In this document: piece by piece, positions 1-64,000 of the stretch
Numbering within the stretch: the stretch's first letter is position 1
How the letters are laid out: each line of letters opens with the position of its first letter
The notes under the pieces: model-generated
The model's input: only the letters and a program-made list of their open reading frames with translations
The model's database searches: none
What the model was told of the DNA's origin: nothing
Translations under genes and position numbers: made by a program
Virus record (IMG/VR): IMGVR_UViG_3300028534_000019
Location: 31,091 to 95,090 of that record
Source: a virus
Lineage: Duplodnaviria > Heunggongvirae > Uroviricota > Caudoviricetes
DNA length: 64,000 bases
Direction: 5' to 3' (one strand)

Positions 1-178
1 ACCTGAAAATTCTTTTTTTATTTTTCAAATATCACCAACTCAATCAGAATTATTAGAAGTTGGAACATATTTTTTAAGTGTACAAATAACACATAAAAAT
101 GGTGCTGATGAACTAATATTCAGAAAAGAAGTTTTACAAGCAAAACTTAAAATAAAACAACAAGGTGTTCTTCTGTAA
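1..178 (+). CDS. 3' end of an upstream gene (partial, runs off window start)
   Basis: Frame 2 is open from base 2 to the TAA at 176-178 (59 sense codons). That is long for random AT-rich DNA. No recognisable domain. Confidence 0.3.
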   Translation, partial: PENSFFIFQISPTQSELLEVGTYFLSVQITHKNGADELIFRKEVLQAKLKIKQQGVLL

Positions 179-273
179 CACTTTGTTTCTACAAACAATA
201 AAAAATCTCAAAAATTAAGCAATACATAAGTATATTTTTACTATAATACACTATCAAAACAAAGGAGCAAAAT

Positions 274-618
274 GTGAATGGTTTATATGGAAGTATATTA
301 CAATCAGAAACATTGAAATATGCTGATAATATAGGTATAGAATATATACAAAAACTCAAAGAAATAGATATACAAACCCCGAAAGGTACAAAAGAAATTA
401 ATGAATACCTAACAAATGAATATTCCAAATTTAAAAAAATTGTTGATAATGATAAAATGATAGCTGAAATGTTGAAAAACACTGCTAAGTCAAGGTTTAT
501 ATTAGACCTTATAGCAAGATTTGCTGAATTTTATGATTTAAGTATTGAAGAATTTATGTATAGAGTTGGAGAACCAACACAAAAATTATTTGCTGAGGCG
601 GCAAACTTATTAGATTAA
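274..618 (+). CDS. hypothetical protein (GTG start)
   Basis: ORF with AAAGGAG 6 nt upstream of GTG at 274. A TACTATAAT -10-like box lies at about 238-246. Confidence 0.5.
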   Translation: MNGLYGSILQSETLKYADNIGIEYIQKLKEIDIQTPKGTKEINEYLTNEYSKFKKIVDNDKMIAEMLKNTAKSRFILDLIARFAEFYDLSIEEFMYRVGEPTQKLFAEAANLLD

Positions 619-640
619 AAAATAAAATATTAGGATTAAA

Positions 641-1129
641 ATGTTTGGGAATTATGTACTAGCACAAGAGTTATTTGAAAAAACAGGTTTTGCTTCAAGC
701 AATATTTCAATGGTAATTAAAGATGATAGAATTGAAGAAGGAAATGATTATCTTAAATTTAAAAGTGTTGTTTTACTCTATAAACATTCATTAAACTTAC
801 CAAAATTTATTACTGAGCCAATGAAAAAATATGAAGATGAATTTACAGATTTAAGTGATTTGATACCTTATATATATTTCACTGAATTAACTGATGAAAA
901 TATAAAATCAATAGAAGATAAATTTGAGATTGTTGAATTAGGTGGTGGTGAAGATATGCGACCTAAGAAATTTGTAAGAATTACAGATGAAACTTTACAT
1001 AATGTTATTTATGATGACAGCAAGATTAAAGTAACAGTTGAAAATTCTGAGATTAAAGAATTAGTTCAAGGAAAATATATTGATGGTTATATACAACTTT
1101 CAAATAGAAAATCTTTAGTTTGGTATTAA
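641..1129 (+). CDS. hypothetical protein
   Basis: 162-aa ORF, tightly spaced after the previous gene. No recognised motif. Confidence 0.5.
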   Translation: MFGNYVLAQELFEKTGFASSNISMVIKDDRIEEGNDYLKFKSVVLLYKHSLNLPKFITEPMKKYEDEFTDLSDLIPYIYFTELTDENIKSIEDKFEIVELGGGEDMRPKKFVRITDETLHNVIYDDSKIKVTVENSEIKELVQGKYIDGYIQLSNRKSLVWY

Positions 1130-1178
1130 AAATAAAAAATTAAGTAATTTTACTATATAATACATTTACAAAACAAAA

Positions 1179-1213
1179 AGAAGTAATAAAAAAATATAAA
1201 TATTATTACTTCT
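1179..1213 (+). terminator. stem-loop (11-bp perfect stem AGAAGTAATAA/TTATTACTTCT, 13-nt loop) 50 nt after the 641..1129 stop; weak U-tract
   Basis: Inverted repeat read directly from the sequence. Only TTT follows it, so it may be a terminator or an RNA-stability/regulatory hairpin in the gp32 leader. Confidence 0.3.
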
Positions 1214-1344
1214 TTAACATATAATAAAGAGTTATCATTTTATTGATGCTCTTTACAGTATGTTAAATAAGGTGCGATTAAATCGTTGGAAATGTTAGAA
1301 ATTGTTAGATTTCGTTAAATAATTGTTAGAAAAAGGAAAAATAT

Positions 1345-2358
1345 ATGTTAGATTTTAACAGCAACTCATTAGATTGGGATTCACTAGAAAAAAATTTAGG
1401 TGCGGATGTCAAAGACAAACCAAAGAAAAACTACAAAGATGATAGATTGTGGAGATTAGCTCAAGATGAAAATGGAGCAGGTGGAGCAATTATCAGATTA
1501 CTACCAGACCCTGAGGGTAAACCATTCATCAGACTTTACAAACACGCTTTTAGTTCATATGACCCTATTAAGAAAAGACAAAGATGGTATATTGGTACTT
1601 CACCACAAACTATTGAACAACCTTGTCCAGCTAGTGATTTATGGCAGTCTTTAATGGGAATTGGTACAGAAGAAGCAAAACAAGAGGCTAGAAGTTTTAA
1701 TAGAAGTATTAAATATATGTGTAACATCAAAGTTATTAAAGACCCAGCAAACCCACAAAATGAGGGTAAAATTTTCTTATGGGAATTTGGTACAAAACTT
1801 AAAGATAAATTTATGGCGGCTCTCAACCCATCAGAAACAGAAAGACAAATGGGAGAAGAACCAAAACAACTTTTCAATCCATTTACAGGGTGTAATGTAA
1901 AACTCAAAATTAAAAAAGTAGCTGGATTCCCTAACTATGATGAAACTGAAATTATGGGTGTAAGTGCTATTTATGAAAATGGAGATGTTGCCAAAGAAGA
2001 TATTCTTGCTAATGGGCATAAACTTTCAGAGTTCTTAAAACCTGATGCTTTTGATTCATATGAAGAACTTAAAGGTAAACTTAAATATGTTCTTGAAACA
2101 TATAAACCTAAACATCTTGATGAAGTTGTTTTTAGAAATGCTGTTGCACCTCTTATTAGTGGAACTAGTGGAACTAATGAGGAAGCACCAAAAACAGAAA
2201 GTGTTAAAGAAAATGTTGTTGATAGTGTAGATGTATCTCAAACTGAAACACCTGCTAATGATGTTCAAGAAACACCAAAAGTAGAAACAAAACAAGATAC
2301 AACCCAATCAGCACCATCAGCACAAAGTGATGATTTATCATTCTTAGAAGACCTTTAG
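1345..2358 (+). CDS. 32: single-stranded DNA-binding protein, T4 gp32 family
   Basis: Collinear similarity to T4 gp32: AIIRLLP, VIKDPANPQNEGKIF, NVKLKIKKVAGFPNYDE. Acidic C-terminal tail ending SDDLSFLEDL. Confidence 0.9.
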   Translation: MLDFNSNSLDWDSLEKNLGADVKDKPKKNYKDDRLWRLAQDENGAGGAIIRLLPDPEGKPFIRLYKHAFSSYDPIKKRQRWYIGTSPQTIEQPCPASDLWQSLMGIGTEEAKQEARSFNRSIKYMCNIKVIKDPANPQNEGKIFLWEFGTKLKDKFMAALNPSETERQMGEEPKQLFNPFTGCNVKLKIKKVAGFPNYDETEIMGVSAIYENGDVAKEDILANGHKLSEFLKPDAFDSYEELKGKLKYVLETYKPKHLDEVVFRNAVAPLISGTSGTNEEAPKTESVKENVVDSVDVSQTETPANDVQETPKVETKQDTTQSAPSAQSDDLSFLEDL

Positions 2359-2369
2359 TCTTCTAAGAT

Positions 2370-3512
2370 TTGGATTGTAAAATGAAACATAATTCTATAA
2401 TAGTAATAGATTTTTCTCATTTATCAAGTAGAATGTTATATGTTGCTGTATCACAAGCACATCCAAAAAAGAAAAATGGTAAATTTATTACTTCTGATTT
2501 TGTGAAATATTATAAACATTTGATATTTAATTCTTTACAATCAGTAAATACTAAGTTTAAAGGTGATATAATTATTGCTATGGATGGCAGAGATAATTGG
2601 AGAAAGAAATTTTATCCATTATATAAAGCACATAGGGCAAAAGATAGAGATAAATCTGAAATAAATTTTGCTGAATATTATGAAGAACTTGATAAGGTAG
2701 CAAATGCTTTAGAAAATTATTTCCCTTATAAAGTTATTAAAGTAGATGAAGCAGAAGCAGATGATATTGCTGGGGTTATAAGTAATACTTATGGTAATGA
2801 AATGAATATAACTTTAGTTACATCAGACCACGATTGGCAACAAGTACAAGCAGAAAATGATTTAATTACATTTTTTGACCCAATTAAAAGACTTGAAATA
2901 GAAATATCAGCAGATATGCAGGAAATTATTGATACACCTGAGGGTAAAATGTCAAGATTTACAGTAATTCATACCTTATTAGGTGATGATGGGGATAATG
3001 TACCGGGTGTTGTTAAATATACTGAATTTTCAGATAGTTTTATTTCTTTCTTAAAAGAAAATGGTATATATGATGTATCAGTTAAGAATTTTCATAAACT
3101 GAGTATGGCAGATGAACTACTTCAAAAATTTGATGTTTATAAAGTAGTTAAATCAGGGAAGAAAAAAGGGCAATTTTCAGATATTAAAGATATTTACAAA
3201 ACAAAAGCATTCGGAAAAGTTAAGGCTGAAAAAGTTTCACAAAATTCTGAAACACTTAATAAGTTTTTAGATTCTGATGAAATGTATAGAGATAATTTTA
3301 AAAGAAATGCTGTTTTAGTTGATTTCAATAAAATTCCAAAATTTGTAGAAGAAAAAATACTACAAGAATATAAAACAAAAAATAATCTTGCTAAAAATAA
3401 CAAGATATTAGAATATTTTATAAATGAAGGTTTGGGTGAGATGGTTCAAAAAGTTCATCTTTTTTATGGTGACTCAGATGAATCATCACTTGATGATTTT
3501 TTAGAATGGTAG
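2370..3512 (+). CDS. rnh: RNase H / FEN-family 5'-3' exonuclease (T4 rnh-like)
   Basis: N-terminal IIVIDFSHL (T4 rnh: ICLIDFSQI), DGRDNWRKKFYPLYKAHR, VDEAEADDIAGV and TSDHDWQQV match T4 RNase H acidic clusters. Position after gene 32 as in T4. Confidence 0.85.
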   Translation: MDCKMKHNSIIVIDFSHLSSRMLYVAVSQAHPKKKNGKFITSDFVKYYKHLIFNSLQSVNTKFKGDIIIAMDGRDNWRKKFYPLYKAHRAKDRDKSEINFAEYYEELDKVANALENYFPYKVIKVDEAEADDIAGVISNTYGNEMNITLVTSDHDWQQVQAENDLITFFDPIKRLEIEISADMQEIIDTPEGKMSRFTVIHTLLGDDGDNVPGVVKYTEFSDSFISFLKENGIYDVSVKNFHKLSMADELLQKFDVYKVVKSGKKKGQFSDIKDIYKTKAFGKVKAEKVSQNSETLNKFLDSDEMYRDNFKRNAVLVDFNKIPKFVEEKILQEYKTKNNLAKNNKILEYFINEGLGEMVQKVHLFYGDSDESSLDDFLEW

Positions 3513-3516
3513 TTTA

Positions 3517-3786
3517 TTATTCTGAAAAAACAAATTTTACAAAGGAATATTGTTTCCATATTTCACTTTTTTGAAGTGTTGTATTAATAAATGCTTCAAG
3601 TCTATCAGGATATTTATAAGAATTTATTCTTTTTATATTATGTTCTGATAGTTCTTTACTTGGTATTATTTTTTTATCCCCTAAAATTGCTAGACTATTT
3701 GATAAAATATAGTTTGCTTCTTCATTAGAATTTCTTTCAAGTAAAGTTTTATATATGTTATTGATGTTTTCATTAGAAAAAATCAT
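3517..3786 (-). CDS. hypothetical 89-aa protein on the minus strand
   Basis: Fills the rnh-primase gap exactly. Good AAGGAA RBS 6 nt upstream on the minus strand. No motif recognised. Confidence 0.45.
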   Translation of the reverse strand: MIFSNENINNIYKTLLERNSNEEANYILSNSLAILGDKKIIPSKELSEHNIKRINSYKYPDRLEAFINTTLQKSEIWKQYSFVKFVFSE

Positions 3787-3826
3787 ATTACATTCCTTAT
3801 TTTAAAAATATTTATAAAGGTTATTT

Positions 3827-4873
3827 ATGGCTATTATAGAACCATTAGAACAAAAATACTTCTTACTAGAAACCTCATCTAAAGACATAGGATACATTAA
3901 AAGTGATGATATATCTAAATCTTGTGATATATGTAATGAGGGTTCATCTTATGGTAGAAAACACCGACTTCATTTATACACTAAACCTACATATGATACA
4001 CCATCAATAGCGTGTTTTAATTGTGGTTATAAAGGTAATATGTATAGTTATCTTAGAGATTACCATCCTACTTTATTTGACCAATATAAAAAAGAAAAAA
4101 TGGGTAGTACCTTTAAAGAGTTAAAATTATCAAAAAATAAAAATAAAAACTCTAATAATGAAACAACAGAAGATATAAATTTAGATAATATTTTTAGTTC
4201 ACACAAAACAAAACACACACCAATATTAGGCGATTTACCAAAAAGTTTTAAGCCTTTATTAGAATTTGAAGAACCTATAAAATACTTAAAGAATAGAAAA
4301 ATAGAAAACTATGATAGATGGTATTTTTCACCAAAAGATAATAATATTGTATTTAATGGTGCTGAGGTAAGATTAAGTGAATATATTATTATACCATTCT
4401 ATAAAGAAGATAAAATATATGGTTTTCAAGCATTATCATACAAACAAAAAAGATTTTTTGTATTTTTATTAAAAGGTAATGATAGTTGGAAAGTTGAAAA
4501 TTGGTTTAATATAGATAGAGAGAAAAATATATATGTTTTTGAATCTGTTTATGATAGACTTTCATCAGGTTTAGATAATACTATTTCCCAAATGGGTGCT
4601 AGTTTATCAGTTGAAAGAATAGAAGAATTAAATAAAAATAAGCTAGTTTTTTGTTTGGATAATCAAAATATTGATGAAGCATCACAAAGAGAGTCTTTAA
4701 AATATGCTGAGAAAGGTTATAATGTTTTTATTTGGCCGACTAAGATACCAAAAAAATTTAAAGATACAAATGATTTACTAAAGGGTGGTGTACCAAAAGA
4801 AAAGATTAAAGAGATTATTGAAAATAATACCTTTAGTGGTACAGAAGCAATTTTGAGATTAAAAATGATATAA
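3827..4873 (+). CDS. 61: DNA primase, T4 gp61 family (zinc ribbon + TOPRIM)
   Basis: CDICNEG...CFNCGY zinc ribbon, collinear with T4 gp61 CPVCGDS...CYNCNY. YVFESVYDRL matches the gp61 TOPRIM motif YVLEGPIDSL. Confidence 0.8.
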   Translation: MAIIEPLEQKYFLLETSSKDIGYIKSDDISKSCDICNEGSSYGRKHRLHLYTKPTYDTPSIACFNCGYKGNMYSYLRDYHPTLFDQYKKEKMGSTFKELKLSKNKNKNSNNETTEDINLDNIFSSHKTKHTPILGDLPKSFKPLLEFEEPIKYLKNRKIENYDRWYFSPKDNNIVFNGAEVRLSEYIIIPFYKEDKIYGFQALSYKQKRFFVFLLKGNDSWKVENWFNIDREKNIYVFESVYDRLSSGLDNTISQMGASLSVERIEELNKNKLVFCLDNQNIDEASQRESLKYAEKGYNVFIWPTKIPKKFKDTNDLLKGGVPKEKIKEIIENNTFSGTEAILRLKMI

Positions 4874-4883
4874 AGGAATAATA

Positions 4884-5633
4884 ATGTATATACCAAGAAG
4901 AGAATTTGATGATGAACCAAAAATAATTATTTTTAGTGGTGCTGGATTGGATGCCCCATCAGGATTAAAAACTTTTAGGGGTTCTGATGGTTTATGGGAT
5001 AGCCACAAAATACAAGATATTTGTACTGAAAGTACTTGGAAACAAAATTTTGAAGAAGTTCATAATTTTTATAATGGTTTAAGAAATAAATTAGAAAAAG
5101 CACAACCAAATAAAGCACATTTAAAAATAAAAGAATTATATGAAAAGTACCCTGATAGTGTTCTAAATATTACAATGAATATATCAGACTTTTTTGAAAG
5201 GTTAGAAGTTCCAGTTCTTCATATTCACGGAGAACTTAAAAAAATGGAATGTTATGCTTGTGGTACTAAATGGGATATTGGGTATAAGCAGTGGGATATT
5301 GAAAAAGATAGGTGTCCTAAATGCAATAGTAGAAAAGGTGTGAAACCATCTATTGTATTTTTTGGTGGTCAAGCACCTATGTATAGCTACTTGTGGCGTG
5401 CTTTTGAGCATACTATGAATAAAGATACTATTGTGATTGTTATTGGTACTCAGGGTAATGTAGTGAATGTAGAAGAGAATTTAATAGGTACTCCTTGTAA
5501 GAAAATTCTTTGTAATATGGAAGCATCAGCAGATATTAATGTAAAAAAATGTGGTTTTGATAAGGTGTACTATGAAAGTATAGAAACAGCAATAGACAAA
5601 ATTATGGATGATATTGAAGAATGGAAAAAATAA
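4884..5633 (+). CDS. Sir2-family NAD-dependent deacylase / ADP-ribosyltransferase (short sirtuin)
   Basis: GAGLDAPSGLKTFRG (GAGIS..SGIP.FR), GLW, NISDFF, catalytic LHIHGEL, CxxC...CxxC Zn module, VVIGTQGNVV. Confidence 0.8.
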   Translation: MYIPRREFDDEPKIIIFSGAGLDAPSGLKTFRGSDGLWDSHKIQDICTESTWKQNFEEVHNFYNGLRNKLEKAQPNKAHLKIKELYEKYPDSVLNITMNISDFFERLEVPVLHIHGELKKMECYACGTKWDIGYKQWDIEKDRCPKCNSRKGVKPSIVFFGGQAPMYSYLWRAFEHTMNKDTIVIVIGTQGNVVNVEENLIGTPCKKILCNMEASADINVKKCGFDKVYYESIETAIDKIMDDIEEWKK

Positions 5634-6088
5634 AAATATTCACAAGTTACTATTCTAATATTAACAAAATCAGAGAGAATTATCCTGATTTTGTTTTAAT
5701 TTCAATTAGTGGTGGTTTGGAAAATAATATTATAACTTTAATAGATGATTGGGATAAAAGGTTAGCACCTAAAAAAGATTTCTTCTTAGAGTATAAAAAT
5801 TCAAAAGAAGGTTTACCACGAGAGATTAAATATGTAAAAGAATTTAATGATAAAGTTCTATATAAAGATAAAATAAAAATAATTATAAACTCTTGGTTAG
5901 AAAAATATCCAAACAAAACTATTGTAATGCTTTGTTATGAACATCCTAAAGATTTTTGTCATAGACAAATAGTAGCTAAAGAAATTGAAACTGTTTTTAA
6001 TGTTGATGTAAAAGAATTATTTTTTGAAAATTATGAAAGAATAGATTATAAAATGTTTCCTAAAGGCTTAGATGAAGATGAATGGTAA
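5621..6088 (+). CDS. DUF488-family protein, overlapping the Sir2 stop by 13 nt
   Basis: C-terminal MLCYEHPKDFCHRQIVAKEI resembles the DUF488 signature (LxCxExxPxxCHR). Family assignment is from memory of the Pfam consensus. Confidence 0.5.
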   Translation: MEKIKIFTSYYSNINKIRENYPDFVLISISGGLENNIITLIDDWDKRLAPKKDFFLEYKNSKEGLPREIKYVKEFNDKVLYKDKIKIIINSWLEKYPNKTIVMLCYEHPKDFCHRQIVAKEIETVFNVDVKELFFENYERIDYKMFPKGLDEDEW

Positions 6089-6165
6089 TTATTAATTTTT
6101 TATTTAATATTGTTTTAATCTAAATCATATTATAATTTCATCATATTTAAGGAAAAGGCTATAAT

Positions 6166-6639
6166 ATGAAAAAAGAATTAAAAATAGATATATTAGATAA
6201 TCTACAAAGAAATAGTGTTTGTGTTATTTTTAAACCAAGTGATAGTGTTTCACATATACTTATTTTGGAAGAATTAGTAAATAGAGTAGTATCAAGTGAA
6301 GTGATATTAAAAAGAGATACACTTGAGTATCTTAGAGATTCAGAAATAGAAATATATCCATTAGTTTATATGTCAAAAAATGATTTTGATGAATTACCTC
6401 AAAATGTCAAAGCAAGAGTTAGTTGTGTTGATGGTGAGATGTTATTTGAAAGTGTAGAAGATGATAGACAATTATCTAAAACAACCTTTTCTATACAAAT
6501 AGAAGATAAAGAATATACAAAAGATGAACTTTTAAAAGAAGTTGTTATGAGAATGAGTAATTTAGAAGATGGTACTTATGCTAGTACACCTGATGATTAT
6601 GATGACTTTTATAGTTCTTACAGTTTTAAAAAGATTTAA
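6166..6639 (+). CDS. hypothetical protein
   Basis: 157-aa ORF preceded by a TATTATAAT/GCTATAAT promoter-like region and a GGAAAAGG RBS. Confidence 0.5.
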   Translation: MKKELKIDILDNLQRNSVCVIFKPSDSVSHILILEELVNRVVSSEVILKRDTLEYLRDSEIEIYPLVYMSKNDFDELPQNVKARVSCVDGEMLFESVEDDRQLSKTTFSIQIEDKEYTKDELLKEVVMRMSNLEDGTYASTPDDYDDFYSSYSFKKI

Positions 6640-6640
6640 T

Positions 6641-6708
6641 TTTTAAGTTTCATTTAAGTTTAATATGTTATAATTTTACATATCAAAAGACAAAAAGGAT
6701 TTAAAATG
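6641..6708 (+). promoter_or_regulatory. promoter-leader cassette (extended -10 TGTTATAAT at 6666-6674, AAAAAGGA RBS); near-identical copy at 36837..36904
   Basis: A 66-nt stretch repeated with one mismatch upstream of two unrelated genes. Host sigma70-like extended -10. Confidence 0.6.
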
Positions 6709-6954
6709 TCACAAATTAATTTCAAAAAAGTTTCTTACTATGTAGTTTCAATTATGGTATTATTTTCTTTAATAGCAATATTATCAAAACCATCACAAAT
6801 TGAGATAGATGTAAAATCAGGTACTAAAACTCTAACTTGTGAATTTGCTGATGGATGGAGAGAAATAGAACCTGAAAAAGTTGTTGGGTTTAATGATGAA
6901 AATGGATATTGGACTTTTACAAATGGTTATGCTAAAAATTGTGAGGTTAGATAG
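6706..6954 (+). CDS. small membrane-anchored protein (N-terminal TM helix)
   Basis: 82-aa ORF with a hydrophobic N-terminus YYVVSIMVLFSLIAIL. Confidence 0.45.
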   Translation: MSQINFKKVSYYVVSIMVLFSLIAILSKPSQIEIDVKSGTKTLTCEFADGWREIEPEKVVGFNDENGYWTFTNGYAKNCEVR

Positions 6955-7157
6955 TGTTTGTTGATAAAATTTTAGAAAATGGTGTAGAGTGTGTTTTTAT
7001 TACACACTCCAACAAAATAAGAAAGGCATATAGATATAAAAATATTATTTGGAAAATATATGCTAGTGGTGGTTATTCTGAAGTTTTTGAAAGTGAAATT
7101 CAATTCTCAGGAACAAGAGAAGAAGCAAAACAGAAATATCCTGAATTATTTTTTTAA
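6954..7157 (+). CDS. small protein with C-terminal ...KYPELFF tail
   Basis: 67-aa ORF. Member of the recurrent YPE-x-x-F C-terminal set. Confidence 0.45.
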   Translation: MFVDKILENGVECVFITHSNKIRKAYRYKNIIWKIYASGGYSEVFESEIQFSGTREEAKQKYPELFF

Positions 7158-7166
7158 AGGTTAGAT

Positions 7167-7463
7167 ATGGATTTAGATAAAATAAGATTAATAGAAACAA
7201 ATAGTGCTTTAGGTTATATGGAAGTAGCATACCTAATACAAATAAATGAAAAAGAAATGCTTTGTGTGTATTCAAATGAAGAAGGATATGTAGGTGACCA
7301 TTCTTGGGTGGTTGGTGAAGTGTATGATATGTTTGAATATGAGAGTGATTATGATGAAGTAATTAATGATAAGAAAGAAATGGTATTAAAAGATTCTCCT
7401 CTATATGGTGATTTTTTATTTGACTTTTTCTTAAAACATCTAATTAAGAATAAACTATGTTAG
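7167..7463 (+). CDS. hypothetical acidic protein
   Basis: 98-aa ORF. Confidence 0.4.
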   Translation: MDLDKIRLIETNSALGYMEVAYLIQINEKEMLCVYSNEEGYVGDHSWVVGEVYDMFEYESDYDEVINDKKEMVLKDSPLYGDFLFDFFLKHLIKNKLC

Positions 7464-8191
7464 ACTATATATCTATATTAGCTGGTGGTTCTTGTAAATT
7501 TAATTGTGAATTTTGTGTTGGTAATTCTATAAGAGAAAATATCACACCTCATTATAGTTCAAAAATCAAAGGTTTTTTAGAATGTTATGCTGATAGAACA
7601 CAATTACTTTCAGTTTCAGGTGATACTTCAGACCCATCATTAATAAGTGAAACAATATTTATTCCTGTTGAAGCAAAAGAGTATAATAAAGATATAAAAG
7701 TTAGCATACATACAAGGGATATATATTTTACTGAAAAAGCAATGGATTATGGTTATGATAAAATTGTTTTAAGTATTGATGAAACACTTTCAGAAAATGA
7801 TTATCAAACCTTAGTAAATTATTATTACCACTATGGTTATAATATTAGATTAAGTTTTGTTTTAACATCATCTAATTTTTGGATTATTGATGAATGGAAA
7901 AAAGATTTTCCAGCATTATTTGATATGGAATTAACAATAAGACCTGATGTATTTGAAAAAGATGAGGTTTTTAGAAAACATATTTTTTTAGAAACATTTC
8001 TTGGTATAGATGGAGATTGGCAAAATATAGAGCAATATAAAAATGAATATGGTGCTATTGTTTTAGAAAAGTACCCTAATGTTTGGTATTGGGATTATAA
8101 TGTTACTAATAAAAATCTTGATGTTTTATATCTTTTTAGTAATGGTGACATAAAAAATAATTGTAAGTGGGAAAATTTATATGAAAATTAG
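7457..8191 (+). CDS. radical SAM domain protein
   Basis: N-terminal CKFNCEFC (CX3CX2C 4Fe-4S motif) preceded by a Gly-rich AGGS. Downstream SVSGDTSDP is a GGEP-like SAM-binding motif. Confidence 0.65.
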   Translation: MLDYISILAGGSCKFNCEFCVGNSIRENITPHYSSKIKGFLECYADRTQLLSVSGDTSDPSLISETIFIPVEAKEYNKDIKVSIHTRDIYFTEKAMDYGYDKIVLSIDETLSENDYQTLVNYYYHYGYNIRLSFVLTSSNFWIIDEWKKDFPALFDMELTIRPDVFEKDEVFRKHIFLETFLGIDGDWQNIEQYKNEYGAIVLEKYPNVWYWDYNVTNKNLDVLYLFSNGDIKNNCKWENLYEN

Positions 8192-8423
8192 ATTAATAGA
8201 TTATAAAGAAGAAAGTTTTGATTTTCCTTACCCACCAAATTATGGTATGGATTTAGCAAAAATAAAAATAATGGGTAGTACTTTAGATATAGATAAGAAA
8301 CTATCTAAACATCTTGCTGAGTATAATTATTTTATGTATAAGGGTATGAAGATATTTTTTGAAGATTTAAACAATGACTCAAAAAAGAAAATGTATTCAG
8401 AATACCCTGAATATTACTTTTAG
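8181..8423 (+). CDS. small protein with C-terminal ...EYPEYYF tail
   Basis: 80-aa ORF. Member of the YPE-tail set. Confidence 0.45.
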   Translation: MKIRLIDYKEESFDFPYPPNYGMDLAKIKIMGSTLDIDKKLSKHLAEYNYFMYKGMKIFFEDLNNDSKKKMYSEYPEYYF

Positions 8424-8438
8424 TGATTAGGGGATTAT

Positions 8439-8795
8439 ATGAGTTTAGAAAGTACAGTGGCTTCACAGTCAATACACCCAGGAACATATGAAGTACATTG
8501 GGAAAATACATTCGATACAAAAGAAATAGTTAGTACAATAGAAATAAAACAAACTATATATTCTAGTAATCAATTAAAAAAAGTTCTTAAAAAATTATTA
8601 AAAAATTTTGATAAATTAAATAGTGAAATAAAATTAATAGAACCATCATATAATAATACTGAAGAAAAAATTAATAGAACATTTGCTATAATTGATATGA
8701 ATAATGAATATGAGATTAATAAACTAATTTCAGAAGGGTATTCTTTAAAAGAGATACACCAAGGTAAATTTATATTATACAAAAGGATTATATAA
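8439..8795 (+). CDS. hypothetical protein
   Basis: 118-aa ORF. Confidence 0.4.
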   Translation: MSLESTVASQSIHPGTYEVHWENTFDTKEIVSTIEIKQTIYSSNQLKKVLKKLLKNFDKLNSEIKLIEPSYNNTEEKINRTFAIIDMNNEYEINKLISEGYSLKEIHQGKFILYKRII

Positions 8796-9316
8796 TGGTT
8801 TTAAATTTTTATGGCGGGCCGGGTATTGGTAAAAGTACAAAAGCATCAGAGTTATTTTTTAGATGTAAACAACAAAACTTACAGGTTGAATTAATACACG
8901 AGTTTGCTAAAGATATGGTTTATTCTCAATCTATGGAAATATTGAAAGACCAATATTATGTAGGTGCTAATCAACATCATAGGGTGTGGAGAGTTCATAA
9001 CTATTACTTACAACAAGGTTTTAAAGAGGATGAATTTCTTATAATAACTGATAGTCCTATTTTGTTGGGTGCGGCTTATACTGATGATGATAAATTAAGA
9101 GATTTTATTTTTGAAACTTCAGAAAGATATAATAATATTAATATTATGCTAACAAGAAAATTTAATTACCAAGAAGAGGGAAGAAACCAAGATTTAAAAG
9201 GTGCTATTGAGATTGATAAAAAAGTTTTAGATTTATTAAATAAAACTTCTTATATAGAAACAAATGATACAGATAAAATTTTATCTCTAATTAAGGAAAA
9301 AATGAGTACAATATAA
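8795..9316 (+). CDS. P-loop NTPase / small-molecule kinase (NadR-RNK or AAA_28-like)
   Basis: Walker A GGPGIGKST at the N-terminus and IITDSP Walker-B-like. The layout resembles ribosylnicotinamide/nucleotide kinases. Exact substrate is not inferable. Confidence 0.5.
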   Translation: MVLNFYGGPGIGKSTKASELFFRCKQQNLQVELIHEFAKDMVYSQSMEILKDQYYVGANQHHRVWRVHNYYLQQGFKEDEFLIITDSPILLGAAYTDDDKLRDFIFETSERYNNINIMLTRKFNYQEEGRNQDLKGAIEIDKKVLDLLNKTSYIETNDTDKILSLIKEKMSTI

Positions 9317-9335
9317 ATATTAAAAAGGAGATAAA

Positions 9336-9914
9336 ATGACACTTGAAACATTTGCTGTTGAGTATAATAACTTAAAAATAGAAAAAGTATATATAAATTC
9401 ACACACATTAGAATCAGTAAAAAAAAGATTTAATATAGATTTAAAAATATCAGACCTAAAATCTGATATTTCTTTATCTATTGCTTTTCAAAAATATAAA
9501 AAGAATTTTACAGTAAATGATTTTAAGTTTGTTATCTTTATAAATGATATTGTACTTGTATTAAATATATATGAAAAAAATAATAAGTTTTATGGTAAAG
9601 TACTAACAGCATTATCACAAAAACAATTTGAATTAAGCAAAAATTTTTATCTTGGTAGTATTTTTGGTAATTTTGAGTGTACTATAAAAGAATATGCTTA
9701 TGAAGAAGTTTATTTTAATAATAGTTTTGAAAATATAAAAAAATCACTAAATGATTACAAACAATTACCAATATCACTAGATATTGCAACAAGTGATAGT
9801 GATATTAAAAGATTGAGAAAAGCAAACAGAACTGTTGATGTACCTTATATAAAAGGTTATTTTATAAAAGTTGTTGATGGTATTGATTATCTTATTATAG
9901 GTAGTAAAAAATAA
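9336..9914 (+). CDS. hypothetical protein
   Basis: 192-aa ORF. Confidence 0.45.
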   Translation: MTLETFAVEYNNLKIEKVYINSHTLESVKKRFNIDLKISDLKSDISLSIAFQKYKKNFTVNDFKFVIFINDIVLVLNIYEKNNKFYGKVLTALSQKQFELSKNFYLGSIFGNFECTIKEYAYEEVYFNNSFENIKKSLNDYKQLPISLDIATSDSDIKRLRKANRTVDVPYIKGYFIKVVDGIDYLIIGSKK

Positions 9915-9931
9915 GTATATGGAGGGTTAAT

Positions 9932-10387
9932 ATGAATAAACAAAAGTTTTATTTTAATAGTGAACATTTTGAATATGCTATTAATGACATTAAAAATAGA
10001 GTCCTATTGAATGTTAAAAAAGATGGTTTACAGATTGTTTCAGTGTTTAAGGATGGTTTACCTTTGGGTGTAAGGTTATCAAATGAATTTAATACAGGGT
10101 TGAGTATTATAAATTATGAAAAGTTTAGCTCAAATTCTGATAGTGTAACATTGCTTAAAGATGATGGTTTAAGAGGTGCTACAAATATATTAATTGTAAG
10201 TGACTTAGTACAAGATAAAAAGGGTTTTGAAAAAATTGTAAAATATATTAAAGAAAAATATGATAAAGAACCTATTATATACACTTTATTTGGTGACCCT
10301 TTGGAAAATAATACTAGATGGAATTTTACATTTAAAGAAAATGGACAGAAAATTCAATTCATTCCTTGGGTTGGAATGGATGTATAA
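9932..10387 (+). CDS. hypothetical protein, weak phosphoribosyltransferase-like motif
   Basis: NILIVSDLVQDKKGF loosely resembles the type-I PRT motif (hhhVDDhhDTGgT). Weak call. Confidence 0.3.
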   Translation: MNKQKFYFNSEHFEYAINDIKNRVLLNVKKDGLQIVSVFKDGLPLGVRLSNEFNTGLSIINYEKFSSNSDSVTLLKDDGLRGATNILIVSDLVQDKKGFEKIVKYIKEKYDKEPIIYTLFGDPLENNTRWNFTFKENGQKIQFIPWVGMDV

Positions 10388-10411
10388 ATAATTCTAAAAT
10401 AGGAGAAAGAA

Positions 10412-10999
10412 ATGAAAAAATTTAGTGAATATATGAGTGAAAAAGCACTTGTAGAAGAAATGGAAGATAAGATAGGTTTAATGTTATATATGGCAGAAAA
10501 AAGTGATATTATAGCTGAATCTTATGATTTTGAAAATTTAACAGAAAGCCAAAGAATTGTACTTGAAGAAGGTGTAAATGATTGGTTAAACAAAGTTGGT
10601 CTTAAATTACATAAAACAAAAGGTATTATTGATTATTTAGCTGATTTTACTAAAGGTACAGGTAAAGTTCTTATGTCAGCAATTAAAGGTGATAAAGAGG
10701 CTGTTAAAGAACAACTTAAAAATGTTAAAAAAGAAGAAGTTTTAGATTTCTTACTTAAATTAGATATGGCTACATTACATATTGTTACCGGCCCGATACA
10801 CTTAATTGATGCTGTTACAGGTTGGGATTTAATGGCTAATGTTAAAGCAGTAGCTAAAACAGCAACTGATAAACTTAAAGAATTTTATCAAGCAATGAAA
10901 AAAGTAAAAGAAACAATTACAACTGTTTTACAAGGTACTAAACAAAAGAAAATGTTACAATTAGCAACAAACTTAGAAACAACAATTCCTGCACCTTAG
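10412..10999 (+). CDS. hypothetical protein
   Basis: 195-aa ORF. Confidence 0.45.
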   Translation: MKKFSEYMSEKALVEEMEDKIGLMLYMAEKSDIIAESYDFENLTESQRIVLEEGVNDWLNKVGLKLHKTKGIIDYLADFTKGTGKVLMSAIKGDKEAVKEQLKNVKKEEVLDFLLKLDMATLHIVTGPIHLIDAVTGWDLMANVKAVAKTATDKLKEFYQAMKKVKETITTVLQGTKQKKMLQLATNLETTIPAP

Positions 11000-11019
11000 A
11001 ACAAAAAAAAGGATTTTAA

Positions 11020-11538
11020 ATGCCAAAATTTGGTAAAAGAAGTAAAAGAAACTTAGAAACTTGTCATAGAGATTTAAGAATTATATGTAATGAAGCAATT
11101 AAATATTTTGATTTTTCTGTTATATATGGTATAAGAAGTGAAGAAGAACAATTTAAACTTTTTAATGAAGGCAAATCTCAACTTGATGGTATCCATAAAA
11201 AATCAAAACACCAAGGCAGAAAGTGTGAAAAACTTGATGCTGGTGTAGATGAAGAACACAAAATTTTAACAGATGAAGATGGTGATGCTATTGCTTCTTT
11301 TGCTGTTGATTTAATGCCTTACTATAAAGGTTTCAATCCTTTTACAAATGAGTCAGGAACTAAACTTTTTTATTACCAAGCAGGATTAATAATGGGGATA
11401 GCCGCTAGACTTTATGAAGAGGGAAAAATAAAACATACTTTAAGATGGGGTGGAAATTGGGATAATGATATGGACTTTTTCGGAGATTCTCATTTCTTTG
11501 ATTTACCACACTTTGAATTAGTAATACCTAAAAAATAG
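11020..11538 (+). CDS. peptidase M15-like (VanY / L-Ala-D-Glu peptidase fold) candidate cell-wall hydrolase
   Basis: TCHRDL...GIRSEEEQ...SKHQ...AVDL arrangement resembles the M15 Zn-binding H/D/H scaffold. Moderate call. Confidence 0.4.
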   Translation: MPKFGKRSKRNLETCHRDLRIICNEAIKYFDFSVIYGIRSEEEQFKLFNEGKSQLDGIHKKSKHQGRKCEKLDAGVDEEHKILTDEDGDAIASFAVDLMPYYKGFNPFTNESGTKLFYYQAGLIMGIAARLYEEGKIKHTLRWGGNWDNDMDFFGDSHFFDLPHFELVIPKK

Positions 11539-11741
11539 GGTATTACTATGAAGATATTTAAAAAAATTATTTTATCTATGATTATAAGTTTAAGCCTTTT
11601 TGTTTTTGACCCTTATAAACTTAACAGGTTAAGAGATTATCATAAAATTGAAAACACAAAATAACCTTAAAGACTTATAAAACTTACAATAACCTTACAA
11701 CACTACATAAAGTATTATAAATAATTATAAAAGGATTTATA

Positions 11742-12089
11742 ATGCTTTATACTTACAGAATTAAAAAAATACACAAAATATATGATGGTGATACAATTAC
11801 AGCAGAACTTGATTTAGGATTTAAGATTTCATTTATTGAAAAGATTAGATTGTCTTTTATTGATGCTCCTGAAATAAGAGGGGAAGAAAGAGAAGAAGGA
11901 TTAAAATCAAGATTATGGTTAGTAGAACATTTAAACTCAGCTATATCTAAAGGTGATGATGTTTTTGTTAGAACAAATAAAGATAGCCAAGGTAAATATG
12001 GAAGATATTTAGGGGATATTATAATTAATGGGGAGTCACTTAATCTAAAGATGGTTGAAGAGGGTTATGCTGAACTTTATAAAAAGTAA
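11742..12089 (+). CDS. staphylococcal-nuclease-like (SNase/thermonuclease) nuclease
   Basis: DGDT...IRLSFIDAPE...YGRYLGDI...VEEGYAELY matches SNase catalytic core motifs. Confidence 0.75.
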   Translation: MLYTYRIKKIHKIYDGDTITAELDLGFKISFIEKIRLSFIDAPEIRGEEREEGLKSRLWLVEHLNSAISKGDDVFVRTNKDSQGKYGRYLGDIIINGESLNLKMVEEGYAELYKK

Positions 12090-12099
12090 AGGTTTTATT

Positions 12100-13872
12100 A
12101 TGGAAGGAATATTTAATAAATTAAAAGAACATAATAAAGATGTTGTACTTAGTGATGAAGAGAAAAATAAAGTTTTAAGTGTTATAGATATAGAGAAAAA
12201 TAAAGAGGGTTTATATGTAGATGCCTTTGGTATGCCTATATCGCATAATGGGTTAAGAGATTTAAAAAAAGAGAAAACACAAATAAATCTTTCAGAAACA
12301 TTAATAAATGAAATTAAAACATCATATTTAGATTATTATTATTTTAGAGAAAATTATTGTAAAATTGTTACTAAAAAAGGTATTAAAAGACCTGAGCCAA
12401 GACCATACCAAAAAAGGTTAGAAGATGATTTAGTAACAGGTGAAGATGTTTTAGCATTTTGGCCGAGACAATCAGGAAAATCTGTAACTATTTCAACTTA
12501 TCTATTATGGAAAGCAATTACAACACCTAATATTAATATTGGTATAGCGGCAAATGTTCAAAAATTAGCTATGGAAGTATTAGACAAAATAAAAAATATA
12601 TTTTTGGAGTTACCTATTTGGATGAAGCCGGGTATAAAGGTTTGGAATAAAGGTTCTATTGAATTTGAAAATGGTACAAGAATTTTAACCTCAGCAACTA
12701 ATGGTGATGCTTTTAGGGGGTTTACTATTAATATATTATATGTTGATGAGGTTGCTTTTATTAGACATAGTGTGTGGGAAGAATTTGCTGATTCTGTTTT
12801 CCCTGCTCAAGAAGCACTTATGGAAAAACAAACTATTATGTCAAGTACGGCTGGTGGGCTTAATCATTGGTATCATTTAGTAGAGGGTGCTAGAAAGGGT
12901 AAAAATGGTTATAGAATAGCTGAAGCAAGTTGGAAAGAAGTTCCTAGATGGAAAAAAGATGGTACTCTTAAAACACCTGATGAATTTAAGGCTGAAATAA
13001 TAGCTAAAAATGGAGAGATGTTTTTCCAACAAAATTTTGGTAACTCTTTTTTAGGTAGTTCTAAAACTTTAATAGATTCACAAGCATTAAAAAATATTGA
13101 ACCTATGGATGATGATGAAATTTTGTTTGATAATGTTTTTAATGGACTAAGAATTTTTAAAGAGCCAAAACCTAATCATAATTATATAGTTACTTGTGAC
13201 CCCAAAAAAGAGGGTTTGGATAGTGCTGGATTACAAGTTGTTGATGTTACAAATTTACCTTTTGAACAAGTAGCATCAGCACAATTACACGAGAGTTATT
13301 TAACAATTCCTGGTAAATTAAATGATTTAGGGTTGTATTATAATAAGGCTATGATAGTATGTGAAAATAATGTAGCTGAGTCTATACCTAGTACTGTATA
13401 TTATAATTATGAATATGAGGGTGAAGTCTTTATAGAAAAAGATAGTAAGGGTCGCCCTAAAAAGGAAATGGGCATTAGGACAACTACCAAAACAAAAAGA
13501 TTAGGTTTAACTCTATTAAAGAAATTTGTAGAGAATGGAAACCTAATAATAAATGATACAAAAACATTAGATGAATTATTTAACTTCATTGAATATAAAG
13601 ATGGTATATATAAAGCAGAAGAGGGTTATCACGATGACCTTGTTATGTCATTAATGCTTGTTTTTGCTCCATTTTTAGATTTTAAAAACTTTGATGATTT
13701 TAGAGGTTTTGTTGATTATCTTGATAAAAAAGAAAAACAACAAGAAGAGAATGATAAAGAGATGGAAGAATTTATGGATTTAGGTTTTAGTTCTGATGAT
13801 GATTTGGAAGATGACGGGCCGTTTACTAAGGATATTTGGGGAAATAGAGATATGGTTGGTGGCTTCATATAA
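12100..13872 (+). CDS. 17: terminase large subunit (T4 gp17 family)
   Basis: Walker A PRQSGKSV (T4 SRQLGKT), Walker B ILYVDEVAF, and a C-terminal nuclease-like region. The longest ORF begins at 12055 inside the SNase gene, but the ATG at 12100 after the SNase stop is the likely start. Confidence 0.85.
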   Translation: MEGIFNKLKEHNKDVVLSDEEKNKVLSVIDIEKNKEGLYVDAFGMPISHNGLRDLKKEKTQINLSETLINEIKTSYLDYYYFRENYCKIVTKKGIKRPEPRPYQKRLEDDLVTGEDVLAFWPRQSGKSVTISTYLLWKAITTPNINIGIAANVQKLAMEVLDKIKNIFLELPIWMKPGIKVWNKGSIEFENGTRILTSATNGDAFRGFTINILYVDEVAFIRHSVWEEFADSVFPAQEALMEKQTIMSSTAGGLNHWYHLVEGARKGKNGYRIAEASWKEVPRWKKDGTLKTPDEFKAEIIAKNGEMFFQQNFGNSFLGSSKTLIDSQALKNIEPMDDDEILFDNVFNGLRIFKEPKPNHNYIVTCDPKKEGLDSAGLQVVDVTNLPFEQVASAQLHESYLTIPGKLNDLGLYYNKAMIVCENNVAESIPSTVYYNYEYEGEVFIEKDSKGRPKKEMGIRTTTKTKRLGLTLLKKFVENGNLIINDTKTLDELFNFIEYKDGIYKAEEGYHDDLVMSLMLVFAPFLDFKNFDDFRGFVDYLDKKEKQQEENDKEMEEFMDLGFSSDDDLEDDGPFTKDIWGNRDMVGGFI

Positions 13873-13925
13873 AAATTAAGTATTTTTACTGTATAATAAA
13901 ATCTATTAAAAATAAAAGGTTATAT

Positions 13926-14552
13926 ATGAGAAAGAAATTTAATGAAGATAAGAACAAAACTTATGAGAGTAAAGAACACTCTTTACATAAAAAGAAGATT
14001 GTAAAAAATCAAGACTATACAAAATTTAGGTTTTTTATAGGAACTTTTGATAATCAAACACCTAAGTTTCATTTAATATTAAATGATTTATATGATTCTA
14101 ATGAAAAAGATGAATTAGAATTAAGAATTATGTCACCAGTTGGATTGGTTATTGAATGTCAGCAAGTTGTGAATATAATGAATAACAAATTTAATGGTAG
14201 AACAACAGCATATATTGAAAGCCACGCTAGTTCAGCAGGTGCTATTGTTTTTGCTAATGCTGATAAAAGAGTTATATATGAAAATTCAAGAATAATGTTT
14301 CACAACTATTCAGGTGGTTATGGTGGTAAATTTCAAGATATTAAAGATAGATTAGATTTTGATGAAAAACATATTATTTCTTTTTTGAGTGTTGCTAAAC
14401 AATTCTTAAATAAAAAAGAATGGAAACAAATGGTAAATGGAAAAAACTTTTGGTTTGATGCTTCTGATATGTTAAAAAGAAATATAGCAACTCATATCAT
14501 AGTAGATGGTAAAGAGATGACTAAGAAAGAATATAAAAAATATAAAAAATAA
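13926..14552 (+). CDS. ClpP-like serine protease (candidate prohead protease)
   Basis: HASSAGAIVFANA (ClpP active-site Ser region), RIMFHNYSGG (catalytic His region). Adjacent to the terminase. Confidence 0.7.
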   Translation: MRKKFNEDKNKTYESKEHSLHKKKIVKNQDYTKFRFFIGTFDNQTPKFHLILNDLYDSNEKDELELRIMSPVGLVIECQQVVNIMNNKFNGRTTAYIESHASSAGAIVFANADKRVIYENSRIMFHNYSGGYGGKFQDIKDRLDFDEKHIISFLSVAKQFLNKKEWKQMVNGKNFWFDASDMLKRNIATHIIVDGKEMTKKEYKKYKK

Positions 14553-14606
14553 TAATCTCTATAATAGAAAATCATATAAATATTATTAAAATTAAAGAGG
14601 TATAAA

Positions 14607-15344
14607 ATGAACCTTAATTTATATGACTCATCACACGATAGAGAATATGAACTTTTTAGAGATACAACAGAAGAATTAATTAATATGTATGGTGTACCTG
14701 TAAAATATCTTATAACAGAAAAAATTAATCAAAATGAAATATTTGGTGAATGGAGTCATTTAAAGATAGACAATCAAAAGGTACACCAATTTTTTGGTTT
14801 ACCATCAGCTAGTGATAATTGGGAAGGTGATAACTCTTTATTTTCAAATTTTGGGCTTCAAAATGTAGAAAGTATTAATATATTCATTCCTAGAAAAGTT
14901 ATGGAAGTGATACACCCTGAAATTGTTAATAGAGATGGTAAAGCAACAATAGAAAATTTACCTATTGGGAATTTGGTAGTTTTTGAAAGTAATAAAATAA
15001 TGGAAGTTACTGGTTTTGAATTAAGTTCAGCAGATTTTGGTAATAATAATGTATTTACTTCTGATAGACTGAAAAATGTTTTTAAACTTAAATTAAAATC
15101 TTATATACCAAATAGAGATGATTATTCTTCAGCAGATGATATAACAGATAGTAACAATTTTGATTATGGTGATTTTGGTAACTTAGATTCAATATTCAGA
15201 GATGAAGAAGAAGAAGTAAAAAATGTTACACACAAAGCCGAAGATGTAGTATTAAAAAATGAAACTATTTATCCTGCTGAGGTTAGAGAAAAACCAATAA
15301 GAGAAAAAACAAAAGAAGATAATCCTTTTGGGTATCTTGGTTAA
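14607..15344 (+). CDS. hypothetical protein (acidic C-terminus)
   Basis: 245-aa ORF after the protease. Possibly a scaffold or head protein, unverified. Confidence 0.45.
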   Translation: MNLNLYDSSHDREYELFRDTTEELINMYGVPVKYLITEKINQNEIFGEWSHLKIDNQKVHQFFGLPSASDNWEGDNSLFSNFGLQNVESINIFIPRKVMEVIHPEIVNRDGKATIENLPIGNLVVFESNKIMEVTGFELSSADFGNNNVFTSDRLKNVFKLKLKSYIPNRDDYSSADDITDSNNFDYGDFGNLDSIFRDEEEEVKNVTHKAEDVVLKNETIYPAEVREKPIREKTKEDNPFGYLG

Positions 15345-15358
15345 TATAAAGGAAAAAT

Positions 15359-15754
15359 ATGAAAAATAACCTAAATGGTGTTGATAATACTAAAACAGTA
15401 GGTTCTTTTAATGAATTAGATAAGTTATTAAAAGATAAGAAAATGAAACCTGTTTTTGAAAGAGATGGTTTAACATTTTTTAAAAAATCAAGGTTTTATA
15501 TGAACAAAGGTGTATTAAGAGAACATATTGCTACATATAAGGGATATGCTATTCTACTAGACCACAACAATCTTAAAGAAACTTTAGATGAAAATAAAAC
15601 AAAAATGATGCCTATACTAATTAGTGCTAATGATATTAAATTACTTAAAAAAATAAATGGTAATATAATAAGAAAATTAAACCCACAAACTCTTACAAAA
15701 CTTGAAAAAGCAGTAATGCTTGATGAAGTAATGAAAAACATAGATTCAATGTAA
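15359..15754 (+). CDS. hypothetical protein
   Basis: 131-aa ORF. Confidence 0.4.
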   Translation: MKNNLNGVDNTKTVGSFNELDKLLKDKKMKPVFERDGLTFFKKSRFYMNKGVLREHIATYKGYAILLDHNNLKETLDENKTKMMPILISANDIKLLKKINGNIIRKLNPQTLTKLEKAVMLDEVMKNIDSM

Positions 15755-15830
15755 TCTATGTTCCCACAATAAAATTTTTAAAAAATCAATAATAAACATA
15801 CTATTTTTATTTTACTTTAAGCATATAGTA

Positions 15831-15867
15831 GCTATAATACTACATATAAAACATAAAAGGATTAGAA
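15831..15867 (+). promoter_or_regulatory. promoter-leader cassette GCTATAATACTACATATAAAACATAAAAGGATTA, identical 34-nt copy at 32565..32598
   Basis: Extended -10 plus RBS cassette directly before the ATG. Exact repeat in front of two different genes. Confidence 0.6.
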
Positions 15868-16212
15868 ATGGCAACAAGAAGTACAATTTGGATAGAAAAT
15901 GAAGATAAAAGTTTTGAAGGTATTTATGCTCATTGGGATGGATATTTATCACATAATGGTAGAATACTTTTAAATAACTATAATTCAGAAGAAAAAGCAA
16001 GAGAACTTATTGCTAAGGGTAATATTTCAGTTTTAGATGAAACTATTGACACTTGTAGATTTTATGATGAAGAGGGTTATAAATCAAGTTCTGATGATTT
16101 AACTGATTATCACGAAGAGTATCTATATCTTTTCAAAGATGGTAAATGGTTTGTATCAGAAGATGCTAAAAATTTTGTTGAATTAACAGAAAAACTTATA
16201 GGAGAAGAGTAA
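15868..16212 (+). CDS. hypothetical protein
   Basis: 114-aa ORF. Confidence 0.45.
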   Translation: MATRSTIWIENEDKSFEGIYAHWDGYLSHNGRILLNNYNSEEKARELIAKGNISVLDETIDTCRFYDEEGYKSSSDDLTDYHEEYLYLFKDGKWFVSEDAKNFVELTEKLIGEE

Positions 16213-16592
16213 TGTTTTCAGATAAGTATGTAAAAATTTTAAAAGAGGATTGGGAAGTAATCAAAAAAGATTATAACTCAATGCTGAAAGAAAATGAAAA
16301 GTTAAAAAAAGAAAATGCTGAGTTACAGAAATATAAAGCACAAGATGATTTACTTTATAGTTATGAAAACACATTAGTTGATAAAGATATTCAGATAAAC
16401 TCTTTAAAGGAAGAAATTCATAATTTAAAATATAATTTACTTATATTAGAAGATAAACTAGATAGAAGTGCTATTATGGAAAAATTATATCTTGAAACTT
16501 TACATAAGGAAAGATTGAAAAGAAGTTGTTTTAAAGAATGTGATGAATATGAAACTGTAAATACAGAGAGTATTTTAGATAAAACTGTTTAA
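16212..16592 (+). CDS. hypothetical coiled-coil protein
   Basis: 126-aa, K/E-rich heptad-like sequence. Confidence 0.4.
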   Translation: MFSDKYVKILKEDWEVIKKDYNSMLKENEKLKKENAELQKYKAQDDLLYSYENTLVDKDIQINSLKEEIHNLKYNLLILEDKLDRSAIMEKLYLETLHKERLKRSCFKECDEYETVNTESILDKTV

Positions 16593-16601
16593 AGGATTAA
16601 A

Positions 16602-17051
16602 ATGATATATTCAAATAATAAAAAAGTAAAACACGACTATGAAATAATTGAAACATTTGAGGCAGGTGTTGTTTTGAGCGGTCCGCAAGTAAAATCAATT
16701 AGAAAAGGTTCTTTAAGCCTTAAAGGTTCTTATGTTAGTCTTGATGATGGTGTTTTATCATTAAAACAATACTCACTTGCTAGACCTGATTATTTGGATG
16801 CTTTTAGTTCTTTTGATGATAAACCAATAAAATTTTTACTCAAAAAAAGAGAGATTAAAAAATTACAAAAAAAGATTCAAGAAAAAGGTTTAACATTATC
16901 TATAACAAAAGTTTATCAACCTGAAAATACTAGATTTATTAAGGCTGAGTTAGTTCTTGTGAGAGGTAAAAAACTATATGATAAAAGAGAAGATTTAAAA
17001 AAGAAAACACAAGAAATGGATATGAAAAAGGCTATAAAATATGATAGATAA
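16602..17051 (+). CDS. smpB: SsrA-binding protein SmpB
   Basis: Collinear with E. coli SmpB: KHDYEIIETFEAGVVLSGPQVKSIRKGSLSLKGSYV vs [36 protein letters not shown]. C-terminal GKKLYDKREDLKKK vs GKKQHDKRSDIKER. Confidence 0.9.
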   Translation: MIYSNNKKVKHDYEIIETFEAGVVLSGPQVKSIRKGSLSLKGSYVSLDDGVLSLKQYSLARPDYLDAFSSFDDKPIKFLLKKREIKKLQKKIQEKGLTLSITKVYQPENTRFIKAELVLVRGKKLYDKREDLKKKTQEMDMKKAIKYDR

Positions 17052-17250
17052 TCTAAAAAGTGCTGATGAAATATATTTAGTAGTACAGTTTGGAGCAAAA
17101 GATTTTAACAATAGAACACAAGAATTGATTGATGAAAATTATATTCCATTTAGTGATGTTGCTGTTCAAAGTTTTCACGATGAATTTTGCTTTTCACAAC
17201 AGTTTATAAAAAATCCAAAATACATAGAAGAAACAAAAAGGAAAATATAA
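17041..17250 (+). CDS. hypothetical small protein
   Basis: 69-aa ORF bridging smpB and the next gene. Confidence 0.35.
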   Translation: MIDNLKSADEIYLVVQFGAKDFNNRTQELIDENYIPFSDVAVQSFHDEFCFSQQFIKNPKYIEETKRKI

Positions 17251-18041
17251 TGTTAATAGTACCTGTTGGTTTGCCTGGTTCAGGAAAAACTGTTTTATCA
17301 AGAAAATTTAATACAGTTATAAATGCTGATGAATTGTTTAAGGATAATTATACATTAGATGATTTAATAAATTATATAAAAGAATATAATTATACAGTAA
17401 CAGATGTTTATTTGGATGGTTTATTTATTACAAGGAATTTAGTTAAGAAATTGATTGAAACTTTTGATTATTATATTAGATTAGTATATTTTAAACCTAA
17501 TATAGAAAATTGTATCTACAATGATTTATCAAGAAATAGAGAAAAAGATAGTGTTAATATAATTTATGGTTCTGATTTAAGTTTTATGAAAGAAAGTTAT
17601 TTTAGAAATAAAATAAGAGAAACAATGGAAGTATATAAGGCTGATTATGTAGAATATATAAAAGAAGAAAATAACTTTCAAAATTATATAGAAACACAAG
17701 AGTATGTCTTAGAAGGAAGTACATATGGTACTTGTTGGGATGAAGACGGCCCGTCTGAAACAACACCTGATGACCCATACCATTTTACTGATTTTACAGA
17801 ACTTGAAAAGATATTTAAAAAAATGAATATTCCTTATACAGAAGAAAATTATAATAAAATTGAAAGTGTTATAGAAGAAGAAGATAGAAGTGAGGGTGAT
17901 TATTATGGTGGTTATGCTTATAAAGAGGTTTATAGAGTTGAAGTTACATTATTAATAAAAGCAATACTAAAAGAGTTTTTTGGTATTGATAAAACAGATA
18001 TGGCATATATTAAAAAAGAATACCCTGAACTAATATTTTAA
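17250..18041 (+). CDS. P-loop kinase (polynucleotide-kinase-like kinase domain) ending ...KKEYPELIF
   Basis: MLIVPVGLPGSGKT Walker A at the N-terminus, as in the T4 Pnk kinase domain (ILTIGCPGSGKST). The ORF track extends to 17187, but the ATG at 17250 gives the P-loop at the N-terminus. Confidence 0.5.
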   Translation: MLIVPVGLPGSGKTVLSRKFNTVINADELFKDNYTLDDLINYIKEYNYTVTDVYLDGLFITRNLVKKLIETFDYYIRLVYFKPNIENCIYNDLSRNREKDSVNIIYGSDLSFMKESYFRNKIRETMEVYKADYVEYIKEENNFQNYIETQEYVLEGSTYGTCWDEDGPSETTPDDPYHFTDFTELEKIFKKMNIPYTEENYNKIESVIEEEDRSEGDYYGGYAYKEVYRVEVTLLIKAILKEFFGIDKTDMAYIKKEYPELIF

Positions 18042-18056
18042 AAAAAAGGCTAAAAA

Positions 18057-18569
18057 ATGGTAGAAGAAAATAATTTTAGAGAAACAAAAACACATATTTA
18101 TTTTTGGGGTAGTATCTATTCTCAATGGTACACTTCAAAAAACCAATTCAAAGAAGATGGATTTATTTTTCAAAATGCTGAACAGTATATGATGATGAAA
18201 AAAGCAGAACTTTTTAAAGATTATGATGTATTAGAAAAAATGAAACAAACAAGTAATCCAAAGGTATTAAAAAAATTGGGTAGAGAAATTAAAGGTTTTG
18301 ATGAAGATATTTGGAATTTTAATAAAATGGATATTGTTGAAAGAGGGAATTTTTTAAAGTTCTCTCAAAATCCTAAGTTATTAGAAAAACTTATAGCACA
18401 CAAAAATAAACATATAGTAGAAGCATCACCTTATGATAAGATTTGGGGTATTGGGCTTCATTGGTCAGATGATAAGGTATTAAATGAAAGTACTTGGAAT
18501 GGTGAAAATCTTTTAGGTAAATGTATTATGTCAGCAAGAGATAAAATTTTAAATCCAAAATCTATATAA
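18057..18569 (+). CDS. NADAR-domain protein (YbiA-like, ADP-ribose/NAD-related N-glycosidase family)
   Basis: Collinear with E. coli YbiA: FWGSIYSQWY, NAEQYMMMKKAELF, FSQNPKLLEKL, VEASPYDKIWGIG (YbiA: VEHTENDAYWGDG). Confidence 0.8.
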   Translation: MVEENNFRETKTHIYFWGSIYSQWYTSKNQFKEDGFIFQNAEQYMMMKKAELFKDYDVLEKMKQTSNPKVLKKLGREIKGFDEDIWNFNKMDIVERGNFLKFSQNPKLLEKLIAHKNKHIVEASPYDKIWGIGLHWSDDKVLNESTWNGENLLGKCIMSARDKILNPKSI

Positions 18570-18639
18570 TAAGAAAAAATTAAATAAAAATATTATATAA
18601 TTAAGAATTAAAACATTTAAAACACAAAGGAGATAATTT

Positions 18640-20490
18640 ATGGCAGTTATTGGTATAGATTTAGGAACGACAAATAGTGCTGTTTCAGTTTATGAAGTAG
18701 GGGAATTTAAAATTATTCCTAATGCTGAGGGTAAAAATACAACACCTAGTATTGTAGCATTTACAGATAAAGGGGATGTATTAGTAGGGGAATCAGCAAA
18801 AAGACAAGCAGTCACAAACCCTGAAAAAACTATTGAAGCAATTAAAAGAATTATGGGTATGCAATTTAATGAACCTAGATGTAAAGAGGCTCAAGAAAAA
18901 GTACAATATAAAATTGTAGATAAAAATGGTTTGGCCGCTGTTGATGTTGATGGTAAGATTTATACACCACAAGAAATTTCAGCTAAAATCCTTACAAAAC
19001 TAAAAGATGATGCAGAAGCATTTATTGGTAAAGAAGTTACAGATGCTGTAATTACAGTTCCAGCATACTTTAATGATGCTCAGAGAAAGGCGACACAAGA
19101 GGCAGGCGTTATTGCAGGGCTTAATGTACTAAGAATTATTAATGAACCTACTTCGGCCGCTCTTGCTTATGGTTTGGACAAAAAAGGTGAGGAAAATATT
19201 CTTGTTTATGATTTTGGTGGTGGTACTTTTGATGTATCTGTATTAGAAATTGGAGATGGTACTTTTGAAGTTCTTTCAACTGATGGTAATGCTTTCTTAG
19301 GTGGTAAAGACTTTGACCAAATTTTAGTTAATTATATTGCTGAATATTTTAAAGAGAAACAGGGTGTTGATTTAAGAAATGATAAAATGGCACTTCAAAG
19401 ATTATATGATGCTTCAGAAAATGCTAAAAAAGAGTTATCAAGTGTTGTAGAAACTGAAATTAACTTACCATTTATTACTATGACAGAAGCCGGCCCGCAG
19501 CATCTTGTTTTAAAAATTTCAAGAGGTAAATTTGAGGGGTTAGTACAAAATCTTGTAGATGAAACTATTGAACATATTACAACAGCATTACAAGACGCTG
19601 GTTTAAGTGTAGATGATATTAGTGAATTGATTATGGTTGGTGGCTCAACAAGAATACCTTTAGTACAAGAGGCAGTTTCAAAGTATTTTAAAGGTAAAAC
19701 TCTTAATAAATCTGTTAATCCTGATGAAGTTGTAGCCGCTGGTGCTTCAATTCAAGGTGGTGTATTAACAGGAGATGTAAAAGATGTTCTTCTTCTTGAT
19801 GTTACACCATTATCACTTGGTATTGAAACTATGGGTGGTATTGCTACTAAAATCATCCCAAAAGGTACAACTATTCCTGTTAAAAAATCAGAAATCTTTA
19901 GTACAGCAGTTGATAATCAACCAGCAGTTAGTATTGTAGTAGTACAAGGTGAAGCAAAATTAGCAGAAGATAATAAATCTTTAGGACAATTTAATCTTGA
20001 GGGTATAACACCAGCTAAAAAAGGTGTACCACAAATTGAAGTTAATTTTGATGTTGATTCTAATGGTGTTTTGAGTGTATCAGCTATTGATAAAGGAACA
20101 GGTAAAGAACAGAAAATAACAATTACAGGTTCGACAGGTTTAAGTGAAGAAGAAATTAGAAAGATGATTGATGATGCTGAAAAACAAAATCAAGAAAAGG
20201 CTGAAAAAATTAAAGCAATTGAAGCAAAAAATGAATTGGATGCTACTCTTTCAAGAATTAAAAACTTTAATGATGAAGAAAAAAATGAAGTGCTATCAGC
20301 TAAAATTTCTGATGTTGAAGAATATGTAAAAGAAGATAGAACAGCAGAAGAAATTAGAAAAATTAGAGATGAACTTGAAGAAGTTTATTTAAAAGCATTT
20401 GAAGAGAAATCAAAAAGAAATGAAGGTGCTGAGGTAAAAGAAAGCACTGAAAATAATGATGATGTTATTGATGCTGAAATTGAAGAATAA
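18640..20490 (+). CDS. dnaK: Hsp70 chaperone DnaK homolog (full NBD + SBD + lid)
   Basis: [26 protein letters not shown] and the substrate-binding domain are all canonical. Confidence 0.95.
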
Positions 20491-20501
20491 AAGAGGAAAA
20501 A

Positions 20502-21305
20502 TTGAAAAAATTATATAAAATTCTTGAAATTGAAGAAACTTCTACAACAGTAGAAATAAAAAAAGCATATAGAAAATTAGCTAAAAAATACCACCCTGAT
20601 GTTTGTAAAGAAGAGGGTGGTGAAGATAAGTTTAAAGAAATTAATAGAGCATATGAAGTTCTAAGCAATCCACAAGAAAAACAAAAGTATGATAGATTTG
20701 GTGATGAAATGTATGAAAAAATGGGGTCAGGTGGTGGAAGACCTAATCCAAATGCTGATGAGTTTGCAGAAGCAATGGCATCATTTTTCAACCAAAAGGG
20801 AAATCCCCGACAAGGTAATCCTTTTGGTATGGGTGGTAATCCTTTTATTCATACAACAATTCAAGCATATATTTCGATAGAAGATTTATTTAAAGGTACT
20901 TCTATACAATTACAAGATGGTACTAAAGTAAAAATACCACCTAGAACAATACCGGGTAGTAGGGTAAGAGTTAAAGGCAAAGGTATGTCAGATGGTAAAA
21001 ATACAGGAGATTTATTTATTATCATAACACCAAAAAATAATGATAAAGAATTTGTTGAGAATGATACTATTATAAAGATTATCAAAATTGATTTAGTTAG
21101 TATGATTTTTGGAAATGAAATAAAATATAATCATTATGGTAAAGATTTAATTGTTACTGTTCCAAAAAATACAAAGCCCGGTGACTTTGTACAAATTCCC
21201 AATCAGGGCTTAGGTACTCAGGGTTCATTAATTTTACATTTAGATTTAGAATTACCAAAAGCAGAAGATTTAGATGAAGAAAAAGTAAAAGAATTATTTA
21301 ATTAA
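20502..21305 (+). CDS. DnaJ-like J-domain co-chaperone (type II, no Zn finger), TTG start
   Basis: J-domain YKILEI...AYRKLAKKYHPDV...YEVLSNPQEKQKYD. Gly-rich linker and a DnaJ C-terminal domain. AAGAGGAAAAA RBS before the TTG. Confidence 0.85.
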   Translation: MKKLYKILEIEETSTTVEIKKAYRKLAKKYHPDVCKEEGGEDKFKEINRAYEVLSNPQEKQKYDRFGDEMYEKMGSGGGRPNPNADEFAEAMASFFNQKGNPRQGNPFGMGGNPFIHTTIQAYISIEDLFKGTSIQLQDGTKVKIPPRTIPGSRVRVKGKGMSDGKNTGDLFIIITPKNNDKEFVENDTIIKIIKIDLVSMIFGNEIKYNHYGKDLIVTVPKNTKPGDFVQIPNQGLGTQGSLILHLDLELPKAEDLDEEKVKELFN

Positions 21306-21364
21306 TATACAATTAAGGTTTCTTTTGCTATAATTTCATCATATATAAACTAAAAGGATTCAAA

Positions 21365-21769
21365 ATGGCAAAAGAAAAAAGTTATGGGGTTGCTCCTTAT
21401 TTAATTATAAATGGGCAATATTATATATTGTTAAATAAAACATCAGAACATAGTAGATACAATTTCTTCAAAGGTAAAATTGAAGAGGGTGAAACTATTG
21501 CTCAATGTGCCAAAAGAGAATTTTGGGAAGAAACAGGTGTAGAAGTTGATGAGAGAGATTTTGAAGAATATTTTTTCCAAAAGTCTTCTAAAAAAGATGT
21601 TGGTATTTTTTTAATTAATTGGTCTAAATATATTAATAAAAAATTTCAATTTCAAAAAAGAGAAATTTGGGCTTCTTATTGGGTAGAGGTTGATGATGTT
21701 CAAACATCCAAAAACCAAAAAGAAATTGTTGATTCTATTGAATCTTTTTTTAAAAATAAATCTGAGTAA
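21365..21769 (+). CDS. Nudix hydrolase
   Basis: Nudix box GKIEEGETIAQCAKREFWEETGV (GX5EX7REUXEEXGU). Confidence 0.8.
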   Translation: MAKEKSYGVAPYLIINGQYYILLNKTSEHSRYNFFKGKIEEGETIAQCAKREFWEETGVEVDERDFEEYFFQKSSKKDVGIFLINWSKYINKKFQFQKREIWASYWVEVDDVQTSKNQKEIVDSIESFFKNKSE

Positions 21770-21785
21770 AAAGTAAAGGTAAAAA

Positions 21786-22823
21786 ATGTCTAAAGAAATT
21801 GATGGATATGTAGTAAAACAAGAAACAGTTCAAGGTGTAATGAGTATTGAAGATATTGAAAAGAATTTCAATTCTTTTGTTAAAGAGATAGATTCAAATA
21901 TGGATAAAATGTCCACTGTAATACAAAATGATGAGTTAAATCAAATTAGTGATGAAATTCTTAAAGCAAAAGAATATATTGAAACATTTTCAAGAGGTGA
22001 AACAAAAAGTTTTAAAGAAAAAACACTAAGCCATTTAGGTAATGTACCGATGATTGGGGATTGGGCTAAGGGTAAGTATGAAGAAGTCAGAAGAACAAAT
22101 TTTGAAAATAGTTCTGTTAAAGAAATTATTGAGGGTATTTTTAATACTTTTGAAGAAAAGAAGAAAAGACTTATTGTTTTGAGTGAAAATATTGATTTAC
22201 TTAGAAGTAATTTACAAGTACAAGAGGCAAAACTTGAAGAGTATATTGTTCAACTTGATTATATTATTGATAATACAACTAGCTCAGGTGAAAAACTTAA
22301 AGCAATTGATATGAGTATTGTTGCTCAATCTCAAAGACAAGTGGTTAAAGAAATGTTATATAATCAAATTGATTTTATTCTTAACCTTATGGAAACTTTA
22401 ATGGTTAAAATTGTAAAAACTTTACCTGTTCTTAAAAATACATTAAATAGTTCTGTAAACATAGCGGCAACTATTAATAGTATGAAAGATACTGTTGAAA
22501 TGATGAACTCTTTAGAAGAATTGACAAATAAAGTTACACAAGAATCAACAAATAATATTCAAAGTCTTATTATTGATGTTATGGATAACTTCTCAGAAAA
22601 AATTGATGAAGAATTTTATGAAAAAGCCGCTGATAGAAATATACAGTTTACTAAAGATTTGATTGATTCAAGAAAAAAATATATTGAAAAATCTGTTAAA
22701 GGTTATAAAAATCTTAAAAGTATTGAGGTAAAAATGCAACAAGCACTTCTTGAAAGAGCAAATGCTGAAGAAGAAACATTACAAATTATGCAGTCAAGTA
22801 CAATTTCATCAGAGGCTGTGTAA
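21786..22823 (+). CDS. coiled-coil protein (possibly TelA-like; weak)
   Basis: 345 aa and long alpha-helical. The resemblance to toxic-anion-resistance TelA is an impression only. Confidence 0.35.
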   Translation: MSKEIDGYVVKQETVQGVMSIEDIEKNFNSFVKEIDSNMDKMSTVIQNDELNQISDEILKAKEYIETFSRGETKSFKEKTLSHLGNVPMIGDWAKGKYEEVRRTNFENSSVKEIIEGIFNTFEEKKKRLIVLSENIDLLRSNLQVQEAKLEEYIVQLDYIIDNTTSSGEKLKAIDMSIVAQSQRQVVKEMLYNQIDFILNLMETLMVKIVKTLPVLKNTLNSSVNIAATINSMKDTVEMMNSLEELTNKVTQESTNNIQSLIIDVMDNFSEKIDEEFYEKAADRNIQFTKDLIDSRKKYIEKSVKGYKNLKSIEVKMQQALLERANAEEETLQIMQSSTISSEAV

Positions 22824-23236
22824 TGGAAAATTCTGAATTTTATATTGAGATAAATAACACTATTTTATTTTGTCCTGATATTTTGACGGCTGAAAGAAAA
22901 TATGATGAGGTTTTATTGACTTGTAACAATGGTACTGAAATAATTTTATCAGATGCTAAATATCTTGATGAGATACTAGATAAAAAAGCAAACTTTCATA
23001 AATTACAAAATATTGTGAATGTAGATAAAACAATTTTAGATATTGAGGAAAAAGTTAAACAAAAAAGTTTAGCAAATATTCAGGAAATTGAAGATAAATT
23101 TAAAAGTTCTTTAGCTCAAACAGAATCAAAAATTGATAGTATTAGACAAACTATAAGCACTATTGACCCATCAAGAGCAGTGAGTTTGGTTGATGATATG
23201 GAAACACTTTTATCAAAATTTAAGGCTTTAATCTAA
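22823..23236 (+). CDS. hypothetical protein
   Basis: 137-aa ORF, start overlapping the previous stop. Confidence 0.45.
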   Translation: MENSEFYIEINNTILFCPDILTAERKYDEVLLTCNNGTEIILSDAKYLDEILDKKANFHKLQNIVNVDKTILDIEEKVKQKSLANIQEIEDKFKSSLAQTESKIDSIRQTISTIDPSRAVSLVDDMETLLSKFKALI

Positions 23237-23245
23237 AGGAATAAT

Positions 23246-24100
23246 ATGTTCAAAAAAGATAAAAATACCTCAACTATTTTAAAAGTTATTAAAGAGTATG
23301 ATAATATTCAGAAATTGTTTAATATAGAGTTGGATAAAGCAACATCAGAACAATTTGTGGATGAACTTAAAAAACAACTTAAATTAAATTTAGAAACTCT
23401 ATCTATCTTAACTGAAAAAACAGAGGTGTTTTCAGATACAAAAACATTTACAGGTTTTGGTTTTAGGTTGCCATATGAAGAACAAAAAATAGAGTATCTA
23501 AAATATGATAATATTTCAAGTGATGAAGAAAGTGCTTATAATATAATTGAGCATAATAAATTTATAACTTTATATAAACATAAAAAAGAATATAAAAAAA
23601 TCTTTACAAAAGAAAGTATATATTTTGAAAGTGTTTTATTAGAAATTAATAAAATATATGGTAGTATAAAAAGTGATTATTCACATAATACAGAATTAAG
23701 AGATGCTTTATTTATTATTAAAGAGTTTTCAAGAACAACACAAAAAGGTGTAGTTTATTATATTTCTTTAAGATATATAGAAAAATTTTTGATAGAAGTA
23801 TTTCCAACATTTTCAAATGTAATAAAAAAAGAATTTAAAGACTATAAAGAAAATACAAAAAATGATTTTGGGTATTGGAAAATAGAAAATTTATATAATA
23901 TTTTATTAGGATTTGAGTCTTTAATTTCATATTCAAAACAAAAAGATGAGTTTACCTTTAGACCAAGAATTAGTGTATCTATAATTTTAAAAAATGAAGA
24001 TGGTTATGTAACTAAGAAAATATTAAAAGAACTAATGAAAGAAACAAGGTATTTAGATTTTAAAATTTATCAGAAAAATAAAAAGGATAGTAATGAATAG
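23246..24100 (+). CDS. hypothetical protein
   Basis: 284-aa ORF. Confidence 0.45.
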   Translation: MFKKDKNTSTILKVIKEYDNIQKLFNIELDKATSEQFVDELKKQLKLNLETLSILTEKTEVFSDTKTFTGFGFRLPYEEQKIEYLKYDNISSDEESAYNIIEHNKFITLYKHKKEYKKIFTKESIYFESVLLEINKIYGSIKSDYSHNTELRDALFIIKEFSRTTQKGVVYYISLRYIEKFLIEVFPTFSNVIKKEFKDYKENTKNDFGYWKIENLYNILLGFESLISYSKQKDEFTFRPRISVSIILKNEDGYVTKKILKELMKETRYLDFKIYQKNKKDSNE

Positions 24101-24380
24101 ATATTCAAAAGATGAAACAATAAAAACATTCTTAACACAAAATAAAGCAACTATAATTTATGATGGTATGTATAAACTTGTTTTTGATGATGGTGGTGTT
24201 ATGATAACAACTAAAACTTCTGATGAGATGTTTTCATTCTTAATTGGTTATAAGTATGCTAGTATGAATTATGAAAAGATTTTAGAGAGAATTAATACTG
24301 AACACAATAATATGGTAAAACAGTATGATGAACAAATGAACATTATGTCATCTATGGTTGAAGATAAAGAAGAAAATTAA
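24093..24380 (+). CDS. hypothetical protein
   Basis: 95-aa ORF overlapping the previous stop. Confidence 0.4.
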   Translation: MNRYSKDETIKTFLTQNKATIIYDGMYKLVFDDGGVMITTKTSDEMFSFLIGYKYASMNYEKILERINTEHNNMVKQYDEQMNIMSSMVEDKEEN

Positions 24381-24447
24381 TTTTAATTTTTAATTTTCTT
24401 TTAATATTAAAATGCTATAATTACATAATTAAAAAAGAAGGATATTT

Positions 24448-25548
24448 ATGTTAGTTCAAAATAAAAAAGTTCCAAAAGAAACATTAGAGTTATTGGACTC
24501 TAAAATAGAAGAATTTGAAAAAAATACAAATTCAACTGTTTTATATATTACAATTACAGGTTCTGTTCTTTATGGTACTGATAATGAAAATAGTGATTTA
24601 GATTTTAAAGGTATTTTTATGCCTAATCTAAAAGAAGTGCTTATTGGTAATACACCTAGTGCTTTTGTTTTTAATTCAAATACAAAAGATAAAAACTCTT
24701 CTGATGATATTGATTTAACATTACACCCTGTAAATGACTTCTTTAATCATCTTAGAAAATCTGAAACAGGTGCTGTTGATTTACTTTTTAGTATGTTTAG
24801 AGAAGATACTATTGTTTTTGATGATGGTATTTTCACGAACTTTATGAAGAAAAATTATCAAAAGTTTAGAAATTCTAATATGAAAAGTTTTATCGGTTAT
24901 GCTGTTGGTCAAACTAAAAAATTTGGGATTAAAGGTGCTAGATATGAAGAGTTAGATGTTTTTTATAAAGATTGTGTTAATTATTTTAATCTTGCTCCAA
25001 AAGAAAATAAATTAGGTGAATATTGGGATTTTCTTGAACTAAAAGCCCAAGGTAAAAAATATATTAAGTTTACAAAAGCAGAAGGTGCTAGAAGAAATGA
25101 TGGTAGTAGTAATATCATTGATTATATTTCTGTTCTTGGTAAACTATATCATAAAGATGTAACAGTAGGTTATTTTTTAGAAAGAGTTTCTAAATTTTAT
25201 AATCAATTTGGTAATAGAACTAAAACAGTAGCTAAAACTGAATCAAAAACAGATTGGAAAGCAATGAGCCACGCCCTTAGAGTAGCTATGGAAGTTAAAG
25301 AGTTACTTCAATTTGGTTTTATTAAATTTCCATTGACTTATGCTGATGAGATTAAAGAAGTTAAATTTGGTAACAGAGAAGAACAAGAAACATTAGATAA
25401 AATTAGAGATGTATTGGGTGAAGTTGATACAATATTAGAAAATATTGATAAAGATAACTTTCCTTGTGAAATGAGTGAAGAATTACTTAAAAAATTAAAA
25501 TGGGAAGTAATTCTTCTATATAAAGAGTTTTTAGATTTAGGTTTTTAA
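24448..25548 (+). CDS. nucleotidyltransferase-fold protein (Pol-beta / CD-NTase-like GS...D.D motif)
   Basis: ITGSVLYGTDNENSDLDFKGIF is the [GS]x9-13 Dh[DE]h signature. A third acidic DIDLT lies downstream. 366 aa. Confidence 0.55.
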   Translation: MLVQNKKVPKETLELLDSKIEEFEKNTNSTVLYITITGSVLYGTDNENSDLDFKGIFMPNLKEVLIGNTPSAFVFNSNTKDKNSSDDIDLTLHPVNDFFNHLRKSETGAVDLLFSMFREDTIVFDDGIFTNFMKKNYQKFRNSNMKSFIGYAVGQTKKFGIKGARYEELDVFYKDCVNYFNLAPKENKLGEYWDFLELKAQGKKYIKFTKAEGARRNDGSSNIIDYISVLGKLYHKDVTVGYFLERVSKFYNQFGNRTKTVAKTESKTDWKAMSHALRVAMEVKELLQFGFIKFPLTYADEIKEVKFGNREEQETLDKIRDVLGEVDTILENIDKDNFPCEMSEELLKKLKWEVILLYKEFLDLGF

Positions 25549-25549
25549 A

Positions 25550-26602
25550 ATGGATTTTGATTTTGATGAAATTGTTGCTACAAGAACTTATGTTGATTGT
25601 TATTGTAATGATAATATAAGTTCAGATGATATTAAAGGTATATTAAATCCTAATTTTATTAATAAAACATTAAATGAAATAGATAATTTTTTATATGGTG
25701 GTTTTAATTATTTTAGTAAAAGAGTTCCATTCACTTTAGCTGGTGGTTCTCTTCTTAGTTATTGTTCTTATTATATAGCTACAAAAAATGATTATGGTAA
25801 TCCAAAAAGTTATTTAGATTGGTTGGAATATTCAGGTAATTCTGATATTGATTTATTTTTTGAATGTGAGGAAGATTATATAAAAATGCTTGAAGCAGTA
25901 CAAAAAAATGGTTTTAGTAATTTATCACCTAAACCAAATGCTAAAAGTTTTTATAAAAAAAGAGGAAAAAATAAAAATACAATTTCAATAGATTTAGTAC
26001 ATAAAGATTATTCAGCACCACAAAAACTTATAGATAGATTTGATTTGAATAAGAGTAAAATTGCTATAAGTTCTTATGGCAATCTTTATATAGGTAATGA
26101 TTTTGATAATTATCTTTGTTTAAATCCATTAAATATAAATTATAATACTATATCAAGATTTAAAAAATATTCTATAACAAAACATATACAACCTTCATAT
26201 AAAACTTTACAAGAACTTGTACATATTTTCATTGATAAACAAGATGAAGTATATGAAAGTTTTTATAATGATGAAAAAAGAGATATACCTATGTATGGTG
26301 GGCTTGAAAATCTGATTACAATTATTGTAGATTGTAAAAAGTTATATAACATAGATTTAAAACTTAGTCGTGATGAGGTATTTAACTTATATTTAATATT
26401 GGAGAAACATTTTTCTGAAAAAGATAGATTAATTTCTTTTTTTACAAAAATAATTAATGAAGATAGTATTGATTATATACCTAAAATATATGAATTATTA
26501 TTACAACGACAAGATAGATTTTATGGAAAACAATTTGAAGATAATATGGATGAATCTATTAGAGATAAAGTTTTAGAAACATACCCTGAAATAATGTTTT
26601 AA
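25550..26602 (+). CDS. second nucleotidyltransferase-fold protein, ending ...VLETYPEIMF
   Basis: LAGGSLLSYC...SGNSDIDLFFECEE NTase signature. 350 aa. Start 2 nt after the previous stop. Confidence 0.5.
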   Translation: MDFDFDEIVATRTYVDCYCNDNISSDDIKGILNPNFINKTLNEIDNFLYGGFNYFSKRVPFTLAGGSLLSYCSYYIATKNDYGNPKSYLDWLEYSGNSDIDLFFECEEDYIKMLEAVQKNGFSNLSPKPNAKSFYKKRGKNKNTISIDLVHKDYSAPQKLIDRFDLNKSKIAISSYGNLYIGNDFDNYLCLNPLNINYNTISRFKKYSITKHIQPSYKTLQELVHIFIDKQDEVYESFYNDEKRDIPMYGGLENLITIIVDCKKLYNIDLKLSRDEVFNLYLILEKHFSEKDRLISFFTKIINEDSIDYIPKIYELLLQRQDRFYGKQFEDNMDESIRDKVLETYPEIMF

Positions 26603-26664
26603 CACATAAAAATTAAGTAATATTACTATATAATATGACTTATTAAATATAATAAAGGAAAAAA

Positions 26665-27576
26665 ATGGAAGAACAAATAGCGATTGATTTAGGCTATTCA
26701 ACATCAAAAGTTGCTTATGCTGATAAAATAGCAAAATTCCCAACTGCTGTTTCTTTTGCTACTGATGTAGGTACATCATATGGTGAAGGGAATATTTATG
26801 ACTTTGAGGGAGATAAGTATTATGTGGGTAGTGAAGCCGCTGATGCTGAGGCTTTTACAACTATGGATTTTAAATTTTTATATAAATTTGCTCCTCTTCT
26901 TATCTATCATATTTTAAGTAAATTTGATAAAGCAGAACTTGAAAAACCTATTGTTGTAAAAACAGGATTGGCAATTGTTGATTGGCATAAAAAAGATGAT
27001 TTTATTGAAAGAATTTCAAAAATTGAAGTGAATGGGCAAACTGTTGAAACAACACCCATTCTTATTCCTCAAGGTGCTGGATGTGCTGTTGATTGGGTTT
27101 CATCAGATAATGATGGAGAATGGCCGGACAATCTTACAGTAGTTGATATTGGTTATAATACTATTAACCTTATATCATTTTTAGAGGGTAAACCAATTAG
27201 AAAAAATATGAAAAGTTACCCAGGACACGGTGTTTCTAGTATAATTAAACCTTTTACTAGTTATCTTGAAAATACTTTTGGTACAACATTTTCAGAACAA
27301 GAAGCAATTAAATTTTTTGTTAAAGGTACTTTTAAATATAATGGTGAAGACCAACCTAAAGTATCAGAAAAAATTACAGAATTAAAATCACAATTTGTTA
27401 AAAAAATGTTTCAATCTGTTTTAGTTTCTGATAAAAAACTTCTTGCTATGTCAGATGTAGTGCTTATTGCTGGTGGTGGTGCTTATTTACTTCAAGATAT
27501 TCCATTCCCGCCAAATGTTGAGTTTGTTGATTCTCCTTATGAGTTCAGTAATACTCGTGGTTATTTAATTTCATAA
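26665..27576 (+). CDS. actin-like ATPase of the ParM/StbA/Alp family
   Basis: Phosphate-1 IAIDLGYSTSKVA, phosphate-2 VVDIGYNTINL, adenosine motif LIAGGGA. 303 aa. Confidence 0.75.
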   Translation: MEEQIAIDLGYSTSKVAYADKIAKFPTAVSFATDVGTSYGEGNIYDFEGDKYYVGSEAADAEAFTTMDFKFLYKFAPLLIYHILSKFDKAELEKPIVVKTGLAIVDWHKKDDFIERISKIEVNGQTVETTPILIPQGAGCAVDWVSSDNDGEWPDNLTVVDIGYNTINLISFLEGKPIRKNMKSYPGHGVSSIIKPFTSYLENTFGTTFSEQEAIKFFVKGTFKYNGEDQPKVSEKITELKSQFVKKMFQSVLVSDKKLLAMSDVVLIAGGGAYLLQDIPFPPNVEFVDSPYEFSNTRGYLIS

Positions 27577-27589
27577 AAAAGGATAAAAA

Positions 27590-27931
27590 TTGTTAAAATT
27601 ATGGTATAGAATTAAGTGTTTTTTTGGACACTGTTTAGAACTTGATATTATTAAAAGTAAGGAAGAAATTAGAAAAAGAGATTATGATGTTTCTAAAGCA
27701 CCTTATAAAGTTGAAGGTGTGGCTGAGGAATTTCCACAAGAATTTAAAGATATTCTTGAAAAGAAAGAAGATAAAGAAAATGAGTCTGAAAAAACAGAAA
27801 AACTTAAAAGGGCTTGGTTCAATAATGGAGTTGAACAAAGATTAGTTCAAATTCAACCTATTGATGAAAGTTTAAGTTTACCTGATGGATGGGTAAAAGG
27901 TAAATTAAAAAAAGGTATGAATAATGAGTAA
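27590..27931 (+). CDS. hypothetical K/E-rich protein
   Basis: 113-aa ORF. Confidence 0.4.
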   Translation: MLKLWYRIKCFFGHCLELDIIKSKEEIRKRDYDVSKAPYKVEGVAEEFPQEFKDILEKKEDKENESEKTEKLKRAWFNNGVEQRLVQIQPIDESLSLPDGWVKGKLKKGMNNE

Positions 27932-28136
27932 AAATAGATATGGTGTCAGAGACGCTTATAAAAATTTAGCAAACATCACAAAAACAATTAATACTCTTAG
28001 TGGTGAAGCCCTTGAAGAGGCAGAAAGAAAAATTTATCTTTATAGAGATTTTATTGATTATTCAAGAGATTTATACAATAATGGTTTGATAAATCAGAAA
28101 GAATTAAAAGGTTTAGGTAAGGTAGATAATGGATAA
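27924..28136 (+). CDS. hypothetical small protein
   Basis: 70-aa ORF. Confidence 0.35.
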   Translation: MSKNRYGVRDAYKNLANITKTINTLSGEALEEAERKIYLYRDFIDYSRDLYNNGLINQKELKGLGKVDNG

Positions 28137-28428
28137 TGTAAAACCAACAAGTGTATCTATTAATTTAGATGAACACTCAGTAAAAACAATTAAAAAAGTA
28201 AATAGCATACATAGAGATTCTTTAATCAATATTGGTATTGCTATGGTGGCAAAAACACCTTATTATAAAACATTATTAGGTGTAGAACAAGAAGATTTAG
28301 ATGAAGTAGCATCATTAGATATGTTAGATGAAGAAAATGAAACTACAACATCAAAAAAATCTAAAAAGAAAGAAGAAACTAAAACAGAAGTAAAAGCAAA
28401 ACCTACATCTTCTTGGGATAGTTTCTAA
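28129..28428 (+). CDS. hypothetical protein
   Basis: 99-aa ORF. Confidence 0.4.
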   Translation: MDNVKPTSVSINLDEHSVKTIKKVNSIHRDSLINIGIAMVAKTPYYKTLLGVEQEDLDEVASLDMLDEENETTTSKKSKKKEETKTEVKAKPTSSWDSF

Positions 28429-28442
28429 TAAAAGGAACAATT

Positions 28443-28889
28443 ATGATTTTAGATAAAATCACAAAAGAACAATTATTAGCAAGAAAGAATAGAGATACCT
28501 TTAAAACAGGTATCTTAACTACATTAATGTCAGAAGTATCTATTATAGGTAAGAATAAAGGTAATAGAAAAACAACTGATGAAGAAGCAATTGCTGTTAT
28601 AAAGAAATTTATTTCAAATGCTGAAAATAACATTGAATCTCTTCAAGGTTCTCATAATTGGGAAAATTGTACTGAAAGTATTCAAGAATTTCAAGATGAA
28701 ATAGAATTACTTCAAGGTTTTTTACCAAAACAAATGACCGAAGATGAGTTAAAAGTATCTATTGAAGTTATGGTTTCAAAAGGTGCTAACAATATTGGTG
28801 CTATTATGGGTACTCTTAAAAAAGAATATGGTGGATTATATGATGGCAAGATGGCTAGTAAACTAGCTAAAGAAGTTTTATCAAAATAA
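28443..28889 (+). CDS. GatB/YqeY-domain protein
   Basis: 148 aa. The C-terminal KGANNIGAIMGTLKKEYGGLYDGKMASKLAKEVL matches the YqeY/GatB C-terminal helical domain pattern. Confidence 0.6.
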   Translation: MILDKITKEQLLARKNRDTFKTGILTTLMSEVSIIGKNKGNRKTTDEEAIAVIKKFISNAENNIESLQGSHNWENCTESIQEFQDEIELLQGFLPKQMTEDELKVSIEVMVSKGANNIGAIMGTLKKEYGGLYDGKMASKLAKEVLSK

Positions 28890-28940
28890 TTAACATATTT
28901 TATGTTATAATTCTAACATAAAAATAAAAAAAGGATATTA

Positions 28941-29846
28941 ATGACATTAGAAAAAGATGGTATATCTTACGAAAAACCGATAGTAACACTATTACAAGAT
29001 ACAGGTATAGGTGTAGCTGAATATGCCGCTAGAACTTGCTATGATAGTTTTAACAATAGTGAAAACACACTAATTAAAGAAGTTAATTACCAACTTGATT
29101 CTTATATAGGTCAAGACCATTATGATGAGTCATACAAAGATGATTTAAACAATATTGAAGATTCTGAATTGCTTAGTGATTTAGCTTGGGCATATCATCA
29201 CCATTCAATTTTAGAACATTCTAATCTATCTTTCTTAATTAAAGGTACTTCAAGAGGTGTACTTCAAGAACACGCTCGACATAGAATACAAGCAATTTCA
29301 GTAAGAAGTACAAGATATACAATGAGTGGTATTATTAATGCTTTTGTTGCTAGTAAATTTCATATTGGTTCAGAATTACAGTTTTTTACTGAAAAGTTAA
29401 TGAATATGGATATGTTTGTAACTACTGATGAAATGTATCAAAAAATTGAAATAGCAGGTATTTTTGATAAACTAAATTTTCAATATAATAACTGTAATGA
29501 ATTTTATGAGATGGCAGTTGCTAAATCTAGTATGAAATTTCTTGAAGCAAATGATAATCCTTATAATGCTTATGATATTTTTGAAAAACTTCAAAAAGGT
29601 AAGAAGAAAAGAAATGTTGGAGATGCTTTTAAACATATAGTTTCAGATAACTGGAAAGTAGATATGGTAGTGACTTTTAATATTAGAAGCCTTAAAAACT
29701 ACTTTACATTAAGAGATAGTGGTGCGGCATATTTTCAAATTAAGTGGTTAGCAGAAGAAATGAAAAAAGCAACACCTATTAAATACTTAAAACTTATTGA
29801 TAAAAAATATAGAGATGTTGATGTTAAAGGAATAGATAATGATTAG
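28941..29846 (+). CDS. thyX: flavin-dependent thymidylate synthase ThyX-like
   Basis: ThyX signature RHRIQAISVRSTRY (RHR...S.R). It could be a dNMP hydroxymethylase-type variant in a base-modifying phage. Confidence 0.75.
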   Translation: MTLEKDGISYEKPIVTLLQDTGIGVAEYAARTCYDSFNNSENTLIKEVNYQLDSYIGQDHYDESYKDDLNNIEDSELLSDLAWAYHHHSILEHSNLSFLIKGTSRGVLQEHARHRIQAISVRSTRYTMSGIINAFVASKFHIGSELQFFTEKLMNMDMFVTTDEMYQKIEIAGIFDKLNFQYNNCNEFYEMAVAKSSMKFLEANDNPYNAYDIFEKLQKGKKKRNVGDAFKHIVSDNWKVDMVVTFNIRSLKNYFTLRDSGAAYFQIKWLAEEMKKATPIKYLKLIDKKYRDVDVKGIDND

Positions 29847-30483
29847 TATTAAAAATTTCAAAGGAACACTTGTTTTAAATGGTGTTTCTTCTTTTGATGA
29901 ACCATATTTAGATGATGAATTATTAGAAAAGATAAATGAAAGAAAAGAAGAAATGGATGATATATTTGAAGCAAGAAAAACAAATGAAAATATATCATAT
30001 GATTGTTTATATTTAGAAAATAGAGTAAAATTATTAGAAAAACAATTAGAAATTGATAATAAAGAAATTGCTAAAATACTAGAAGATAATCTTGAAGTTG
30101 ATTTAGAATCTAATGATTTTGAAAAAGATTTAGAAAATACTTATAATAAAGTTCTATTACTTGTTAGAAATAAAGTTAGAATTACTGAAATAATGAACCA
30201 TTATTCAGTTTTATTATTAAGTCTTAAAGATGATTCTGATTTTATAGGTAAAAGTAAATTTGAATTTGAAATGTTTCTAAACTCTAAAAAGAACTTAGGT
30301 AGCATTAAAGAATATTCAGTAAAAGTTAATGATGATAAAACATTTATAAGTTTAAAAGTGTTTTTTAAGAATGAAGATGAACCTGTATATTTCTTGGTTA
30401 CTGAAGAATATATTAAATTTTCAAACTTATCCACTTTTGAAGTACTAAATCTACACTCATTAGAGGATTTAGATGATGAGTAA
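29839..30483 (+). CDS. hypothetical acidic coiled-coil protein
   Basis: 214-aa ORF. Confidence 0.45.
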   Translation: MISIKNFKGTLVLNGVSSFDEPYLDDELLEKINERKEEMDDIFEARKTNENISYDCLYLENRVKLLEKQLEIDNKEIAKILEDNLEVDLESNDFEKDLENTYNKVLLLVRNKVRITEIMNHYSVLLLSLKDDSDFIGKSKFEFEMFLNSKKNLGSIKEYSVKVNDDKTFISLKVFFKNEDEPVYFLVTEEYIKFSNLSTFEVLNLHSLEDLDDE

Positions 30484-30667
30484 TGAACTTTTTAAACATA
30501 AAGAAAAAGGTACTATTTATAAAGTAATTAAAACAGATAATATCAATGGTATTAACACTGTTACTTATAAAGAGGACTCTTTCCCTGATAGTGCTAAACC
30601 AAGAATATATGTAAGAGATTTATATATGTTTCTTAAAAATATGGAATTAATTGAAGATAAAGGTTAG
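30473..30667 (+). CDS. hypothetical small protein
   Basis: 64-aa ORF. Confidence 0.35.
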   Translation: MMSNELFKHKEKGTIYKVIKTDNINGINTVTYKEDSFPDSAKPRIYVRDLYMFLKNMELIEDKG

Positions 30668-30669
30668 AG

Positions 30670-30909
30670 ATGGAAATACAATCTTTATTATATAAATGTG
30701 ATAAATGTGATGCTATTATAGATAATCCAATTTCTAAAGAATATAATATTCATTTTTGTAACAAATGTGTTTTAGAGTTTATTCATAATAAGATGGTAAT
30801 TGAATTTAATGAACCTCAAAAAATTCATAACATAAATGAAAATCATAAAGATGAACATATAACGACAAAAAATATAGATTTTTGTGAAGTTAGTATTAAG
30901 GATTTATAA
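30670..30909 (+). CDS. small zinc-ribbon protein
   Basis: CDKCDA...FCNKC pairs of Cys. Confidence 0.4.
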   Translation: MEIQSLLYKCDKCDAIIDNPISKEYNIHFCNKCVLEFIHNKMVIEFNEPQKIHNINENHKDEHITTKNIDFCEVSIKDL

Positions 30910-31217
30910 TGTCAAAGCAATGGCTTAGTGAATTAATAGAACAGCCATATGAATGGTGTATTGAAACTGTTACAAAAGAGCCTGAATTACTAAAAAATAT
31001 AAAAGTACAAACACAAGAACTTTGTGAAATAGCATTTTATGAAGATTATAAAACAGCAAAATATATACATCAAGAATTTAGATTTAATGAGAGAATTTTA
31101 GCTATTGCTCGACAGCATAGTTTATTAAATAAAAGCATACCACAAGATATGCTTGAAAAAATAAATGAATATCCATATAATTACTTTGAAAAGAAATATC
31201 CTGAAATCTTTTTCTAA
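30909..31217 (+). CDS. hypothetical protein ending ...EKKYPEIFF
   Basis: 102-aa ORF. Member of the YPE-tail set. Confidence 0.45.
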   Translation: MSKQWLSELIEQPYEWCIETVTKEPELLKNIKVQTQELCEIAFYEDYKTAKYIHQEFRFNERILAIARQHSLLNKSIPQDMLEKINEYPYNYFEKKYPEIFF

Positions 31218-31345
31218 TTTAATAAAAGGTTAAGGTTGTATTAGCTATAATTCTACATACACAAAATAAAAGTAAAGGATTTGATATGACATAAATGTTT
31301 GTTATAGAAATTTAGATACATAATATAAAACAAAAGGAAAAAGAA

Positions 31346-31549
31346 ATGGATAGCAAAACAGCAGAAGGTTTAGGTATAGCAATTGGTGCTATTATTGTAT
31401 TAATTATAGGATTAGCAATTCAATTAGGTATTTTTTATCTAATCGCTTTAGGGTTGATTTGGGCTTTTGATATAGCAATAGTACCAATTAAATTAGCAAT
31501 TGGAATGTGGTTAGTTAAAATAGTGCTTAGTTTAGCAGTAAGAAAATAA
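31346..31549 (+). CDS. small two-helix membrane protein (candidate SPFH partner)
   Basis: 67 aa, almost entirely hydrophobic, with two predicted TM helices. Immediately upstream of the Band7 gene. Confidence 0.5.
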   Translation: MDSKTAEGLGIAIGAIIVLIIGLAIQLGIFYLIALGLIWAFDIAIVPIKLAIGMWLVKIVLSLAVRK

Positions 31550-31567
31550 AAAATAAAAAGGAAAGAA

Positions 31568-32455
31568 ATGGATAAAGGTTTATTTGGAATTATTGGAGCA
31601 GGTGTATTAGTAGTTATGCTATTAATTTTAGGTGCTACATCAGTTTATACAGTTGATGAGGGTAAAGTTGGTATTGTAAAGACTTGGGGTAAAGCAGTAA
31701 AGCAAGTTAATCCCGGACTTCACTTCAAAATGCCTATTGCTGATGAGGTTGTAGAGATTGAGGTAAGAACAAGAAAAAATGTTGAAACTATGAGTATTGC
31801 TACAAGTGAGCAAATGGCGGCAAAAGCAACTGTTTCTATGAACTGGACTGTTAATAAAGCAAGTGTTTTAGAACTCTATAAGAAATATGGCTCACTTGAC
31901 CAATTTGAAAGTAGAATTTTAGACCCAAAACTTAGAGATGCCACAAAAGAGGGTATTGCTAAATTTACAGCAGAACAAAATATTAAGAACAGAGGTGTAA
32001 GCACACTCAAAGTTAAGGAATTATTTATTAACCAAATTAAAGGTTATCCTATTACTGTTAATGGTTTTCAAATTGAAGATATTCAATTAAGTAAAAAATA
32101 TCTTGCTTCAATTGATGCTAAACAAACAGCTAAAAATGAAAGAGATGCTGAAAAATTTAAACTTGAAAAACAAGCCCTTGAAGCACAAAGAGCAGTAAAT
32201 ACAGCAAATGCTGAAAGAGATGCCGCTAAAGCAAGAGCAGATGGTGTGGCTTATAAAATTGAAGCAGAAGCAAAAGCAAATGCTAAGAAAATTGCCCTTA
32301 TTGCTGGAGCAGAAGCAAAAGCAATTAAACAAAAAGCACAAGCACTTAAAAATAACCCTGCTATTATAGACTATATGAGAGCAGAAAAATGGAGTGGGAA
32401 TTATCCTACTACTATGATGGGTAGCAACCCAAACATTCTTATGAAATTAAAATAA
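31568..32455 (+). CDS. SPFH / Band 7 (stomatin-prohibitin-HflK family) membrane protein
   Basis: N-terminal TM helix, then YTVDEGKVGIVKTWGK...PGLHF (SPFH core). C-terminal Ala/Lys-rich coiled coil. Confidence 0.8.
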   Translation: MDKGLFGIIGAGVLVVMLLILGATSVYTVDEGKVGIVKTWGKAVKQVNPGLHFKMPIADEVVEIEVRTRKNVETMSIATSEQMAAKATVSMNWTVNKASVLELYKKYGSLDQFESRILDPKLRDATKEGIAKFTAEQNIKNRGVSTLKVKELFINQIKGYPITVNGFQIEDIQLSKKYLASIDAKQTAKNERDAEKFKLEKQALEAQRAVNTANAERDAAKARADGVAYKIEAEAKANAKKIALIAGAEAKAIKQKAQALKNNPAIIDYMRAEKWSGNYPTTMMGSNPNILMKLK

Positions 32456-32465
32456 GAGTATCTTC

Positions 32466-32489
32466 TAATAGAGGTTTTTACCTCTATTA
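32466..32489 (+). terminator. hairpin TAATAGAGG-TTTTTA-CCTCTATTA 10 nt after the Band7 stop (no U-tract)
   Basis: 9-bp perfect inverted repeat seen in the sequence. No poly-T follows, so it may be a transcript 3' stabiliser or weak terminator. Confidence 0.3.
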
Positions 32490-32602
32490 CCCCTAACACA
32501 TCTACATACATATAATCACAACAACAAAACAACAAAAAATTTTAATATTACATTAAGAATATTCAGCTATAATACTACATATAAAACATAAAAGGATTAA
32601 AA

Positions 32603-32914
32603 ATGGAAGAGTTTTTAAATAAGTTTGAAAAAATAGTTGATAGTTTCCCTTTAAACCCATCATACTTTTTAGTATTGGATATAGCAAATGATGTTTCAAA
32701 TGCTATGTTAGAAGATGATAAAGAAGTTTGTAGAAATATGTTATTAAAATATATTAAAATTGAATGTAGCATAGAAACATATAATGAAAACAGAAAAGAA
32801 ATTGATAAATTAATTTCAAAAATTAAAGAAACATTGATTACACTTTGTTTAACATTTTCAAGAGATGATAGTTTTATAATGGTTGATGATAATTTAATAG
32901 ATTTAGAATTATGA
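32603..32914 (+). CDS. hypothetical protein
   Basis: 103-aa ORF driven by the repeated GCTATAAT cassette. Confidence 0.45.
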   Translation: MEEFLNKFEKIVDSFPLNPSYFLVLDIANDVSNAMLEDDKEVCRNMLLKYIKIECSIETYNENRKEIDKLISKIKETLITLCLTFSRDDSFIMVDDNLIDLEL

Positions 32915-33183
32915 TTGAAAATTATTTTGATTGGTTTTTAAATAATTCTGAAGAATTAAGTGATTTTAGGAATGATTTTTTATATACGATAATAACTATT
33001 GAAACAGCACCAAAAATGGAACTTAGTTTATTCTATGTTTTTAAAGATTTAGGTATTAATCTTGATATATCTGATATTAGTGTTAAGGTTAATAGTACAA
33101 GTTCTAGTTTAAGTGTTTCAGATAATTTAAAAGAAAAACTAAAACTCTATATAAAAGAAAAATATCCTGAAATTATATTCTAA
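32911..33183 (+). CDS. hypothetical protein ending ...KEKYPEIIF
   Basis: 90-aa ORF. Member of the YPE-tail set. Confidence 0.45.
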   Translation: MIENYFDWFLNNSEELSDFRNDFLYTIITIETAPKMELSLFYVFKDLGINLDISDISVKVNSTSSSLSVSDNLKEKLKLYIKEKYPEIIF

Positions 33184-33245
33184 TTAATTTTAATTTAAGC
33201 ATTTAATAGATATAATATCACATATAAAAGGAAAAAGGAACAAAA

Positions 33246-33461
33246 ATGAGTTTAACATATAAACAGATTACAGAACATATTTCTAAGATTAAAGAAAATA
33301 TTTCTATTCTTGAAGATAGACTTGATACTGAATGTAAAAGTGCTGAGTCTAATAGTTGTATTGCTAAAACATTACTAGAAGAACTTGATAAGCAAGAGAT
33401 GGCTTTAATGGTAGCTGAAGATTATTTTGATAGAGTAATAGATAGAGGAAGAGGAGATTAA
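33246..33461 (+). CDS. hypothetical small coiled-coil protein
   Basis: 71-aa ORF. Confidence 0.4.
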   Translation: MSLTYKQITEHISKIKENISILEDRLDTECKSAESNSCIAKTLLEELDKQEMALMVAEDYFDRVIDRGRGD

Positions 33462-33464
33462 AGA

Positions 33465-34577
33465 ATGAAAATTACAGAGATTAAACCTATTTTACAGTTT
33501 TCTAAAGATGCTGATGATGCTGTAATCATTGAGGGTAAACACGGTATTGGTAAATCAGAAATAGTTAAACAATATTGTTCGGAAAATGGTTATTTTTATA
33601 CTGTTTTATTTTTAAGTCATCAAGAAGTTGGTGATTTGATTGGTATGCCTTTTGAAAAAAATGGTATTCAATATTGGTCTAAACCATCTTGGTTAGTAAG
33701 AATGGAAGAAGCATCAGCAAGAGGGGAACATAATGTTTTACTCTTAGATGAGTTAAACCGAGCCCAAACTGATGTATTACAAAGTGCTTTACAACTTGTT
33801 TTAGAAAGACAAATTCACGAGCATTTCTTACCTACTACTGATGGTGTAAGAAGTCAAGTAATTGCTTGTATTAACCCTGATGATGATTTATATCAAGTAA
33901 TTACACTTGACCCAGCACTAAAAGATAGATTTTTACATTTAAAAACAAGTGAAGATTTACAAGGATGGGTTAAATGGGGTGGTGAAAAAGGAGTACCTGA
34001 TGTTGTTATTCATTACTTGCTTGAAAATGAAAATGATTTTCATAGTACAAATGAAGATGGTGAGGGTGCTACACCAAGAAGTTGGTATAAATTAAGTCAA
34101 TTCTTGAAAATATTTGAAGATAAAGAAGTTGAAGAATTTCAACTTTGGGAGATTATTAAAGGTAAAGTAGGTTCAAGTATCGGTAGCAAATTCCTTAACT
34201 TTTATAATACTCATAGTACATTTATTGATGTTACAAAAATTAAAAAGTTTTTAAATAAATATAAAAGAGATATTTCTGATTTACCTGAAATTGGTGCTGA
34301 ATTAGCTAGTTATATTAAAGGTCTTGAACAAGTAACTAAAGTAGAACAAGTTAATAAACTATATCACGACAGTATTGAAAAAATTAAAGATACTAAAGTT
34401 ACTATGGATGATGAAGATATTTTCACTATTTTTGCTATGCTTCACGCTTTTGAAATAGAAGTAACAACATCAGTTATGAAGCAATGGAAAAATGAAAGTG
34501 TGAGTGATTTTATGGATTTTGTTAAAAAAGATAATAAAGAACTCATTACATTAATAACAAGAAGATTAAAAACATAA
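33465..34577 (+). CDS. MoxR/CobS-like AAA+ ATPase (AAA_5)
   Basis: Walker A GKHGIGKSE, Walker B/sensor LLLDELNRA. 370 aa. Confidence 0.75.
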   Translation: MKITEIKPILQFSKDADDAVIIEGKHGIGKSEIVKQYCSENGYFYTVLFLSHQEVGDLIGMPFEKNGIQYWSKPSWLVRMEEASARGEHNVLLLDELNRAQTDVLQSALQLVLERQIHEHFLPTTDGVRSQVIACINPDDDLYQVITLDPALKDRFLHLKTSEDLQGWVKWGGEKGVPDVVIHYLLENENDFHSTNEDGEGATPRSWYKLSQFLKIFEDKEVEEFQLWEIIKGKVGSSIGSKFLNFYNTHSTFIDVTKIKKFLNKYKRDISDLPEIGAELASYIKGLEQVTKVEQVNKLYHDSIEKIKDTKVTMDDEDIFTIFAMLHAFEIEVTTSVMKQWKNESVSDFMDFVKKDNKELITLITRRLKT

Positions 34578-34592
34578 AAGAGGTATTAAAAA

Positions 34593-34802
34593 ATGTATGC
34601 TTTAATAGGTTATAATGATGAGTATTATTACATTCAAATTTTTTCAGAAACTGATGTTGTGTATGGTTATATAATATATAACTTTAGTGGGGATAAAAGT
34701 TTAGTAGTTGATAATTTCCCAATTAGTTCAGTATTAAAAAGGTTTGAAACATTATATACTATTGAAGAAATACAAAATTTATACCCTGAATTAAAGTTCT
34801 AA
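34593..34802 (+). CDS. small protein ending ...NLYPELKF
   Basis: 69-aa ORF between the AAA+ and VWA genes. Member of the YPE-tail set. Confidence 0.45.
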   Translation: MYALIGYNDEYYYIQIFSETDVVYGYIIYNFSGDKSLVVDNFPISSVLKRFETLYTIEEIQNLYPELKF

Positions 34803-34814
34803 GAAAGGTTTTAT

Positions 34815-35183
34815 ATGGTAAAATTTCATAAAGATTATGATTTTAAAGGTGCTGATTTAGAAATCTTAAAAAAATTTCATAAAGATAATAATATTTCAAG
34901 AGTTGTATTAGATATAGAACTTAAAAAAGATAAAATTATGTTTTATTGGATTGAATATTCTAATTTTAGATATTTGTATGTTGATGATTTAAAAAGAAGT
35001 AGAGATATTAATATTAGCATATTCAAAATTAATGATATTATTTCTATAACAAATAGAGATTTTAACACACAAATATATTTTAAAGATGATATGTTTTATA
35101 TACCAAATAATAAAAATACTGATGTATTAATTGATGAATTTATCGAAGGTGATACATCAGTGAAAATTTTAAGAAAGATTTAA
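34815..35183 (+). CDS. hypothetical protein
   Basis: 122-aa ORF. Confidence 0.4.
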   Translation: MVKFHKDYDFKGADLEILKKFHKDNNISRVVLDIELKKDKIMFYWIEYSNFRYLYVDDLKRSRDINISIFKINDIISITNRDFNTQIYFKDDMFYIPNNKNTDVLIDEFIEGDTSVKILRKI

Positions 35184-35219
35184 TATTTTTTAGTGTATAA
35201 TGTCATATAAAGGATTAAA

Positions 35220-36473
35220 ATGGCTAAGAGTAATTTAAGAAGTGAAATTATTGAGGAAACTGTTATAAATGCCTTTTCAAATAAGAGAGATGGTTTTGTA
35301 AATGAGTATGCTTTTTATTTTCATATGTTTGCTATGTGTAATATAATTGAAACAGAAGATGTAGAGTTAGCAGGTGTTAATTTTATTAAAAAATGGAATT
35401 TATATATAAATCCTAAAGAGTTTCAAAAATATTCACTTAATCAAAGACTTGGTATAATTAAGCACGAAATGCTTCACATAATTTTTAACCATTTAGTAAG
35501 AATGGAAAACAAAGAAAAAGAAGAATGGAATTTAGCTACTGATTGTGCTATTAATCAAATGATTAGAAGTGCTGATTTACCTAAAGAAAGAGTAGATACA
35601 AAAAGTCTAAGTGAATATTTGGGTGTTGATGTACCTACTAATCAAAGTGCTGATTATTATTATGATTTAATTATGAAAAATAAAAAACAACAAAATAAAT
35701 GTGGTGGCAGTTCATCAGGTGGTTGTCCACAACAAGGTGATGGTAGTGGTTCTGATGAAAGTGATGGTTTAGGTACATTAGATGACCATAATAAATGGGA
35801 AGAGTCGGAAAGTATGGATGGTATAGAAGAACTTATTGAATCTTCTGTTAAAGATATGGTTTCAAAAGCCCAAGACAAAAACAGAGGTCTAACACCACAA
35901 GAACTTAATGAAATTATTGAGATTATTTTTGGTAAATCTGTTGTTAATTGGAAAAGTGTTTTAAGAAATATTGTTTCTAATAGAAGAGTTAATAAAAGAT
36001 ATACAATTCAAAAAAGGAATAGAAGATTCCCAAAAAGAATAGAAATTAGAGGTACAACAAAAGAGAAAAAATTTGATATTGTTGTTATACTTGATATTTC
36101 AGGTAGTATGAATGATAGTGAAATTCAAGATGGTTTAAATGAAATTAAAGCAATTGCTAAATTAACAAAATCTAGTATTAAGATAATTCAAGTCGATACA
36201 ACTGTTAAAGAAGTTCAAGAGTTTACAGCAAAGACAAAAACATTTAATAGACTTGGTTGTGGTGGTACAATGATGTATCCAGCACTTCAATATATAAAAG
36301 ATAACAAAATAGATATGGATTGTGGCATTTTGATTTCAGATATGATGATTGAAAGTTTAGATACTTGGGAACAAAAAGGTTTAGCACCAAAATGTAAATT
36401 TATCTTTTTGAATACTAGTAACCACTCACTAAAAACAACAACAAGAAAAAACTATATGTTTTTTGATTTATAA
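35220..36473 (+). CDS. VWA-domain protein with N-terminal HExxH metallopeptidase-like domain (CobT/DUF2201-like partner of MoxR ATPase)
   Basis: KHEMLHIIFNH (HExxH). Gly/Ser-rich linker. VWA MIDAS VVILDISGSMND...GGT. Confidence 0.7.
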   Translation: MAKSNLRSEIIEETVINAFSNKRDGFVNEYAFYFHMFAMCNIIETEDVELAGVNFIKKWNLYINPKEFQKYSLNQRLGIIKHEMLHIIFNHLVRMENKEKEEWNLATDCAINQMIRSADLPKERVDTKSLSEYLGVDVPTNQSADYYYDLIMKNKKQQNKCGGSSSGGCPQQGDGSGSDESDGLGTLDDHNKWEESESMDGIEELIESSVKDMVSKAQDKNRGLTPQELNEIIEIIFGKSVVNWKSVLRNIVSNRRVNKRYTIQKRNRRFPKRIEIRGTTKEKKFDIVVILDISGSMNDSEIQDGLNEIKAIAKLTKSSIKIIQVDTTVKEVQEFTAKTKTFNRLGCGGTMMYPALQYIKDNKIDMDCGILISDMMIESLDTWEQKGLAPKCKFIFLNTSNHSLKTTTRKNYMFFDL

Positions 36474-36485
36474 AAAGGAAATAAA

Positions 36486-36833
36486 ATGGAATATTTATAT
36501 ATAATTTTAATTGGTTATGCTTTTAATTTTGCTGTTGAAATTATTTGGACAATACTTACAATTATTGTAACCACTGGTTCTATAATACAAGACCCAAAGA
36601 GTATGTTAGAACTTAAAAAATTAGAATCTTTAACAGCTAGATATAAATTGTTAAATAAAGATATACCCTTTAGTAAAAAAAGCACTGAGAAAATAGCTTC
36701 GGCTTTTCCTTTTGCTTCAATAGTTGGTATGATTCTATTAACATATAAAATTAAACAAAATAATGGTTTAGTTGGTTATATTGAGAGTGAAAATAAAAGA
36801 TTTGAAGAAATAATAAAAGAGCAAAAAGGTTAA
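36486..36833 (+). CDS. small membrane protein
   Basis: 115 aa with two hydrophobic segments. Confidence 0.45.
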   Translation: MEYLYIILIGYAFNFAVEIIWTILTIIVTTGSIIQDPKSMLELKKLESLTARYKLLNKDIPFSKKSTEKIASAFPFASIVGMILLTYKIKQNNGLVGYIESENKRFEEIIKEQKG

Positions 36834-36901
36834 ATTTTTTAAGTTTCATTTAAGTCTAATATGTTATAATTTTACATATCAAAAGACAAAAAGGATTTAA
36901 A

Positions 36902-37321
36902 ATGATTTTAATCATAGATACATTATTTACAGAAAGTGTTGCTTTAACAGTTATTCAAGAAAAAGAGAATGAAAAAAGAGTTAAAGAAGTTAATTATAAA
37001 GATGTTAAAAAAGAAATTGAAAATAACACTTTTAATATTTGTAATTTAAAAGATGATGTTATAAGATTTATTAAAATAAATGATGTTCCTGCTGATGTTT
37101 TTGAAAGTTTTAAAGAGTATTTAAGAGGTTGTTTATTTGAATTAACAGTTAAAAACCTTAAAAAAGGTTTTGAAGATACTTTGAAAATACAAGAAGTTAC
37201 TAAATCAATTAATGATTTAGATATTAAAATTTCTATTGCTGATAATGTTTTTGAATTAGGACAATTATCAATAGCATTAGATTATTATAAAAATGAATTA
37301 GATAAAATAAAAGGGTTATAA
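36902..37321 (+). CDS. hypothetical protein
   Basis: 139-aa ORF behind the second copy of the 66-nt promoter cassette. Confidence 0.45.
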   Translation: MILIIDTLFTESVALTVIQEKENEKRVKEVNYKDVKKEIENNTFNICNLKDDVIRFIKINDVPADVFESFKEYLRGCLFELTVKNLKKGFEDTLKIQEVTKSINDLDIKISIADNVFELGQLSIALDYYKNELDKIKGL

Positions 37322-38004
37322 TGGATAATATATTATTAAGAGATTTAGTTAATGAGATTGATGAAAATACTAAGGTTATTTCAGATACTCATTTTTCTCA
37401 TAAAAATATCCTAAATTTTGAGCCTTGTAGATTAACACAAATGAGAATTGATGGTTATGATGCAGATGAACACGACAAATGGCTCATAGATAAATGGAAT
37501 GAGAATGTAGGTAAAGATGAACTTGTTATACATTTAGGTGATTTTGCTTTTAAAAGAGTAGCTGAATGTTTAGAAGAATTAAATGGTAGAATTATTTTAA
37601 TTCTTGGAAACCACGATGGAAATTCAAAAAATACAAAATATAATAAGGCTACTGTTGTAGATGGTTCTTATATGTTTCTAAAGTCTTATACAGATGATAC
37701 AATATTATGTAAAATTGTTGATGAAGATGAGAAAAATAGTTCTTTGATAATTGAAATTGGTGGTAAGACTGTTATGTTTTGTCATTATGCTTTATTTAAT
37801 AAAAATGGTGAATGGGATTATAAAAATCCAAAGATAGCACCAAGAATTAAATATCTTGAGAGTATTTATTCTATGTTAGATTGTGATGTAAATGTACACG
37901 GTCATCTACATAGTTCTATTAGTACTTTTGATAAAAGTATAAACTGTTCTCTTGAACATATTGAGTTTAAACCAACAAAAATAAAAGATTTAAAAGGGTG
38001 GTAA
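37321..38004 (+). CDS. calcineurin-like metallophosphoesterase
   Basis: MPP motifs ISDTHFSH, HLGDF, ILGNHDG, GHLH. Confidence 0.75.
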   Translation: MDNILLRDLVNEIDENTKVISDTHFSHKNILNFEPCRLTQMRIDGYDADEHDKWLIDKWNENVGKDELVIHLGDFAFKRVAECLEELNGRIILILGNHDGNSKNTKYNKATVVDGSYMFLKSYTDDTILCKIVDEDEKNSSLIIEIGGKTVMFCHYALFNKNGEWDYKNPKIAPRIKYLESIYSMLDCDVNVHGHLHSSISTFDKSINCSLEHIEFKPTKIKDLKGW

Positions 38005-38172
38005 ATGGTAGTAAATGATTTAAGAGTTATGCTAAGTACAGCATTAGAAATTATTGGTGATAGAAATGCTTTACCATCAGATAAAGATAAAATTATTCTA
38101 TTGATGAAGAGTGAAGCAACAACACATAATCTTGAAGAAATAGAAAAGATTTGTGAAAAATATAAAGGATAG
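38005..38172 (+). CDS. possible small ORF (~55 aa) not in the ORF track
   Basis: ATG at 38005 overlapping the previous stop. Open to a TAG at about 38170. Fills the gap before the CCA-enzyme gene. Confidence 0.3.
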   Translation: MVVNDLRVMLSTALEIIGDRNALPSDKDKIILLMKSEATTHNLEEIEKICEKYKG

Positions 38173-38174
38173 TA

Positions 38175-39122
38175 ATGTTTGTTGTTAGAAAATTGCTTGA
38201 AGAAGCAAATGATAATTATTTTAAAAGACTTAATGATAATGAAATATCTAAAAATGATATAGAAATTTATGAAACTATTTTCCCTATTAGAAAATTAGAT
38301 GCTAGAAAATTAGATGATTTTGTTTCTAAAACTAACATTGATAATCTATTAATTAAAATTTCAAAACTAGATAATTCTTATATTAAAACTTTACTTAATG
38401 ATGTAATACTGATATTATCTAATGAAAAACCAAACTCAAGTCTAGCAGAAAATCTAAATCTTGTAAAAATGAGAATTGAAATAGATTTAGATGATGATGT
38501 TAAAAATTTTATATATGCTGAGGATATTATAGAAGTTTTAAAAACATTACCTAAAAGAACATTTATTGTAGGTGGTTTTGTTAGAGATTCAATAGCTAAT
38601 AGAAGTGCTAATGATATGGATTTTTGTACTGAAAATAGCTATGAAGATGTAAAAAAAGTTTTTGAAAAAAATAAAAACTTCTCTATTAAAGAAACAGGTA
38701 AACATTTTTCTGTTTTGATTGTTACAGATAAAAATAATCTTGAATCTTTTGAAATTGCTCAATTAAGAAAAGACAAAGATAATGGTGGTGCTGAAATAGG
38801 AACTATTATAGATGATGCTGAAAGAAGAGATTTTATGAATAGTGCTATTTACTTTGATATTAATTCTAAAGTATTAATTGACCCTCACGGTCAATCAATA
38901 GATGATAGTGTCAGAAATGTAATTAGATTTATTGGCAAACCTGAGGATAGAATAAAAGAAGACCCTCTAAGGGTTCTAAGATTTTATAGATTTATGGGTA
39001 GAGGTTGGGTAGCTGATTCAAAATCATTAAAAGCAGTGAGAACTAATTTTAGTTTAATGATGAATGAAACATCTCATAATAGAGTTATGAGTGAAATTGA
39101 AAAAATGGTAATGGGAGCATAA
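38175..39122 (+). CDS. cca: tRNA nucleotidyltransferase (CCA-adding enzyme, class II head domain)
   Basis: FIVGGFVRDSI (GGxVRD), NDMDFC (DxD), DAERRDFMNSAIYFD (RRD motif), EDPLRVLRFYRF (EDxxR). Confidence 0.8.
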   Translation: MFVVRKLLEEANDNYFKRLNDNEISKNDIEIYETIFPIRKLDARKLDDFVSKTNIDNLLIKISKLDNSYIKTLLNDVILILSNEKPNSSLAENLNLVKMRIEIDLDDDVKNFIYAEDIIEVLKTLPKRTFIVGGFVRDSIANRSANDMDFCTENSYEDVKKVFEKNKNFSIKETGKHFSVLIVTDKNNLESFEIAQLRKDKDNGGAEIGTIIDDAERRDFMNSAIYFDINSKVLIDPHGQSIDDSVRNVIRFIGKPEDRIKEDPLRVLRFYRFMGRGWVADSKSLKAVRTNFSLMMNETSHNRVMSEIEKMVMGA

Positions 39123-39353
39123 ATGAATTGTACAGTTTTATATAAAGACAAAGATTATGATATAACAGTGAAAGGTTTTAAAAACATTACAGAAGCAGAG
39201 GATTTTATTCAAGATAAAACTGAAGATGATGAATGTTATGAACCGAGAATAATGGTTGATTATCCAATCATTCAACAACAAGAAGAAACAATAAAACTAT
39301 TAAGAAGTTTACTTGAATCTTTTGCTAATGATTTTAAAGTAAAAAGATTATAA
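39123..39353 (+). CDS. hypothetical small protein
   Basis: 76-aa ORF. Confidence 0.4.
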   Translation: MNCTVLYKDKDYDITVKGFKNITEAEDFIQDKTEDDECYEPRIMVDYPIIQQQEETIKLLRSLLESFANDFKVKRL

Positions 39354-39451
39354 ATATCTTTGATATTTTATAAAAAATTAAGTAAAGTTAGAGTATAATT
39401 ACACATACAAAAAGGATATGTTGTTTTAATTATAAAAACTTTACTTACTAT

Positions 39452-39772
39452 GGGGATGATATGGTTTCGACTGGAAGTCATAGCACTAATGATACCTTTT
39501 AAAATTAAACGCAAACAACACAGATTACACTGGTAACACAGTGCTTTCAGCATAGTCTAAGGACTTGACTGAGGGGTTTTTAAGTTTTACCTTGCAACAG
39601 AAAAACTTATCCTTTTCGTTTTATATGGTTGTATGTCCTTAACATACATTAAAGTTTGTAATCTTTTCAAAATTACACATAAAAGTTAATAGTTCTTGGT
39701 TCTTTTAAAAACTAGAACATATCATTAGTGTGGATTTTTAGGACTCGGGTTCAATTCCCGACATCTCCACCA
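39452..39772 (+). ncRNA. ssrA: tmRNA (ssrA), about 321 nt
   Basis: 5' GGGGAUG pairs with 3' CAUCUCC-ACCA, giving an acceptor stem with a G3:U wobble (Ala identity). 3' tRNA-like GGACUCGGGUUCAAUUCCCGA T-arm. Encoded CCA. Internal tag ORF GCA AAC AAC ACA GAT TAC ACT GGT AAC ACA GTG CTT TCA GCA TAG gives ANNTDYTGNTVLSA-stop. Coordinates are +/-1 to 2. Confidence 0.85.
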
Positions 39773-39843
39773 ATCAAAAAATATTTTTAAAGTTTATAAT
39801 AAATAGATTTTTAAAATATTTTTAAAAATATAAAAGGATTATA

Positions 39844-41706
39844 ATGAGTCAAGATATTGTTTTAGGTATTGATTTAGGTACAACAATGAGTGTAATATCA
39901 TATTACGACCCCCACGAAAAAGCAGTCAAACTTATTAAAGATAAAGAACAAAAAGTTTTATTTCCATCAGTTGTTGCTTTGGTTGATGGTAAATGGGAAG
40001 TTGGTGAAAGGGCTTTAGAACAATATGAAGTAACTCCTGAATTAACAATAAGAAATATTAAAAGACTTATGGGAACACCATTTTATTCTGATGGATGTAA
40101 ACAAGCAAAAAATATAATCAGTTCAAAAGTTGTTAATATGGATGGTATGGCAGGTGTTGAGTTGATGGGTAAACAATATTCACCTGAAGAAATTTCCTCA
40201 ATCATTCTTAGTTTTTTAAAAGATACAGCAGAAAAACATTTTGAAAGATTGAAATTAGATTATAATATTAGTGGTGTTGTTATAACAGTTCCAGCATACT
40301 TCAATCATAACCAAAGAACAGCCACAAGGCGTGCTGGAGAGGTAGCTGGACTAAATGTATTAAGGATAGTTAATGAGCCGACAGCGGCTTCTCTTGCTTA
40401 TGGTTTACAAAATAAAGAAGATGGTAAAATAGTAGCAGTTGATTTAGGTGGTGGTACATTTGATGTATCAGTAATTGATATTTCTGATAGTACATATAAA
40501 GTTCTAAGTACAAATGGTAACTCTTATTTTGGTGGAGAAGACCTAAATAATAAAATTTTTAAAAATTTAGTAGATTTTATAAAGGCTAATATTGGAATAG
40601 ATATTACACTAAGTGATAGGTCACAAGCAATATTAAATGAAGAAATAGAGAGAGTAAAACAAGAACTTTCTTTTAATAAATCTTCTTACCTAAATGCTAA
40701 TGATATTTTTGAAAAAGACCCTTATAATTTTTCAGCTAAGATTACAAGAGAAGAATTAGAAGAAATTCTTGATTTTGGAGAAGTTAAAAAACACATAATT
40801 AAGGCTATTGAAGATGCTGATGTAAAATATGAAGAAATACAAGATGTTGTTTTAGTTGGTGGTTCAACAAGAATACCTATGTTGAAAAAAATAGTTTCTA
40901 AATTATTTGATGGTAGAGAACTTTATGATAAATTAAACCCTGATGAGGTAGTTTCAATAGGTGCTTCTATTCAGGGTGCTATTATTTCAGGTTATATTGA
41001 TGATATTTTGTTAATTGATGTTGCTTCTTTATCTTTGGGTATAAAATTAGATGACGAAACATTTTTACCAATTATTAAAAAAGGAACAGTATTACCAGCA
41101 GAATTTAATGATAATGTTACAACTTCTGAGAATGACCAAAAATTCTTAGTTTTTAATATAGCCCAAGGTGAAGCAGAAAAATTTAGTGATAATATTTTCT
41201 TAGGTAACTTTATTTTTGAGGGTTTTGATACCGGACCGGCAGGTTATCCAAACATAACTGTAACAATAAAACAAAATTTAGATGGTATTATAGAAGTATT
41301 AGTTAAAGATGAAAATTCTAAAGCAAAAGAAACTTATCTCATTGAGGGTGAATATAATATTTCACAAAGTAGAATACAAGAATTAACAGCTAAAAATGAA
41401 GAAAGTAATGAAGAAAACAAAGAAGAAAATGAAAGAAAAAGATGTTTATCGAGAATAAAATATAAATTGTTTGAAATTGAAAGATATGCTGAAAAATTTG
41501 ATTCTGAGAGAATGAGAGAATTATATAAAAATGGTTTGGATGCCATAAAAGAAGATAAACTAAAAGCAAGTGATTTATCAGTTATAGAAAATTATCTATC
41601 AAGTAGATATTTTAGTGTTATGGCTTCACACCAAAAAGAAATAGAAAACAAATTAGAAGAAAATGCTAGAAATTATGCTAAAAAACTTAGAAAAAAGGAA
41701 AAATAA
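39844..41706 (+). CDS. second, divergent Hsp70-family chaperone
   Basis: [25 protein letters not shown] motifs. 620 aa. SBD-like C-terminal half. Confidence 0.9.
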   Translation: MSQDIVLGIDLGTTMSVISYYDPHEKAVKLIKDKEQKVLFPSVVALVDGKWEVGERALEQYEVTPELTIRNIKRLMGTPFYSDGCKQAKNIISSKVVNMDGMAGVELMGKQYSPEEISSIILSFLKDTAEKHFERLKLDYNISGVVITVPAYFNHNQRTATRRAGEVAGLNVLRIVNEPTAASLAYGLQNKEDGKIVAVDLGGGTFDVSVIDISDSTYKVLSTNGNSYFGGEDLNNKIFKNLVDFIKANIGIDITLSDRSQAILNEEIERVKQELSFNKSSYLNANDIFEKDPYNFSAKITREELEEILDFGEVKKHIIKAIEDADVKYEEIQDVVLVGGSTRIPMLKKIVSKLFDGRELYDKLNPDEVVSIGASIQGAIISGYIDDILLIDVASLSLGIKLDDETFLPIIKKGTVLPAEFNDNVTTSENDQKFLVFNIAQGEAEKFSDNIFLGNFIFEGFDTGPAGYPNITVTIKQNLDGIIEVLVKDENSKAKETYLIEGEYNISQSRIQELTAKNEESNEENKEENERKRCLSRIKYKLFEIERYAEKFDSERMRELYKNGLDAIKEDKLKASDLSVIENYLSSRYFSVMASHQKEIENKLEENARNYAKKLRKKEK

Positions 41707-42164
41707 TGTTTTATGATAGAGATACAATGGATATGTTATTAGAAAGTTCTTATAGAACTTTCAGATATTTATTTAGACAAGGTAAAAAATTTAGTATAGT
41801 TATTTGGAATAATAATGATTGGAATCATCCATTACCACAAGAAACTATGAAAGCCCACCCTGAGCATATTTTGCTTGATATTAATAGCCAAGAAATAGAA
41901 AGAAGTGAAATCTTAGAAGATGGTTCTGTATTACTTAGATTAATTTTTGGTGAAACACATTATGAAAAAGTTATATTACCAAAAGATATTATAGCAATTT
42001 TAGATGGAAGTGGTAGAGCAATACATTCAAATAACTTTAAGGATGTAGCAAAAGAAGAATTACTTGATAGTGTATTTAGTTTAAATGATTTATATGAAAC
42101 TTTATTAGCATCAGGTGTAGAAGATGAAAATATTATAAAATCAATGGAAGCATTCGGATTATGA
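41706..42164 (+). CDS. hypothetical protein
   Basis: 152-aa ORF overlapping the Hsp70-2 stop. Confidence 0.4.
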   Translation: MFYDRDTMDMLLESSYRTFRYLFRQGKKFSIVIWNNNDWNHPLPQETMKAHPEHILLDINSQEIERSEILEDGSVLLRLIFGETHYEKVILPKDIIAILDGSGRAIHSNNFKDVAKEELLDSVFSLNDLYETLLASGVEDENIIKSMEAFGL

Positions 42165-42364
42165 CAGATTATAGAAAGATTACAACAAAAACAACAAAAA
42201 GAAAATTAATTGAAACATATATGTCAAATAACAATATATTTGTAAATTCAGTTTTAACACAAATTTTTGAGAAAATTGATATTGGTTTATCAACAGGTTC
42301 TTGGAAAGTTAGAATTATTGATGAAGAATTAGAAATAATCCATATTATAGAAATAATTAAATAA
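42161..42364 (+). CDS. hypothetical small protein
   Basis: 67-aa ORF. Confidence 0.35.
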   Translation: MTDYRKITTKTTKRKLIETYMSNNNIFVNSVLTQIFEKIDIGLSTGSWKVRIIDEELEIIHIIEIIK

Positions 42365-42405
42365 AAATATACTATAATATTACATATAAAATAAAAAGGA
42401 AATAG

Positions 42406-42903
42406 ATGAAAACTGAAAATCAAAGAATTAAAGAATGGAATGAAGAAAGAGGTTTAATAAAAACACCAAAAGATATTAATTTAGTTAATGAATTTTCTTT
42501 CATTGTTGAAGAAATATTAGAAGGTTTAACAAATCTTAAAAGTGAAGAAGCAAGAGAATATGCCAAAACACTAACAAAAACAATAGCAAGTGGGAATATC
42601 AAATACTTATGTGATTTAATAGAAGAACATAATTTAGATATTGAACAAGATGGTGGAGATGAAATTATACCTTTAAGCAATGATGAAGTAGTAGATGCTT
42701 TATGTGATATTAAGGTATTTGCTAGTGGTTCAATAAGAAAATTAGGCTATGATGCTGATATTGCTATGGATGAAACACTTAAAGAAATTGAATCAAGAGT
42801 TGGAAAACAAATTGATGGTAAATTTGTTAAAGATAAATCTGATGAAGCAAAAGCAAAATGGTACAAAGCAGATTATTCACTAGCAATTGTTGAAACATTG
42901 TAA
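42406..42903 (+). CDS. hypothetical protein (possibly MazG-like NTP pyrophosphohydrolase; weak)
   Basis: The N-terminal IKEWNEERGL...EFSFIVEEILE resembles the MazG/HisE helical EExxE region. Impression only. Confidence 0.3.
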   Translation: MKTENQRIKEWNEERGLIKTPKDINLVNEFSFIVEEILEGLTNLKSEEAREYAKTLTKTIASGNIKYLCDLIEEHNLDIEQDGGDEIIPLSNDEVVDALCDIKVFASGSIRKLGYDADIAMDETLKEIESRVGKQIDGKFVKDKSDEAKAKWYKADYSLAIVETL

Positions 42904-42972
42904 AATATTAAGAAATATATAAGTATAAATAGTGTAAAATTTTATTATAAATATTCATAAAGAGGAATAAAA

Positions 42973-43482
42973 ATGAAAAGTTTTACAGATATACTTATAG
43001 AAAGTACAGAACAAGATGAAGTGGTAATAGGAATTAATAATTTTATAAAACAAGTAGAAAAAGATTTTCATAGCCATTTTCCAAATGGATATATCAATAT
43101 TAATTATGGTACAGGTGGTTTAACTGAGCATATTTCAGGTACTTTTGGTATGATTGGAAATTTAAAAGATAATACCCACGGTATAGCTGGAAATGATAAA
43201 ATGAAACACGGCTTCATTATGTTCCCTGTAAACAAAGAAAGAACTTTATGGAGTTTTAAAGTTTCAGGTAGTAGTTGTATATATATTAAACCAGCACCTG
43301 ATTCTTATAATGCTATGGATAGAATTAAAACGAAATTAGGTAATAATTCTAAAATCACTTTAGATAAGGCAGAAGTAAAATTCAGAAAATTCTTCAAAAA
43401 ACTTTCAGATTTAATGAAAGAAAACAAACAAAATATTTTTGGTGTTGAAGATATTGATAAAAAATATTTGGTTTTTAAATAG
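42973..43482 (+). CDS. hypothetical protein
   Basis: 169-aa ORF. Confidence 0.4.
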   Translation: MKSFTDILIESTEQDEVVIGINNFIKQVEKDFHSHFPNGYININYGTGGLTEHISGTFGMIGNLKDNTHGIAGNDKMKHGFIMFPVNKERTLWSFKVSGSSCIYIKPAPDSYNAMDRIKTKLGNNSKITLDKAEVKFRKFFKKLSDLMKENKQNIFGVEDIDKKYLVFK

Positions 43483-43497
43483 AAATAAAGGTATTTA

Positions 43498-43989
43498 GTG
43501 AAAAAATATGATAATGTGTTAATGATTAATGCTAAATCTTGGGCAAAACAGAGTTACTGTAATAGAAAAAAAGTAGGTGCTGTTTTAGCCAAAGATGGTA
43601 GGATTTTAGCAACAGGTTATAATGGTACTATCTCAGGTACTGAAAATTGTTGTGAAGAAAAATGTGATGTTTGTAATGGTACAGGTAGGTCATATTTAGA
43701 TGATGAAGAATATTGTCCTAGATGTAATGGTGGTGGTAAAATTACAAATGATTTTACATTACACGCTGAACAAAATATAATTACATTTTGTGCTAAAGAA
43801 GGAATACCAACAAAAGATACTACGATTTACATTACTCTAAGCCCTTGTAAAACTTGTGCTAAATTAATTGCTCAAAGTGGTATTAAAAGAGTTGTGTATA
43901 ATGAACAATATAGAGATACATCAGGTGTTGATTTTCTTAAAAATCTTGGAATACAATGTGAACAACATAATACAAAAGGAAAAGAATGA
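43498..43989 (+). CDS. cd: dCMP/cytidine deaminase (zinc-dependent), GTG start
   Basis: HAE...PC..C zinc ligands (LHAEQNII, SPCKTCAKLI). An extra Cys-rich insertion. Confidence 0.75.
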   Translation: MKKYDNVLMINAKSWAKQSYCNRKKVGAVLAKDGRILATGYNGTISGTENCCEEKCDVCNGTGRSYLDDEEYCPRCNGGGKITNDFTLHAEQNIITFCAKEGIPTKDTTIYITLSPCKTCAKLIAQSGIKRVVYNEQYRDTSGVDFLKNLGIQCEQHNTKGKE

Positions 43990-44579
43990 AAAAAACATTA
44001 ACAGGTACTAGTTTAGCTGGTGGAAGTGTAAATTATGATAGAGTAGAAAATGATTTTTATGCTACTGATAAGAATAGTACTAGAGGTTTATTGGATATAC
44101 ATAATATAGAATCTGATAGTTTTTATGAACCTTGTGTTGGTCAAGGGCATATAGTTGAAGTTCTTAAAGAATATTTTCCAAATGCTGAATATACTTATAG
44201 TGATTTAGTTGATAGAGGTTATGAAAATACACAAATTTTTGATTATCTAAATACTGAAACAGATATTAAAGCAGATTGGATAATCACTAATCCACCTTAT
44301 AAATTAGCAAAAGAATTTATTTCAAAAAGTTTAACACAAGCTAATAAAGGTGTGGCAATGTTTCTTAAAATCCAATTTTTAGAAGGACAAGCTAGAAAAG
44401 AATGGTTTAAAAACACACCATTAAAATATGTATATGTTTTTAGTAAAAGACAAGACCCTTTAAGAGATGGAATGGAATTAAATCCAAAAACAGGTAAAAA
44501 ATGGGGTAGCACTATGTGTTTTGCTTGGTTTGTATGGGAGATTGGATATGAGGGTGAACCAATTATTAGGTGGATATAA
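43986..44579 (+). CDS. NPPY-motif methyltransferase (amino-MTase; N6-adenine DNA or protein/RNA)
   Basis: Motif I-like EPCVGQGHIV and motif IV ITNPPY. Only 197 aa. Confidence 0.5.
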   Translation: MKKTLTGTSLAGGSVNYDRVENDFYATDKNSTRGLLDIHNIESDSFYEPCVGQGHIVEVLKEYFPNAEYTYSDLVDRGYENTQIFDYLNTETDIKADWIITNPPYKLAKEFISKSLTQANKGVAMFLKIQFLEGQARKEWFKNTPLKYVYVFSKRQDPLRDGMELNPKTGKKWGSTMCFAWFVWEIGYEGEPIIRWI

Positions 44580-44794
44580 TGACAAATATTCAAAAAATTA
44601 AATTTGATGCTAAATTTAGTGTTTCATATATGAATGGAAAATATGTTATTTCAGGTTTTAATCATACTTATTCTTTACATATAAAAGATAGATGTGATGA
44701 ATTAAATTATTTCATTGAAGATTATGAATTATGGAATTTAAGAGAAAAAGAATGGGAAGACCTTGTAAATACAATTAAGAAAGAGGGATTTTAA
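44570..44794 (+). CDS. hypothetical small protein
   Basis: 74-aa ORF, last gene of the + block before the inverted tail block. Confidence 0.4.
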   Translation: MDIMTNIQKIKFDAKFSVSYMNGKYVISGFNHTYSLHIKDRCDELNYFIEDYELWNLREKEWEDLVNTIKKEGF

Positions 44795-45411
44795 ATCTCT
44801 CCTGATTGTATTTTACTTAATAAACTAGCTGTATCGCCAATAAAATTATTCTGAATATTAACAGTTTTTTCATCATTTTGTTTTTCTAATTCATAAGCAT
44901 TTAAAAATTTCTTAACTTTAAGTTGTGTTTCAGCAACAGTAGAATAACTATCCATCAATAACTTCATACTTGTAACATTACCTTTTTTAAGTTCAGCATA
45001 TGCCATTAAAACACTACCTGAAACCTCTTCAGAGTGTGATACAGCTAAATCCTTACCTAACTTAGATAAAATCTCTTTCGTCGTCTGTATATCTTCTCTT
45101 AGTGCTTGTTTAACTATATCAAAATCAGTTAATAATTCATCACTCTTTACAATACTTGCTAATGTATCACTATCATTTAAAACAGGAACTTGTTTTATTT
45201 TCTCATCTATTTCTTGTTTTCTTTTTTTAAGATTATCTTCAAGACCATCAGCCTCTAATTCAAAAGCGTCTAACAAACCTAAAAATTTATTTGCTTCTTC
45301 TAATTCTTTAGAAACCTTTTCATTTACATCTTCTATAATTTCTATTTCATCAGTATTATCAGTTGATTTATTTTCTGTAAAATCTATATTATTTTCTTCT
45401 ATATTAGACAT
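44791..45411 (-). CDS. acidic helical protein downstream of gp15 (position of T4 gp16, small terminase; weak)
   Basis: 206 aa, highly acidic N-terminus. Sits where gene 16 follows 15 in T4. No motif confirmation. Confidence 0.4.
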   Translation of the reverse strand: MSNIEENNIDFTENKSTDNTDEIEIIEDVNEKVSKELEEANKFLGLLDAFELEADGLEDNLKKRKQEIDEKIKQVPVLNDSDTLASIVKSDELLTDFDIVKQALREDIQTTKEILSKLGKDLAVSHSEEVSGSVLMAYAELKKGNVTSMKLLMDSYSTVAETQLKVKKFLNAYELEKQNDEKTVNIQNNFIGDTASLLSKIQSGEI

Positions 45412-45434
45412 TTAAAACCTTTTTTATTATTTTT

Positions 45435-46223
45435 TTATTCATTTGGATGTGTTATAGTTGTTTTAGCATTATCTATGTTATAATCATCTTCATCTACTTG
45501 TTTTGAATTAATAAAACCTGATAATTCCTCTATCTCATATACTTCACTTTTGTAATTTATTTCAGTTGTAACAGCAGTAGTATAAATTTCAACCTCTTTA
45601 ATAATGTGTGCTTCTTTTATAGGTAAGTATAAATTACCCTTAACAGTTATCGGTACTGAAATTTCAACAAGATATATTTCATCATCATTTGGTTCAGGTA
45701 ATTCAATATCAAAATCACCTAATTGTACTTGTATAGATGTAGGTTCTTCTTGTATATCTAATTCATTAATTTTTAATGTGTAATCAGGTCTAAATAATGG
45801 TGCTATCTGTTCAATGATTATAGTAGCATCAGAAAATGTTTTTGTAGCAATATGTAAAGTAAATTCAAAATCATAAGCAACAGAATTTTTATGAAATAAT
45901 CTTGTAATATCTTCTTTACTTAAATTATCTTTTGATGTTCTGTTTACAATAGAATTTTTATTTGTATTTCTATTTAATGCTTTATTTAAGCCATTAAATT
46001 CTAAAGCCATTCTTGGTAATACATTAACATTACCATTATTAATATTTTCTATATCATAATCACTCAACATAAAAGCAATATTTCTATTCCCAAATTTTAT
46101 AGGTACTTTTGTATCTGAAATTCTTTTACCTGTATTATCAAATCTTGGTACACTAATATCATTAAATAAATCTATCAAAGCAATAGTATAATTTTTAGTT
46201 GAGTTGTGGTAAAAGTAGTTCAT
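45435..46223 (-). CDS. 15: tail sheath stabiliser / tail completion protein, T4 gp15 family
   Basis: N-terminus MNYFYHNSTKNYTIALIDLFNDISV vs T4 gp15 MFGYFYNSSFRRYATLMGDLFSNIQI. Length 262 vs 272. Confidence 0.7.
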   Translation of the reverse strand: MNYFYHNSTKNYTIALIDLFNDISVPRFDNTGKRISDTKVPIKFGNRNIAFMLSDYDIENINNGNVNVLPRMALEFNGLNKALNRNTNKNSIVNRTSKDNLSKEDITRLFHKNSVAYDFEFTLHIATKTFSDATIIIEQIAPLFRPDYTLKINELDIQEEPTSIQVQLGDFDIELPEPNDDEIYLVEISVPITVKGNLYLPIKEAHIIKEVEIYTTAVTTEINYKSEVYEIEELSGFINSKQVDEDDYNIDNAKTTITHPNE

Positions 46224-46260
46224 AATTTTCCTTGTTAAAATATGTTATTTTATATTAATA

Positions 46261-46280
46261 TTCTTAGGAAAAATCCTAAG
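46261..46280. terminator. hairpin TCTTAGGA-AAAA-TCCTAAGA between the tail-tube gene and gp15, followed by T6 on the + strand
   Basis: Perfect 8-bp stem and 4-nt loop seen in the sequence. Lies immediately 3' of the 46290..46814 gene on the - strand. Likely an attenuating or 3'-protective structure, possibly bidirectional. Confidence 0.4.
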
Positions 46281-46289
46281 AATAATTTT

Positions 46290-46814
46290 TTACATTTTAA
46301 TCCAGTGAGTAAATGCAAAATCAACAGTAAACTCAGTTACCATATCATTACTTTCATCAGCCATATCAATAGAACTGATATTAGTCGGCCAAAGGTTTCT
46401 AAATTGATAAGTAAGTTTTACACTATTATCTCTTGTATCTAATTGTTGAATTTGTGCTGTTTCAGTCATATAAGAAGCATTAGTAGTAACTTTTCTTTTA
46501 TGATTTTCCATATCATCAATAAATACCAACCAATCATCAAATAATTTTCTTAATTCGTGGTCTTGTGTGTTGTAAAATGTTAAAGACCAAGTATTTTCAT
46601 AAGCCGCATCACCTGCAATTATAAGTTTTCTACCTTGTGTCCAAACCTCAATTTGCCCAATAGATTTAGCTGGTATCGGCCCGCCCTTACAAAGAGTATC
46701 TATCTTTTTATCATCTTTTGGTCCGACAGGAGCCGCCAACATAACTCTATATTTATTTGCTCTTGCACCTAAACCAAGAGTACTTTTTAATTCTTGTACT
46801 TTACTAGAAGCCAT
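46290..46814 (-). CDS. 19: tail tube protein, T4 gp19 family (paralog A)
   Basis: C-terminus RNLWPTNISSIDMADESNDMVTEFTVDFAFTHW vs T4 gp19 GLWPTNVGELQLDWDSNNEIQTFEVTLALDYWE. Confidence 0.8.
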   Translation of the reverse strand: MASSKVQELKSTLGLGARANKYRVMLAAPVGPKDDKKIDTLCKGGPIPAKSIGQIEVWTQGRKLIIAGDAAYENTWSLTFYNTQDHELRKLFDDWLVFIDDMENHKRKVTTNASYMTETAQIQQLDTRDNSVKLTYQFRNLWPTNISSIDMADESNDMVTEFTVDFAFTHWIKM

Positions 46815-46864
46815 AACTTCCTCCTTTTTTTAATCTTAATACAAAATTTGTACTAATTCTTATT

Positions 46865-46872
46865 TATTTATA
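46865..46872 (-). promoter_or_regulatory. late promoter TATAAATA (minus strand) about 50 nt upstream of gp19 paralog A, with a GGAGG RBS
   Basis: TATTTATA on the + strand, which reads TATAAATA on the - strand. Downstream leader AAAAAAAGGAGGAAGTT-ATG. Confidence 0.5.
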
Positions 46873-46886
46873 TATGGTATTTTTTA

Positions 46887-47399
46887 TCAATCCCAATGTG
46901 AATAATTAAATGTAACAGTAAACTCTAACAACCCTTCTGTATCATCACTATAAGTAGATTCAGATAATGCTTTAGGATATAAATCATATATTGTATATGT
47001 AGCCATTGGTGAGTTATCTTTTGTGCTTAATTGTTGTAAAACAGCATCAGTCATATAACTTGGTGCTGATGAAGCACTTCTATTATTTGTATTAAAATCA
47101 TCTATAAAATTCATCCAAGCTAAAAATGCTTTTCTTAATGTATGCTGTTCTGTATCAACAAATGTTAAATCCCAAGTTCCTGTAAAAAGTGTTTCACCAG
47201 CGATAGTTAATTTTTTACCTTGTACATATACTTCTACATCAGCAAATTCTTTACCAGGAATATTAGCACCTTTAACTAATGTATTAACTATATTATTACC
47301 CGGCCCGCCACCTTTTGAATTAAGAATTAGTTTATATCTATTTGACCTAGCACCTATACCAAGTGTATTTTTTAGATTTTGAATTGTACTATTTGCCAT
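46887..47399 (-). CDS. 19: tail tube protein, gp19 family (paralog B)
   Basis: Clear paralog of the previous gene (MANSTIQNLKNTLGIGARSNRYKL vs MASSKVQELKSTLGLGARANKYRV). Same C-terminal WPxxxS...EFTV..F..HW pattern. Confidence 0.8.
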   Translation of the reverse strand: MANSTIQNLKNTLGIGARSNRYKLILNSKGGGPGNNIVNTLVKGANIPGKEFADVEVYVQGKKLTIAGETLFTGTWDLTFVDTEQHTLRKAFLAWMNFIDDFNTNNRSASSAPSYMTDAVLQQLSTKDNSPMATYTIYDLYPKALSESTYSDDTEGLLEFTVTFNYSHWD

Positions 47400-47410
47400 T
47401 ATATATCCTT

Positions 47411-47935
47411 TTAAAATGTTTCAATATATGATGCTTTGGCTGTTATACTAAATTCAGCTATTGAAGCACCAGCACTATTATCTAAAGTCGGCCCGCCTAC
47501 TGTAACTAAAATACAATCTTTGAATTTAATAATATCTTGAAAGGTATTAATATCAAAGTCAGTGGCAGTTTGAACTAATATATCAAACCTTTGGTTTTTA
47601 GGGTATTCTCTTGAAAATTTTTGTGAAGCACTTGACCACATTCTATATAGTGTAAAATTTTCTAAATCTTTCATAGTAACAGTAACTTGAAAATTTTCTA
47701 ATCTACCCACTGCAAATCTCCATTCCTCAGCTACCCATTCCTCAATAGGTGATGAATTAACCTCAGCTAACTGTATATTAGTTATAGCGGCCGTCAGTGT
47801 ATCAGGGTCAACTGTAATAGCACCAGCGGCTGTTCCACCTGTTGGTAATATCATAACCTTAAATTTAGAGGGGTCTTGCCATCTAATAGACTTAGCAAGT
47901 TGTATAGGTGCTGATAAAGCCATAAGCATCTCCAT
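47411..47935 (-). CDS. tail-tube-fold protein (third, divergent gp19/gp48/gp54-like paralog)
   Basis: Same size class and the first gene of the minus tail operon. Similarity to the other two is weak. The real start may be the third Met (GGAG 6 nt upstream). Confidence 0.5.
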   Translation of the reverse strand: MEMLMALSAPIQLAKSIRWQDPSKFKVMILPTGGTAAGAITVDPDTLTAAITNIQLAEVNSSPIEEWVAEEWRFAVGRLENFQVTVTMKDLENFTLYRMWSSASQKFSREYPKNQRFDILVQTATDFDINTFQDIIKFKDCILVTVGGPTLDNSAGASIAEFSITAKASYIETF

Positions 47936-47936
47936 A

Positions 47937-47956
47937 TTTTATAAATATTTATAAAA
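47937..47956. promoter_or_regulatory. perfect 20-nt palindrome TTTTATAAATATTTATAAAA carrying T4-type late promoter TATAAATA on both strands (bidirectional late promoter)
   Basis: TATAAATA at 47940-47947 (+) and as the complement of 47946-47953 (-). Sits between divergently oriented structural genes, about 17 nt before the + ATG. Confidence 0.65.
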
Positions 47957-47964
47957 GGAAAACA

Positions 47965-48654
47965 ATGGCTTTAGTATATAAAGAAGAATATAAAAATATA
48001 GCTAAAATAGGTGGTAAAGAAATTCATTTTAAACCGTGGAATACAAAAAATGAAAAAGAATTTTTAATTGCTGTTGAATCTGATGAAGATATTACAGATT
48101 CAATGCTATATGAATTATTAGTTAAACCTTGTATAAAAGAACAAGATATTGTACTTGATGAATACGAACAAAAATTACTTATGATTGAAATGAGGAAAAA
48201 ATCTATTGGTAGTACTTTCCCATTGAGTTACAAATGTTCTAATTGTAAAAATCTTAATGAGATTGAAGTAGAATTAGATGATATTATTAAATATAATGAA
48301 CCAAAATATGATGAGGTTACCGTAGAAGATATAACTATATCTTTTGGAGTTCCAAGAACTGAAAAATTAATCAAAAGACTTGATGAAGTTGATACAAAAG
48401 TAGAAAAAACTTTTTATAATTTTTTAATACATATAAACTATATTATTATTGATGGTGTTAAAGAAGATACATTTAGTTTTGAGGAGTTAAAAGATTATAT
48501 TGAAAGTTTACCAACATCTATTTTTGATGAATTTTATGAAAAATATAGTGCTATGAGTCCTAATTTAAGGTTTGAGTTAGACCAATATTGTATGTTTTGT
48601 AATGAGAAAAATCAGATTAATCTTGAAGGAATCCCAAATTTTTTATGGGCATAA
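47965..48654 (+). CDS. zinc-ribbon protein, paralog 1 (candidate tail assembly chaperone / hub protein)
   Basis: 229 aa. CSNCKN...CMFCNEKNQ. Paralog of the next gene (MALVYKEEYKNIAKIGGKEIHFKPW vs MALQYKQSYNNISKIGDKEIHFRPW). Immediately upstream of the tape measure. Confidence 0.5.
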   Translation: MALVYKEEYKNIAKIGGKEIHFKPWNTKNEKEFLIAVESDEDITDSMLYELLVKPCIKEQDIVLDEYEQKLLMIEMRKKSIGSTFPLSYKCSNCKNLNEIEVELDDIIKYNEPKYDEVTVEDITISFGVPRTEKLIKRLDEVDTKVEKTFYNFLIHINYIIIDGVKEDTFSFEELKDYIESLPTSIFDEFYEKYSAMSPNLRFELDQYCMFCNEKNQINLEGIPNFLWA

Positions 48655-48889
48655 TGGTAGAGTCATCTTTACTAAGTATATACCAATTTTACTCTAATAT
48701 GAAATTTTTTGGAAATTATTCTATTCCTGAGGTTGATGAAATGTTGCCTTTTGAAAGAGATATTTTTTACTCTTTATTAGTTAAACTTAAAGAAGAACAA
48801 AATAAAGTTGGTATGTAAAAATTAAGTATTTTTTAGATATAATATATTTAATTTAAAGAATAAAGAACCATTATGTCATTAAAGACTCA

Positions 48890-49618
48890 ATGATAAATAT
48901 AAACAAAAGGAAAATTATGGCTTTACAATATAAGCAATCGTATAATAATATCTCTAAAATAGGAGATAAAGAAATTCATTTTAGACCTTGGAGTGCTAAA
49001 GATGAAAGACTTTATTTGAAGTTAATTGAAAAAACTGAAAATATAACAGAAGAAGATTTTTATAACACTTTAATAAAACCTTGTATAGAAGAAAAAGATT
49101 TAGTTTTAAGTCAAGCAGAACAAAAGAAACTATTACTAGATATTAGAATTAAATCAATTTCTGAATTTATTGAAGATGATATTGTATGTGAAGAATGTGA
49201 AGAAATCACTAAAATCAAAGTTAAAATAGAAGACTGTTTAACTTATATACCAAATACATTTAAACCAATTAAAATAGATGATATAGAGATTGAATTTGAT
49301 AAACCAAAAACAATGAAAGATTATTTTAATGTAACTGAGGGTGAAAGTGTCGTAGATTATATCTATGATATGTTTTTGCTACATATAAGTAAAATAAAAA
49401 TGGTTAGTGAAGATGGTGAAAAAGTTTATGATGATATTTCTATTCAAGATAAAGAAGATTTTATAAATTCATTACCTAGTAAGATGTTTGATGAATTTTT
49501 TGAAAAATTTCAAGAAATGCTAGATGAAACAAAAATAACCTATAAGTTTACTTGTCCTAAATGTAAACACAAACAAGAAACAGACTACAATTTTATACCT
49601 AACCTTCTTTGGGTATAA
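48890..49618 (+). CDS. zinc-ribbon protein, paralog 2
   Basis: 242 aa. CEECEE...CPKCKHKQ. See the previous feature. Confidence 0.5.
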   Translation: MININKRKIMALQYKQSYNNISKIGDKEIHFRPWSAKDERLYLKLIEKTENITEEDFYNTLIKPCIEEKDLVLSQAEQKKLLLDIRIKSISEFIEDDIVCEECEEITKIKVKIEDCLTYIPNTFKPIKIDDIEIEFDKPKTMKDYFNVTEGESVVDYIYDMFLLHISKIKMVSEDGEKVYDDISIQDKEDFINSLPSKMFDEFFEKFQEMLDETKITYKFTCPKCKHKQETDYNFIPNLLWV

Positions 49619-49654
49619 AATAAACTATAAAATCTCTTACTATATTAAGTTATC

Positions 49655-49662
49655 TATAAATA
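49655..49662 (+). promoter_or_regulatory. late promoter TATAAATA 30 nt upstream of the tape-measure ATG
   Basis: Exact T4 late -10 consensus. Confidence 0.5.
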
Positions 49663-49692
49663 CTTTTAAGATAAAAATAGTCAGGAGATTTT

Positions 49693-52600
49693 ATGAGTGC
49701 TAACAAAAGAACTAATAAAAGAAAAACTTTTAAAAAACCTACATTAATAACTTTACCAAAAATAAAAGGTAGTGATTATAGAAATAAAGATAATTATGAA
49801 GAACCTAATGGTTTTAAAGAAAAAAAATCTAAACCATCATCTTTATTTGCTAAAATGGCTCAAGATTTAGCTAAGGTTAAAAAAGAGAATGAAGAATTAA
49901 ATAATAAACTTGAAAAAATTTATGAAGTTCAAAAAAACTCTAATGCTCAGATAATCAAAAACCAACAACAAAGTATAGATATACAGCACGACCAAATGGA
50001 ACAACAAAGAGAGGCTGAATATAAAAAAGAACATTCTTATGCTAAAAAAGTAAAAGAAAAAATAGTTTATATTAAAGAAAAAACTAAAGATTCTTTATCA
50101 AATGCTGGTGGAAAAATCAAGAATGGTTTTAATAAAGTAAAACAGAAAACATCAGGTTTTTTTGATTTTATAAAGAAAGCAGCGGGAATAGCATTATTTT
50201 TAAAACTTTTTTGGCCGGTGATTAAAAAGAAAGTGATACCTTATGTTAAAGATACACTAATACCTCAAATTAAAGATTTTTTAAATAATAAAGTAATACC
50301 ATTTTTTAAAGATACTGTAATACCCGGCTTAGAGAAATTTTTCAAAGATACACTTTGGCCGATGATAAAAAACAATTTTGGTGATATTTTAAAAGGGTTA
50401 GGTATAACAGCATTTTTGTTAAATCCTGTTAAATTTATAACAACAGCAATAAAATTGGCTTTTAAAACTACTTTTTTTGGAATTAAACAAATAGTAAAAT
50501 TATTACCTAAACTAGCAGGTTTTTTAAAATCACCAGCAAAATATTTAGCAACAAAAGGGTTAGATTTAGCTAAACAAGGTGCTACTAAGGTTTCTGATTT
50601 AGCTAAACAAGGTGCTACTAAGGTTTCTGATTTAGCTAAACAAGGTGCTACTAAGGTTTCTGATTTAGCTAGAGATGGAGTTGATGCTGTTTCTGATTTT
50701 ACAAAAAATGATAGTATAAGTGATATGGCTGAAAATGGTTATGATAAATTAAAAGACTCTAAAGGAAGTGGTGGTTTATTAGAAAAAATTAATAAAAAAA
50801 TTGATTCTATGAAAGAAAAAATAACAAAAATTTCAGGGTCTTTGATAGATAAAGGAATTGGTTTAGCTAAAAAATTACCATCAAGTTTTGGTGCCGCACT
50901 GAAAATGTTAAAACCACTAGCAAAACTTATTCCATTTTTAGGAACAGCATTAATGGTGTGGGATGTTATAGATTTATTTTTCCCTAATTTAACAAGTAAA
51001 CTCACAGAATTTTTTAGTTGGAAGAATATTAAAGAAATGGCTTCAAGTATATGGGAAAAAGTTAAAGAAGTATTTGGTAGTGTTTCTAAATGGATAAGTG
51101 ATAAATTTAGTGGTATAATTTCAAGTGTAAGAAAAATGGTAGGTAAATTATTTTTAATGAGTCCTATGACTGCATTGTTACCTGATTCTATTAAGAAAAA
51201 AGTATATAATTTTATTGTAGGAGATGATAAAGAAGCTAAAAAAGAAGAAAAATCTTCAGCTATGTTTAAAAAAGGTTATGCTAATGATGATTGGGGTGAT
51301 AATAGTATAAATGAACAAAAGATTAAAAAAGATTTAAAAACAGGTAAAATTAATATTAAAGATTTAGAAGCATTGTTACAATATGGGAATTTAGATGAAG
51401 ATGAACAAGATAAATTAAAGAAAATAATTTCTTCTAATACTAAAACTAAAAAAACTAAAAAAACTTTAGGTAATGTTTCATCTATTAGTAATACTACTGA
51501 TGTTAAAAAACCTCTAACAAAAGAACAAAAACAAGATAATTATATTAAATCTATGGATGCCCAAATTGGAGCATTTACAAAAACAAGAGATAAAATTAAA
51601 ACAGCACTTGATAATAAAGATTTAAGTCCTAAGAAAAGAAAAGGTTTAGAGAAAGCATTATCTTATTATGATACACTTATCAAGAAGAAACAAGAAAAGA
51701 AACAAAGTTTAGTAAAACATAAAAAACATAAAAAACCTACAAGAACATCAGAATCATCATATATGATGGCTGATGGGAAAGGTGGGAAAGTTCCAATAAC
51801 TAAAGAGCAACACGACAGAATGGATGCCATTCAAAATAAAATTTCTGTTGCTTTTGATGGTGGAAACAGTGAAGAAATAGATAAATTACTTAAAGAACAA
51901 GAAGATTTAAGAGCAACAATAATTAAAGAAGGATTTAAACCTTCACAAAGTATAAGTATTTCTAATACTTCTAGTAGTTCTAGTACAACAAATAATTCTT
52001 TTGGTAATGTTAGTAATGTTAGTAATGTAGGTAATACTTTTTTATCAGCAAAACCTAATACTGCTCAAAGTGTAGCAAATCCAAGTGAGTCTGAAACACC
52101 AAAAACAGATGGTTTTTTTACTTCTCAAATGAAACCTAGTTTTGATACAAAACCAAAAGATGTAAGTACAAGTGGTTTTAATCAATCACAAAGTAATGAT
52201 TTAGATGATAAAGAAAGAAAACAATTAAAAATGGAAAAAATACCTGCTAAAAAAATATTCAAATTAACAGGTAGTGCTTCAAGTGGTGGTTTTGAAAAAA
52301 TGAATAAATCATTACAACATAATGTTAAATTATTTGGTATGGAATATGCTGAAAAAACAGGAGAAAAACTAACTATTAATTCAGCATATAGAAGTGTTAA
52401 ATTACAAAAAAAATTATTTGAAAATAAGAAAAAAGAAGTAAGAAAAAAACACCCTGAATGGTCAGATAGTCAAGTTCTTAGGGAAACAAGAAGATGGGTA
52501 GCACCTCCAGGGAGAAGCGCACACAATTCAGGTTTAGCAATTGATATAGGTTATCAAAATAGAAAATCTCCATCAATGGATAAAGCAGATAGATTAGGTT

Positions 52601-53952
52601 TATTATCAAAATATGGTTTAACAAGGATGTTACCAAACGAGCCTTGGCATATTACACCATCAAGTTTAACAAAAACTGATTTAAAATCAGTTGCTAATGA
52701 AATAGAACAAGATGTAAAAGATGGTAATTTTACAGAAGATAATATTACAAAAGGAGTATATTTAGCTAAAGCAACAGGTTCTACAATATCAGATATGGAT
52801 GAGCCTGAATTACCAAGTACTTTAGCAAATTCTTTAACACAACCTAAAGAACAAAGTATAACTATACCTAATACAAGTAATGTAGCTAATACAAGTAATG
52901 TAGCTAATACAAGTAATGTAGCTAATACAAGTAATGTAGCTAATACAAGTAATGTAGCTAATACAAGTAATGTTAAAAATAAAAAAAATAAGTTTAAAGA
53001 ACTTGTTAAAAAAATTGATGGGTCAATAGTTTATGCTCAAAGAGGATTAAAAGATTTTGGTATAACTTCTCTTAATCCATCAGATATGGGAGAAGCAAAA
53101 AATAGTGGTGGTTTTGTTGGTAATGAGTCATTATATGATAAACAGGATTCTTTATATACTGATATGTTAAAAAGTCAAAAGGCTCAAAATAATATTGTAA
53201 AAGATTCTTATAATGCTTATAGTACAGTGGATGGTGCTATTAAAACTGAAAATGTACCTGATGGGTATGAAATATATACAACAGATGGTGGTGTATCTAC
53301 ATTAATTAAGAAACCTTTAGAAGATAGCAAGAATAATAAACCTATGGCTAAAGAAGTTGTAAAACAAGAACAACAAATACAACATAAACCTATGGCTAAA
53401 GAAGTTGTAAAACAAGAACAAAATCAAAGTGTATATAAAAAAGGGTTGAGTAAATTTGGTAAAATACTATCTAATCCATTTGAAAGTTTAGGTAATGGAA
53501 TAGAAAAAGTTGTTAGTAAAACACAAGATTTTGGTAACAAAGTTAAAGATGTATTAACTGATAATCCTATTGTTAATAAAGAGAAAGAAATAATAGATAA
53601 TGTTAGTGGTAGTATAAGTGGAATTTTTGGTGGAGTTGAGAATCATTTTGATGATATGAGTTCAAAAATTAAAGGTAAAGATAATATTAATTTATTAAAT
53701 GATAATAAATCATATTCTAAAGCACCTTTACAAAAAGCAAAAGTTAAAAAAACTTCAGCACCAAAAATAGATATTGATAATGTAGCCAAAAAACTATTAG
53801 CATCAAATAAAACAGAAACTAAACAAGTAAAAGATGAAAATAAAGCACCTATAATAATTAATCAGTCATCAGGTGGTGTTAGAAATGATGATGTTTCATT
53901 ACACGAAATAAAACCAAAACAAGATATGTTTGGTATTATGGAGATGTTATAA
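49693..53952 (+). CDS. tail tape-measure protein (gp29-like) with an internal M15-family peptidoglycan peptidase domain
   Basis: 1419 aa. Long helical/coiled regions and hydrophobic segments. Internal SAYRSVKLQ...APPGRSAHNSGLAIDIG matches the M15 (VanY-like) SxHxxGxAxD zinc motif. Several tandem amino-acid repeats. Located between chaperone-like paralogs and baseplate genes. Confidence 0.7.
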   Translation: MSANKRTNKRKTFKKPTLITLPKIKGSDYRNKDNYEEPNGFKEKKSKPSSLFAKMAQDLAKVKKENEELNNKLEKIYEVQKNSNAQIIKNQQQSIDIQHDQMEQQREAEYKKEHSYAKKVKEKIVYIKEKTKDSLSNAGGKIKNGFNKVKQKTSGFFDFIKKAAGIALFLKLFWPVIKKKVIPYVKDTLIPQIKDFLNNKVIPFFKDTVIPGLEKFFKDTLWPMIKNNFGDILKGLGITAFLLNPVKFITTAIKLAFKTTFFGIKQIVKLLPKLAGFLKSPAKYLATKGLDLAKQGATKVSDLAKQGATKVSDLAKQGATKVSDLARDGVDAVSDFTKNDSISDMAENGYDKLKDSKGSGGLLEKINKKIDSMKEKITKISGSLIDKGIGLAKKLPSSFGAALKMLKPLAKLIPFLGTALMVWDVIDLFFPNLTSKLTEFFSWKNIKEMASSIWEKVKEVFGSVSKWISDKFSGIISSVRKMVGKLFLMSPMTALLPDSIKKKVYNFIVGDDKEAKKEEKSSAMFKKGYANDDWGDNSINEQKIKKDLKTGKINIKDLEALLQYGNLDEDEQDKLKKIISSNTKTKKTKKTLGNVSSISNTTDVKKPLTKEQKQDNYIKSMDAQIGAFTKTRDKIKTALDNKDLSPKKRKGLEKALSYYDTLIKKKQEKKQSLVKHKKHKKPTRTSESSYMMADGKGGKVPITKEQHDRMDAIQNKISVAFDGGNSEEIDKLLKEQEDLRATIIKEGFKPSQSISISNTSSSSSTTNNSFGNVSNVSNVGNTFLSAKPNTAQSVANPSESETPKTDGFFTSQMKPSFDTKPKDVSTSGFNQSQSNDLDDKERKQLKMEKIPAKKIFKLTGSASSGGFEKMNKSLQHNVKLFGMEYAEKTGEKLTINSAYRSVKLQKKLFENKKKEVRKKHPEWSDSQVLRETRRWVAPPGRSAHNSGLAIDIGYQNRKSPSMDKADRLGLLSKYGLTRMLPNEPWHITPSSLTKTDLKSVANEIEQDVKDGNFTEDNITKGVYLAKATGSTISDMDEPELPSTLANSLTQPKEQSITIPNTSNVANTSNVANTSNVANTSNVANTSNVANTSNVKNKKNKFKELVKKIDGSIVYAQRGLKDFGITSLNPSDMGEAKNSGGFVGNESLYDKQDSLYTDMLKSQKAQNNIVKDSYNAYSTVDGAIKTENVPDGYEIYTTDGGVSTLIKKPLEDSKNNKPMAKEVVKQEQQIQHKPMAKEVVKQEQNQSVYKKGLSKFGKILSNPFESLGNGIEKVVSKTQDFGNKVKDVLTDNPIVNKEKEIIDNVSGSISGIFGGVENHFDDMSSKIKGKDNINLLNDNKSYSKAPLQKAKVKKTSAPKIDIDNVAKKLLASNKTETKQVKDENKAPIIINQSSGGVRNDDVSLHEIKPKQDMFGIMEML
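50563..50661 (+). repeat. perfect 33-nt tandem repeat x3 inside the tape-measure gene (DLAKQGATKVS x3)
   Basis: GATTTAGCTAAACAAGGTGCTACTAAGGTTTCT repeated three times head-to-tail. Confidence 0.8.
52870..52974 (+). repeat. 18-nt tandem repeat x5.8 inside the tape-measure gene (NTSNVA repeats)
   Basis: AATACAAGTAATGTAGCT repeated. A related 9-nt AGTAATGTT repeat lies at about 52003-52030, and a 33-nt duplication (PMAKEVVKQEQ) at 53341 and 53389. Confidence 0.8.
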
Positions 53953-53955
53953 ATA
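53948..53955 (+). promoter_or_regulatory. late promoter TATAAATA overlapping the tape-measure stop, 21 nt before the next ATG
   Basis: Exact motif. Confidence 0.45.
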
Positions 53956-53975
53956 ATTTAAAAAGGTATTAATTT

Positions 53976-54686
53976 ATGATTTATCCATTAAATTTATTTA
54001 CACCAGACCCTATAACAAATAGCCTTAGACCATTTATGATGTTCTCAGCAAAAGAAGTCAATTTTAATGCTATGAGGGCTAAATCGTGGTCTGATGCTAA
54101 GGAAACATTATCAACAAAAATGATATTTGCTTTACCTATACCAAATACAGGTATTATGGATTCATTCCAAAATGAATATGGCAGTGAACCATCAGTTGGT
54201 GGTTTACTTGCTCAGAAAGCCCAAGATACTTTTAATGCACTTCCGGGTGCCGCTGGAATTTCATCAGCATCAGCAAGATTAGGCTTTGTTGCCGACCCTA
54301 AATATACTCAACTATACAAAGGTTCTTCACCTAGAAGTTGGAGTGGTACTTGGCAAATTGTTCCTGAATCATTAGGAGAATCACTTGTTGCTCATATGAT
54401 GTTAAGAGCAATTAAATATTGTGCCGCACCTGATAAAAAATCTGATGCTAGTAATAAAATAGGTGTATTAATACAGCCTTATGTTTTTTCAATAACAATT
54501 TCTAATCCTTTAATAGATAGAGCAGTAAAATTTGATAAAATGGTGATGAAATCTTATGATATTACTTATTATGCTCAAGGTTATGCTAGTTCTTATAAAG
54601 ATATGTTTCCAAAACAAATATCTTTATCATTAAAATTTGAAGAATTTGGAATTAAAACTAGAAAAGATTGGGGAAAACCTTTCTAA
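53976..54686 (+). CDS. tail/baseplate structural protein (possible gp48/gp54-like tube-baseplate junction)
   Basis: 236 aa, directly after the tape measure as gp48/54 are in T4. No strong motif. Confidence 0.4.
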   Translation: MIYPLNLFTPDPITNSLRPFMMFSAKEVNFNAMRAKSWSDAKETLSTKMIFALPIPNTGIMDSFQNEYGSEPSVGGLLAQKAQDTFNALPGAAGISSASARLGFVADPKYTQLYKGSSPRSWSGTWQIVPESLGESLVAHMMLRAIKYCAAPDKKSDASNKIGVLIQPYVFSITISNPLIDRAVKFDKMVMKSYDITYYAQGYASSYKDMFPKQISLSLKFEEFGIKTRKDWGKPF

Positions 54687-54706
54687 TAAGAGAGTAAGGA
54701 AAAATA

Positions 54707-55216
54707 ATGAAAAATAAATATTTAGAATTTGATAATATGGATTTTATTGATAACAAACAAGTTAAGAATTTCACAAGGTTATCTTATTTACCTGATTTAC
54801 CTAAAGATTTTTGGGATAATTTTACATTTGATACATATTTAGTTGATGATGATGAATATATAGAAGGTATATCTTGGAGATTATATGAAACTACTGATTA
54901 TTGGGATGTATTAATGTTTCTAAATGGTATAACAAATTTTTATGATTTACCTAAAAATTTCAATGTTGTTGTAGAAAGAACTATGTCAAAAGTTGATAAA
55001 TGGAATCAGTTCTCAAATAAAAAGTTATCAGAAGAAGAAAAAGAGAAAAAATATAAAGAGTTATTAGATAAAGAAAATGAAAAAAATGAAAGATTTAGAC
55101 ATATTAAATATCTTACACCAAGTGGGTTATCTGATTTAGAACATTATTTAGATACATTTAAAGGTAAACCAAAAATATTACCTAACTTAATAATAAATCC
55201 ACCACAAGAAAACTAA
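54707..55216 (+). CDS. hypothetical structural-module protein
   Basis: 169-aa ORF in the baseplate cluster. Confidence 0.4.
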   Translation: MKNKYLEFDNMDFIDNKQVKNFTRLSYLPDLPKDFWDNFTFDTYLVDDDEYIEGISWRLYETTDYWDVLMFLNGITNFYDLPKNFNVVVERTMSKVDKWNQFSNKKLSEEEKEKKYKELLDKENEKNERFRHIKYLTPSGLSDLEHYLDTFKGKPKILPNLIINPPQEN

Positions 55217-55243
55217 ATATCTAAATATACTAAAGGAGTATAA

Positions 55244-56353
55244 ATGGGTTATAATATAGGGGTACAATCAAACCATTTTAAAGAATTTTCTTTAACAATA
55301 GATGGTATTAAGATAGTAGAAGAACAAATAATATCACTTATGATAAATTGGGATATTAATCACTTTAAAATAACAGGTTCTCTTAGTTGGAAAGATGGAA
55401 GTTGTATGGTAGAAGAAACACCGATTAGAGGTGGTAATACAGTAGTAATTAATATGACTGATTTTGATGGGGCTTCATATTCAGGGAACTTTAAAGTCTT
55501 AAATACAAATTATGAAAGAAGCACAGATTTTTATATAAGTACAATATCTTTTATTGATACAGAAAGTTTTAACATTTTAAAACTTTATCCAACAAAGTCT
55601 TGGCTTCAAGCAACTATGGTACAAATAATTGATGATGCCAAGACAGCAAAACCTTTCTTAACTTCAAAAGGTAAAGAATTTAATGACCCTGGTTTAATGC
55701 ACGAGAATTTTGTTGTGCCTCAAAATAAAAACTTTTATTGGACAATAGAGTGGTTAAAACAAAGAAATAATAGGTTAATGTTTCAAAATAGAGAGAAATA
55801 TATTATTGATGATTTTAATACATTAATAAACAAAGGTGTTAAAGGTAAGCCATATTATTTTAAAGCAAATAATGCTTCATATAAAAGAAATGTTTATGAA
55901 TATAGTGTAAAAAATTCAGATTTTATTAAGAATATAGCAACTATGCCAAATGTAGAATTTCCTTATTTTAATGTTGATTACAAACATAAACAACAAACAA
56001 AAGGCTCATATGCAGATGCTTCAGGTGCTATTGGTGGGCAAGGTACATTAAATGATTTTAGTTCAAATGGGGATAAATTTAGTTTTATATCAAATACAAA
56101 TTTTGAAGAAACTAAAGATTTTTATTTTCAGAAAAATGCTTTATCTAACTTAGTTGTAGAAATATTAGTTCCTGGGCAATGTAAAACAAATTTAGGTGAT
56201 GTAGTATGTTTAGAATTTGATAATTTATTTGAGGGAAAAGGTCCGGAAAAGAATATTAAAGGTAAATTTCTAATTGTAGGATTAACAGATATTTTTCAAA
56301 ATCCTGAATATTTACAAAAATTAACATTAGCAAGACCAAAATGGTTTAAATAA
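55244..56353 (+). CDS. baseplate protein (possible hub gp27-like)
   Basis: 369 aa, immediately upstream of the gp5-like gene. Confidence 0.4.
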   Translation: MGYNIGVQSNHFKEFSLTIDGIKIVEEQIISLMINWDINHFKITGSLSWKDGSCMVEETPIRGGNTVVINMTDFDGASYSGNFKVLNTNYERSTDFYISTISFIDTESFNILKLYPTKSWLQATMVQIIDDAKTAKPFLTSKGKEFNDPGLMHENFVVPQNKNFYWTIEWLKQRNNRLMFQNREKYIIDDFNTLINKGVKGKPYYFKANNASYKRNVYEYSVKNSDFIKNIATMPNVEFPYFNVDYKHKQQTKGSYADASGAIGGQGTLNDFSSNGDKFSFISNTNFEETKDFYFQKNALSNLVVEILVPGQCKTNLGDVVCLEFDNLFEGKGPEKNIKGKFLIVGLTDIFQNPEYLQKLTLARPKWFK

Positions 56354-56364
56354 AGGGATATTAA

Positions 56365-57435
56365 ATGAATGATATAATGTATAATAAGAGTAATTTAAAC
56401 TCAACTAAAATTTTTTATAGAGCAGTAATAGAAAATAGAGTTGACCCTAAAAAACTTGGTAGATGTCAAGTTAGAATATTAGGAATACACTCCGAAGAAG
56501 CCACAGGAGATAAAGTTCCAAAGGAGAACCTACCTTGGGCTGAGTTGATAGGAAGCAACGGTTATAACGGAGGTATGAGTGGTATAGGTATTAGTGCTGT
56601 ACCTGAGCAAGGTTCTTGGGTATGGGTATTCTTAGAAGATGGTGATTGGAATAAACCTATTATAGTAGGTACAATATATGGTATATCATCAATGTTAAGC
56701 CCCGGCACTAACCCCGGTTTTCACGACCCTGATGTACAATTTCCTTATGCTGATAGACTTAATGAGCCTGATTTTAATAGATTAGCAAGAAATGAAAAAG
56801 TAAATGAAACAATAATTATTACAATCAAGGATGCTAATAGAGATAAATCAATACCAACATCAACTGGTAAATTATGGGATGAATTGAAAGAAACTACTAC
56901 TTTAGCAGAATACCCAAATAATAGAGTGATAGAAACAAGACACCATTCTTATATAGAACTTGATGATACTGATGGTAATGAAAGATACCATTATATTCAT
57001 AAAACAGGAACTTATAGAGAAATAGTAGAAACAGGTGATGAAACAAACAAAGTAATAAGAGATAAGTACCTAATAGTTGATAGAAATCTTAAAGAATTAA
57101 TAAAGGGTAATATGTGGACTACTGTTTATGGTGATAATGAAGATTATGTACAAGGTTATAGAGAGATACTTGTTTCAGATTATCAACACGAAATAGTTGA
57201 AAAACATCTTAAAGAAGAATATATGGACTATAAAGAAGAAGATGTGCATAAATATCTAAAAGAGCATTATCATAGCACCAAAGATGAAACAGTTGATGGT
57301 ATGCTAACAGAGAAATATAATAGTACAAAAACAGAAACAGTGTCAGGTTTAGTAAGTGAGAGTTATAATTCAGGACAAACAACAGATGGCGGGCCGTTTA
57401 TACAAATAACAGCAGGTGTTATAACTCTTAACTAA
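56365..57435 (+). CDS. 5: baseplate hub / spike protein gp5-like (N-terminal OB domain, no obvious lysozyme domain)
   Basis: FYRAVIENRVDPKKLGRCQVRILGIH resembles the T4 gp5 N-terminal OB fold (VVEDxMDPxxLGRVRVRxxGxH). Confidence 0.6.
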   Translation: MNDIMYNKSNLNSTKIFYRAVIENRVDPKKLGRCQVRILGIHSEEATGDKVPKENLPWAELIGSNGYNGGMSGIGISAVPEQGSWVWVFLEDGDWNKPIIVGTIYGISSMLSPGTNPGFHDPDVQFPYADRLNEPDFNRLARNEKVNETIIITIKDANRDKSIPTSTGKLWDELKETTTLAEYPNNRVIETRHHSYIELDDTDGNERYHYIHKTGTYREIVETGDETNKVIRDKYLIVDRNLKELIKGNMWTTVYGDNEDYVQGYREILVSDYQHEIVEKHLKEEYMDYKEEDVHKYLKEHYHSTKDETVDGMLTEKYNSTKTETVSGLVSESYNSGQTTDGGPFIQITAGVITLN

Positions 57436-57446
57436 AAGGATAAAAA

Positions 57447-58292
57447 ATGGAATTAAAAGTAAAAGATTTTATTATAGATAAAAATATACCATTAGCACTA
57501 ATAGAAAATCCTGTTAAGGCAACGGCTTGTGCTGTAAAAGGTATGAAATTATATGAAGAAAGTAAAATTTTAAAAAGTTTGTTTAATATAGGAAGAATAA
57601 AATTAAGAGTTTTAAAACCAATATTAGAAGGACTTTTATTAATTGAAACTGTTAAAAATTTATCAGTAGTATTACCAAGTCCAACTAAGATTACAGAAGT
57701 AAATGCTAATGCTAGTATAAATTTACCTGAATGTTTGGTTGGTAAAAAAGTAACAGCAGTTGCTAATAAAATAAATAATTCTACATCAAAAGCAAGTGTT
57801 AGTGTAGAAATTAAGAATAATATTGATATAATGTCAGTAACAGCAGAAGATTATATAAACAAAACTGTTTCAGGGATTGTTAATAGTGTATATTTACCAT
57901 TCTTTTATTTACTTGATGAGTATAGATGGTTTATTCAAAAAACTGAGTTTGCTAAACTTTATAAAGAATGGAAAGAAGATTATAGTTGTTTTGTTAATAA
58001 TTGCGAACCACTAAAAGATATTGTAACAGATGATTCTTATATGTGGGAAGATAATAGAAGTCAATTTATTTTACCAATTGATATTAATTCAGGAAAATTA
58101 AGACTTTGGAAGATATTAGGAAATCCTAGTGAAACAACAAAAGATAAATGTTATGAAATAGAAAAAGAATATTATGATTTTACACAAAAAAGAAAAGAAT
58201 TAGCTCAACAAGGTAAGAAAATATTATATGAAAAAGGAATACCTGATGAAATAAACCCTTTTATAGAACTAATAAATAAATATAAAATATAA
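57447..58292 (+). CDS. baseplate-module protein
   Basis: 281-aa ORF between gp5-like and gp25-like. Confidence 0.4.
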   Translation: MELKVKDFIIDKNIPLALIENPVKATACAVKGMKLYEESKILKSLFNIGRIKLRVLKPILEGLLLIETVKNLSVVLPSPTKITEVNANASINLPECLVGKKVTAVANKINNSTSKASVSVEIKNNIDIMSVTAEDYINKTVSGIVNSVYLPFFYLLDEYRWFIQKTEFAKLYKEWKEDYSCFVNNCEPLKDIVTDDSYMWEDNRSQFILPIDINSGKLRLWKILGNPSETTKDKCYEIEKEYYDFTQKRKELAQQGKKILYEKGIPDEINPFIELINKYKI

Positions 58293-58303
58293 TAGGGTAT
58301 AAT

Positions 58304-58654
58304 ATGAGATATGTTGATATTAATAATAATTTAAAGTTAGATAAAGATTATAAAGCAGTAGAAAATTCTGTACATAATATATTATCAACAAGAAAAGGTT
58401 CAGTGCCAGGAGTTCCAAATTTTGGAAGTAATTTATATTCTATTGTTTTCAATCAACTAGACCCAATTATAGAAACAACAATAAAAAATGAAATAGTAGA
58501 AGCATTAGAATATTGGGAACCGAGAATTGATATTAAACATATAAATATCATTGAAGATGAAGATTATAACAGACTAAAAGTGTTCATAGGTTATGAGATA
58601 TTATATGATGTAATACAAAAAGAATATGAATATCTGTTTGTAATTAACAAATAA
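58304..58654 (+). CDS. 25: baseplate wedge protein gp25 / GPW family
   Basis: VHNILSTRKGSVPGVPNFGSNLYSIVFNQLD matches the GPW_gp25 core. 116 aa. Confidence 0.75.
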   Translation: MRYVDINNNLKLDKDYKAVENSVHNILSTRKGSVPGVPNFGSNLYSIVFNQLDPIIETTIKNEIVEALEYWEPRIDIKHINIIEDEDYNRLKVFIGYEILYDVIQKEYEYLFVINK

Positions 58655-58670
58655 GGATATGGAGAAATAA

Positions 58671-61600
58671 ATGAGTACAACTAGTGAAGAACTTTTAGAG
58701 ATAGTACCTTATGATTTAGAAGAAATTAAAAAAGAACTTAAAGATAGAGCAATATCTGATTTAGGAATGACTGATGCTCAATATGAGGGTTCAAATATTT
58801 CACAAATAATAGATATTATTGCTTATAATACATTAATTAATAATTATAATTTTACTTATGGTTTTAATGAAATGTTTATTACAAAAGCAAGAGATAAATC
58901 TAATGTAATTTCACACGCAAGGGCTTTGGGTTATATTAATAAAAGAAAAACATCTTATCAATATAAAATTAGATTAAAATCTAAAGTAGCTGGACAAGTA
59001 ACATTAGATAAATACACACCTTTTGAATCAGGTGGTAATCAATATGTTTATATGGGTGACCCTTTTACTGATTCTTTTGGTACTGAGATAATTATCTATT
59101 CTCTATATAATGAATATGAAAATGGTTTAACTCAAGATTTTTATAAAAATATTGTAAAAGATGATTATATTATTACTGAAGAGGGTGTTGTATTTAGACT
59201 TCTTGATAATACAGAAGAAGCAGAATATCCAAAAATGCTACTTGAACAAATTACAAAAGGTGAAGTAAAAGAGTTATCAGGTTTACCACAACAAATTTTT
59301 TATAAAGATAAAAGAACATCAAAATTAGTTCAATTCGGAACAGTTGATAGTTATCTAATTTCAGGTGATAAATTTCTAGTACAATATAATTCAGATTCTT
59401 ATAATAGATTAAATCCTTGGACTGTAAGTCCTTTAATAACAAATAGTTTTAAATTAATAGATGGTAAATTAACAGTTGATAATGACTTAAATTTTAATAA
59501 TCAGTCAGATTTTAAAATACAAAGTATAGTTGAAGTATTAGTTGATATTGAAGCAGATGGTAATTATGTTGTATATGATGTTAATTCTGTTACAATATCA
59601 GATGATAAAACAACAGTTTATTTCCCTACTGATAAGATGGCTGTAAGAGAAAATGTAAACTCAGCAAATATTCATTCATTGGGTGGTGATGCTTATTCTA
59701 TTGATACTCAATATATCATATATGATGAAGATTCAGTAACAGAATTAGAAATTATTATTGCTGGTTTAGAACCTCTAAGATTATATAAAAAAGGTTATGT
59801 AGTTGTTAATGATGATGATGATAAACTTAAAAGAGTTGCTTTAGACCCTATTAAAAATAGATTAACTGATGATTATATAGCACCTGAAATAAATACAACT
59901 TTGTATGTATTTGATAAACCAATTGTTGAAAGAGTTATAAGTGTAGATTTAGTAAAAATAACCAAAGCATCAGATGGTAGTGTAATATTTGTTCCTGATG
60001 ATAAAATAACATTATCTGATAATCAAATGATTATAGATGATTCAGTAGGTTTAGAAAAAGATGATGAAGTAGAAGTTAGTTATACTTTTTATACTAATGT
60101 TACTGAAGCAGATGTTTATGTTCATTACTTATATTCTTATAGTGATTTAGATGGTAAACATCTTAAAATAAGTATAGGTTATGATGAAAATAATGATGGA
60201 AGACCTGATGCTTTAATTTCTTTTTCAGATTTAAAACCTGAGCCCGGGATTAATTGGGAAGGTTTTCCTTTGTTTGATTGGCAAGAAGAAACAGAAATTC
60301 TTATATTTGATATTAGAACTTTGAATATAGATGACACATTAGTTAAACAATCTTTATATAAAGAAACTGGTTTACAAATACACGAATGTTTTACTACACC
60401 TTTTAGATTAACAAGATTTTCAAAGACACAACCTGAAGTAGATGCTTTAGGTAAAGTTACTTATCAAGATTTTGATAGTAGCACTTGTTTTGCTAGTACA
60501 AAAACTATACAAGAAAAATATGAATTTGAAGTTGTTGTTACTGAGGGTTCTATGGAAAGATATAGTGAATTAGATGATGAAGGTAACATTAAATATCCTG
60601 AATTAAGTGTTGTTATTACACCTGATATGGAACAATCAGGTTATTTTGTTATTTATGGTAAAGATATAGAACAAAATGGTATAGAAATGTTTATTGATGG
60701 TGTTAAGAAAAATGGTACACTTCATAACTCTAAACCTTGGTATCAAAGAAGTTCATTATTAGCTGAAAAGATAATTGAAGATAATACTTTTATTTCATTA
60801 CCTGATGCTGAATATCCTGATTATATCAAAATTTATACTAGATATGCTTCTTCAGGTATAGAAATTATGAGTGGAAACTTATGTAAATTGAATATACTTA
60901 AAACATCAGGTTCTAAGGGTTATACTAACCTTTTAATTTCTCCTAAAGATACTAGTATTTTTGATGCTGTTTATATTAATGAAGAAGCAAAAGTTCCTAA
61001 TATATTATTTGTAGAAGGAAGTGATGAAGAGAGTATTGATGAAATTAGAGAAAATGCTCCATTATTTAGTAATACAGCTAATAGAGCAGTAACTAAAAAA
61101 GATTATAAAACTATTTGTGAGGCTCAACCTTATGTTTATAATGCTCAGATTTGGGGTGGTGAAGAGATAAGACCTTGTCCTCATTTAGGAGAAGTTTATA
61201 TATCTATTATACCTTATTCAAGAACATTAGACTTGGTTAAAGATAATGATACTTATAAAATTGATACATCATTACCTGAAATGTTTTTTCCAACATATTA
61301 CCAAATAACAGGTAAGATTGAGGAAACATCAACTGAGAAAAATATAACTGATAAGAGTATTTTATTTAATATTTTAGATAATTATAAAGTAATTACAATA
61401 AAATTAAATTATGCTAAACCTGTATATATAGAAAGTAAAGTAACAATAGATTTACTTAAAAATAAACCGGGTAAATCAGTTAATGAAATTAGACAAGATT
61501 TGGTTAATGCTATTAGAAATTATTTTACTGAAAATGTAGAATTTTTTGAATCAACAATTTATAAATCAACTTTAGTTAAAAAACTTGATGAAGTTATAGG

Positions 61601-62429
61601 TGATTATTATGGTTTAAATGCTAATATTTCTTATTGGGTTAATATTTGGGCTGATGTAGTTAATACAACAAATGGTTCTTTTAGTTTCAGTCACACAAGA
61701 ACAGTGGATTATGATGAAACACACCAAGTAGCAACAGGTATTATACAAAGAATTAATAAATTTAATTTATATCTTGCTTATCCTATTGAACCTATGTTTA
61801 AACCAAATAAAGTTATAGATGGTAATTTGGTATATGGTGATTTGGATGTTGATGCTTTAACTAAGATAGGTGCTAGAGATGTTTTTTTAACTAATGATGA
61901 AATATATTTAGATTTAAACTATGCTCATATTAGAGCATTTGATAAAAATGATGTAGAAACAAGAGCATACCCAACTGAGGAAGACCAATTGATACAAATT
62001 CCTATTATGTGGAAAGTTCCTAATTATAATATAGGAAAAATGCTAACTATTTTACCTACTGAGGTAAAAGATAAATTAGGTTTAGAAAACCAAACAGGTT
62101 CAACATTAACAATAGATTTAGAATATAGAATAGGATGGTATAATATTTATAGAGATATTAAAATTATTGATGTTGTTATAGAACAATTAGATGAAAATAC
62201 AACAAGTTTTTTAGAAACTTCTTTTATAAATTATATTGTTATGAATCAAGTTGATGAATATATTTTAAAAACTTTCCCAGGAGAAAGTAGATGGGATTAT
62301 AAATCAACTATATTACCTAGAATGGCTTTTTTAGAAAGAATAAAATTAGATATTTTACCTCAATATGAAGATTTACAATTTGTTAGAAACACCTTTCCAA
62401 TAATTGAACAAGTAGAATTTATAGCATAA
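58671..62429 (+). CDS. 6: baseplate wedge protein gp6-like (baseplate J family, enlarged)
   Basis: 1252 aa. Directly after gp25, as in T4 (25-6-7). Confidence 0.55.
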   Translation: MSTTSEELLEIVPYDLEEIKKELKDRAISDLGMTDAQYEGSNISQIIDIIAYNTLINNYNFTYGFNEMFITKARDKSNVISHARALGYINKRKTSYQYKIRLKSKVAGQVTLDKYTPFESGGNQYVYMGDPFTDSFGTEIIIYSLYNEYENGLTQDFYKNIVKDDYIITEEGVVFRLLDNTEEAEYPKMLLEQITKGEVKELSGLPQQIFYKDKRTSKLVQFGTVDSYLISGDKFLVQYNSDSYNRLNPWTVSPLITNSFKLIDGKLTVDNDLNFNNQSDFKIQSIVEVLVDIEADGNYVVYDVNSVTISDDKTTVYFPTDKMAVRENVNSANIHSLGGDAYSIDTQYIIYDEDSVTELEIIIAGLEPLRLYKKGYVVVNDDDDKLKRVALDPIKNRLTDDYIAPEINTTLYVFDKPIVERVISVDLVKITKASDGSVIFVPDDKITLSDNQMIIDDSVGLEKDDEVEVSYTFYTNVTEADVYVHYLYSYSDLDGKHLKISIGYDENNDGRPDALISFSDLKPEPGINWEGFPLFDWQEETEILIFDIRTLNIDDTLVKQSLYKETGLQIHECFTTPFRLTRFSKTQPEVDALGKVTYQDFDSSTCFASTKTIQEKYEFEVVVTEGSMERYSELDDEGNIKYPELSVVITPDMEQSGYFVIYGKDIEQNGIEMFIDGVKKNGTLHNSKPWYQRSSLLAEKIIEDNTFISLPDAEYPDYIKIYTRYASSGIEIMSGNLCKLNILKTSGSKGYTNLLISPKDTSIFDAVYINEEAKVPNILFVEGSDEESIDEIRENAPLFSNTANRAVTKKDYKTICEAQPYVYNAQIWGGEEIRPCPHLGEVYISIIPYSRTLDLVKDNDTYKIDTSLPEMFFPTYYQITGKIEETSTEKNITDKSILFNILDNYKVITIKLNYAKPVYIESKVTIDLLKNKPGKSVNEIRQDLVNAIRNYFTENVEFFESTIYKSTLVKKLDEVIGDYYGLNANISYWVNIWADVVNTTNGSFSFSHTRTVDYDETHQVATGIIQRINKFNLYLAYPIEPMFKPNKVIDGNLVYGDLDVDALTKIGARDVFLTNDEIYLDLNYAHIRAFDKNDVETRAYPTEEDQLIQIPIMWKVPNYNIGKMLTILPTEVKDKLGLENQTGSTLTIDLEYRIGWYNIYRDIKIIDVVIEQLDENTTSFLETSFINYIVMNQVDEYILKTFPGESRWDYKSTILPRMAFLERIKLDILPQYEDLQFVRNTFPIIEQVEFIA

Positions 62430-62462
62430 TTTATGCTATAAATACTTTTAAAAAGAGGTTAA

Positions 62463-64000
62463 TATGACTAATGATATATATCCACTTTTGGATGAAAGTC
62501 TAATAAATGAAAATATAGTAAATTATAATTTATTTAAAGATATATTAATGTCTTTTTTTAGAAATAATGCTAATATTGAAAATGTTATTAATAATCCTGT
62601 TTTACTTTATGACTTTGATTATCTAATTGAACAATATTATGATACTTTAGCTGGTGAAGATACAAATAAAATTAGAAAAGAACTATTTAAAATTAATATG
62701 GAAGAAATAAATGATGTTCTTGATAGTACATCACTTAATGATGATGTATTAGAACATTTTTATGATTTTTATAGAAGTATGGGTAAAGGTATTGATGATG
62801 TTAAATTAATTAATAACTTATCAAATGATATTAATTCTCAATATTTTAATACAGCTAGAATTTATAAAATGAAAAAAGGTACATATTTAGGATATGATTT
62901 TATATTTAGTCTTTTAGGAAAAACAGGTCTTGAACCATTATTTAAAGGTGCTGAATTAGAAATTAAAGAACTTGATGAACCTTTTAAATACCAAATTAAA
63001 TCACAAGTACCAAGAGAAATATTAAAAGATACATTGTTAAAAATAACACATCCTTGTGGTTTTGAATACAGTTTTGTTTCATATGATTATATTGGTTTTG
63101 ATGAATTTTATTCTTTTTATTATGAAACTTTTTATAACTCAATAATTTTTAAACAAAATGATGGTACAATAATATTCTCATTAGAGAAAGAGTCTGATTA
63201 TTCGACAAATTTAATTTCTAGTTATTATGATGGAATTAGAAATTTTAATGTTACTGATGATGAAGTTTATGGTACTTTGGTTGAAGTTTTATTCATAAAT
63301 AATTTTTATTTTAAAGAATTAATGGATAGAACAACTGAATTATTTTTAAAATTACAATATAATGAAATTTATACAGTACAAGAAGATTCTCCTATTGAAG
63401 TTAAAGATATATATGATGTTGGAACTAATTTAGAAATATTAATAACAAATATTGAGTTAATTAATATTGAAATTGGTGAATTATATTATGAAGTAGGAAA
63501 TAAAGAAAATTCTATTAATAATGGAAAATATCTTTTTAACTTTAAACTAAAAGAAGCAAAAACATTATATATAGTTGGACAAAATTCATTTAAAGTTAGA
63601 TATACAATAGCTGGTGATAGCCCTAATCAAGGGTGGTATTATGCTGATATACCTATTATAGACCCTGTTGTATCACAAGATAATAAAAAAGTTTATGAAG
63701 ATATTAATTTTACGAAAGAAGATATTCTAAAAGATTTTAATTATAATGGTGTTTATCTTAAAAAATTTGATACTACTAATTATTTTTTAATCAATAAAAC
63801 AGAAAACAATAAACTTGATTTGATTAGAGATGAATTATATTGGGATATGTTTATACATATTGGACTTTATACATCACAAACATTTTTATTAGAAGATATA
63901 TTTGAGCCAAAACCTAATGAAATTTGTAGAAAAGTACAAATAGGTATGGAAACTACTTATTATAAAGAAAAACTTAAAATAGGTGGTTTTAAAATTGGTT
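62463..64000 (+). CDS. 5' part of a large baseplate wedge gene (gp7-like by position), runs off the window end
   Basis: Open frame from the ATG at 62463 (RBS AAAGAGG) with no stop to base 64000. Absent from the ORF track only because it is unterminated. Confidence 0.5.

What the first reader, a model, noticed from the sequence alone, without database searches (positions are those of the whole stretch)
16602..39772. Phage-encoded trans-translation kit: tmRNA + SmpB + CCA-adding enzyme (+ YqeY)
The tmRNA gene at about 39452-39772 is convincing on three counts: a G:U-containing acceptor stem, a T-arm and an encoded CCA. The phage also carries a bona fide smpB (16602-17051). A class-II CCA-adding enzyme (38175-39122) lies directly upstream of the tmRNA, and a GatB/YqeY-domain protein at 28443. 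Phage tmRNAs are sporadically reported, but a phage supplying its own SmpB partner and CCA enzyme next to the tmRNA looks like a self-sufficient ribosome-rescue or tagging module. It could either maintain translation on damaged phage or host mRNAs, or re-target tagged proteins.
Basis: partly seen in the sequence, partly recalled or inferred. Interest (0 to 1): 0.8.

Follow-up and report, generated by a model that had tools for sequence, protein, structure and literature searches.

The report
Phage-encoded tmRNA and SmpB pair
A T4-like phage carries its own ribosome-rescue RNA (tmRNA) and that RNA's dedicated protein partner SmpB; this has been seen before in giant phages, and here the RNA is unusually stripped down and the neighbouring "CCA enzyme" and YqeY genes are not shown to belong to it.

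Summary
All four features exist at the stated coordinates. The tmRNA (39452-39772) is found by ARAGORN and scores 90.8 bits on Rfam (threshold 47). SmpB (16602-17051) is full length with an intact C-terminal tail. The window is a T4-like phage at 26% GC from a 100.9-kb contig, so both genes are phage-borne.

The "self-sufficient kit" reading is only partly supported. smpB and the tmRNA lie 22.4 kb apart. The "CCA enzyme" is a head-and-neck-only nucleotidyltransferase, and its homologues sit in other T4-like phages with no tmRNA nearby. YqeY occurs in 196 phage records.

None of the parts is new. About 2.3% of phage genomes carry a tmRNA. Al-Shayeb 2020 reported tmRNA, SmpB and CCA-adding enzymes in huge phages. 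Three IMG/VR huge-phage contigs have SmpB and a tmRNA within 10 kb.

Two things are unusual.
- The tmRNA lacks helix 2d and pseudoknot 1: its resume codon is at nucleotide 60, against 85-95 in 66 of 66 bacterial tmRNAs.
- Its tag ends ...VLSA rather than ...AA.

Phage G and several viral contigs have similarly shortened tmRNAs.

Verdict: a real new member of a known kind, of moderate interest.

The parts
39452..39772 (+). One-piece tmRNA gene, 321 nt, with encoded CCA
   Evidence: ARAGORN. Rfam RF00023 at 90.8 bits against a threshold of 47, full length. Identical copies are in L131 and L132.
39452..39471 (+). 5' half of the tRNA-like domain: acceptor strand GGGGAUG (G3 pairs with U) and the D-loop analogue AUAUGGUUUCGAC
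   Evidence: Sequence, fold and Rfam alignment with high posterior probability.
39471..39494 (+). Helix 2, 5' strand (tmRNA nt 20-28 and 32-43). It pairs with window 39720-39741 as 9 + 12 bp.
   Evidence: MFE and centroid folds, and pairing read directly from the sequence.
39495..39510 (+). 16-nt single-stranded linker CCUUUUAAAAUUAAAC, where helix 2d and pseudoknot 1 would normally sit. Its last 11 nt are the conserved upstream context of the resume codon.
   Evidence: The Rfam alignment shows the deletion. All 66 bacterial tmRNAs with the same context have the resume codon at nt 85-95, against 60 here. No pseudoknot candidate involves nt 40-62.
39511..39555 (+). Tag reading frame: GCA resume codon, 14 codons (ANNTDYTGNTVLSA), then a UAG stop
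   Evidence: ARAGORN and translation. TAG is an ordinary stop in this phage: genes end in TAA 67 times, TAG 12 times and TGA 4 times.
39573..39685 (+). Downstream pseudoknot region. Candidate H-type pseudoknots lie at tmRNA nt 122-158 and 206-234, with a hairpin at 179-197.
   Evidence: Own stem search: 7 candidates against 2.9 +/- 2.1 in shuffles. Partial matches to Rfam helices. There is no covariation support.
39720..39772 (+). Helix 2 3' strand, T-arm (UCGGG-UUCAAUU-CCCGA), acceptor 3' strand CAUCUCC, discriminator A and CCA
39349..39356 (+). TATAAATA, a candidate T4-type late promoter, 96 nt upstream of the mature tmRNA 5' end
   Evidence: 12 of the 20 TATAAATA sites in the window lie within 60 nt upstream of a same-strand gene (binomial P about 1e-12). 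Its use for the tmRNA is an inference.
16602..17051 (+). smpB, 149 aa, full length with C-terminal tail GKKLYDKREDLKKKTQEMDMKKAIKYDR
   Evidence: Pfam and NCBIfam. PDB alignments to SmpB chains 7ljp, 1j1h and 1p6v. It keeps all 14 invariant columns of alignment A3. The closest database sequence is 49% identical.
38175..39122 (+). Head-and-neck-only class II nucleotidyltransferase (315 aa) with a helical N-terminal domain of about 120 aa. It is adjacent to the tmRNA but not shown to be dedicated to it.
   Evidence: Motifs GGFVRD..DMD, RRD and EDPLR. Family alignment A1. AlphaFold2 model with pLDDT 91.4. Foldseek aligns about 200 residues to 1miv at rmsd 2.2 A, with nothing matching a body or tail.
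28443..28889 (+). YqeY/GatB-C-like protein. Association with the rescue pair is unproven.
   Evidence: PF09424 at 64.8 bits. Homologues occur in 196 phage records and near SmpB in 4 huge-phage loci.

Best explanation
A T4-like, very AT-rich phage encodes the two dedicated parts of bacterial trans-translation.

**What it carries**
- A one-piece tmRNA with every tRNA-like identity element for alanylation and EF-Tu delivery.
- A full-length SmpB, whose C-terminal tail probes the empty mRNA channel of a stalled ribosome.

**Inferred mechanism**
1. During infection the phage adds its own tmRNA-SmpB complex to the host pool.
2. Ribosomes stranded on broken mRNAs are thereby released and reused for phage protein synthesis. 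Such breaks could come from phage-driven host mRNA decay or from host RNase-based defences.
3. Host AlaRS, EF-Tu, RNase P, ribosomes and release factors do the rest.
4. Rescued peptides receive the tag ANNTDYTGNTVLSA. Its C-terminus differs from the usual ...AA degron, so their fate may differ from that of host-tagged proteins.

**Structure of the RNA.** It is a reduced form. Helix 2d and pseudoknot 1 are gone, and a 16-nt linker joins helix 2 directly to the resume codon.

**Neighbouring genes.** The adjacent short nucleotidyltransferase most likely belongs to the phage's general RNA-repair set, alongside RlaP, a metallophosphatase and NUDIX. It is probably not a tmRNA-specific factor. YqeY is an accessory gene common to large phages.

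**Shown:** the genes, their integrity, their phage context and the reduced RNA architecture. **Inferred:** expression, activity, and the benefit to the phage.
For: - **tmRNA.** Two independent detectors agree, with a canonical tRNA-like domain, helix 2, resume context and in-frame stop. The resume context AAAAUUAAACGCAAACAAC is identical to that of many Campylobacterota and Clostridia tmRNAs.
- **SmpB.** It is above equivalog cut-offs and has an intact tail.
- **Not recent host DNA.** The best SmpB identity among 5.8 billion proteins is 49%. No bacterial tmRNA in the sample has its architecture. GC is a uniform 22-30% across the window. T4-type structural and replication genes flank both genes.
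- **SmpB is kept in related phages.** L271 shares TerL at 58%, neck at 51% and SmpB at 44% identity. L269 shares SmpB at 51%, the nucleotidyltransferase at 42% and NUDIX at 51%.
- **Short-linker tmRNAs recur in phage contexts,** which argues that they work. Phage G has its resume codon at nt 68. L135 has it at 65, L211 at 62 and L193/L181 at 65, all inside tRNA arrays.
- **Literature on pseudoknot 1.** In E. coli, pk1 can be replaced by a hairpin or by single-stranded RNA without loss of tagging (PMC4236655).
- **Precedent.** Al-Shayeb 2020, and IMG/VR huge-phage contigs with SmpB plus a tmRNA.
- **Nucleotidyltransferase not tmRNA-linked.**
Against: - There is no expression or activity data of any kind.
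- Helix 2d and pk1 are among the most conserved tmRNA features (PMC1168896, PMC4236655). A 16-nt linker is shorter than anything tested experimentally, so activity on host ribosomes is not guaranteed.
- The tag's ...VLSA end is unlike all 66 bacterial tags sampled.
- smpB and the tmRNA are far apart. They may be transcribed at different times: only the tmRNA has a late-promoter motif upstream.
- No tmRNA was found near SmpB in the closest relatives, though only +/-10 kb could be read.
- The host is unknown. The tmRNA looks Campylobacterota-like, but the nearest bacterial SmpB sequences are Erysipelotrichaceae and Bacteroidales at about 45% identity.
Confidence: 0.7

Rival explanations
1. Retargeting rather than plain rescue. 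The phage pair outcompetes the host tmRNA so that stalled products get a tag (...VLSA) that host ClpXP/SspB handles poorly, or that a different protease recognises. This would either spare truncated phage proteins or redirect degradation.
For: The tag ends in Ser-Ala. All 66 bacterial tags with the same start end in A/V-A. Other phage tmRNAs also have altered ends: phage G ends ...LQVA, and permuted tmRNAs in tRNA-rich viral contigs end ...ALV...SLV or ...VSV where the bacterial forms in the same scan end ...VAA. Buchholz 2022 proposes selective tagging as one possible role.
Against: Huge-phage tmRNAs next to SmpB (L344, L310, L347) and the short ones in L135, L211 and L193 keep canonical ...AA ends. 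No phage adaptor or protease specific for the tag was found. The Clp-like ORF at 13926-14552 sits beside TerL, which is typical of a prohead protease. Degron recognition cannot be judged from sequence.
Confidence: 0.2
2. Inhibitor or decoy. The reduced tmRNA, with or without its SmpB, blocks host trans-translation, as the TLD-only RNA of mycobacteriophage DS6A is reported to do.
For: Loss of helix 2d and pk1. Hudson 2014 describes inhibition by the TLD-only RNA.
Against: The resume context, the 14-codon frame and the stop codon are all preserved. A decoy would not need these, nor a co-encoded full-length SmpB.
Confidence: 0.06
3. Not functional phage genes. They could be host DNA from a chimeric assembly, a prophage flank, or a tmRNA fragment left over as an attachment site.
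For: Many SmpB and tmRNA hits in viral databases are of this kind: smpB-ssrA pairs at the ends of provirus contigs, and Staphylococcus prophage records with smpB at position 40-462.
Against: Both genes are internal, on the same strand as their neighbours, and at the phage's own 26% GC. The tmRNA is complete. No integrase was seen among the roughly 60 ORFs scanned in the window. The same arrangement appears in two further assembly records. Both genes are highly divergent from any bacterial copy.
Confidence: 0.03

Closest known systems
Bacterial tmRNA-SmpB trans-translation (E. coli, T. thermophilus; Rfam RF00023, Pfam PF01668)
   Same: tRNA-like domain with G3:U and CCA, long helix 2, A-rich upstream element, GCA resume codon, short tag frame with a stop, downstream pseudoknot region, and an SmpB beta-barrel with a basic C-terminal tail.
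   Different: It is encoded by a lytic-type phage. It has no helix 2d or pseudoknot 1: the resume codon is at nt 60 against 85-95. The RNA is 321 nt against 338-394 nt for the 66 bacterial tmRNAs sampled. The tag ends ...LSA. smpB is not adjacent to ssrA.
Huge-phage translation gene sets (Al-Shayeb et al. 2020, PMC7162821) and IMG/VR contigs L344, L310 and L347
   Same: Phage genomes carrying SmpB, tmRNA, CCA-adding-type nucleotidyltransferase, YqeY and chaperones.
   Different: Those genomes exceed 200 kb, apart from L310's 134-kb contig. They usually carry large tRNA arrays and full-length tmRNAs (359-447 nt, resume codon at 91-105) with ...AA tags. This one is a T4-like phage on a 100.9-kb contig, with no tRNA in 64 kb and a reduced tmRNA.
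Phage tmRNAs without a phage SmpB: cluster C mycobacteriophages (Bxz1), Bacillus phage G, and Melnitz and pelagimyophages (two-piece)
   Same: A tmRNA carried by a lytic phage. About 2.3% of phage genomes have one (PMC9004378; PMC4131195). Phage G's tmRNA is also short (309 nt, resume codon at 68) with a non-AA tag end.
   Different: The sources consulted report no SmpB for these phages. Hudson 2014 found no phage smpB in its 2012 data set, which did not include phage G, and the 2025 phage G paper does not mention one. Here the partner protein is co-encoded.
Lak megaphages (Prevotella phage Lak-C1)
   Same: They encode an SmpB homologue, 34% identical.
   Different: ARAGORN finds no tmRNA anywhere in the 540-kb Lak-C1 genome. 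That phage appears to supply only the protein.
Phage tRNA nucleotidyltransferases (annotated in 329 GenBank phage records) and class II CCA-adding enzymes (PDB 1miv, 6ibp)
   Same: Head and neck with motifs A, B and D, at rmsd 2.2 A over about 200 residues.
   Different: There is no body or tail domain. A helical N-terminal domain of about 120 aa has no structural match. Nucleotide specificity is unknown.

Membership tests
tmRNA (one-piece, RF00023) | Score above the curated Rfam threshold over the full model | tested here: met
   90.8 bits against 47, model positions 1-374. ARAGORN agrees.
tmRNA (one-piece, RF00023) | tRNA-like domain: 7-bp acceptor stem with G3:U, discriminator A, T-arm and 3' CCA | tested here: met
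   GGGGAUG/CAUCUCC-A-CCA and UCGGG-UUCAAUU-CCCGA. Posterior probabilities are near 1 in the Rfam alignment.
tmRNA (one-piece, RF00023) | Resume codon in a conserved A-rich context, followed by a short tag frame ending in a stop codon | tested here: met
   UAAAAUUAAAC-GCA, 14 codons, UAG. The context is identical to that of 66 bacterial tmRNAs.
tmRNA (one-piece, RF00023) | Helix 2d and pseudoknot 1 between helix 2 and the resume codon | tested here: not met
   Only 16 nt separate helix 2 from the resume codon. The Rfam alignment shows CAUGCCGAGG plus 26 nt deleted on the 5' side and UAAGCAUGUAG deleted on the 3' side. All 66 bacterial comparators have 85-95 nt before the resume codon, against 60 here. 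No pseudoknot candidate was found. The RNA still works as a family member by every other criterion, so I file it as a reduced variant.
tmRNA (one-piece, RF00023) | Pseudoknots 2-4 downstream of the tag | tested here: inconclusive
   Two H-type candidates and one hairpin. No relatives were available for covariation analysis.
tmRNA (one-piece, RF00023) | Tag ends in a hydrophobic ...(L/V/K/F)AA-type degron | tested here: not met
   The tag ends ...VLSA. None of the 66 sampled bacterial tags has Ser at the penultimate position.
SmpB (PF01668 / TIGR00086 / NF003843) | Full-length match above the curated equivalog cut-offs | tested here: met
   130.3 against 130 and 126.8 against 119.1. Pfam gives 132 bits over positions 2-142 of 143.
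SmpB (PF01668 / TIGR00086 / NF003843) | C-terminal tail with the GKKxYDKR motif and a basic helix, needed for entry into the A site | tested here: met
   GKKLYDKREDLKKKTQEMDMKKAIKYDR aligns to the tails of 7ljp and 1p6v. Invariant G122, D127 and K128 are kept.
SmpB (PF01668 / TIGR00086 / NF003843) | Binds the tRNA-like domain of its tmRNA and supports tagging | not testable with these tools
   This needs biochemistry.
Class II CCA-adding enzyme | Catalytic head and neck with motifs A (GGxVRD, DxD), B (RRD) and D (EDxxR) | tested here: met
   GGFVRD, DMD, RRD and EDPLR. These are invariant across 19 family members. Foldseek matches 1miv at rmsd 2.2 A.
Class II CCA-adding enzyme | Body and tail domains that hold the tRNA (PF12627, PF13735), and a full-length equivalog score | tested here: not met
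   The protein ends after the neck. The best NCBIfam score is 93.8 against a cut-off of 290. The conserved short C-terminus ...EIEKMxGL occurs across the family. No structural match lies beyond about 200 residues.
Class II CCA-adding enzyme | Adds C-C-A to tRNA or tmRNA 3' ends, as opposed to A only, CC only or poly(A) | not testable with these tools
   Specificity cannot be read from these motifs.
   smpB ends at 17051 and the tmRNA starts at 39452. Chaperone, nucleotide-metabolism and RNA-repair genes lie between them.
   Nucleotidyltransferase homologues occur without a tmRNA in 5 loci. The SmpB-bearing relatives L269 and L271 show no tmRNA within the DNA held. L269 keeps the nucleotidyltransferase 6 kb from SmpB, and YqeY lies near SmpB in 4 huge-phage loci. 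Only +/-10 kb could be read.

The most novel reading that the evidence does not exclude
Phage tmRNAs may form a structurally reduced class that has repeatedly lost helix 2d and pseudoknot 1. Resume codons are at nt 60-68 in this phage, in phage G, and in L135, L211, L193 and L194. This phage couples such a minimal RNA to its own diverged SmpB and to a tag without the ...AA degron. Together these would make a rescue system that frees ribosomes but handles the tagged products differently from the host system. It would be a natural minimal tmRNA-SmpB pair for structural and synthetic work.
Probability: 0.25. Interest if true: 0.65.

Novelty: new member of a known kind. Interest (0 to 1): 0.45.

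Why it matters
No phage-encoded tmRNA-SmpB pair was found to have been tested experimentally in the papers searched. This one is compact and both partners are on one contig. The RNA naturally lacks the element (pk1 and helix 2d) that has been most debated in tmRNA function.

- If the pair is active, it defines a smaller natural trans-translation unit than any bacterial one sampled here.
- It would show that ordinary-sized T4-like phages, not only "huge" ones, invest in ribosome rescue, plausibly to counter RNA-cleaving host defences.
- The odd tag end makes a simple testable question: does the phage want rescued products degraded?

If the pair is inactive or merely redundant with the host system, the finding is one more entry in the known list of translation genes carried by large phages.

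Tried and rejected
- **Close relatives of the phage.** Megablast of 24 kb against GenBank phages found nothing. Single-protein scans of IMG/VR with SmpB and with DnaK2 found nothing.
- **Relatives of the tmRNA.** blastn against phages gave only T-arm matches. Three specific IMG/VR patterns gave no hit. Covariation analysis of the pseudoknots and a covariance model were therefore not possible.
- **tmRNA next to homologues of the short nucleotidyltransferase.** None in L005 and L007-L010.
- **tmRNA near SmpB elsewhere.** None in LR756501 within +/-20 kb or in Lak-C1. A whole-genome ARAGORN scan of Lak-C1 was negative; Rfam was not run on all of it. None in L269-L271, even at E up to 0.01.
- **Small ORF after the nucleotidyltransferase as a conserved partner.** The ORFs in that position in relatives are not homologous.
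- **TAG recoding that would lengthen the tag.** Rejected, because TAG ends 12 genes.
- **Sigma-70 promoter and terminator scan around the tmRNA.** Not above the shuffle expectation, so uninformative.
- **Supplements of the tmRNA database paper.** They held no phage table.
- **Host identification.** Unresolved. The tmRNA and tag look Campylobacterota-like and TerL is 39% identical to Campylobacter T4-like phages, but SmpB does not point the same way.

Full report
**1.

ARAGORN finds one RNA gene in the 64-kb window. It is a tmRNA at 39452-39772 (+) with tag ANNTDYTGNTVLSA*. Rfam's tmRNA model RF00023 matches the same coordinates end to end at 90.8 bits, against a gathering score of 47 (E=5e-34).

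Reading the sequence and its fold (z=-3.96) gives these features:
- a 7-bp acceptor stem GGGGAUG/CAUCUCC with the G3:U pair used by AlaRS
- discriminator A and an encoded CCA
- a T-arm UCGGG-UUCAAUU-CCCGA
- a 21-bp helix 2 (nt 20-28 and 32-43 pairing with 269-290)
- a GCA resume codon at nt 60, and 14 codons ending in UAG

TAG is an ordinary stop in this phage. Genes end in TAA 67 times, TAG 12 times and TGA 4 times.

The three protein claims check out as follows.
- ORF 16602-17051 is SmpB. Pfam gives 132 bits over the whole model, and both NCBIfam equivalog cut-offs are passed. It aligns to solved SmpB structures through the C-terminal tail GKKLYDKRED....
- ORF 28443-28889 is a YqeY-family protein.
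- ORF 38175-39122 has a PolyA_pol head domain.

**2. It is a phage**

The window encodes the following T4-type genes:
- TerL, tape measure and baseplate wedge
- gp15- and gp19-like tail proteins
- gp32, RNase H, neck protein and a prohead-type protease

GC is 22-30% throughout. Nearly all genes are on one strand. TATAAATA, the T4 late-promoter motif, sits within 60 nt upstream of same-strand genes in 12 of its 20 occurrences (P about 1e-12). One copy lies 96 nt before the tmRNA.

The nearest TerL sequences are from Vibrio phage phiKT1024 (41% identity) and the Campylobacter T4-like phages CP220 and CPt10 (39%). The source contig is 100,859 bp. The same segment with an identical tmRNA is in an ENA assembly and a Logan contig.

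SmpB is at most 49% identical to anything among 5.8 billion proteins. Host contamination and a prophage flank are therefore very unlikely.

**3. What lies around it**

Between smpB and the tmRNA lie about 40 genes:
- NADAR, Hsp70/DnaK and DnaJ
- NUDIX and RlaP (an RNA-repair nucleotidyltransferase)
- a ParM-like actin, YqeY, ThyX and an SPFH protein
- a MoxR ATPase with a VWA/DUF2201 partner, and a metallophosphatase

A second Hsp70 follows the tmRNA. The two trans-translation genes are 22.4 kb apart, so they do not form a module in the physical sense.

**4. The "CCA enzyme"**

The 315-aa protein keeps motifs A (GGFVRD, DMD), B (RRD) and D (EDPLR). It aligns only to about residues 38-242 of 420-aa CCA-adding enzymes. 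All NCBIfam CCA and PcnB models score far below their cut-offs.

It belongs to a family of 206-355-aa proteins with a conserved C-terminus ...EIEKMxGL. The short form is therefore natural, not a truncation. An AlphaFold2 model (pLDDT 91.4) superposes about 200 residues on the head and neck of 1miv at 2.2 A. The helical N-terminal 120 residues match nothing.

Family members sit in other T4-like phage contigs beside rIIB, Rnl1, RlaP, NADAR and Cpn10, with no tmRNA or tRNA nearby. Nucleotidyltransferases of this type occur in 329 GenBank phage records. Because the tmRNA encodes its own CCA, the adjacency seen here is best read as coincidental or as general 3'-end repair.

**5. YqeY**

Homologues occur in 196 phage records. 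Against that background, one observation favours a loose link. In four huge-phage loci (L296, L315, L341, L344) a YqeY gene lies within 4 kb of SmpB.

**6. An unexpected feature: the tmRNA is reduced**

Only 16 nt (CCUUUUAAAAUUAAAC) separate helix 2 from the resume codon. The Rfam alignment shows the conserved helix 2d and pk1 segment missing on both strands.

I scanned one genome per bacterial species for the phage's resume context, AAAATTAAACGCAAAYAAY (capped at 120 loci). The 66 tmRNAs found all place the resume codon at nt 85-95. The phage places it at nt 60. A MAFFT alignment shows a gap of about 30 nt there. A search for H-type pseudoknots finds nothing in nt 40-62, but finds plausible ones at 122-158 and 206-234.

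According to the literature, pk1 is nearly universal (PMC1168896). In E. coli it can nevertheless be replaced by a hairpin or by single-stranded RNA (PMC4236655).

The phage tmRNA is most similar to Campylobacterota tmRNAs, which take the top 16 places of 66. Their tags (ANNTNYAPAYAKVA, ANNTNYRPALAVA) resemble the phage's in length and start, but not at the end. None of the 66 has Ser-Ala as its last two residues.

**7. The reduction is not unique to this phage**

| Source | tmRNA length | Resume codon | Tag | Context |
|---|---|---|---|---|
| L135 (75-kb contig, metagenome scan for short-linker tmRNAs) | 296 nt | nt 65 | ANNYSYAMAA | no encoded CCA; Rfam 57.8 bits; 17 tRNA genes alongside, including an amber suppressor |
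| L211 (IMG/VR) | 303 nt | nt 62 | ANTQTAFALAA | tRNA array |
| L193 / L181 (IMG/VR) | 226 / 225 nt | nt 65 | ANTQNNLALAA | tRNA array (L193) |
| L194 (IMG/VR) | 297 nt | nt 60 | doubtful 33-residue tag | no tRNA in the locus |
| Bacillus phage G | 309 nt | nt 68 | ...LQVA | tRNA array |

None of the metagenomic loci has an SmpB nearby. I found no paper that remarks on this reduction.

**8. Prior knowledge**

- Hudson 2014 listed phage tmRNAs (phage G and cluster C mycobacteriophages) and found no phage smpB in 2012 data.
- Buchholz 2022 counted tmRNAs in 402 of 18,146 phage genomes, or 2.3%.
- Al-Shayeb 2020 reported tmRNAs, SmpB and CCA-adding enzymes among huge-phage genes.

My own scans add the following.
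- tblastn finds SmpB in the 735-kb phage and in Lak megaphages.
- Lak-C1 has no ARAGORN-detectable tmRNA in its whole genome.
- At least 370 SmpB-coding stretches exist in IMG/VR. Many are host smpB-ssrA pairs at provirus ends.
- About 35 of the 80 loci kept are internal to large low-GC viral contigs. In three of these (L344, L310, L347) a full-length tmRNA lies within 10 kb of SmpB.
- Two contigs are relatives of this phage and keep SmpB: L271 (TerL 58% identical) and L269 (SmpB 51%, with the short nucleotidyltransferase 6 kb away).
- Two further phage-like contigs pair a 47-49%-identical SmpB with Thg1.

**9. Interpretation**

The most likely reading (about 0.7) is that the phage supplements host ribosome rescue with its own tmRNA-SmpB. 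It would rely on the host for charging, delivery and processing. The nucleotidyltransferase and YqeY are part of a broader RNA-repair and translation-support repertoire, not dedicated parts.

The rivals are retargeting of tagged products (0.2), a decoy or inhibitor (0.06) and an artefact (0.03).

The finding is real but is a new member of a known kind. Its specific interest lies in the natural loss of pk1 and helix 2d, the non-canonical tag end, and the occurrence in a T4-like phage on a 100.9-kb contig, well below the 200-kb huge-phage threshold (its full genome size is not known). All functional statements are inference, because no expression or activity data exist.

Noticed in passing
window 18640-21305 and 39844-41706: The phage encodes two Hsp70/DnaK paralogues. 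One (18640-20490) is followed directly by a DnaJ (20502-21305). The other starts 72 nt after the tmRNA. No GrpE was recognised. Huge phages also carry DnaK, at 47-55% identity by tblastn.
   Followed up: partly
window 39349-39356 and 19 other sites: TATAAATA, the T4 late-promoter motif, is not enriched overall (20 sites against 27 expected). However, 12 of the 20 sites lie within 60 nt upstream of same-strand genes, mostly structural ones (P about 1e-12). This suggests T4-type late transcription.
   Followed up: yes
window 4884-5633, 18057-18569, 21365-21769, 24448-25548, 37321-38004: A set of genes related to NAD/ADP-ribose and RNA repair is scattered through the window: Sir2, NADAR, NUDIX, RlaP nucleotidyltransferase and a metallophosphatase. 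They look like counter-defence or RNA-repair functions.
   Followed up: no
window 33465-36473: A MoxR-type AAA ATPase lies about 0.6 kb upstream of a DUF2201 metallopeptidase/VWA protein, with two small ORFs between them. Similar MoxR genes, with a VWA gene in two cases, lie within a few kb of SmpB in the viral contigs L310, L317 and L347.
   Followed up: partly
window 26665-27576: An actin-like (ParM/ALP) protein is encoded in a T4-like phage.
   Followed up: no
L135 5874-6169 (-) and L134: A 296-nt tmRNA has its resume codon at nt 65, the tag ANNYSYAMAA and no encoded CCA. It sits among 17 tRNA genes that include a CUA (amber suppressor) tRNA, next to a DUF2828/DUF7788 (Ro-like) gene. This looks like a stop-codon-recoded phage.
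   Followed up: partly
L140, L142, L154, L162, L184, L209, L230, L239 and about 25 further IMG/VR loci: Circularly permuted, cyanobacterial-type tmRNAs sit in viral loci with up to 26 tRNAs. Their tags end ...ALV, ...SLV, ...VSV or ...QTV. The forms in tRNA-poor loci of the same scan end ...PVAA or ...LVAA. The phage versions therefore seem to have lost the terminal Ala-Ala.
   Followed up: no
L350 7061-7369 (Bacillus phage G, JN638751 412060-412368): Phage G's annotated tmRNA is 309 nt with the resume codon at nt 68 and a tag ending ...LQVA. It is thus also shortened upstream of the tag. It lies in a tRNA cluster that includes a tRNA with anticodon UUA.
   Followed up: partly
L257-L268 (Prevotella phage Lak-C1, MK250029): Lak-C1 encodes SmpB, with an 18-tRNA cluster 5-16 kb downstream of it. 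ARAGORN finds no tmRNA anywhere in its 540-kb genome.
   Followed up: yes
L002 797-1246 and 8333-9226; L133 61-519 and 1609-2553: Two phage-like contigs carry an SmpB 47-49% identical to this phage's, together with a Thg1-family (tRNA-His guanylyltransferase-like) gene.
   Followed up: no
L009 5203-5875 (-): Two group I introns (Rfam 97.8 and 78.9 bits) interrupt what looks like a tail-sheath gene. The contig is from a related T4-like phage that carries the short nucleotidyltransferase.
   Followed up: no
window 13926-14552: A Clp-protease-like ORF lies directly after TerL. Its position suggests a prohead maturation protease rather than a protease for tagged proteins.
   Followed up: no

Follow-up and report, generated by a model that had tools for sequence, protein, structure and literature searches.

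Candidate RNA-end-processing and translation-rescue genes dispersed in the DNA of a distant T4-like myophage

Overview of the gene set

The window analysed here, a 64,000-nucleotide stretch of DNA from a distant T4-like myophage (26% G+C), may hold genes for RNA-end processing and translation rescue that are scattered and not joined in a single repair operon, an explanation to which we give about an even chance. A PNK-like kinase would place phosphate onto 5'-OH nucleic-acid ends, a PHROG-547 metallophosphoesterase would take off 2',3'-cyclic or 3' phosphates, an RlaP enzyme would put back 1-2 lost 3' nucleotides, a short CCA-type enzyme would rebuild part of a tRNA or tmRNA 3' end, and SmpB with tmRNA would rescue stalled ribosomes. 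Combined, they would protect against tRNA-cleaving ribotoxins of the host, and the sealing step would fall to a ligase from elsewhere in the genome or from the host. We observed which domains the proteins contain, that their catalytic motifs are intact, how the families are distributed and which genes lie nearby; the substrates and activities of all five roles, and any cooperation of the genes, are inferred.

An earlier note on this DNA had proposed an RNA-repair flavour on the basis of three ORFs, which do start at exactly 17250, 37321 and 38175, all on the + strand. This flavour is partly supported by association, and RNA repair combined with translation maintenance is plausible for the window, but a T4-type Pnkp/Rnl1 system is not what was found. 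The three genes do not make up a repair unit: there is no operon, and the kinase lies 19 kb away from the other two. The RNA-end genes are scattered through the window, the phosphoesterase (37321) and the CCA-like gene (38175) being the sole neighbours. The CCA step had also been counted among the means by which T4 answers anticodon nucleases; this part fails, because CCA addition is 3'-end repair and lies outside anticodon-loop repair. In addition, the RlaP gene (24448-25548) and a NADAR gene had been overlooked.

The best-surviving alternative, which we consider rather unlikely, is that the genes have separate jobs, as accessory genes that a large phage carries without any functional link between them. 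The kinase would then act with its immediate neighbour NADAR in chemistry at DNA ends or linked to ADP-ribose, such as 5'-end processing or a defence against DarT-type DNA ADP-ribosylation, the phosphoesterase would act in DNA replication/recombination or degrade a nucleotide signal, and the nucleotidyltransferases would serve tRNA or tmRNA end upkeep only. The Sir2, Nudix and DUF488 genes that are also present in the window favour this alternative.

A two-domain kinase related to polynucleotide kinases

The kinase gene (17250-18041, + strand) encodes a 263-aa protein with two domains. The N-terminal P-loop kinase domain (17250..17660, + strand) belongs to the polynucleotide-kinase/PSTK/Kti12 clade and contains the Walker A motif GLPGSGKT, a catalytic-type Asp27, Asp56-Gly57 and the lid residues Asp92, Arg95 and Arg97; the family alignment shows little or no variation at GLPGSGKT, D27 and R95/R97. 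The single sequence gave only weak, sub-cut-off matches to AAA_33/AAA_18 in Pfam. We built a family profile from 64 members and searched it against solved structures; the best matches were solved RNA 5'-OH/polynucleotide kinases (E 2e-7 to 4e-5), including LcoKIN (9drz, 1.8e-7), RazKIN (9d8a, 6.5e-7), Pnkp1 (4xrp, 6.6e-7) and T4 Pnk (1ly1, 1.6e-5), and the P-loop and Asp27 aligned with those of LcoKIN, Pnkp1 and T4 Pnk. The Pnk-like assignment was thereby confirmed, polynucleotide 5'-kinases being nearest by sequence profile and fold, and we regard the protein as a putative 5'-OH polynucleotide kinase.

The C-terminal domain (17661..18041, + strand, ~125 aa) is marked by the conserved motifs W..GG(T)YG.CW(D) and E.DYYGG. 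When it was modelled alone, no significant structural match was obtained, PSTK and Kti12 C-terminal domains included, and no HAD-type 3'-phosphatase domain (DxDxT) was found at the C-terminus of the protein. A T4 Pnkp homologue by architecture was ruled out, since the HAD phosphatase is missing and the novel domain stands in its place. More than 500 sequence clusters in the kinase family currently carry no annotation. The protein ends in YPELIF, a PE-h-h-h ending being typical of its subfamily, and six window ORFs, the kinase among them, share a YPE-h-h-F C-terminal ending.

The neighbourhoods of kinase homologues are mixed, with topoisomerase II, DnaB, GmrSD and PARP among the genes found, which counts against RNA repair. 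Several arrangements favour separate jobs. The NADAR gene (18057..18569, + strand; Pfam NADAR 3.8e-45, NCBIfam TIGR02464 2.4e-41, PHROG 1017) starts 16 nt past the kinase stop, only 10 nt separate the homologue at locus L017 from the start of a following PARP-domain gene, phage G has an ADP-ribosylglycohydrolase and a NAD-dependent DNA ligase within 6 kb, and the homologue at locus L020 comes after gp46/47-like genes. Orphan antitoxin-like enzymes of T4-like phages are also reported to act against DarTG1 (PMC11825919). On the other side, RlaP, PTH2, Tpt1 and 2H genes near kinase homologues point to RNA ends: in Bacillus phage G the second gene upstream encodes a 2H phosphoesterase, RlaP and PTH2 lie 2.5-3.7 kb away at locus L023, and Tpt1 and a tRNA_bind protein lie <6 kb away at L020. 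A PHROG-547-type phosphoesterase 1.3 kb from the homologue at locus L024 and the position of SmpB directly upstream of the window kinase were likewise counted for RNA repair. Moreover, NAD/ADP-ribose enzymes are tied to one RNA-repair branch (PMC9503650), and the two readings therefore overlap.

There is a slim chance that the protein phosphorylates nucleotides or other small molecules in nucleotide metabolism, as would fit the sub-threshold AAA_33/AAA_18 matches and the BFVD matches, which include entries labelled guanylate or thymidylate kinase; however, polynucleotide kinases are its best sequence-profile matches, a separate dNMP-kinase-like gene is already present at 8795-9316 (PHROG 2107), and kinases of nucleotide metabolism have neither this conserved extra domain nor such neighbourhoods. 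The chance is slimmer still that it is a PSTK/Kti12-type tRNA- or tmRNA-directed enzyme with a C-terminal RNA-binding domain, acting in translation quality control on an aminoacyl group or a nucleotide and not on broken ends: the similar size and two-domain layout, the PSTK 3a4l match across both domains (profile 3-219 vs chain 5-254, E 0.002) and the gene run SmpB, kinase, NADAR, DnaK, DnaJ favour it, but this E-value is marginal, polynucleotide kinases score better, the C-terminal domain has no detectable structural similarity to those of PSTK/Kti12, and SmpB adjacency was not seen around the kinase homologues examined.

A PHROG-547 phosphoesterase with relatives in RNA-ligase cassettes

The calcineurin-like metallophosphoesterase (37321..38004, + strand, 227 aa) proved intact and fell into PHROG 547 (1.5e-40), with Pfam matches above cut-offs to Metallophos_2 (7.8e-10) and Metallophos (7.3e-6) and a PDB match to aq_1665 (7e-8). 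Its metal-site motifs are complete (D22-x-H24, G73-D74, G96-N97-H98-D99, H155 and G194-H195-x-H197). An identity as Mre11/SbcD nuclease was rejected: the PHROG 284 match was marginal (9e-4), SbcD_rel reached 0.006, and the 227-aa protein has no Rad50-like neighbour.

In three phage lineages, represented by Vibrio phage pv27, Vibrio phage Gary and Escherichia phage ECP2303, PHROG-547 relatives adjoin an Rnl1-type RNA ligase and a small AAA_33 kinase. Such ligase-kinase-phosphoesterase neighbourhoods were previously predicted as RNA repair (PMC9503650), and they speak against a separate DNA or signalling job; the link of the PHROG-547 phosphoesterase to RNA repair is thus supported by association through its cassette relatives. 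A full-length CCA enzyme is encoded 4.3 kb beyond this cluster in Vibrio phage pv27, which is among the closest cultured relatives of the window phage by terminase. The window protein matched the pv27, Gary and ECP2303 copies in BLASTP (7.5e-21, 2.6e-17 and 6.7e-15) over its N-terminal half only. Counting against RNA repair, the copy of Bacillus phage Phrodo matched over the full length (E 4.5e-26). Its gene belongs to a module for DNA replication and recombination, with a helicase-like gene on one side and SbcCD-like exonucleases on the other, and it overlaps an SbcD-like exonuclease gene; this position favours separate jobs. The window phosphoesterase is as close to the Phrodo copy as to the cassette copies. 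Its gene adjoins the CCA-like gene, with the tmRNA next, an order that we counted for RNA repair, and the absence of this phosphoesterase-CCA adjacency around the other short CCA-like genes examined was counted against it.

Two putative RNA 3'-end nucleotidyltransferases

The CCA-like gene (38175..39122, + strand) encodes a short class II nucleotidyltransferase of 315 aa, consisting of a ~115-aa N-terminal extension, head and neck. The PolyA_pol head was matched in Pfam (7.5e-18) and CCA-adding enzymes were matched in the PDB (3e-18), with residues ~105-315 alone aligning to positions ~8-245 of 400-aa enzymes. Motifs A, B, D and E of the class II head/neck are kept, and G133-G134, R137, D147, D149, R217-R218-D219, E262-D263, R266, R269, R303 and E307 show no variation from canonical enzymes. 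The tRNA-binding body/tail and PF12627 were not found in the protein, whereas canonical enzymes run ~170 aa further; in the alignment, the whole clade of short class II forms stops at the same C-terminal point. The flexible loop between BxA and DxxRRD has ~13 aa (KDNGGAEIGTIID) and no DGR(R/H)P residues, whereas its nearest relatives have ~19 aa including DGRRP. This loop is needed for A addition, and its loss confines enzymes to CC addition (PMC2910056), so the shortened loop suggests restricted A addition. The name CCA-adding enzyme given earlier therefore stands for the class II head and neck but is unproven as an activity, because the body/tail is missing and the A-addition loop is shortened.

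The second enzyme is an RlaP-family Pol-beta nucleotidyltransferase (24448..25548, + strand), identified by PF10127 (6.4e-13, 49.4 bits vs a cut-off of 23) and PHROG 388 (5e-57 over residues 20-350). Its relatives comprise 1511 phage records, mostly T4-like, and in 949 of these the similarity spans 80% or more of its length. Members that have been characterised extend damaged RNA 3' ends by 1-2 NMP, and the RNA-repair role of the family, to which T4 NrdC.11 belongs, is backed by biochemistry (PMC12776372). The genomic association of RlaP with RNA ligase was not seen here, no ligase being found in the window or flanks. Directly after RlaP lies a 350-aa ORF (25550..26602, + strand) with a weak PHROG 4400 match and no Pfam, NCBIfam or PDB match; by eye it shows a GGS...DxD pattern, a candidate nucleotidyltransferase feature, and it ends in YPEIMF.

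Search for an RNA ligase and comparison with known systems

No RNA ligase (Rnl1, Rnl2, RtcB or KxDG candidate) was found by domain and profile searches of the window and ~16 kb flanks (~80 kb in total), which bears out the earlier remark that the window has no KxDG ligase motif. When the three cassette ligases were combined into a profile, it returned nothing there (best E 0.016, 9 bits). The small (~135 aa) cassette kinase and Rnl1-type ligase are not present beside the window phosphoesterase, and in the window and flanks a cassette-kinase profile matched the 17250 ORF alone, weakly (E 0.004).

Phages are known to use RNA repair against host ribotoxins, and the window is a plausible, incomplete version of this theme with some unusual proteins. 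Like T4, which uses Pnkp and Rnl1 to counter the PrrC anticodon nuclease, the T4-like window encodes a same-clade P-loop kinase, in which the P-loop, catalytic Asp and lid Arg residues are present, and a nucleotidyltransferase of the RlaP/NrdC.11 family. Unlike T4 Pnkp, the kinase carries an unrelated new C-terminal domain in place of the HAD 3'-phosphatase, the phosphatase candidate, of calcineurin type, is encoded by its own gene 19 kb off, and neither Rnl1 nor Rnl2 lies within the ~80 kb.

The Pnkp of Clostridium thermocellum, from the bacterial Pnkp/Hen1 system, combines kinase, calcineurin-type phosphoesterase and ligase. In the window, by contrast, the parts are separate, unlinked genes, with no such polypeptide or operon, no ligase and no Hen1 detected, and the phosphoesterase is closest to the small phosphodiesterases aq_1665 and YfcE/MJ0936 and not to the phosphatase of CthPnkp. 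The rV5-type phage cassette often comes with Sir2, which neighbours it in a Vequintavirus (PMC9503650); the window shares the PHROG-547 homologue and a phage-type sirtuin (4884..5633, + strand; Pfam SIR2 1.4e-27) that is 36% identical to ECP2303 Sir2 (BLASTP 3e-38), and has a CCA-like gene as pv27 has a CCA enzyme. It differs in that the phosphoesterase has no adjacent ligase or small kinase, its C-terminal half is of Herelleviridae/aq_1665 type, and the window kinase comes from a different, two-domain family. The Mucorales enzymes RazKIN and LcoKIN are eukaryotic, single-domain (~170 aa) and GTP-specific via a G-loop, with ~18% identity to the window kinase. The 38175 protein shares motifs A (GGxVRD...DxD), B (RRD), D (EDxxRxxR) and E with class II CCA-, CC- and A-adding enzymes and poly(A) polymerase, but it ends past the neck and has a unique N-terminal extension; its loop, 6-7 residues shorter than in the nearest relatives, lacks DGR as in CC-adding enzymes.

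In this phage the repair parts are thus unlinked and partly replaced, the kinase has a widespread C-terminal domain without known fold, and the CCA-type enzyme is left without its tRNA anchor. Should the proteins indeed act on RNA ends, they would widen the repertoire of healing enzymes with named, testable candidates; if they do not, the case warns that "repair-like" domains occurring together in a large phage need not form a pathway. A more specific proposal, which we consider quite unlikely, is that the 263-aa protein represents a large unannotated phage family joining a PNK-clade domain to a new CW/DYYGG fold; that this family works with NAD+/ADP-ribose enzymes (NADAR, PARP, Tpt1, 2H) on nucleic-acid ends, for example by making or processing 5'-phosphate ends that undergo ADP-ribosylation or de-ADP-ribosylation; that the short loop-deleted CCA-type enzymes are new body-less 3'-end repair nucleotidyltransferases with altered specificity; and that the YPE-h-h-F tail of the kinase and five other ORFs is a docking or degron peptide for one hub.

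Translation-rescue and neighbouring genes

Both SmpB and tmRNA, reported earlier, are genuine and form a trans-translation pair. SmpB, the tmRNA partner (16602..17051, + strand), matched Pfam SmpB over the full length (1.7e-38); its 3' end overlaps a 69-aa ORF (17041-17250) that runs into the kinase start. The tmRNA gene (39452..39772, + strand) was found by ARAGORN with the tag ANNTDYTGNTVLSA and by Rfam RF00023 over the full model (90.8 bits). The DNA itself encodes the 3'-terminal CCA of the tmRNA, read as ...CATCTCC-A-CCA, so tmRNA maturation needs no CCA addition, which counts against RNA repair. Past the NADAR gene, DnaK (18640-20490, + strand) and DnaJ (20502-21305, + strand) run ahead of a Nudix hydrolase (21365..21769, + strand; Pfam NUDIX 3.6e-14), whose NCBIfam matches were weak and mixed among MutT, NAD diphosphatase and RNA pyrophosphohydrolase.

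A family of two-domain kinases

The three ORFs that the earlier note had put forward as RNA-repair genes do start exactly at 17250, 37321 and 38175. The first (17250-18041) encodes a protein of 263 aa that, as a single sequence, gave sub-threshold matches to AAA_33 and AAA_18 only, with no PHROG and no NCBIfam match. A word-indexed search with this kinase returned ten proteins, nine of them relatives and one the window sequence itself. An exhaustive profile search returned 523 clusters (E≤1e-10), which with few exceptions are 250-300 aa long and two-domain. The motif GLPGSGKT and residues D27, D56-G57 and D92/R95/R97 are invariant or nearly so. With a profile of 64 sequences, the top solved structures were the Mucorales RNA 5'-OH kinases 9drz (1.8e-7) and 9d8a (6.5e-7), the Pnkp1 kinase of a bacterial Pnkp/Rnl/Hen1 complex (6.6e-7) and T4 polynucleotide kinase (1.6e-5).

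The last 125 residues make up a distinct, conserved domain, recognisable by its motifs W..GG.YG.CW and E.DYYGG; each of the two domains is also found as a protein of its own. We considered a phosphatase, 2H enzyme or ligase for this C-terminal domain; the predicted model was confident and had no structural match, and the domain is neither HAD, 2H, calcineurin nor ligase. Among 50,697 cultured-phage records, only gp242 of Bacillus phage G matched, the close subfamily was found in none of 185,579 species genomes by motif scan, and only four loci of the family were present in IMG/VR. This unannotated two-domain kinase family is a new element.

Genomic neighbourhoods of the kinase

The window order is SmpB, a 69-aa ORF, the kinase, NADAR, DnaK, DnaJ and Nudix. 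Counting the window together with homologous loci from other phages and contigs, an RNA-end or ADP-ribose gene lies within 6.5 kb in about 7 of 11 contexts, a raw count from large phages that are rich in such genes. In phage G, a 2H/LigT phosphoesterase is located two genes upstream of the kinase homologue, with ADP-ribosylglycohydrolase and NAD-dependent ligase genes nearby. A PARP-domain gene follows by 10 nt in L017; L020 has gp46/47-like genes upstream, tRNA_bind at 0.9 kb and Tpt1 5.7 kb downstream; in L023, RlaP and PTH2 are 2.5-3.7 kb upstream. The neighbours in L002, L018 and L025 were uninformative. Among the Metallophos genes near kinase homologues, only the L024 copy, 1.3 kb downstream, is PHROG-547-like, those in L002, L012 and L020 belonging to unrelated metallophosphoesterase families.

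The kinase homologues of L004 and L016 adjoin MoxR or VWA-metallopeptidase genes. Both families also occur in the window, as a MoxR-type AAA_5 ATPase (33465-34577) and, nearby, a DUF2201 VWA-plus-metallopeptidase protein (35220-36473). Hsp70/DnaK-like proteins are encoded twice, at 18640-20490 (616 aa) and 39844-41706 (620 aa), alongside one DnaJ (20502-21305); the first Hsp70 and DnaJ are downstream of the kinase and NADAR genes, and the second Hsp70 is downstream of the tmRNA.

A shortened CCA-type enzyme

The ORF at 38175-39122 encodes a CCA-like enzyme of 315 aa. Its residues ~105-315 can be aligned with the N-terminal ~245 residues of CCA-adding enzymes and poly(A) polymerases. Invariant residues make up motifs A, B, D and E, and the protein ends where canonical enzymes start the body/tail, PF12627 being absent. 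Its closest relatives (P0012-P0029, 206-355 aa, on large phage contigs) stop at the same position, so the truncation is a conserved architecture rather than the product of misassembly. Compared with sister sequences, the loop joining BxA (RKD) to DxxRRD is short by 6-7 residues, and it is without DGRRP. Class II enzymes with the flexible loop deleted or mutated perform CC addition only (PMC2910056), so this enzyme may not add the complete CCA. This body-less, loop-shortened CCA-type clade is a second new element.

A tmRNA gene lies 330 nt downstream, and because its CCA is encoded in the DNA, a requirement for the CCA-like enzyme in tmRNA maturation was ruled out. Nor was a conserved linkage of the enzyme to the phosphoesterase or to tmRNA seen: other short CCA-like genes had no metallophosphoesterase, tRNA or tmRNA nearby, and one of them is 2.4 kb from Thg1. 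The tag of the phage tmRNA (39452-39772) is ANNTDYTGNTVLSA, ending in LSA versus the common LAA.

The phosphoesterase and its relatives in predicted RNA-repair cassettes

The phosphoesterase (37321-38004, 227 aa) passed the score cut-offs of both Metallophos and Metallophos_2 and matched PHROG 547 at 1.5e-40, with all metal-site motifs intact; among solved structures, Aquifex aq_1665 is its closest relative (7e-8). The protein is not Mre11-like, the identity that the earlier note had set against RNA repair. The family is present in 990 phage records, and in three separate lineages a homologue clusters with a ligase of Rnl1 type and an AAA_33 kinase of 135 aa. In Vibrio phage pv27 (L028) the ligase, the kinase and a CCA enzyme that is full-length and HD-containing are found within 6.3 kb; in the T5-like Vibrio phage Gary it is gp176-177-178, and in Escherichia phage ECP2303, a Vequintavirus, Sir2 lies alongside. 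Iyer et al. already described the ligase/kinase/phosphoesterase neighbourhood as predicted RNA repair (PMC9503650). In Bacillus phage Phrodo, by contrast, the homologue is part of a replication module, where it overlaps a gene for an SbcD-like exonuclease. The window protein matches the Phrodo copy from end to end (E 4.5e-26), whereas it matches the cassette copies in the N-terminal half only. On these sequence comparisons, the Phrodo context and the full-length match count against a cassette-type reading of the window phosphoesterase.

The pv27 gene annotated as 'RNA ligase' (L028 127-651) does not encode a ligase; its product is a 2H phosphodiesterase of the anti-CBASS Acb1 type (Pfam 5e-38), and the true Rnl1-type ligase of this phage is at L028 10929-11825. 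A sirtuin in the window (4884-5633), followed by an overlapping DUF488-N3a gene (5621-6088), shares 36% identity with the Sir2 by the ECP2303 cassette.

Possible RNA-end repair and the search for a ligase

An additional candidate overlooked in the earlier note is the ORF at 24448-25548, a nucleotidyltransferase of the RlaP family (PF10127; PHROG 388, 5e-57). RlaP is widespread among T4-like phages; the family includes T4 NrdC.11, and characterised members add 1-2 NMPs to damaged RNA 3' ends (PMC12776372). We also tried the following ORF (25550-26602) as a nucleotidyltransferase, which was unconfirmed. NADAR, Nudix, Sir2, DUF488-N3a and YqeY had likewise been missed.

As noted earlier, no KxDG ligase motif was seen in the window, and a search for an RNA ligase found none in the window and its flanks. 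Negative results came from the KxDG scan, from Pfam on every ORF of 90 aa or more between 274 and 44579 (terminase and protease ORFs excluded) and on a further 4.8 kb upstream taken from a JGI contig, from tblastn with pv27 proteins, and from a profile built on the ligases of the three cassettes and run on the window and the flank loci L005, L007 and L031 in six-frame translation. Of the source contig (100.9 kb), 20 kb or more lie outside the DNA examined, as probably does a much larger part of the genome. Related contigs occur in ERZ27262685 and SRR8439170.

The gene set observed by the earlier note is confirmed, and its interpretation as RNA repair is partly supported. A flavour of RNA-end repair and translation rescue is reasonable, strengthened by RlaP and the cassette contexts, and each enzyme activity is predicted. 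The genes form a scattered set with no ligase seen in the DNA covered, and they are not an equivalent of T4 Pnkp/Rnl1. RNA repair is an already known theme in phages (PMC7824862; PMC9503650).

A recurrent C-terminal tail

Of the 91 window ORFs, six terminate in YPE-h-h-F, compared with 0.008 predicted by composition. They are the kinase (17250-18041), the ORF after RlaP (25550-26602) and four small ORFs (6954-7157, 8181-8423, 30909-31217 and 32911-33183), all unrelated to one another. Relatives' loci with kinase homologues have 5-11 ORFs apiece ending in PE(Y/L)(F/Y)(L/V/I), the last residue being lineage-specific; such tails were noted in L002, L004, L016, L024, L025 and L028. About half of the tails in relatives (L002, L024 and L025) coincide with a GGAG-spacer-ATGA gene junction, which suggests a translational-coupling or recombination junction. 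A mere by-product of the ribosome-binding site and overlapping ATGA fails to explain the window copies and the kinase homologues. The window copies use CCT GAA codons and a TAA stop with no overlapping start, so these tails may have a protein-level role. The tail may act as a docking peptide or degron, or may instead represent a mobile gene-junction sequence; a full-text literature search for 'PEYFL' gave no phage paper. The C-termini of RNase H (...SLDDFLEW) and gp32 (...DDLSFLEDL), at 2370-3512 and 1345-2358, are distinct from this tail and presumably resemble the acidic/hydrophobic partner-binding tails of T4-type proteins.

The source phage

The window has 24-30% G+C and densely packed genes, nearly all on the plus strand. 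It carries T4-type genes for gp32, RNase H, the large terminase and gp25/gp6-like baseplate proteins, with Gp23-type capsid genes immediately upstream. In IMG/VR, the CCA-like query returned nothing and the phosphoesterase query one distant locus. An already known phage was ruled out by blastn of the window. Because the terminase is at most ~40% identical to those of cultured phages (top, Vibrio phages phiKT1024 and pv27 and Campylobacter phages) and the DNA-level search gave DnaK-level matches only, we assign the source, on its sequence, to a distant, uncultured T4-like myophage.

The sole sizeable minus-strand block (44791-47935) contains five ORFs with inverted GC skew, including two paralogous ORFs of 170-174 aa (46290-46814 and 46887-47399) that resemble structural proteins. 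Other accessory genes encode an actin-like protein (ALP/ParM-type, MreB-like C-terminal; 26665-27576), the GatB-like YqeY (28443-28889), ThyX (28941-29846), an SPFH/Band-7 protein (31568-32455) and dCMP deaminase (43498-43989).

Follow-up and report, generated by a model that had tools for sequence, protein, structure and literature searches.

On balance, the segment described here probably encodes an active NADAR-family ADP-ribosyl N-glycosidase, doing a job like that of the phage enzyme AdfN, and a Nudix hydrolase that is the counterpart of T4 NudE.1, the two being parted by a lineage-specific DnaK-DnaJ insert. It belongs to the accessory-gene region of a large, low-GC (~26%) T4-like phage, and consists of two independent small enzymes with a chaperone pair inserted between them. 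All four open reading frames are present on the plus strand where a sequence-only reading had placed them, each with a Pfam match, and the NADAR-to-Nudix distance is indeed 2.8 kb. The genes discussed below are as follows, with positions in the window, the whole 64 kb stretch of DNA that was analysed:

4884-5633, plus strand: Sir2, CobB-like, 249 aa (PF02146, E = 4.6e-28)
5621-6088, plus strand: DUF488-N3a protein, 155 aa (PF22751, E = 8.8e-10)
8795-9316, plus strand: AAA_28 P-loop kinase-like protein, 173 aa (PF13521, E = 2.7e-7; 31.4 bits, cutoff 27)
18057-18569, plus strand: NADAR protein, 170 aa, stand-alone (PF08719, E = 3.8e-45; 154.5 bits, cutoff 35.1)
18640-20490, plus strand: DnaK (Hsp70), 616 aa (HSP70, E = 1.7e-230)
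20502-21305, plus strand: DnaJ, 267 aa (DnaJ (J domain), E = 2.2e-24; DnaJ_C, E = 1.1e-16)
21365-21769, plus strand: Nudix hydrolase, 134 aa, stand-alone (PF00293, E = 3.6e-14)
24448-25548: RlaP
38175-39122: CCA-adding-type nucleotidyltransferase

The first of the two enzymes was correctly recognised as a NADAR protein: it belongs to the family, has its fold and a complete active site with all key residues kept, and is homologous to a validated anti-DarT1 enzyme. A search of the PDB gave as its best solved homologue the guanine-ADP-ribose hydrolase of Phytophthora nicotianae (PnNADAR, 8BAU; PMC11543638), with E = 5.4e-19 and 30% identity, while YbiA (2B3W) was found at E = 1.1e-5; the respective scores are 72 and 28.7 bits. 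The predicted structure (pLDDT 95.8) matches 8BAU with a TM of 0.82; 8BAU itself is of eukaryotic origin, and its fold includes an additional insertion. Residues E42, K49, R76, W86, K90, E122, D127 and W130 correspond to those that contact ADP-ribose in 8BAU (E43, K50, R79, W89, R93, E125, D130 and W133), with lysine in place of arginine at R93. Judged from this alignment, the window NADAR has every catalytic and ADP-ribose-binding residue of the solved Phytophthora protein, including the Glu at the E125 position, where the T4 type has His and DarG1 has Asp (PMC11543638).

A functional precedent is provided by AdfN of the Stephanstirmvirinae coliphages Bas60/61/62 (bas62_0106, MZ501084), which was shown to neutralise DarT1 and to rescue RB69, T5 and Bas25 from DarTG1 (PMC11825919). 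Like the window NADAR, this protein is phage-borne, stand-alone and of similar size, and the two are 38-40% identical over residues 8-155 (38% by tblastn, E = 4e-23; 40% in the alignment). They have in common the motifs E...K, LGR, W and VEASPYD..(W/Y)GI, with Glu at the E125-equivalent position. In contrast, Bas62 AdfN has two insertions relative to the window NADAR, which comes from an uncultured phage, and activity and DarTG1 rescue are known from the Bas60-type protein only. With this degree of identity, removal of DarT-type ADP-ribosyl marks, which the sequence-only reading had put forward, is the best-supported role for the NADAR. It is most likely an AdfN-type glycohydrolase that takes ADP-ribose off guanine in DNA, and we predict action on guanine-ADP-ribose, possibly also cytosine-ADP-ribose, in DNA or RNA; this choice of substrate, like the presence of such an ADP-ribosyltransferase toxin in the host, is inferred.

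Other NADAR proteins are more distant. T4 gp30.3 (AdfN-T4) is likewise from a T4-like phage, has the same proposed role and lies in a variable accessory region, but shows no detectable pairwise similarity to the window NADAR (BLASTP E = 6.4), has no NCBIfam match and carries His at the position of the window protein's Glu (PMC11543638); it belongs to another NADAR family and was independently acquired. DarG1, the NADAR antitoxin of DarTG1, is of the same superfamily with the same proposed chemistry, but adjoins DarT1, has an N-terminal DNA-binding extension and carries Asp at the key position (PMC11543638), none of which applies to the window NADAR. All four NADAR families hydrolyse guanine-ADP-ribose in vitro, and the NADAR and YbiA families also act on cytosine-ADP-ribose on DNA/RNA (PMC11125620; PMC12945103). 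However, in the work of Cihlova et al. the YbiA and T4 NADAR proteins, though able to hydrolyse guanine-ADP-ribose in vitro, did not rescue cells from DarT1, and therefore activity in vitro is no proof of a physiological role.

In the mechanism that we favour, a DarT1-like or pierisin-like ADP-ribosyltransferase of the host would modify phage single-stranded DNA or RNA. During infection the NADAR would sever the N-glycosidic bond that joins ADP-ribose to guanine, and possibly to cytosine, on the modified phage ssDNA/RNA, freeing ADP-ribose and restoring replication. The Nudix protein, a monomer-sized counterpart of T4 NudE.1, would split adenosine-containing dinucleotides and 5' caps at their pyrophosphate link, and could consume the ADP-ribose released by the NADAR.

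The Nudix box of this second enzyme is intact (G37-x5-E-x7-R51-E52-x2-E55-E56-x-G-V59). Its subfamily is rare, with 8 close relatives and 117 cluster representatives at E<=1e-10. Searched against the PDB, the subfamily profile ranked 13 Dcp2 entries first (4.5e-17 to 9e-15) and an Ap4A hydrolase next (9e-14), and the ADP-ribose pyrophosphatase 4KYX also scored 6.5e-12. Similarly, the predicted structure (pLDDT 96.5) has Ap4A hydrolases and Dcp2 as its best Foldseek matches (TM 0.71-0.79). The Dcp2 catalytic domain and Ap4A hydrolases are thus the nearest solved sequences and folds, but identity to them is ~20%, and the window protein, at 134 aa only, has no Dcp2 Box A domain. To our knowledge, m7G caps are absent from bacteria. 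T4 NudE.1 (nudE, e.1), also small, stand-alone and from a T4-like phage, matched the window Nudix in hhalign with 96% probability, although only 84 columns align, at 25% identity; a homologue in the T4-like jumbo phage GAP32, 32% identical, is annotated NudE as well. In vitro, T4 NudE.1 splits ADP-ribose, Ap3A, FAD, NAD and NAD-capped RNA. We therefore describe the Nudix protein as a stand-alone NudE.1/Dcp2/Ap4A-hydrolase-like enzyme, predicted to act as a pyrophosphohydrolase on 5' RNA caps or on dinucleotides that contain adenosine. Assignment to the NMNAT-Nudix type of NAD salvage, which is usual beside NADAR genes, was considered and rejected on the basis of the same profile and fold.

Both enzymes could in principle be purely housekeeping, a YbiA-type NADAR destroying reactive riboflavin-pathway intermediates and a MutT-like Nudix sanitising the nucleotide pool, but we find this very improbable. 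The NADAR does pass TIGR02464, 'riboflavin biosynthesis intermediates N-glycosidase' (141.5 bits, cutoff 73.7), and MutT is the best NCBIfam match of the Nudix protein, though at 36.2 bits it falls far under the 97.9 cutoff. However, TIGR02464 is also passed by the validated anti-DarT1 NADAR of Bas62, and the two roles can thus not be told apart by the 'riboflavin' label. Furthermore, the window NADAR is much nearer PnNADAR than YbiA, no riboflavin genes are found in the window, and MutT-type structures rank well under Dcp2 and Ap4A hydrolases with the Nudix subfamily profile.

NADAR genes are common in phages: 719 phage records hold a homologue of the window NADAR, and in a published survey 27% of myoviruses and 48% of medium and jumbo phages carried a NADAR (PMC9503650). 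It is no surprise that a large myovirus has both NADAR and Nudix. In 80 viral NADAR loci, in which matches to Nudix profiles were binned by distance, 23 lay within 5 kb of NADAR versus 4 at 5-10 kb (p = 8e-4; p = 7e-3 once duplicate layouts were collapsed), and all Sir2 matches lay within 4.2 kb. The proposed ADP-ribose/NAD theme thus holds in that NADAR, Nudix and Sir2 cluster in phages, but it is looser in the window, where no NAMPT, NMNAT, PnuC, Macro, ADP-ribosyltransferase or PRPP synthetase gene was found in the 64 kb. The KVP40-type NAD salvage neighbourhood (NAMPT with NMNAT-Nudix, NARP2), with its NADAR, Macro and Sir2 genes, shares only NADAR and Sir2 with the window, and in the window Sir2 lies 12 kb from NADAR, beyond terminase, protease and neck genes.

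This clustering bears on the possibility that NADAR and Nudix act on soluble NAD-derived small molecules, not modified DNA, which we regard as unlikely. The substrates of the NADAR would then be ADP-ribose derivatives, whether signals, toxic metabolites or salvage intermediates, in which it would break N-glycosidic bonds, and the Nudix would produce AMP from ADP-ribose or NAD. Jointly the two could weaken host immunity that relies on NAD, or supply NAD recycling. Such a role, put forward in PMC7824862 and PMC9503650, is consistent with the KVP40-type clusters, whose NADAR homologues are 44-53% identical to the window protein. A typical layout is NMNAT-like-Nudix, NAMPT, NADAR, Macro, Sir2 and PRPP synthetase at one locus (L064); another locus (L096) has PRS, NADAR and NAMPT, and the nearest relatives have an NAPRTase_N protein 5 kb upstream of NADAR. 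Homologous NADARs in NAD-salvage clusters count against the mechanism that we favour, and fit a role on soluble ADP-ribose derivatives as argued by Iyer et al. (PMC9503650). However, the window has none of the salvage partners, its Nudix is not a NatV-type fusion, and the literature consulted shows DNA de-ADP-ribosylation (PMC11825919) but no demonstrated NADAR activity on a soluble immune signal.

The Sir2 gene at 4884, also confirmed, has the NAD-binding GAG motif, a catalytic His in HIHGEL and a CxxC...CxxC (Cys4) zinc ribbon, and matches phrog_2162 (E = 7.5e-52) and CobB-type deacylases in the PDB (E = 8.6e-31); by these features its product is a classical CobB-like sirtuin. The DUF488-N3a gene overlaps its end by 13 nt, and occupies the slot held in a relative (L004) by a 2H/Acb1-like phosphoesterase, in the order AAA_28, SIR2, phosphoesterase. 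The P-loop protein at 8795, which had been called a NadR-like kinase, is 37% identical to the AAA_28 protein encoded immediately before Sir2 in L004. The P-loop AAA_28 assignment stands, but 'NadR-like' is only a family-level resemblance, because the protein has no NMNAT domain, matched no NadR structure in the PDB, and has phage homologues annotated thymidylate kinase or AAA ATPase; the protein itself matches phrog_2107 ('thymidylate kinase').

These genes could instead form an RNA/tRNA repair and maintenance set, in which Sir2 would act in the manner of KptA and, with the use of NAD, clean RNA ends jointly with a kinase and a phosphoesterase, the latter being DUF488 in the window and 2H in relatives. 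NADAR would then remove the ADP-ribose by-products, and Nudix would trim or decap RNA 5' ends. The window does encode YqeY, a calcineurin-like phosphoesterase, SmpB and tmRNA besides RlaP and the CCA-adding-type nucleotidyltransferase; in relatives an RNA ligase lies near NADAR; and the L004 arrangement is that of the viral sirtuin RNA-repair neighbourhoods of PMC9503650. Nudix orthologues adjoin Thg1 and RlaP (L090), RlaP and YqeY (L091), or a CCA-adding enzyme and YqeY (GAP32), and the decapping enzyme Dcp2 is closest to the Nudix. This conserved company points to RNA/tRNA ends and not to a dedicated NADAR-Nudix pathway. For the set as a whole, however, we consider the interpretation quite unlikely: viral sirtuins and NADARs are predicted to act in RNA repair, but we found no experimental support for this in the literature consulted, a Pfam search of the larger ORFs of the window gave neither an RNA ligase nor a KptA, Sir2 and NADAR are far apart, and T4 NudE.1 does not trim ppp-RNA.

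DnaK begins 70 nt past the NADAR end, and a terminator scan found no terminator-like site between them. DnaJ is made up of a J domain, which carries the HPD motif, a linker rich in Gly and a C-terminal domain, and Pfam detected no zinc-finger domain in it. NADAR and Nudix had been described as flanking this pair; the layout is real, but is the product of a lineage-specific insertion, since in L008, a syntenic relative, the genes run NADAR, Thg1, Nudix, 345-aa orthologue with no DnaK or DnaJ, whereas DnaK is present at this position in L014.

Directly behind the orthologous NADAR, the nearest relatives carry a chaperone gene, either GroEL or Hsp20-DnaK-DnaJ.

One could propose that NADAR and the following chaperone are a functional pair, the chaperone stabilising or localising NADAR or the two jointly repairing ADP-ribosylated proteins. 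The orthologous NADARs in question are 52-63% identical; in L014 the next genes are Hsp20 and DnaK-DnaJ, and in L002, L004, L006 and L009 the next gene is GroEL, with a 3-nt gap or 8-nt overlap. A chaperone was found within 6 kb in 0 of 80 bacterial NADAR loci and, outside this clade, in none of the viral loci in the searched flanks (up to 10 kb); AdfN-T4, moreover, requires a further phage factor for full activity. We nevertheless give this pairing very little credence, as L008 has no chaperone after NADAR, no NADAR is known with activity on proteins, and one ancestral insertion hot-spot with chaperone swaps at the same site can explain the pattern.

The idea put forward in the sequence-only reading was published earlier as a prediction by de Souza and Aravind, as cited in PMC11543638, and in PMC7824862 and PMC9503650, and has been backed by experiment (PMC11543638, PMC11125620, PMC11825919). 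Thus, rather than a new system, the window would be a further example of a known phage counter-defence, in which ADP-ribose is stripped from DNA, together with an unrelated small Nudix.

The window is a segment of a T4-like phage genome (~26% GC) that encodes a gp32-like ssDNA-binding protein, an RNase H-like 5'-3' exonuclease, a primase-like protein and a T4-type large terminase, together with a ClpP-like protease, a neck protein, a tail-sheath stabiliser, a tail tube, gp5, gp6 and baseplate proteins. No close relative was found among 50,697 isolate phage records and, since a DNA-level search of isolate phages returned similarity from DnaK only, this is a phage without a sequenced close relative. 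A protein identical to its NADAR is recorded on a 100,859-bp metagenomic contig. All six genes that the sequence-only reading had named are present where it placed them, the first four below as intact ORFs in the same orientation:

18057-18569, plus strand, NADAR, 170 aa
18640-20490, plus strand, DnaK
20502-21305, plus strand, DnaJ
21365-21769, plus strand, Nudix hydrolase
4884-5633, plus strand, Sir2, a classical CobB-like sirtuin
8795-9316, plus strand, AAA_28 P-loop protein

A promoter and terminator scan gave 42 sites compared to 43 expected, and is uninformative in DNA this AT-rich.

Several other features of the phage were apparent. It encodes a complete trans-translation pair of its own, namely a tmRNA (39452-39772, plus strand; tag peptide ANNTDYTGNTVLSA by ARAGORN; 90.8 bits for Rfam RF00023) and SmpB (16602-17051, plus strand; PF01668, E 1.7e-38). 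An actin-like protein of 303 residues with ALP_N and MreB-like_C matches (26665-27576) has counterparts in two viral relatives, at 67% identity in L090 and 27% in the 496-kb L004. A MoxR-type AAA_5 ATPase and a DUF2201 protein with metallopeptidase and VWA-like domains are encoded near each other (33465-36473), a chaperone-like pair known from group 2.2 jumbo phages (PMC7824862). The genes are all on the plus strand apart from one block (44791-47935; gp15-like tail sheath stabiliser, gp19-like tail tube and others), at which both GC skew and AT skew flip. In the stretches 47965-49618 and 49693-53952, two tandem T4_baseplate paralogues precede a protein of 1419 residues that has a VanY-type D-Ala-D-Ala carboxypeptidase domain at residues 872-959.

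The NADAR protein matches PF08719 with 154.5 bits (cutoff 35.1), covering profile positions 11-162 of 163, and also passes the NCBIfam model TIGR02464. Its AlphaFold model (pLDDT 95.8) shows the alpha-helical core with flanking small beta hairpins of solved NADARs, and Foldseek matches in the PDB were to NADARs only (8BAU, TM 0.82; YbiA 2B3W, TM 0.74). The best solved homologue is the Phytophthora nicotianae enzyme PnNADAR in complex with ADP-ribose (8BAU, E 5.4e-19), E. coli YbiA being far weaker (E 1.1e-5). PnNADAR contacts ADP-ribose through E43, K50, R79, W89, R93, E125, D130 and W133 (Schuller et al., PMC11543638); the aligned residues of the window protein are E42, K49, R76, W86, K90, E122, D127 and W130, and five of these (E42, K49, W86, E122 and D127) do not vary across 36 homologues. 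The catalytic Glu and Lys (E43/K50 in PnNADAR, E36/K43 in AdfN-T4, the gp30.3 protein of T4) and the ADP-ribose-binding residues are thus present. The position of E125 splits the NADAR families, with Glu in YbiA-type, Asp in DarT-linked and His in T4-type phage proteins (PMC11543638), and the window protein has Glu (E122). Bacterial homologues, at 40-48% identity, are scattered across unrelated phyla and so do not help to identify the host. When IMG/VR was scanned with the single NADAR sequence, no close relatives were retrieved; an alignment-based scan was required. For the 263-aa P-loop protein encoded just upstream of the NADAR (17250-18041), a PDB sequence search gave nothing usable and neither PHROG nor NCBIfam gave a match.

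Among NADARs of known function, the window protein shares 38-40% identity with bas62_0106 of phage Bas62 (E 4e-23), and thereby homologous to an experimentally validated anti-DarT factor (AdfN). The NADAR common to Bas60, Bas61 and Bas62 neutralises DarT1 in cells (Johannesman et al., PMC11825919); three DarTG1-sensitive phages form plaques again in its presence, and it is inactive against the thymidine-specific DarTG2 (PMC11825919). In contrast, T4 gp30.3 has no detectable similarity to the window NADAR (BLASTP E 6.4) and has His in place of Glu122 (PMC11543638), which excludes the T4-type phage family. DarG1 antitoxins are encoded next to DarT1 and have an N-terminal extension and a catalytic Asp, whereas the core of the window NADAR starts near residue 8 with Glu at the key position, and the scanned window ORFs contain no ADP-ribosyltransferase domain; the protein is therefore not a DarG1. 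The NCBIfam model for the anti-phage NADAR DS32_2 was also rejected (38.7 bits, cutoff 240).

A pure housekeeping function, as suggested by the 'riboflavin' name of TIGR02464, is very improbable. The name is not discriminating, because the Bas62 protein likewise passes this model, and is no argument against an anti-DarT role. A riboflavin-intermediate N-glycosidase of the YbiA type was rejected on scores (28.7 bits for YbiA, 72 bits for PnNADAR) and because there are no rib genes in the window. Activity in vitro against ADP-ribosylated guanine is common to members of all NADAR families, and in the NADAR and YbiA families it extends to cytosine, in DNA and RNA alike (PMC11125620, PMC12945103). 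As Cihlova et al. point out, hydrolysis of guanine adducts in vitro is no guarantee of protection in cells (PMC11125620). Judged from its sequence, the window NADAR is predicted to be one more phage counter-defence enzyme of a class that is already known and has been characterised by experiment. Its family, fold, active site and homology to the Bas62 enzyme are shown, and its substrate in vivo and a host with a DarT1-like toxin are inferred; the earlier proposal is partly supported. The mechanism that we find best supported, and consider somewhat probable, is that the NADAR would hydrolyse the N-glycosidic bond between base and ADP-ribose in phage nucleic acid that a DarT1-like toxin of the host has modified. 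Independently, the Nudix enzyme would split the pyrophosphate linkages in adenosine dinucleotides or RNA caps, and might in passing use up ADP-ribose released by the NADAR.

The Nudix protein has an intact Nudix box (GX5EX7REUXEEXGU, G37...V59) that is invariant in its subfamily. Its model (pLDDT 96.5) has 560 Nudix structure matches, the closest folds being Ap4A hydrolases and Dcp2 catalytic domains (TM 0.71-0.79). The subfamily is rare: among 5.8 billion clustered proteins it has 8 close relatives, and its profile reaches 117 cluster representatives at E<=1e-10. When a profile of 45 subfamily sequences was run against PDB sequences, 13 Dcp2 decapping enzymes ranked on top (4.5e-17 to 9e-15), followed by an Ap4A hydrolase (9e-14), an ADP-ribose pyrophosphatase (4KYX, 6.5e-12) and the ASFV decapping enzyme g5R (2e-9); RppH and MutT ranked far lower. 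Similarity to a true Dcp2 is confined to the catalytic domain, and the 134 residues leave no room for the N-terminal Box A; true Dcp2 proteins with Box A turned up solely as remote matches. ADP-ribose pyrophosphatases reportedly carry a conserved proline ~16 residues after the Nudix box (Dunn et al. in 1999) and usually have an extra N-terminal dimerisation domain; the window protein is a bare 134-aa domain without proline after residue 59 and does not belong to this subfamily. Nor is it a NAD(H)/NAD-RNA pyrophosphatase of the NudC type, which has a SQPWPFPxS motif and a zinc-binding N-terminal domain: the motif is absent and the NCBIfam NAD diphosphatase model gave 30.3 bits (cutoff 158). Alignment to T4 NudE.1 by hhalign gave 96% probability, though the aligned part has just 84 columns with 25% identity, and a homologue in the T4-like jumbo phage GAP32 (32% identity) is annotated as NudE. 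T4 NudE.1 acts in vitro as a hydrolase of ADP-ribose, Ap3A, FAD and NAD and as a decapping enzyme for NAD-RNA, but leaves ppp-RNA untrimmed. The best reading of these comparisons is a putative NudE.1-like enzyme acting on adenosine dinucleotides or 5' caps.

Gene order in relatives bears on whether the NADAR and Nudix genes form a unit. The 97-kb viral contig L008 has in common with the window the terminase, neck protein, SmpB, protease, NADAR, Nudix and a 345-aa downstream gene; here the NADAR is followed by four unknown ORFs, Thg1, DUF7831, a 263-aa ORF and the Nudix gene, without DnaK/DnaJ. In another viral relative, L014 (3421-9198), the NADAR is followed by Hsp20, a split DnaK and DnaJ, and together these orders indicate that the DnaK-DnaJ pair is a variable insert. 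The Nudix orthologue of L090 lies after Thg1 and near RlaP, and that of the relative L091 directly before RlaP and YqeY, neither with a NADAR within 10 kb; the GAP32 homologue lies between a CCA-adding enzyme and a glutaredoxin-YqeY gene. RlaP, YqeY and a CCA-adding-type enzyme also lie downstream of the Nudix gene in the window, in a run (21365-39122) that includes:

24448-25548, RlaP nucleotidyltransferase
28443-28889, YqeY
37321-38004, calcineurin-like phosphoesterase
38175-39122, CCA-adding-type PolyA_pol enzyme

Relatives of the phage add Thg1 and an RNA ligase to such genes. The neighbours of the Nudix gene in the window and of its orthologues therefore associate it with RNA and tRNA-end genes. 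A role in RNA repair would be consistent with this neighbourhood but appears unlikely to us.

We also compared 80 IMG/VR loci with homologues of the window NADAR, which offer similar amounts of sequence at 0-5 and 5-10 kb. Nudix-profile matches were concentrated near the NADAR (23 within 5 kb compared to 4 at 5-10 kb; binomial p 8e-4, or 7e-3 once identical layouts were collapsed), and all Sir2 matches lay within 4.2 kb of it. A typical locus (L064) has the order NMNAT-like-Nudix, NAMPT, NADAR, Macro, HAD_SAK_2, dCMP deaminase, Sir2 and PRPP synthetase, and another (L096) the order RNA ligase, PRS, NADAR, NAMPT, RlaP and CCA-adding enzyme. This combined NAD/ADP-ribose theme is already in the literature: Iyer et al. 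described the phage NAD-salvage and ADP-ribose-processing neighbourhood and found NADAR, Macro, SLOG and Nudix together more often than by chance (PMC7824862, PMC9503650). The theme proposed from the window sequence holds for phages at large but is only loosely present here. Pfam scans of nearly all larger window ORFs (most of those of at least 80 aa at 1-24 kb and those of at least 110 aa at 24-64 kb, apart from 27590-27931, 34815-35183, 36486-36833, 46887-47399, 47411-47935 and 58304-58654) found no NAMPT, NMNAT, PnuC, Macro, PRPP synthetase or ADP-ribosyltransferase. The defining enzymes of the NARP1, NARP2 (NAMPT and NMNAT) and NARP3 (NadR RNK-NMNAT and PnuC) pathways were likewise not found in the scanned ORFs, and the window holds only fragments of this neighbourhood. 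That the NADAR acts on soluble ADP-ribose derivatives and contributes to NAD recycling, as the clustering in other phages might suggest and this gene content does not, has a small but real chance of being correct.

The Sir2 protein has the GAG NAD-binding motif (FSGAGLDAPSG), the catalytic His (HIHGEL) and a Cys4 zinc ribbon (C123xxC126...C144xxC147), and matches CobB structures with E 8.6e-31. A DUF488-N3a gene overlaps its end by 13 nt, the two genes together spanning 4884-6088. In the region 14012-15820 of L004, the same Sir2 (52% identity) comes after an AAA_28 kinase, and the gene overlapping it is 2H/Acb1-like, in the position that DUF488-N3a has here; this suggests a module of Sir2 and a phosphoesterase whose partners can be exchanged. 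A literature search for DUF488 with ADP-ribose or rhodanese gave nothing relevant. The supposed NadR-like kinase at 8795 proved to be an AAA_28 protein without a demonstrable tie to NadR: it is kinase-like only, its neighbours encode soluble proteins without matches, and a PDB sequence search gave nothing usable. A Sir2 homologue also lies within 6 kb in 14 of 80 bacterial loci of the closest cellular NADAR homologues, mostly from Chryseobacterium (L100-L128), and the NADAR-Sir2 pairing is thus not confined to phages.

The nearest NADAR orthologues (59-63% identity), on 221-kb and 496-kb viral contigs, have a gene for a 541-aa GroEL directly behind them, separated by 3 nt or overlapping by 8 nt (L002 10001-12145; L004 10001-12146; also L006 and L009). 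Three types of chaperone are therefore found behind an orthologous NADAR gene: DnaK-DnaJ in the window, Hsp20-DnaK-DnaJ in L014 and GroEL on these contigs. L008 has none after its NADAR, and none was found near the NADAR in viral loci outside the clade of the window phage. Acquisition of NADAR-DnaK-DnaJ en bloc from a bacterium was rejected, as a chaperone was near the NADAR in 0 of the 80 bacterial loci. The simplest account is one ancestral hot-spot with replacement of the chaperone in situ. A functional link is possible, yet a tie to the neighbouring chaperone is very improbable as the explanation of the NADAR. More specifically, the NADAR might be the first gene of a chaperone cassette in this clade, with the chaperone acting as a helper for full NADAR activity, of the kind suspected for AdfN-T4 (PMC11825919), or the two jointly rescuing ADP-ribosylated misfolded proteins; this is a long shot.

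The phage has two Hsp70 genes and one DnaJ gene, and no GrpE was seen; the second, more divergent Hsp70 paralogue (39844-41706, plus strand; HSP70 E 4e-141) begins 72 nt downstream of the tmRNA gene. In L014, DnaK (4554-7705) is split over two ORFs with 88% and 67% identity to its counterpart in the window. The ~1.4-kb insert between them contains a 272-aa GIY-YIG SegE-like endonuclease ORF (5628-6446), which makes it a candidate for an intron, or for the insertion of a homing endonuclease, within the chaperone gene of a phage.

Phage NADARs are recently proven counter-defences against DNA ADP-ribosylation by DarTG1, and an uncultured low-GC T4-like lineage is now added to them. The stand-alone NADAR family of the Glu type, which includes the Bas60-type enzyme, reaches far beyond coliphages. 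Furthermore, two look-alike themes can be separated, a genuine and widely conserved phage neighbourhood of NADAR, NAD salvage and Sir2, and an unrelated, putatively NudE.1-like Nudix among tRNA and RNA-end genes. The chaperone gene found repeatedly directly after the NADAR is the only element with the potential to lead somewhere new; if true, either of the chaperone roles proposed here would be the first link in a phage between ADP-ribosyl reversal and protein folding.
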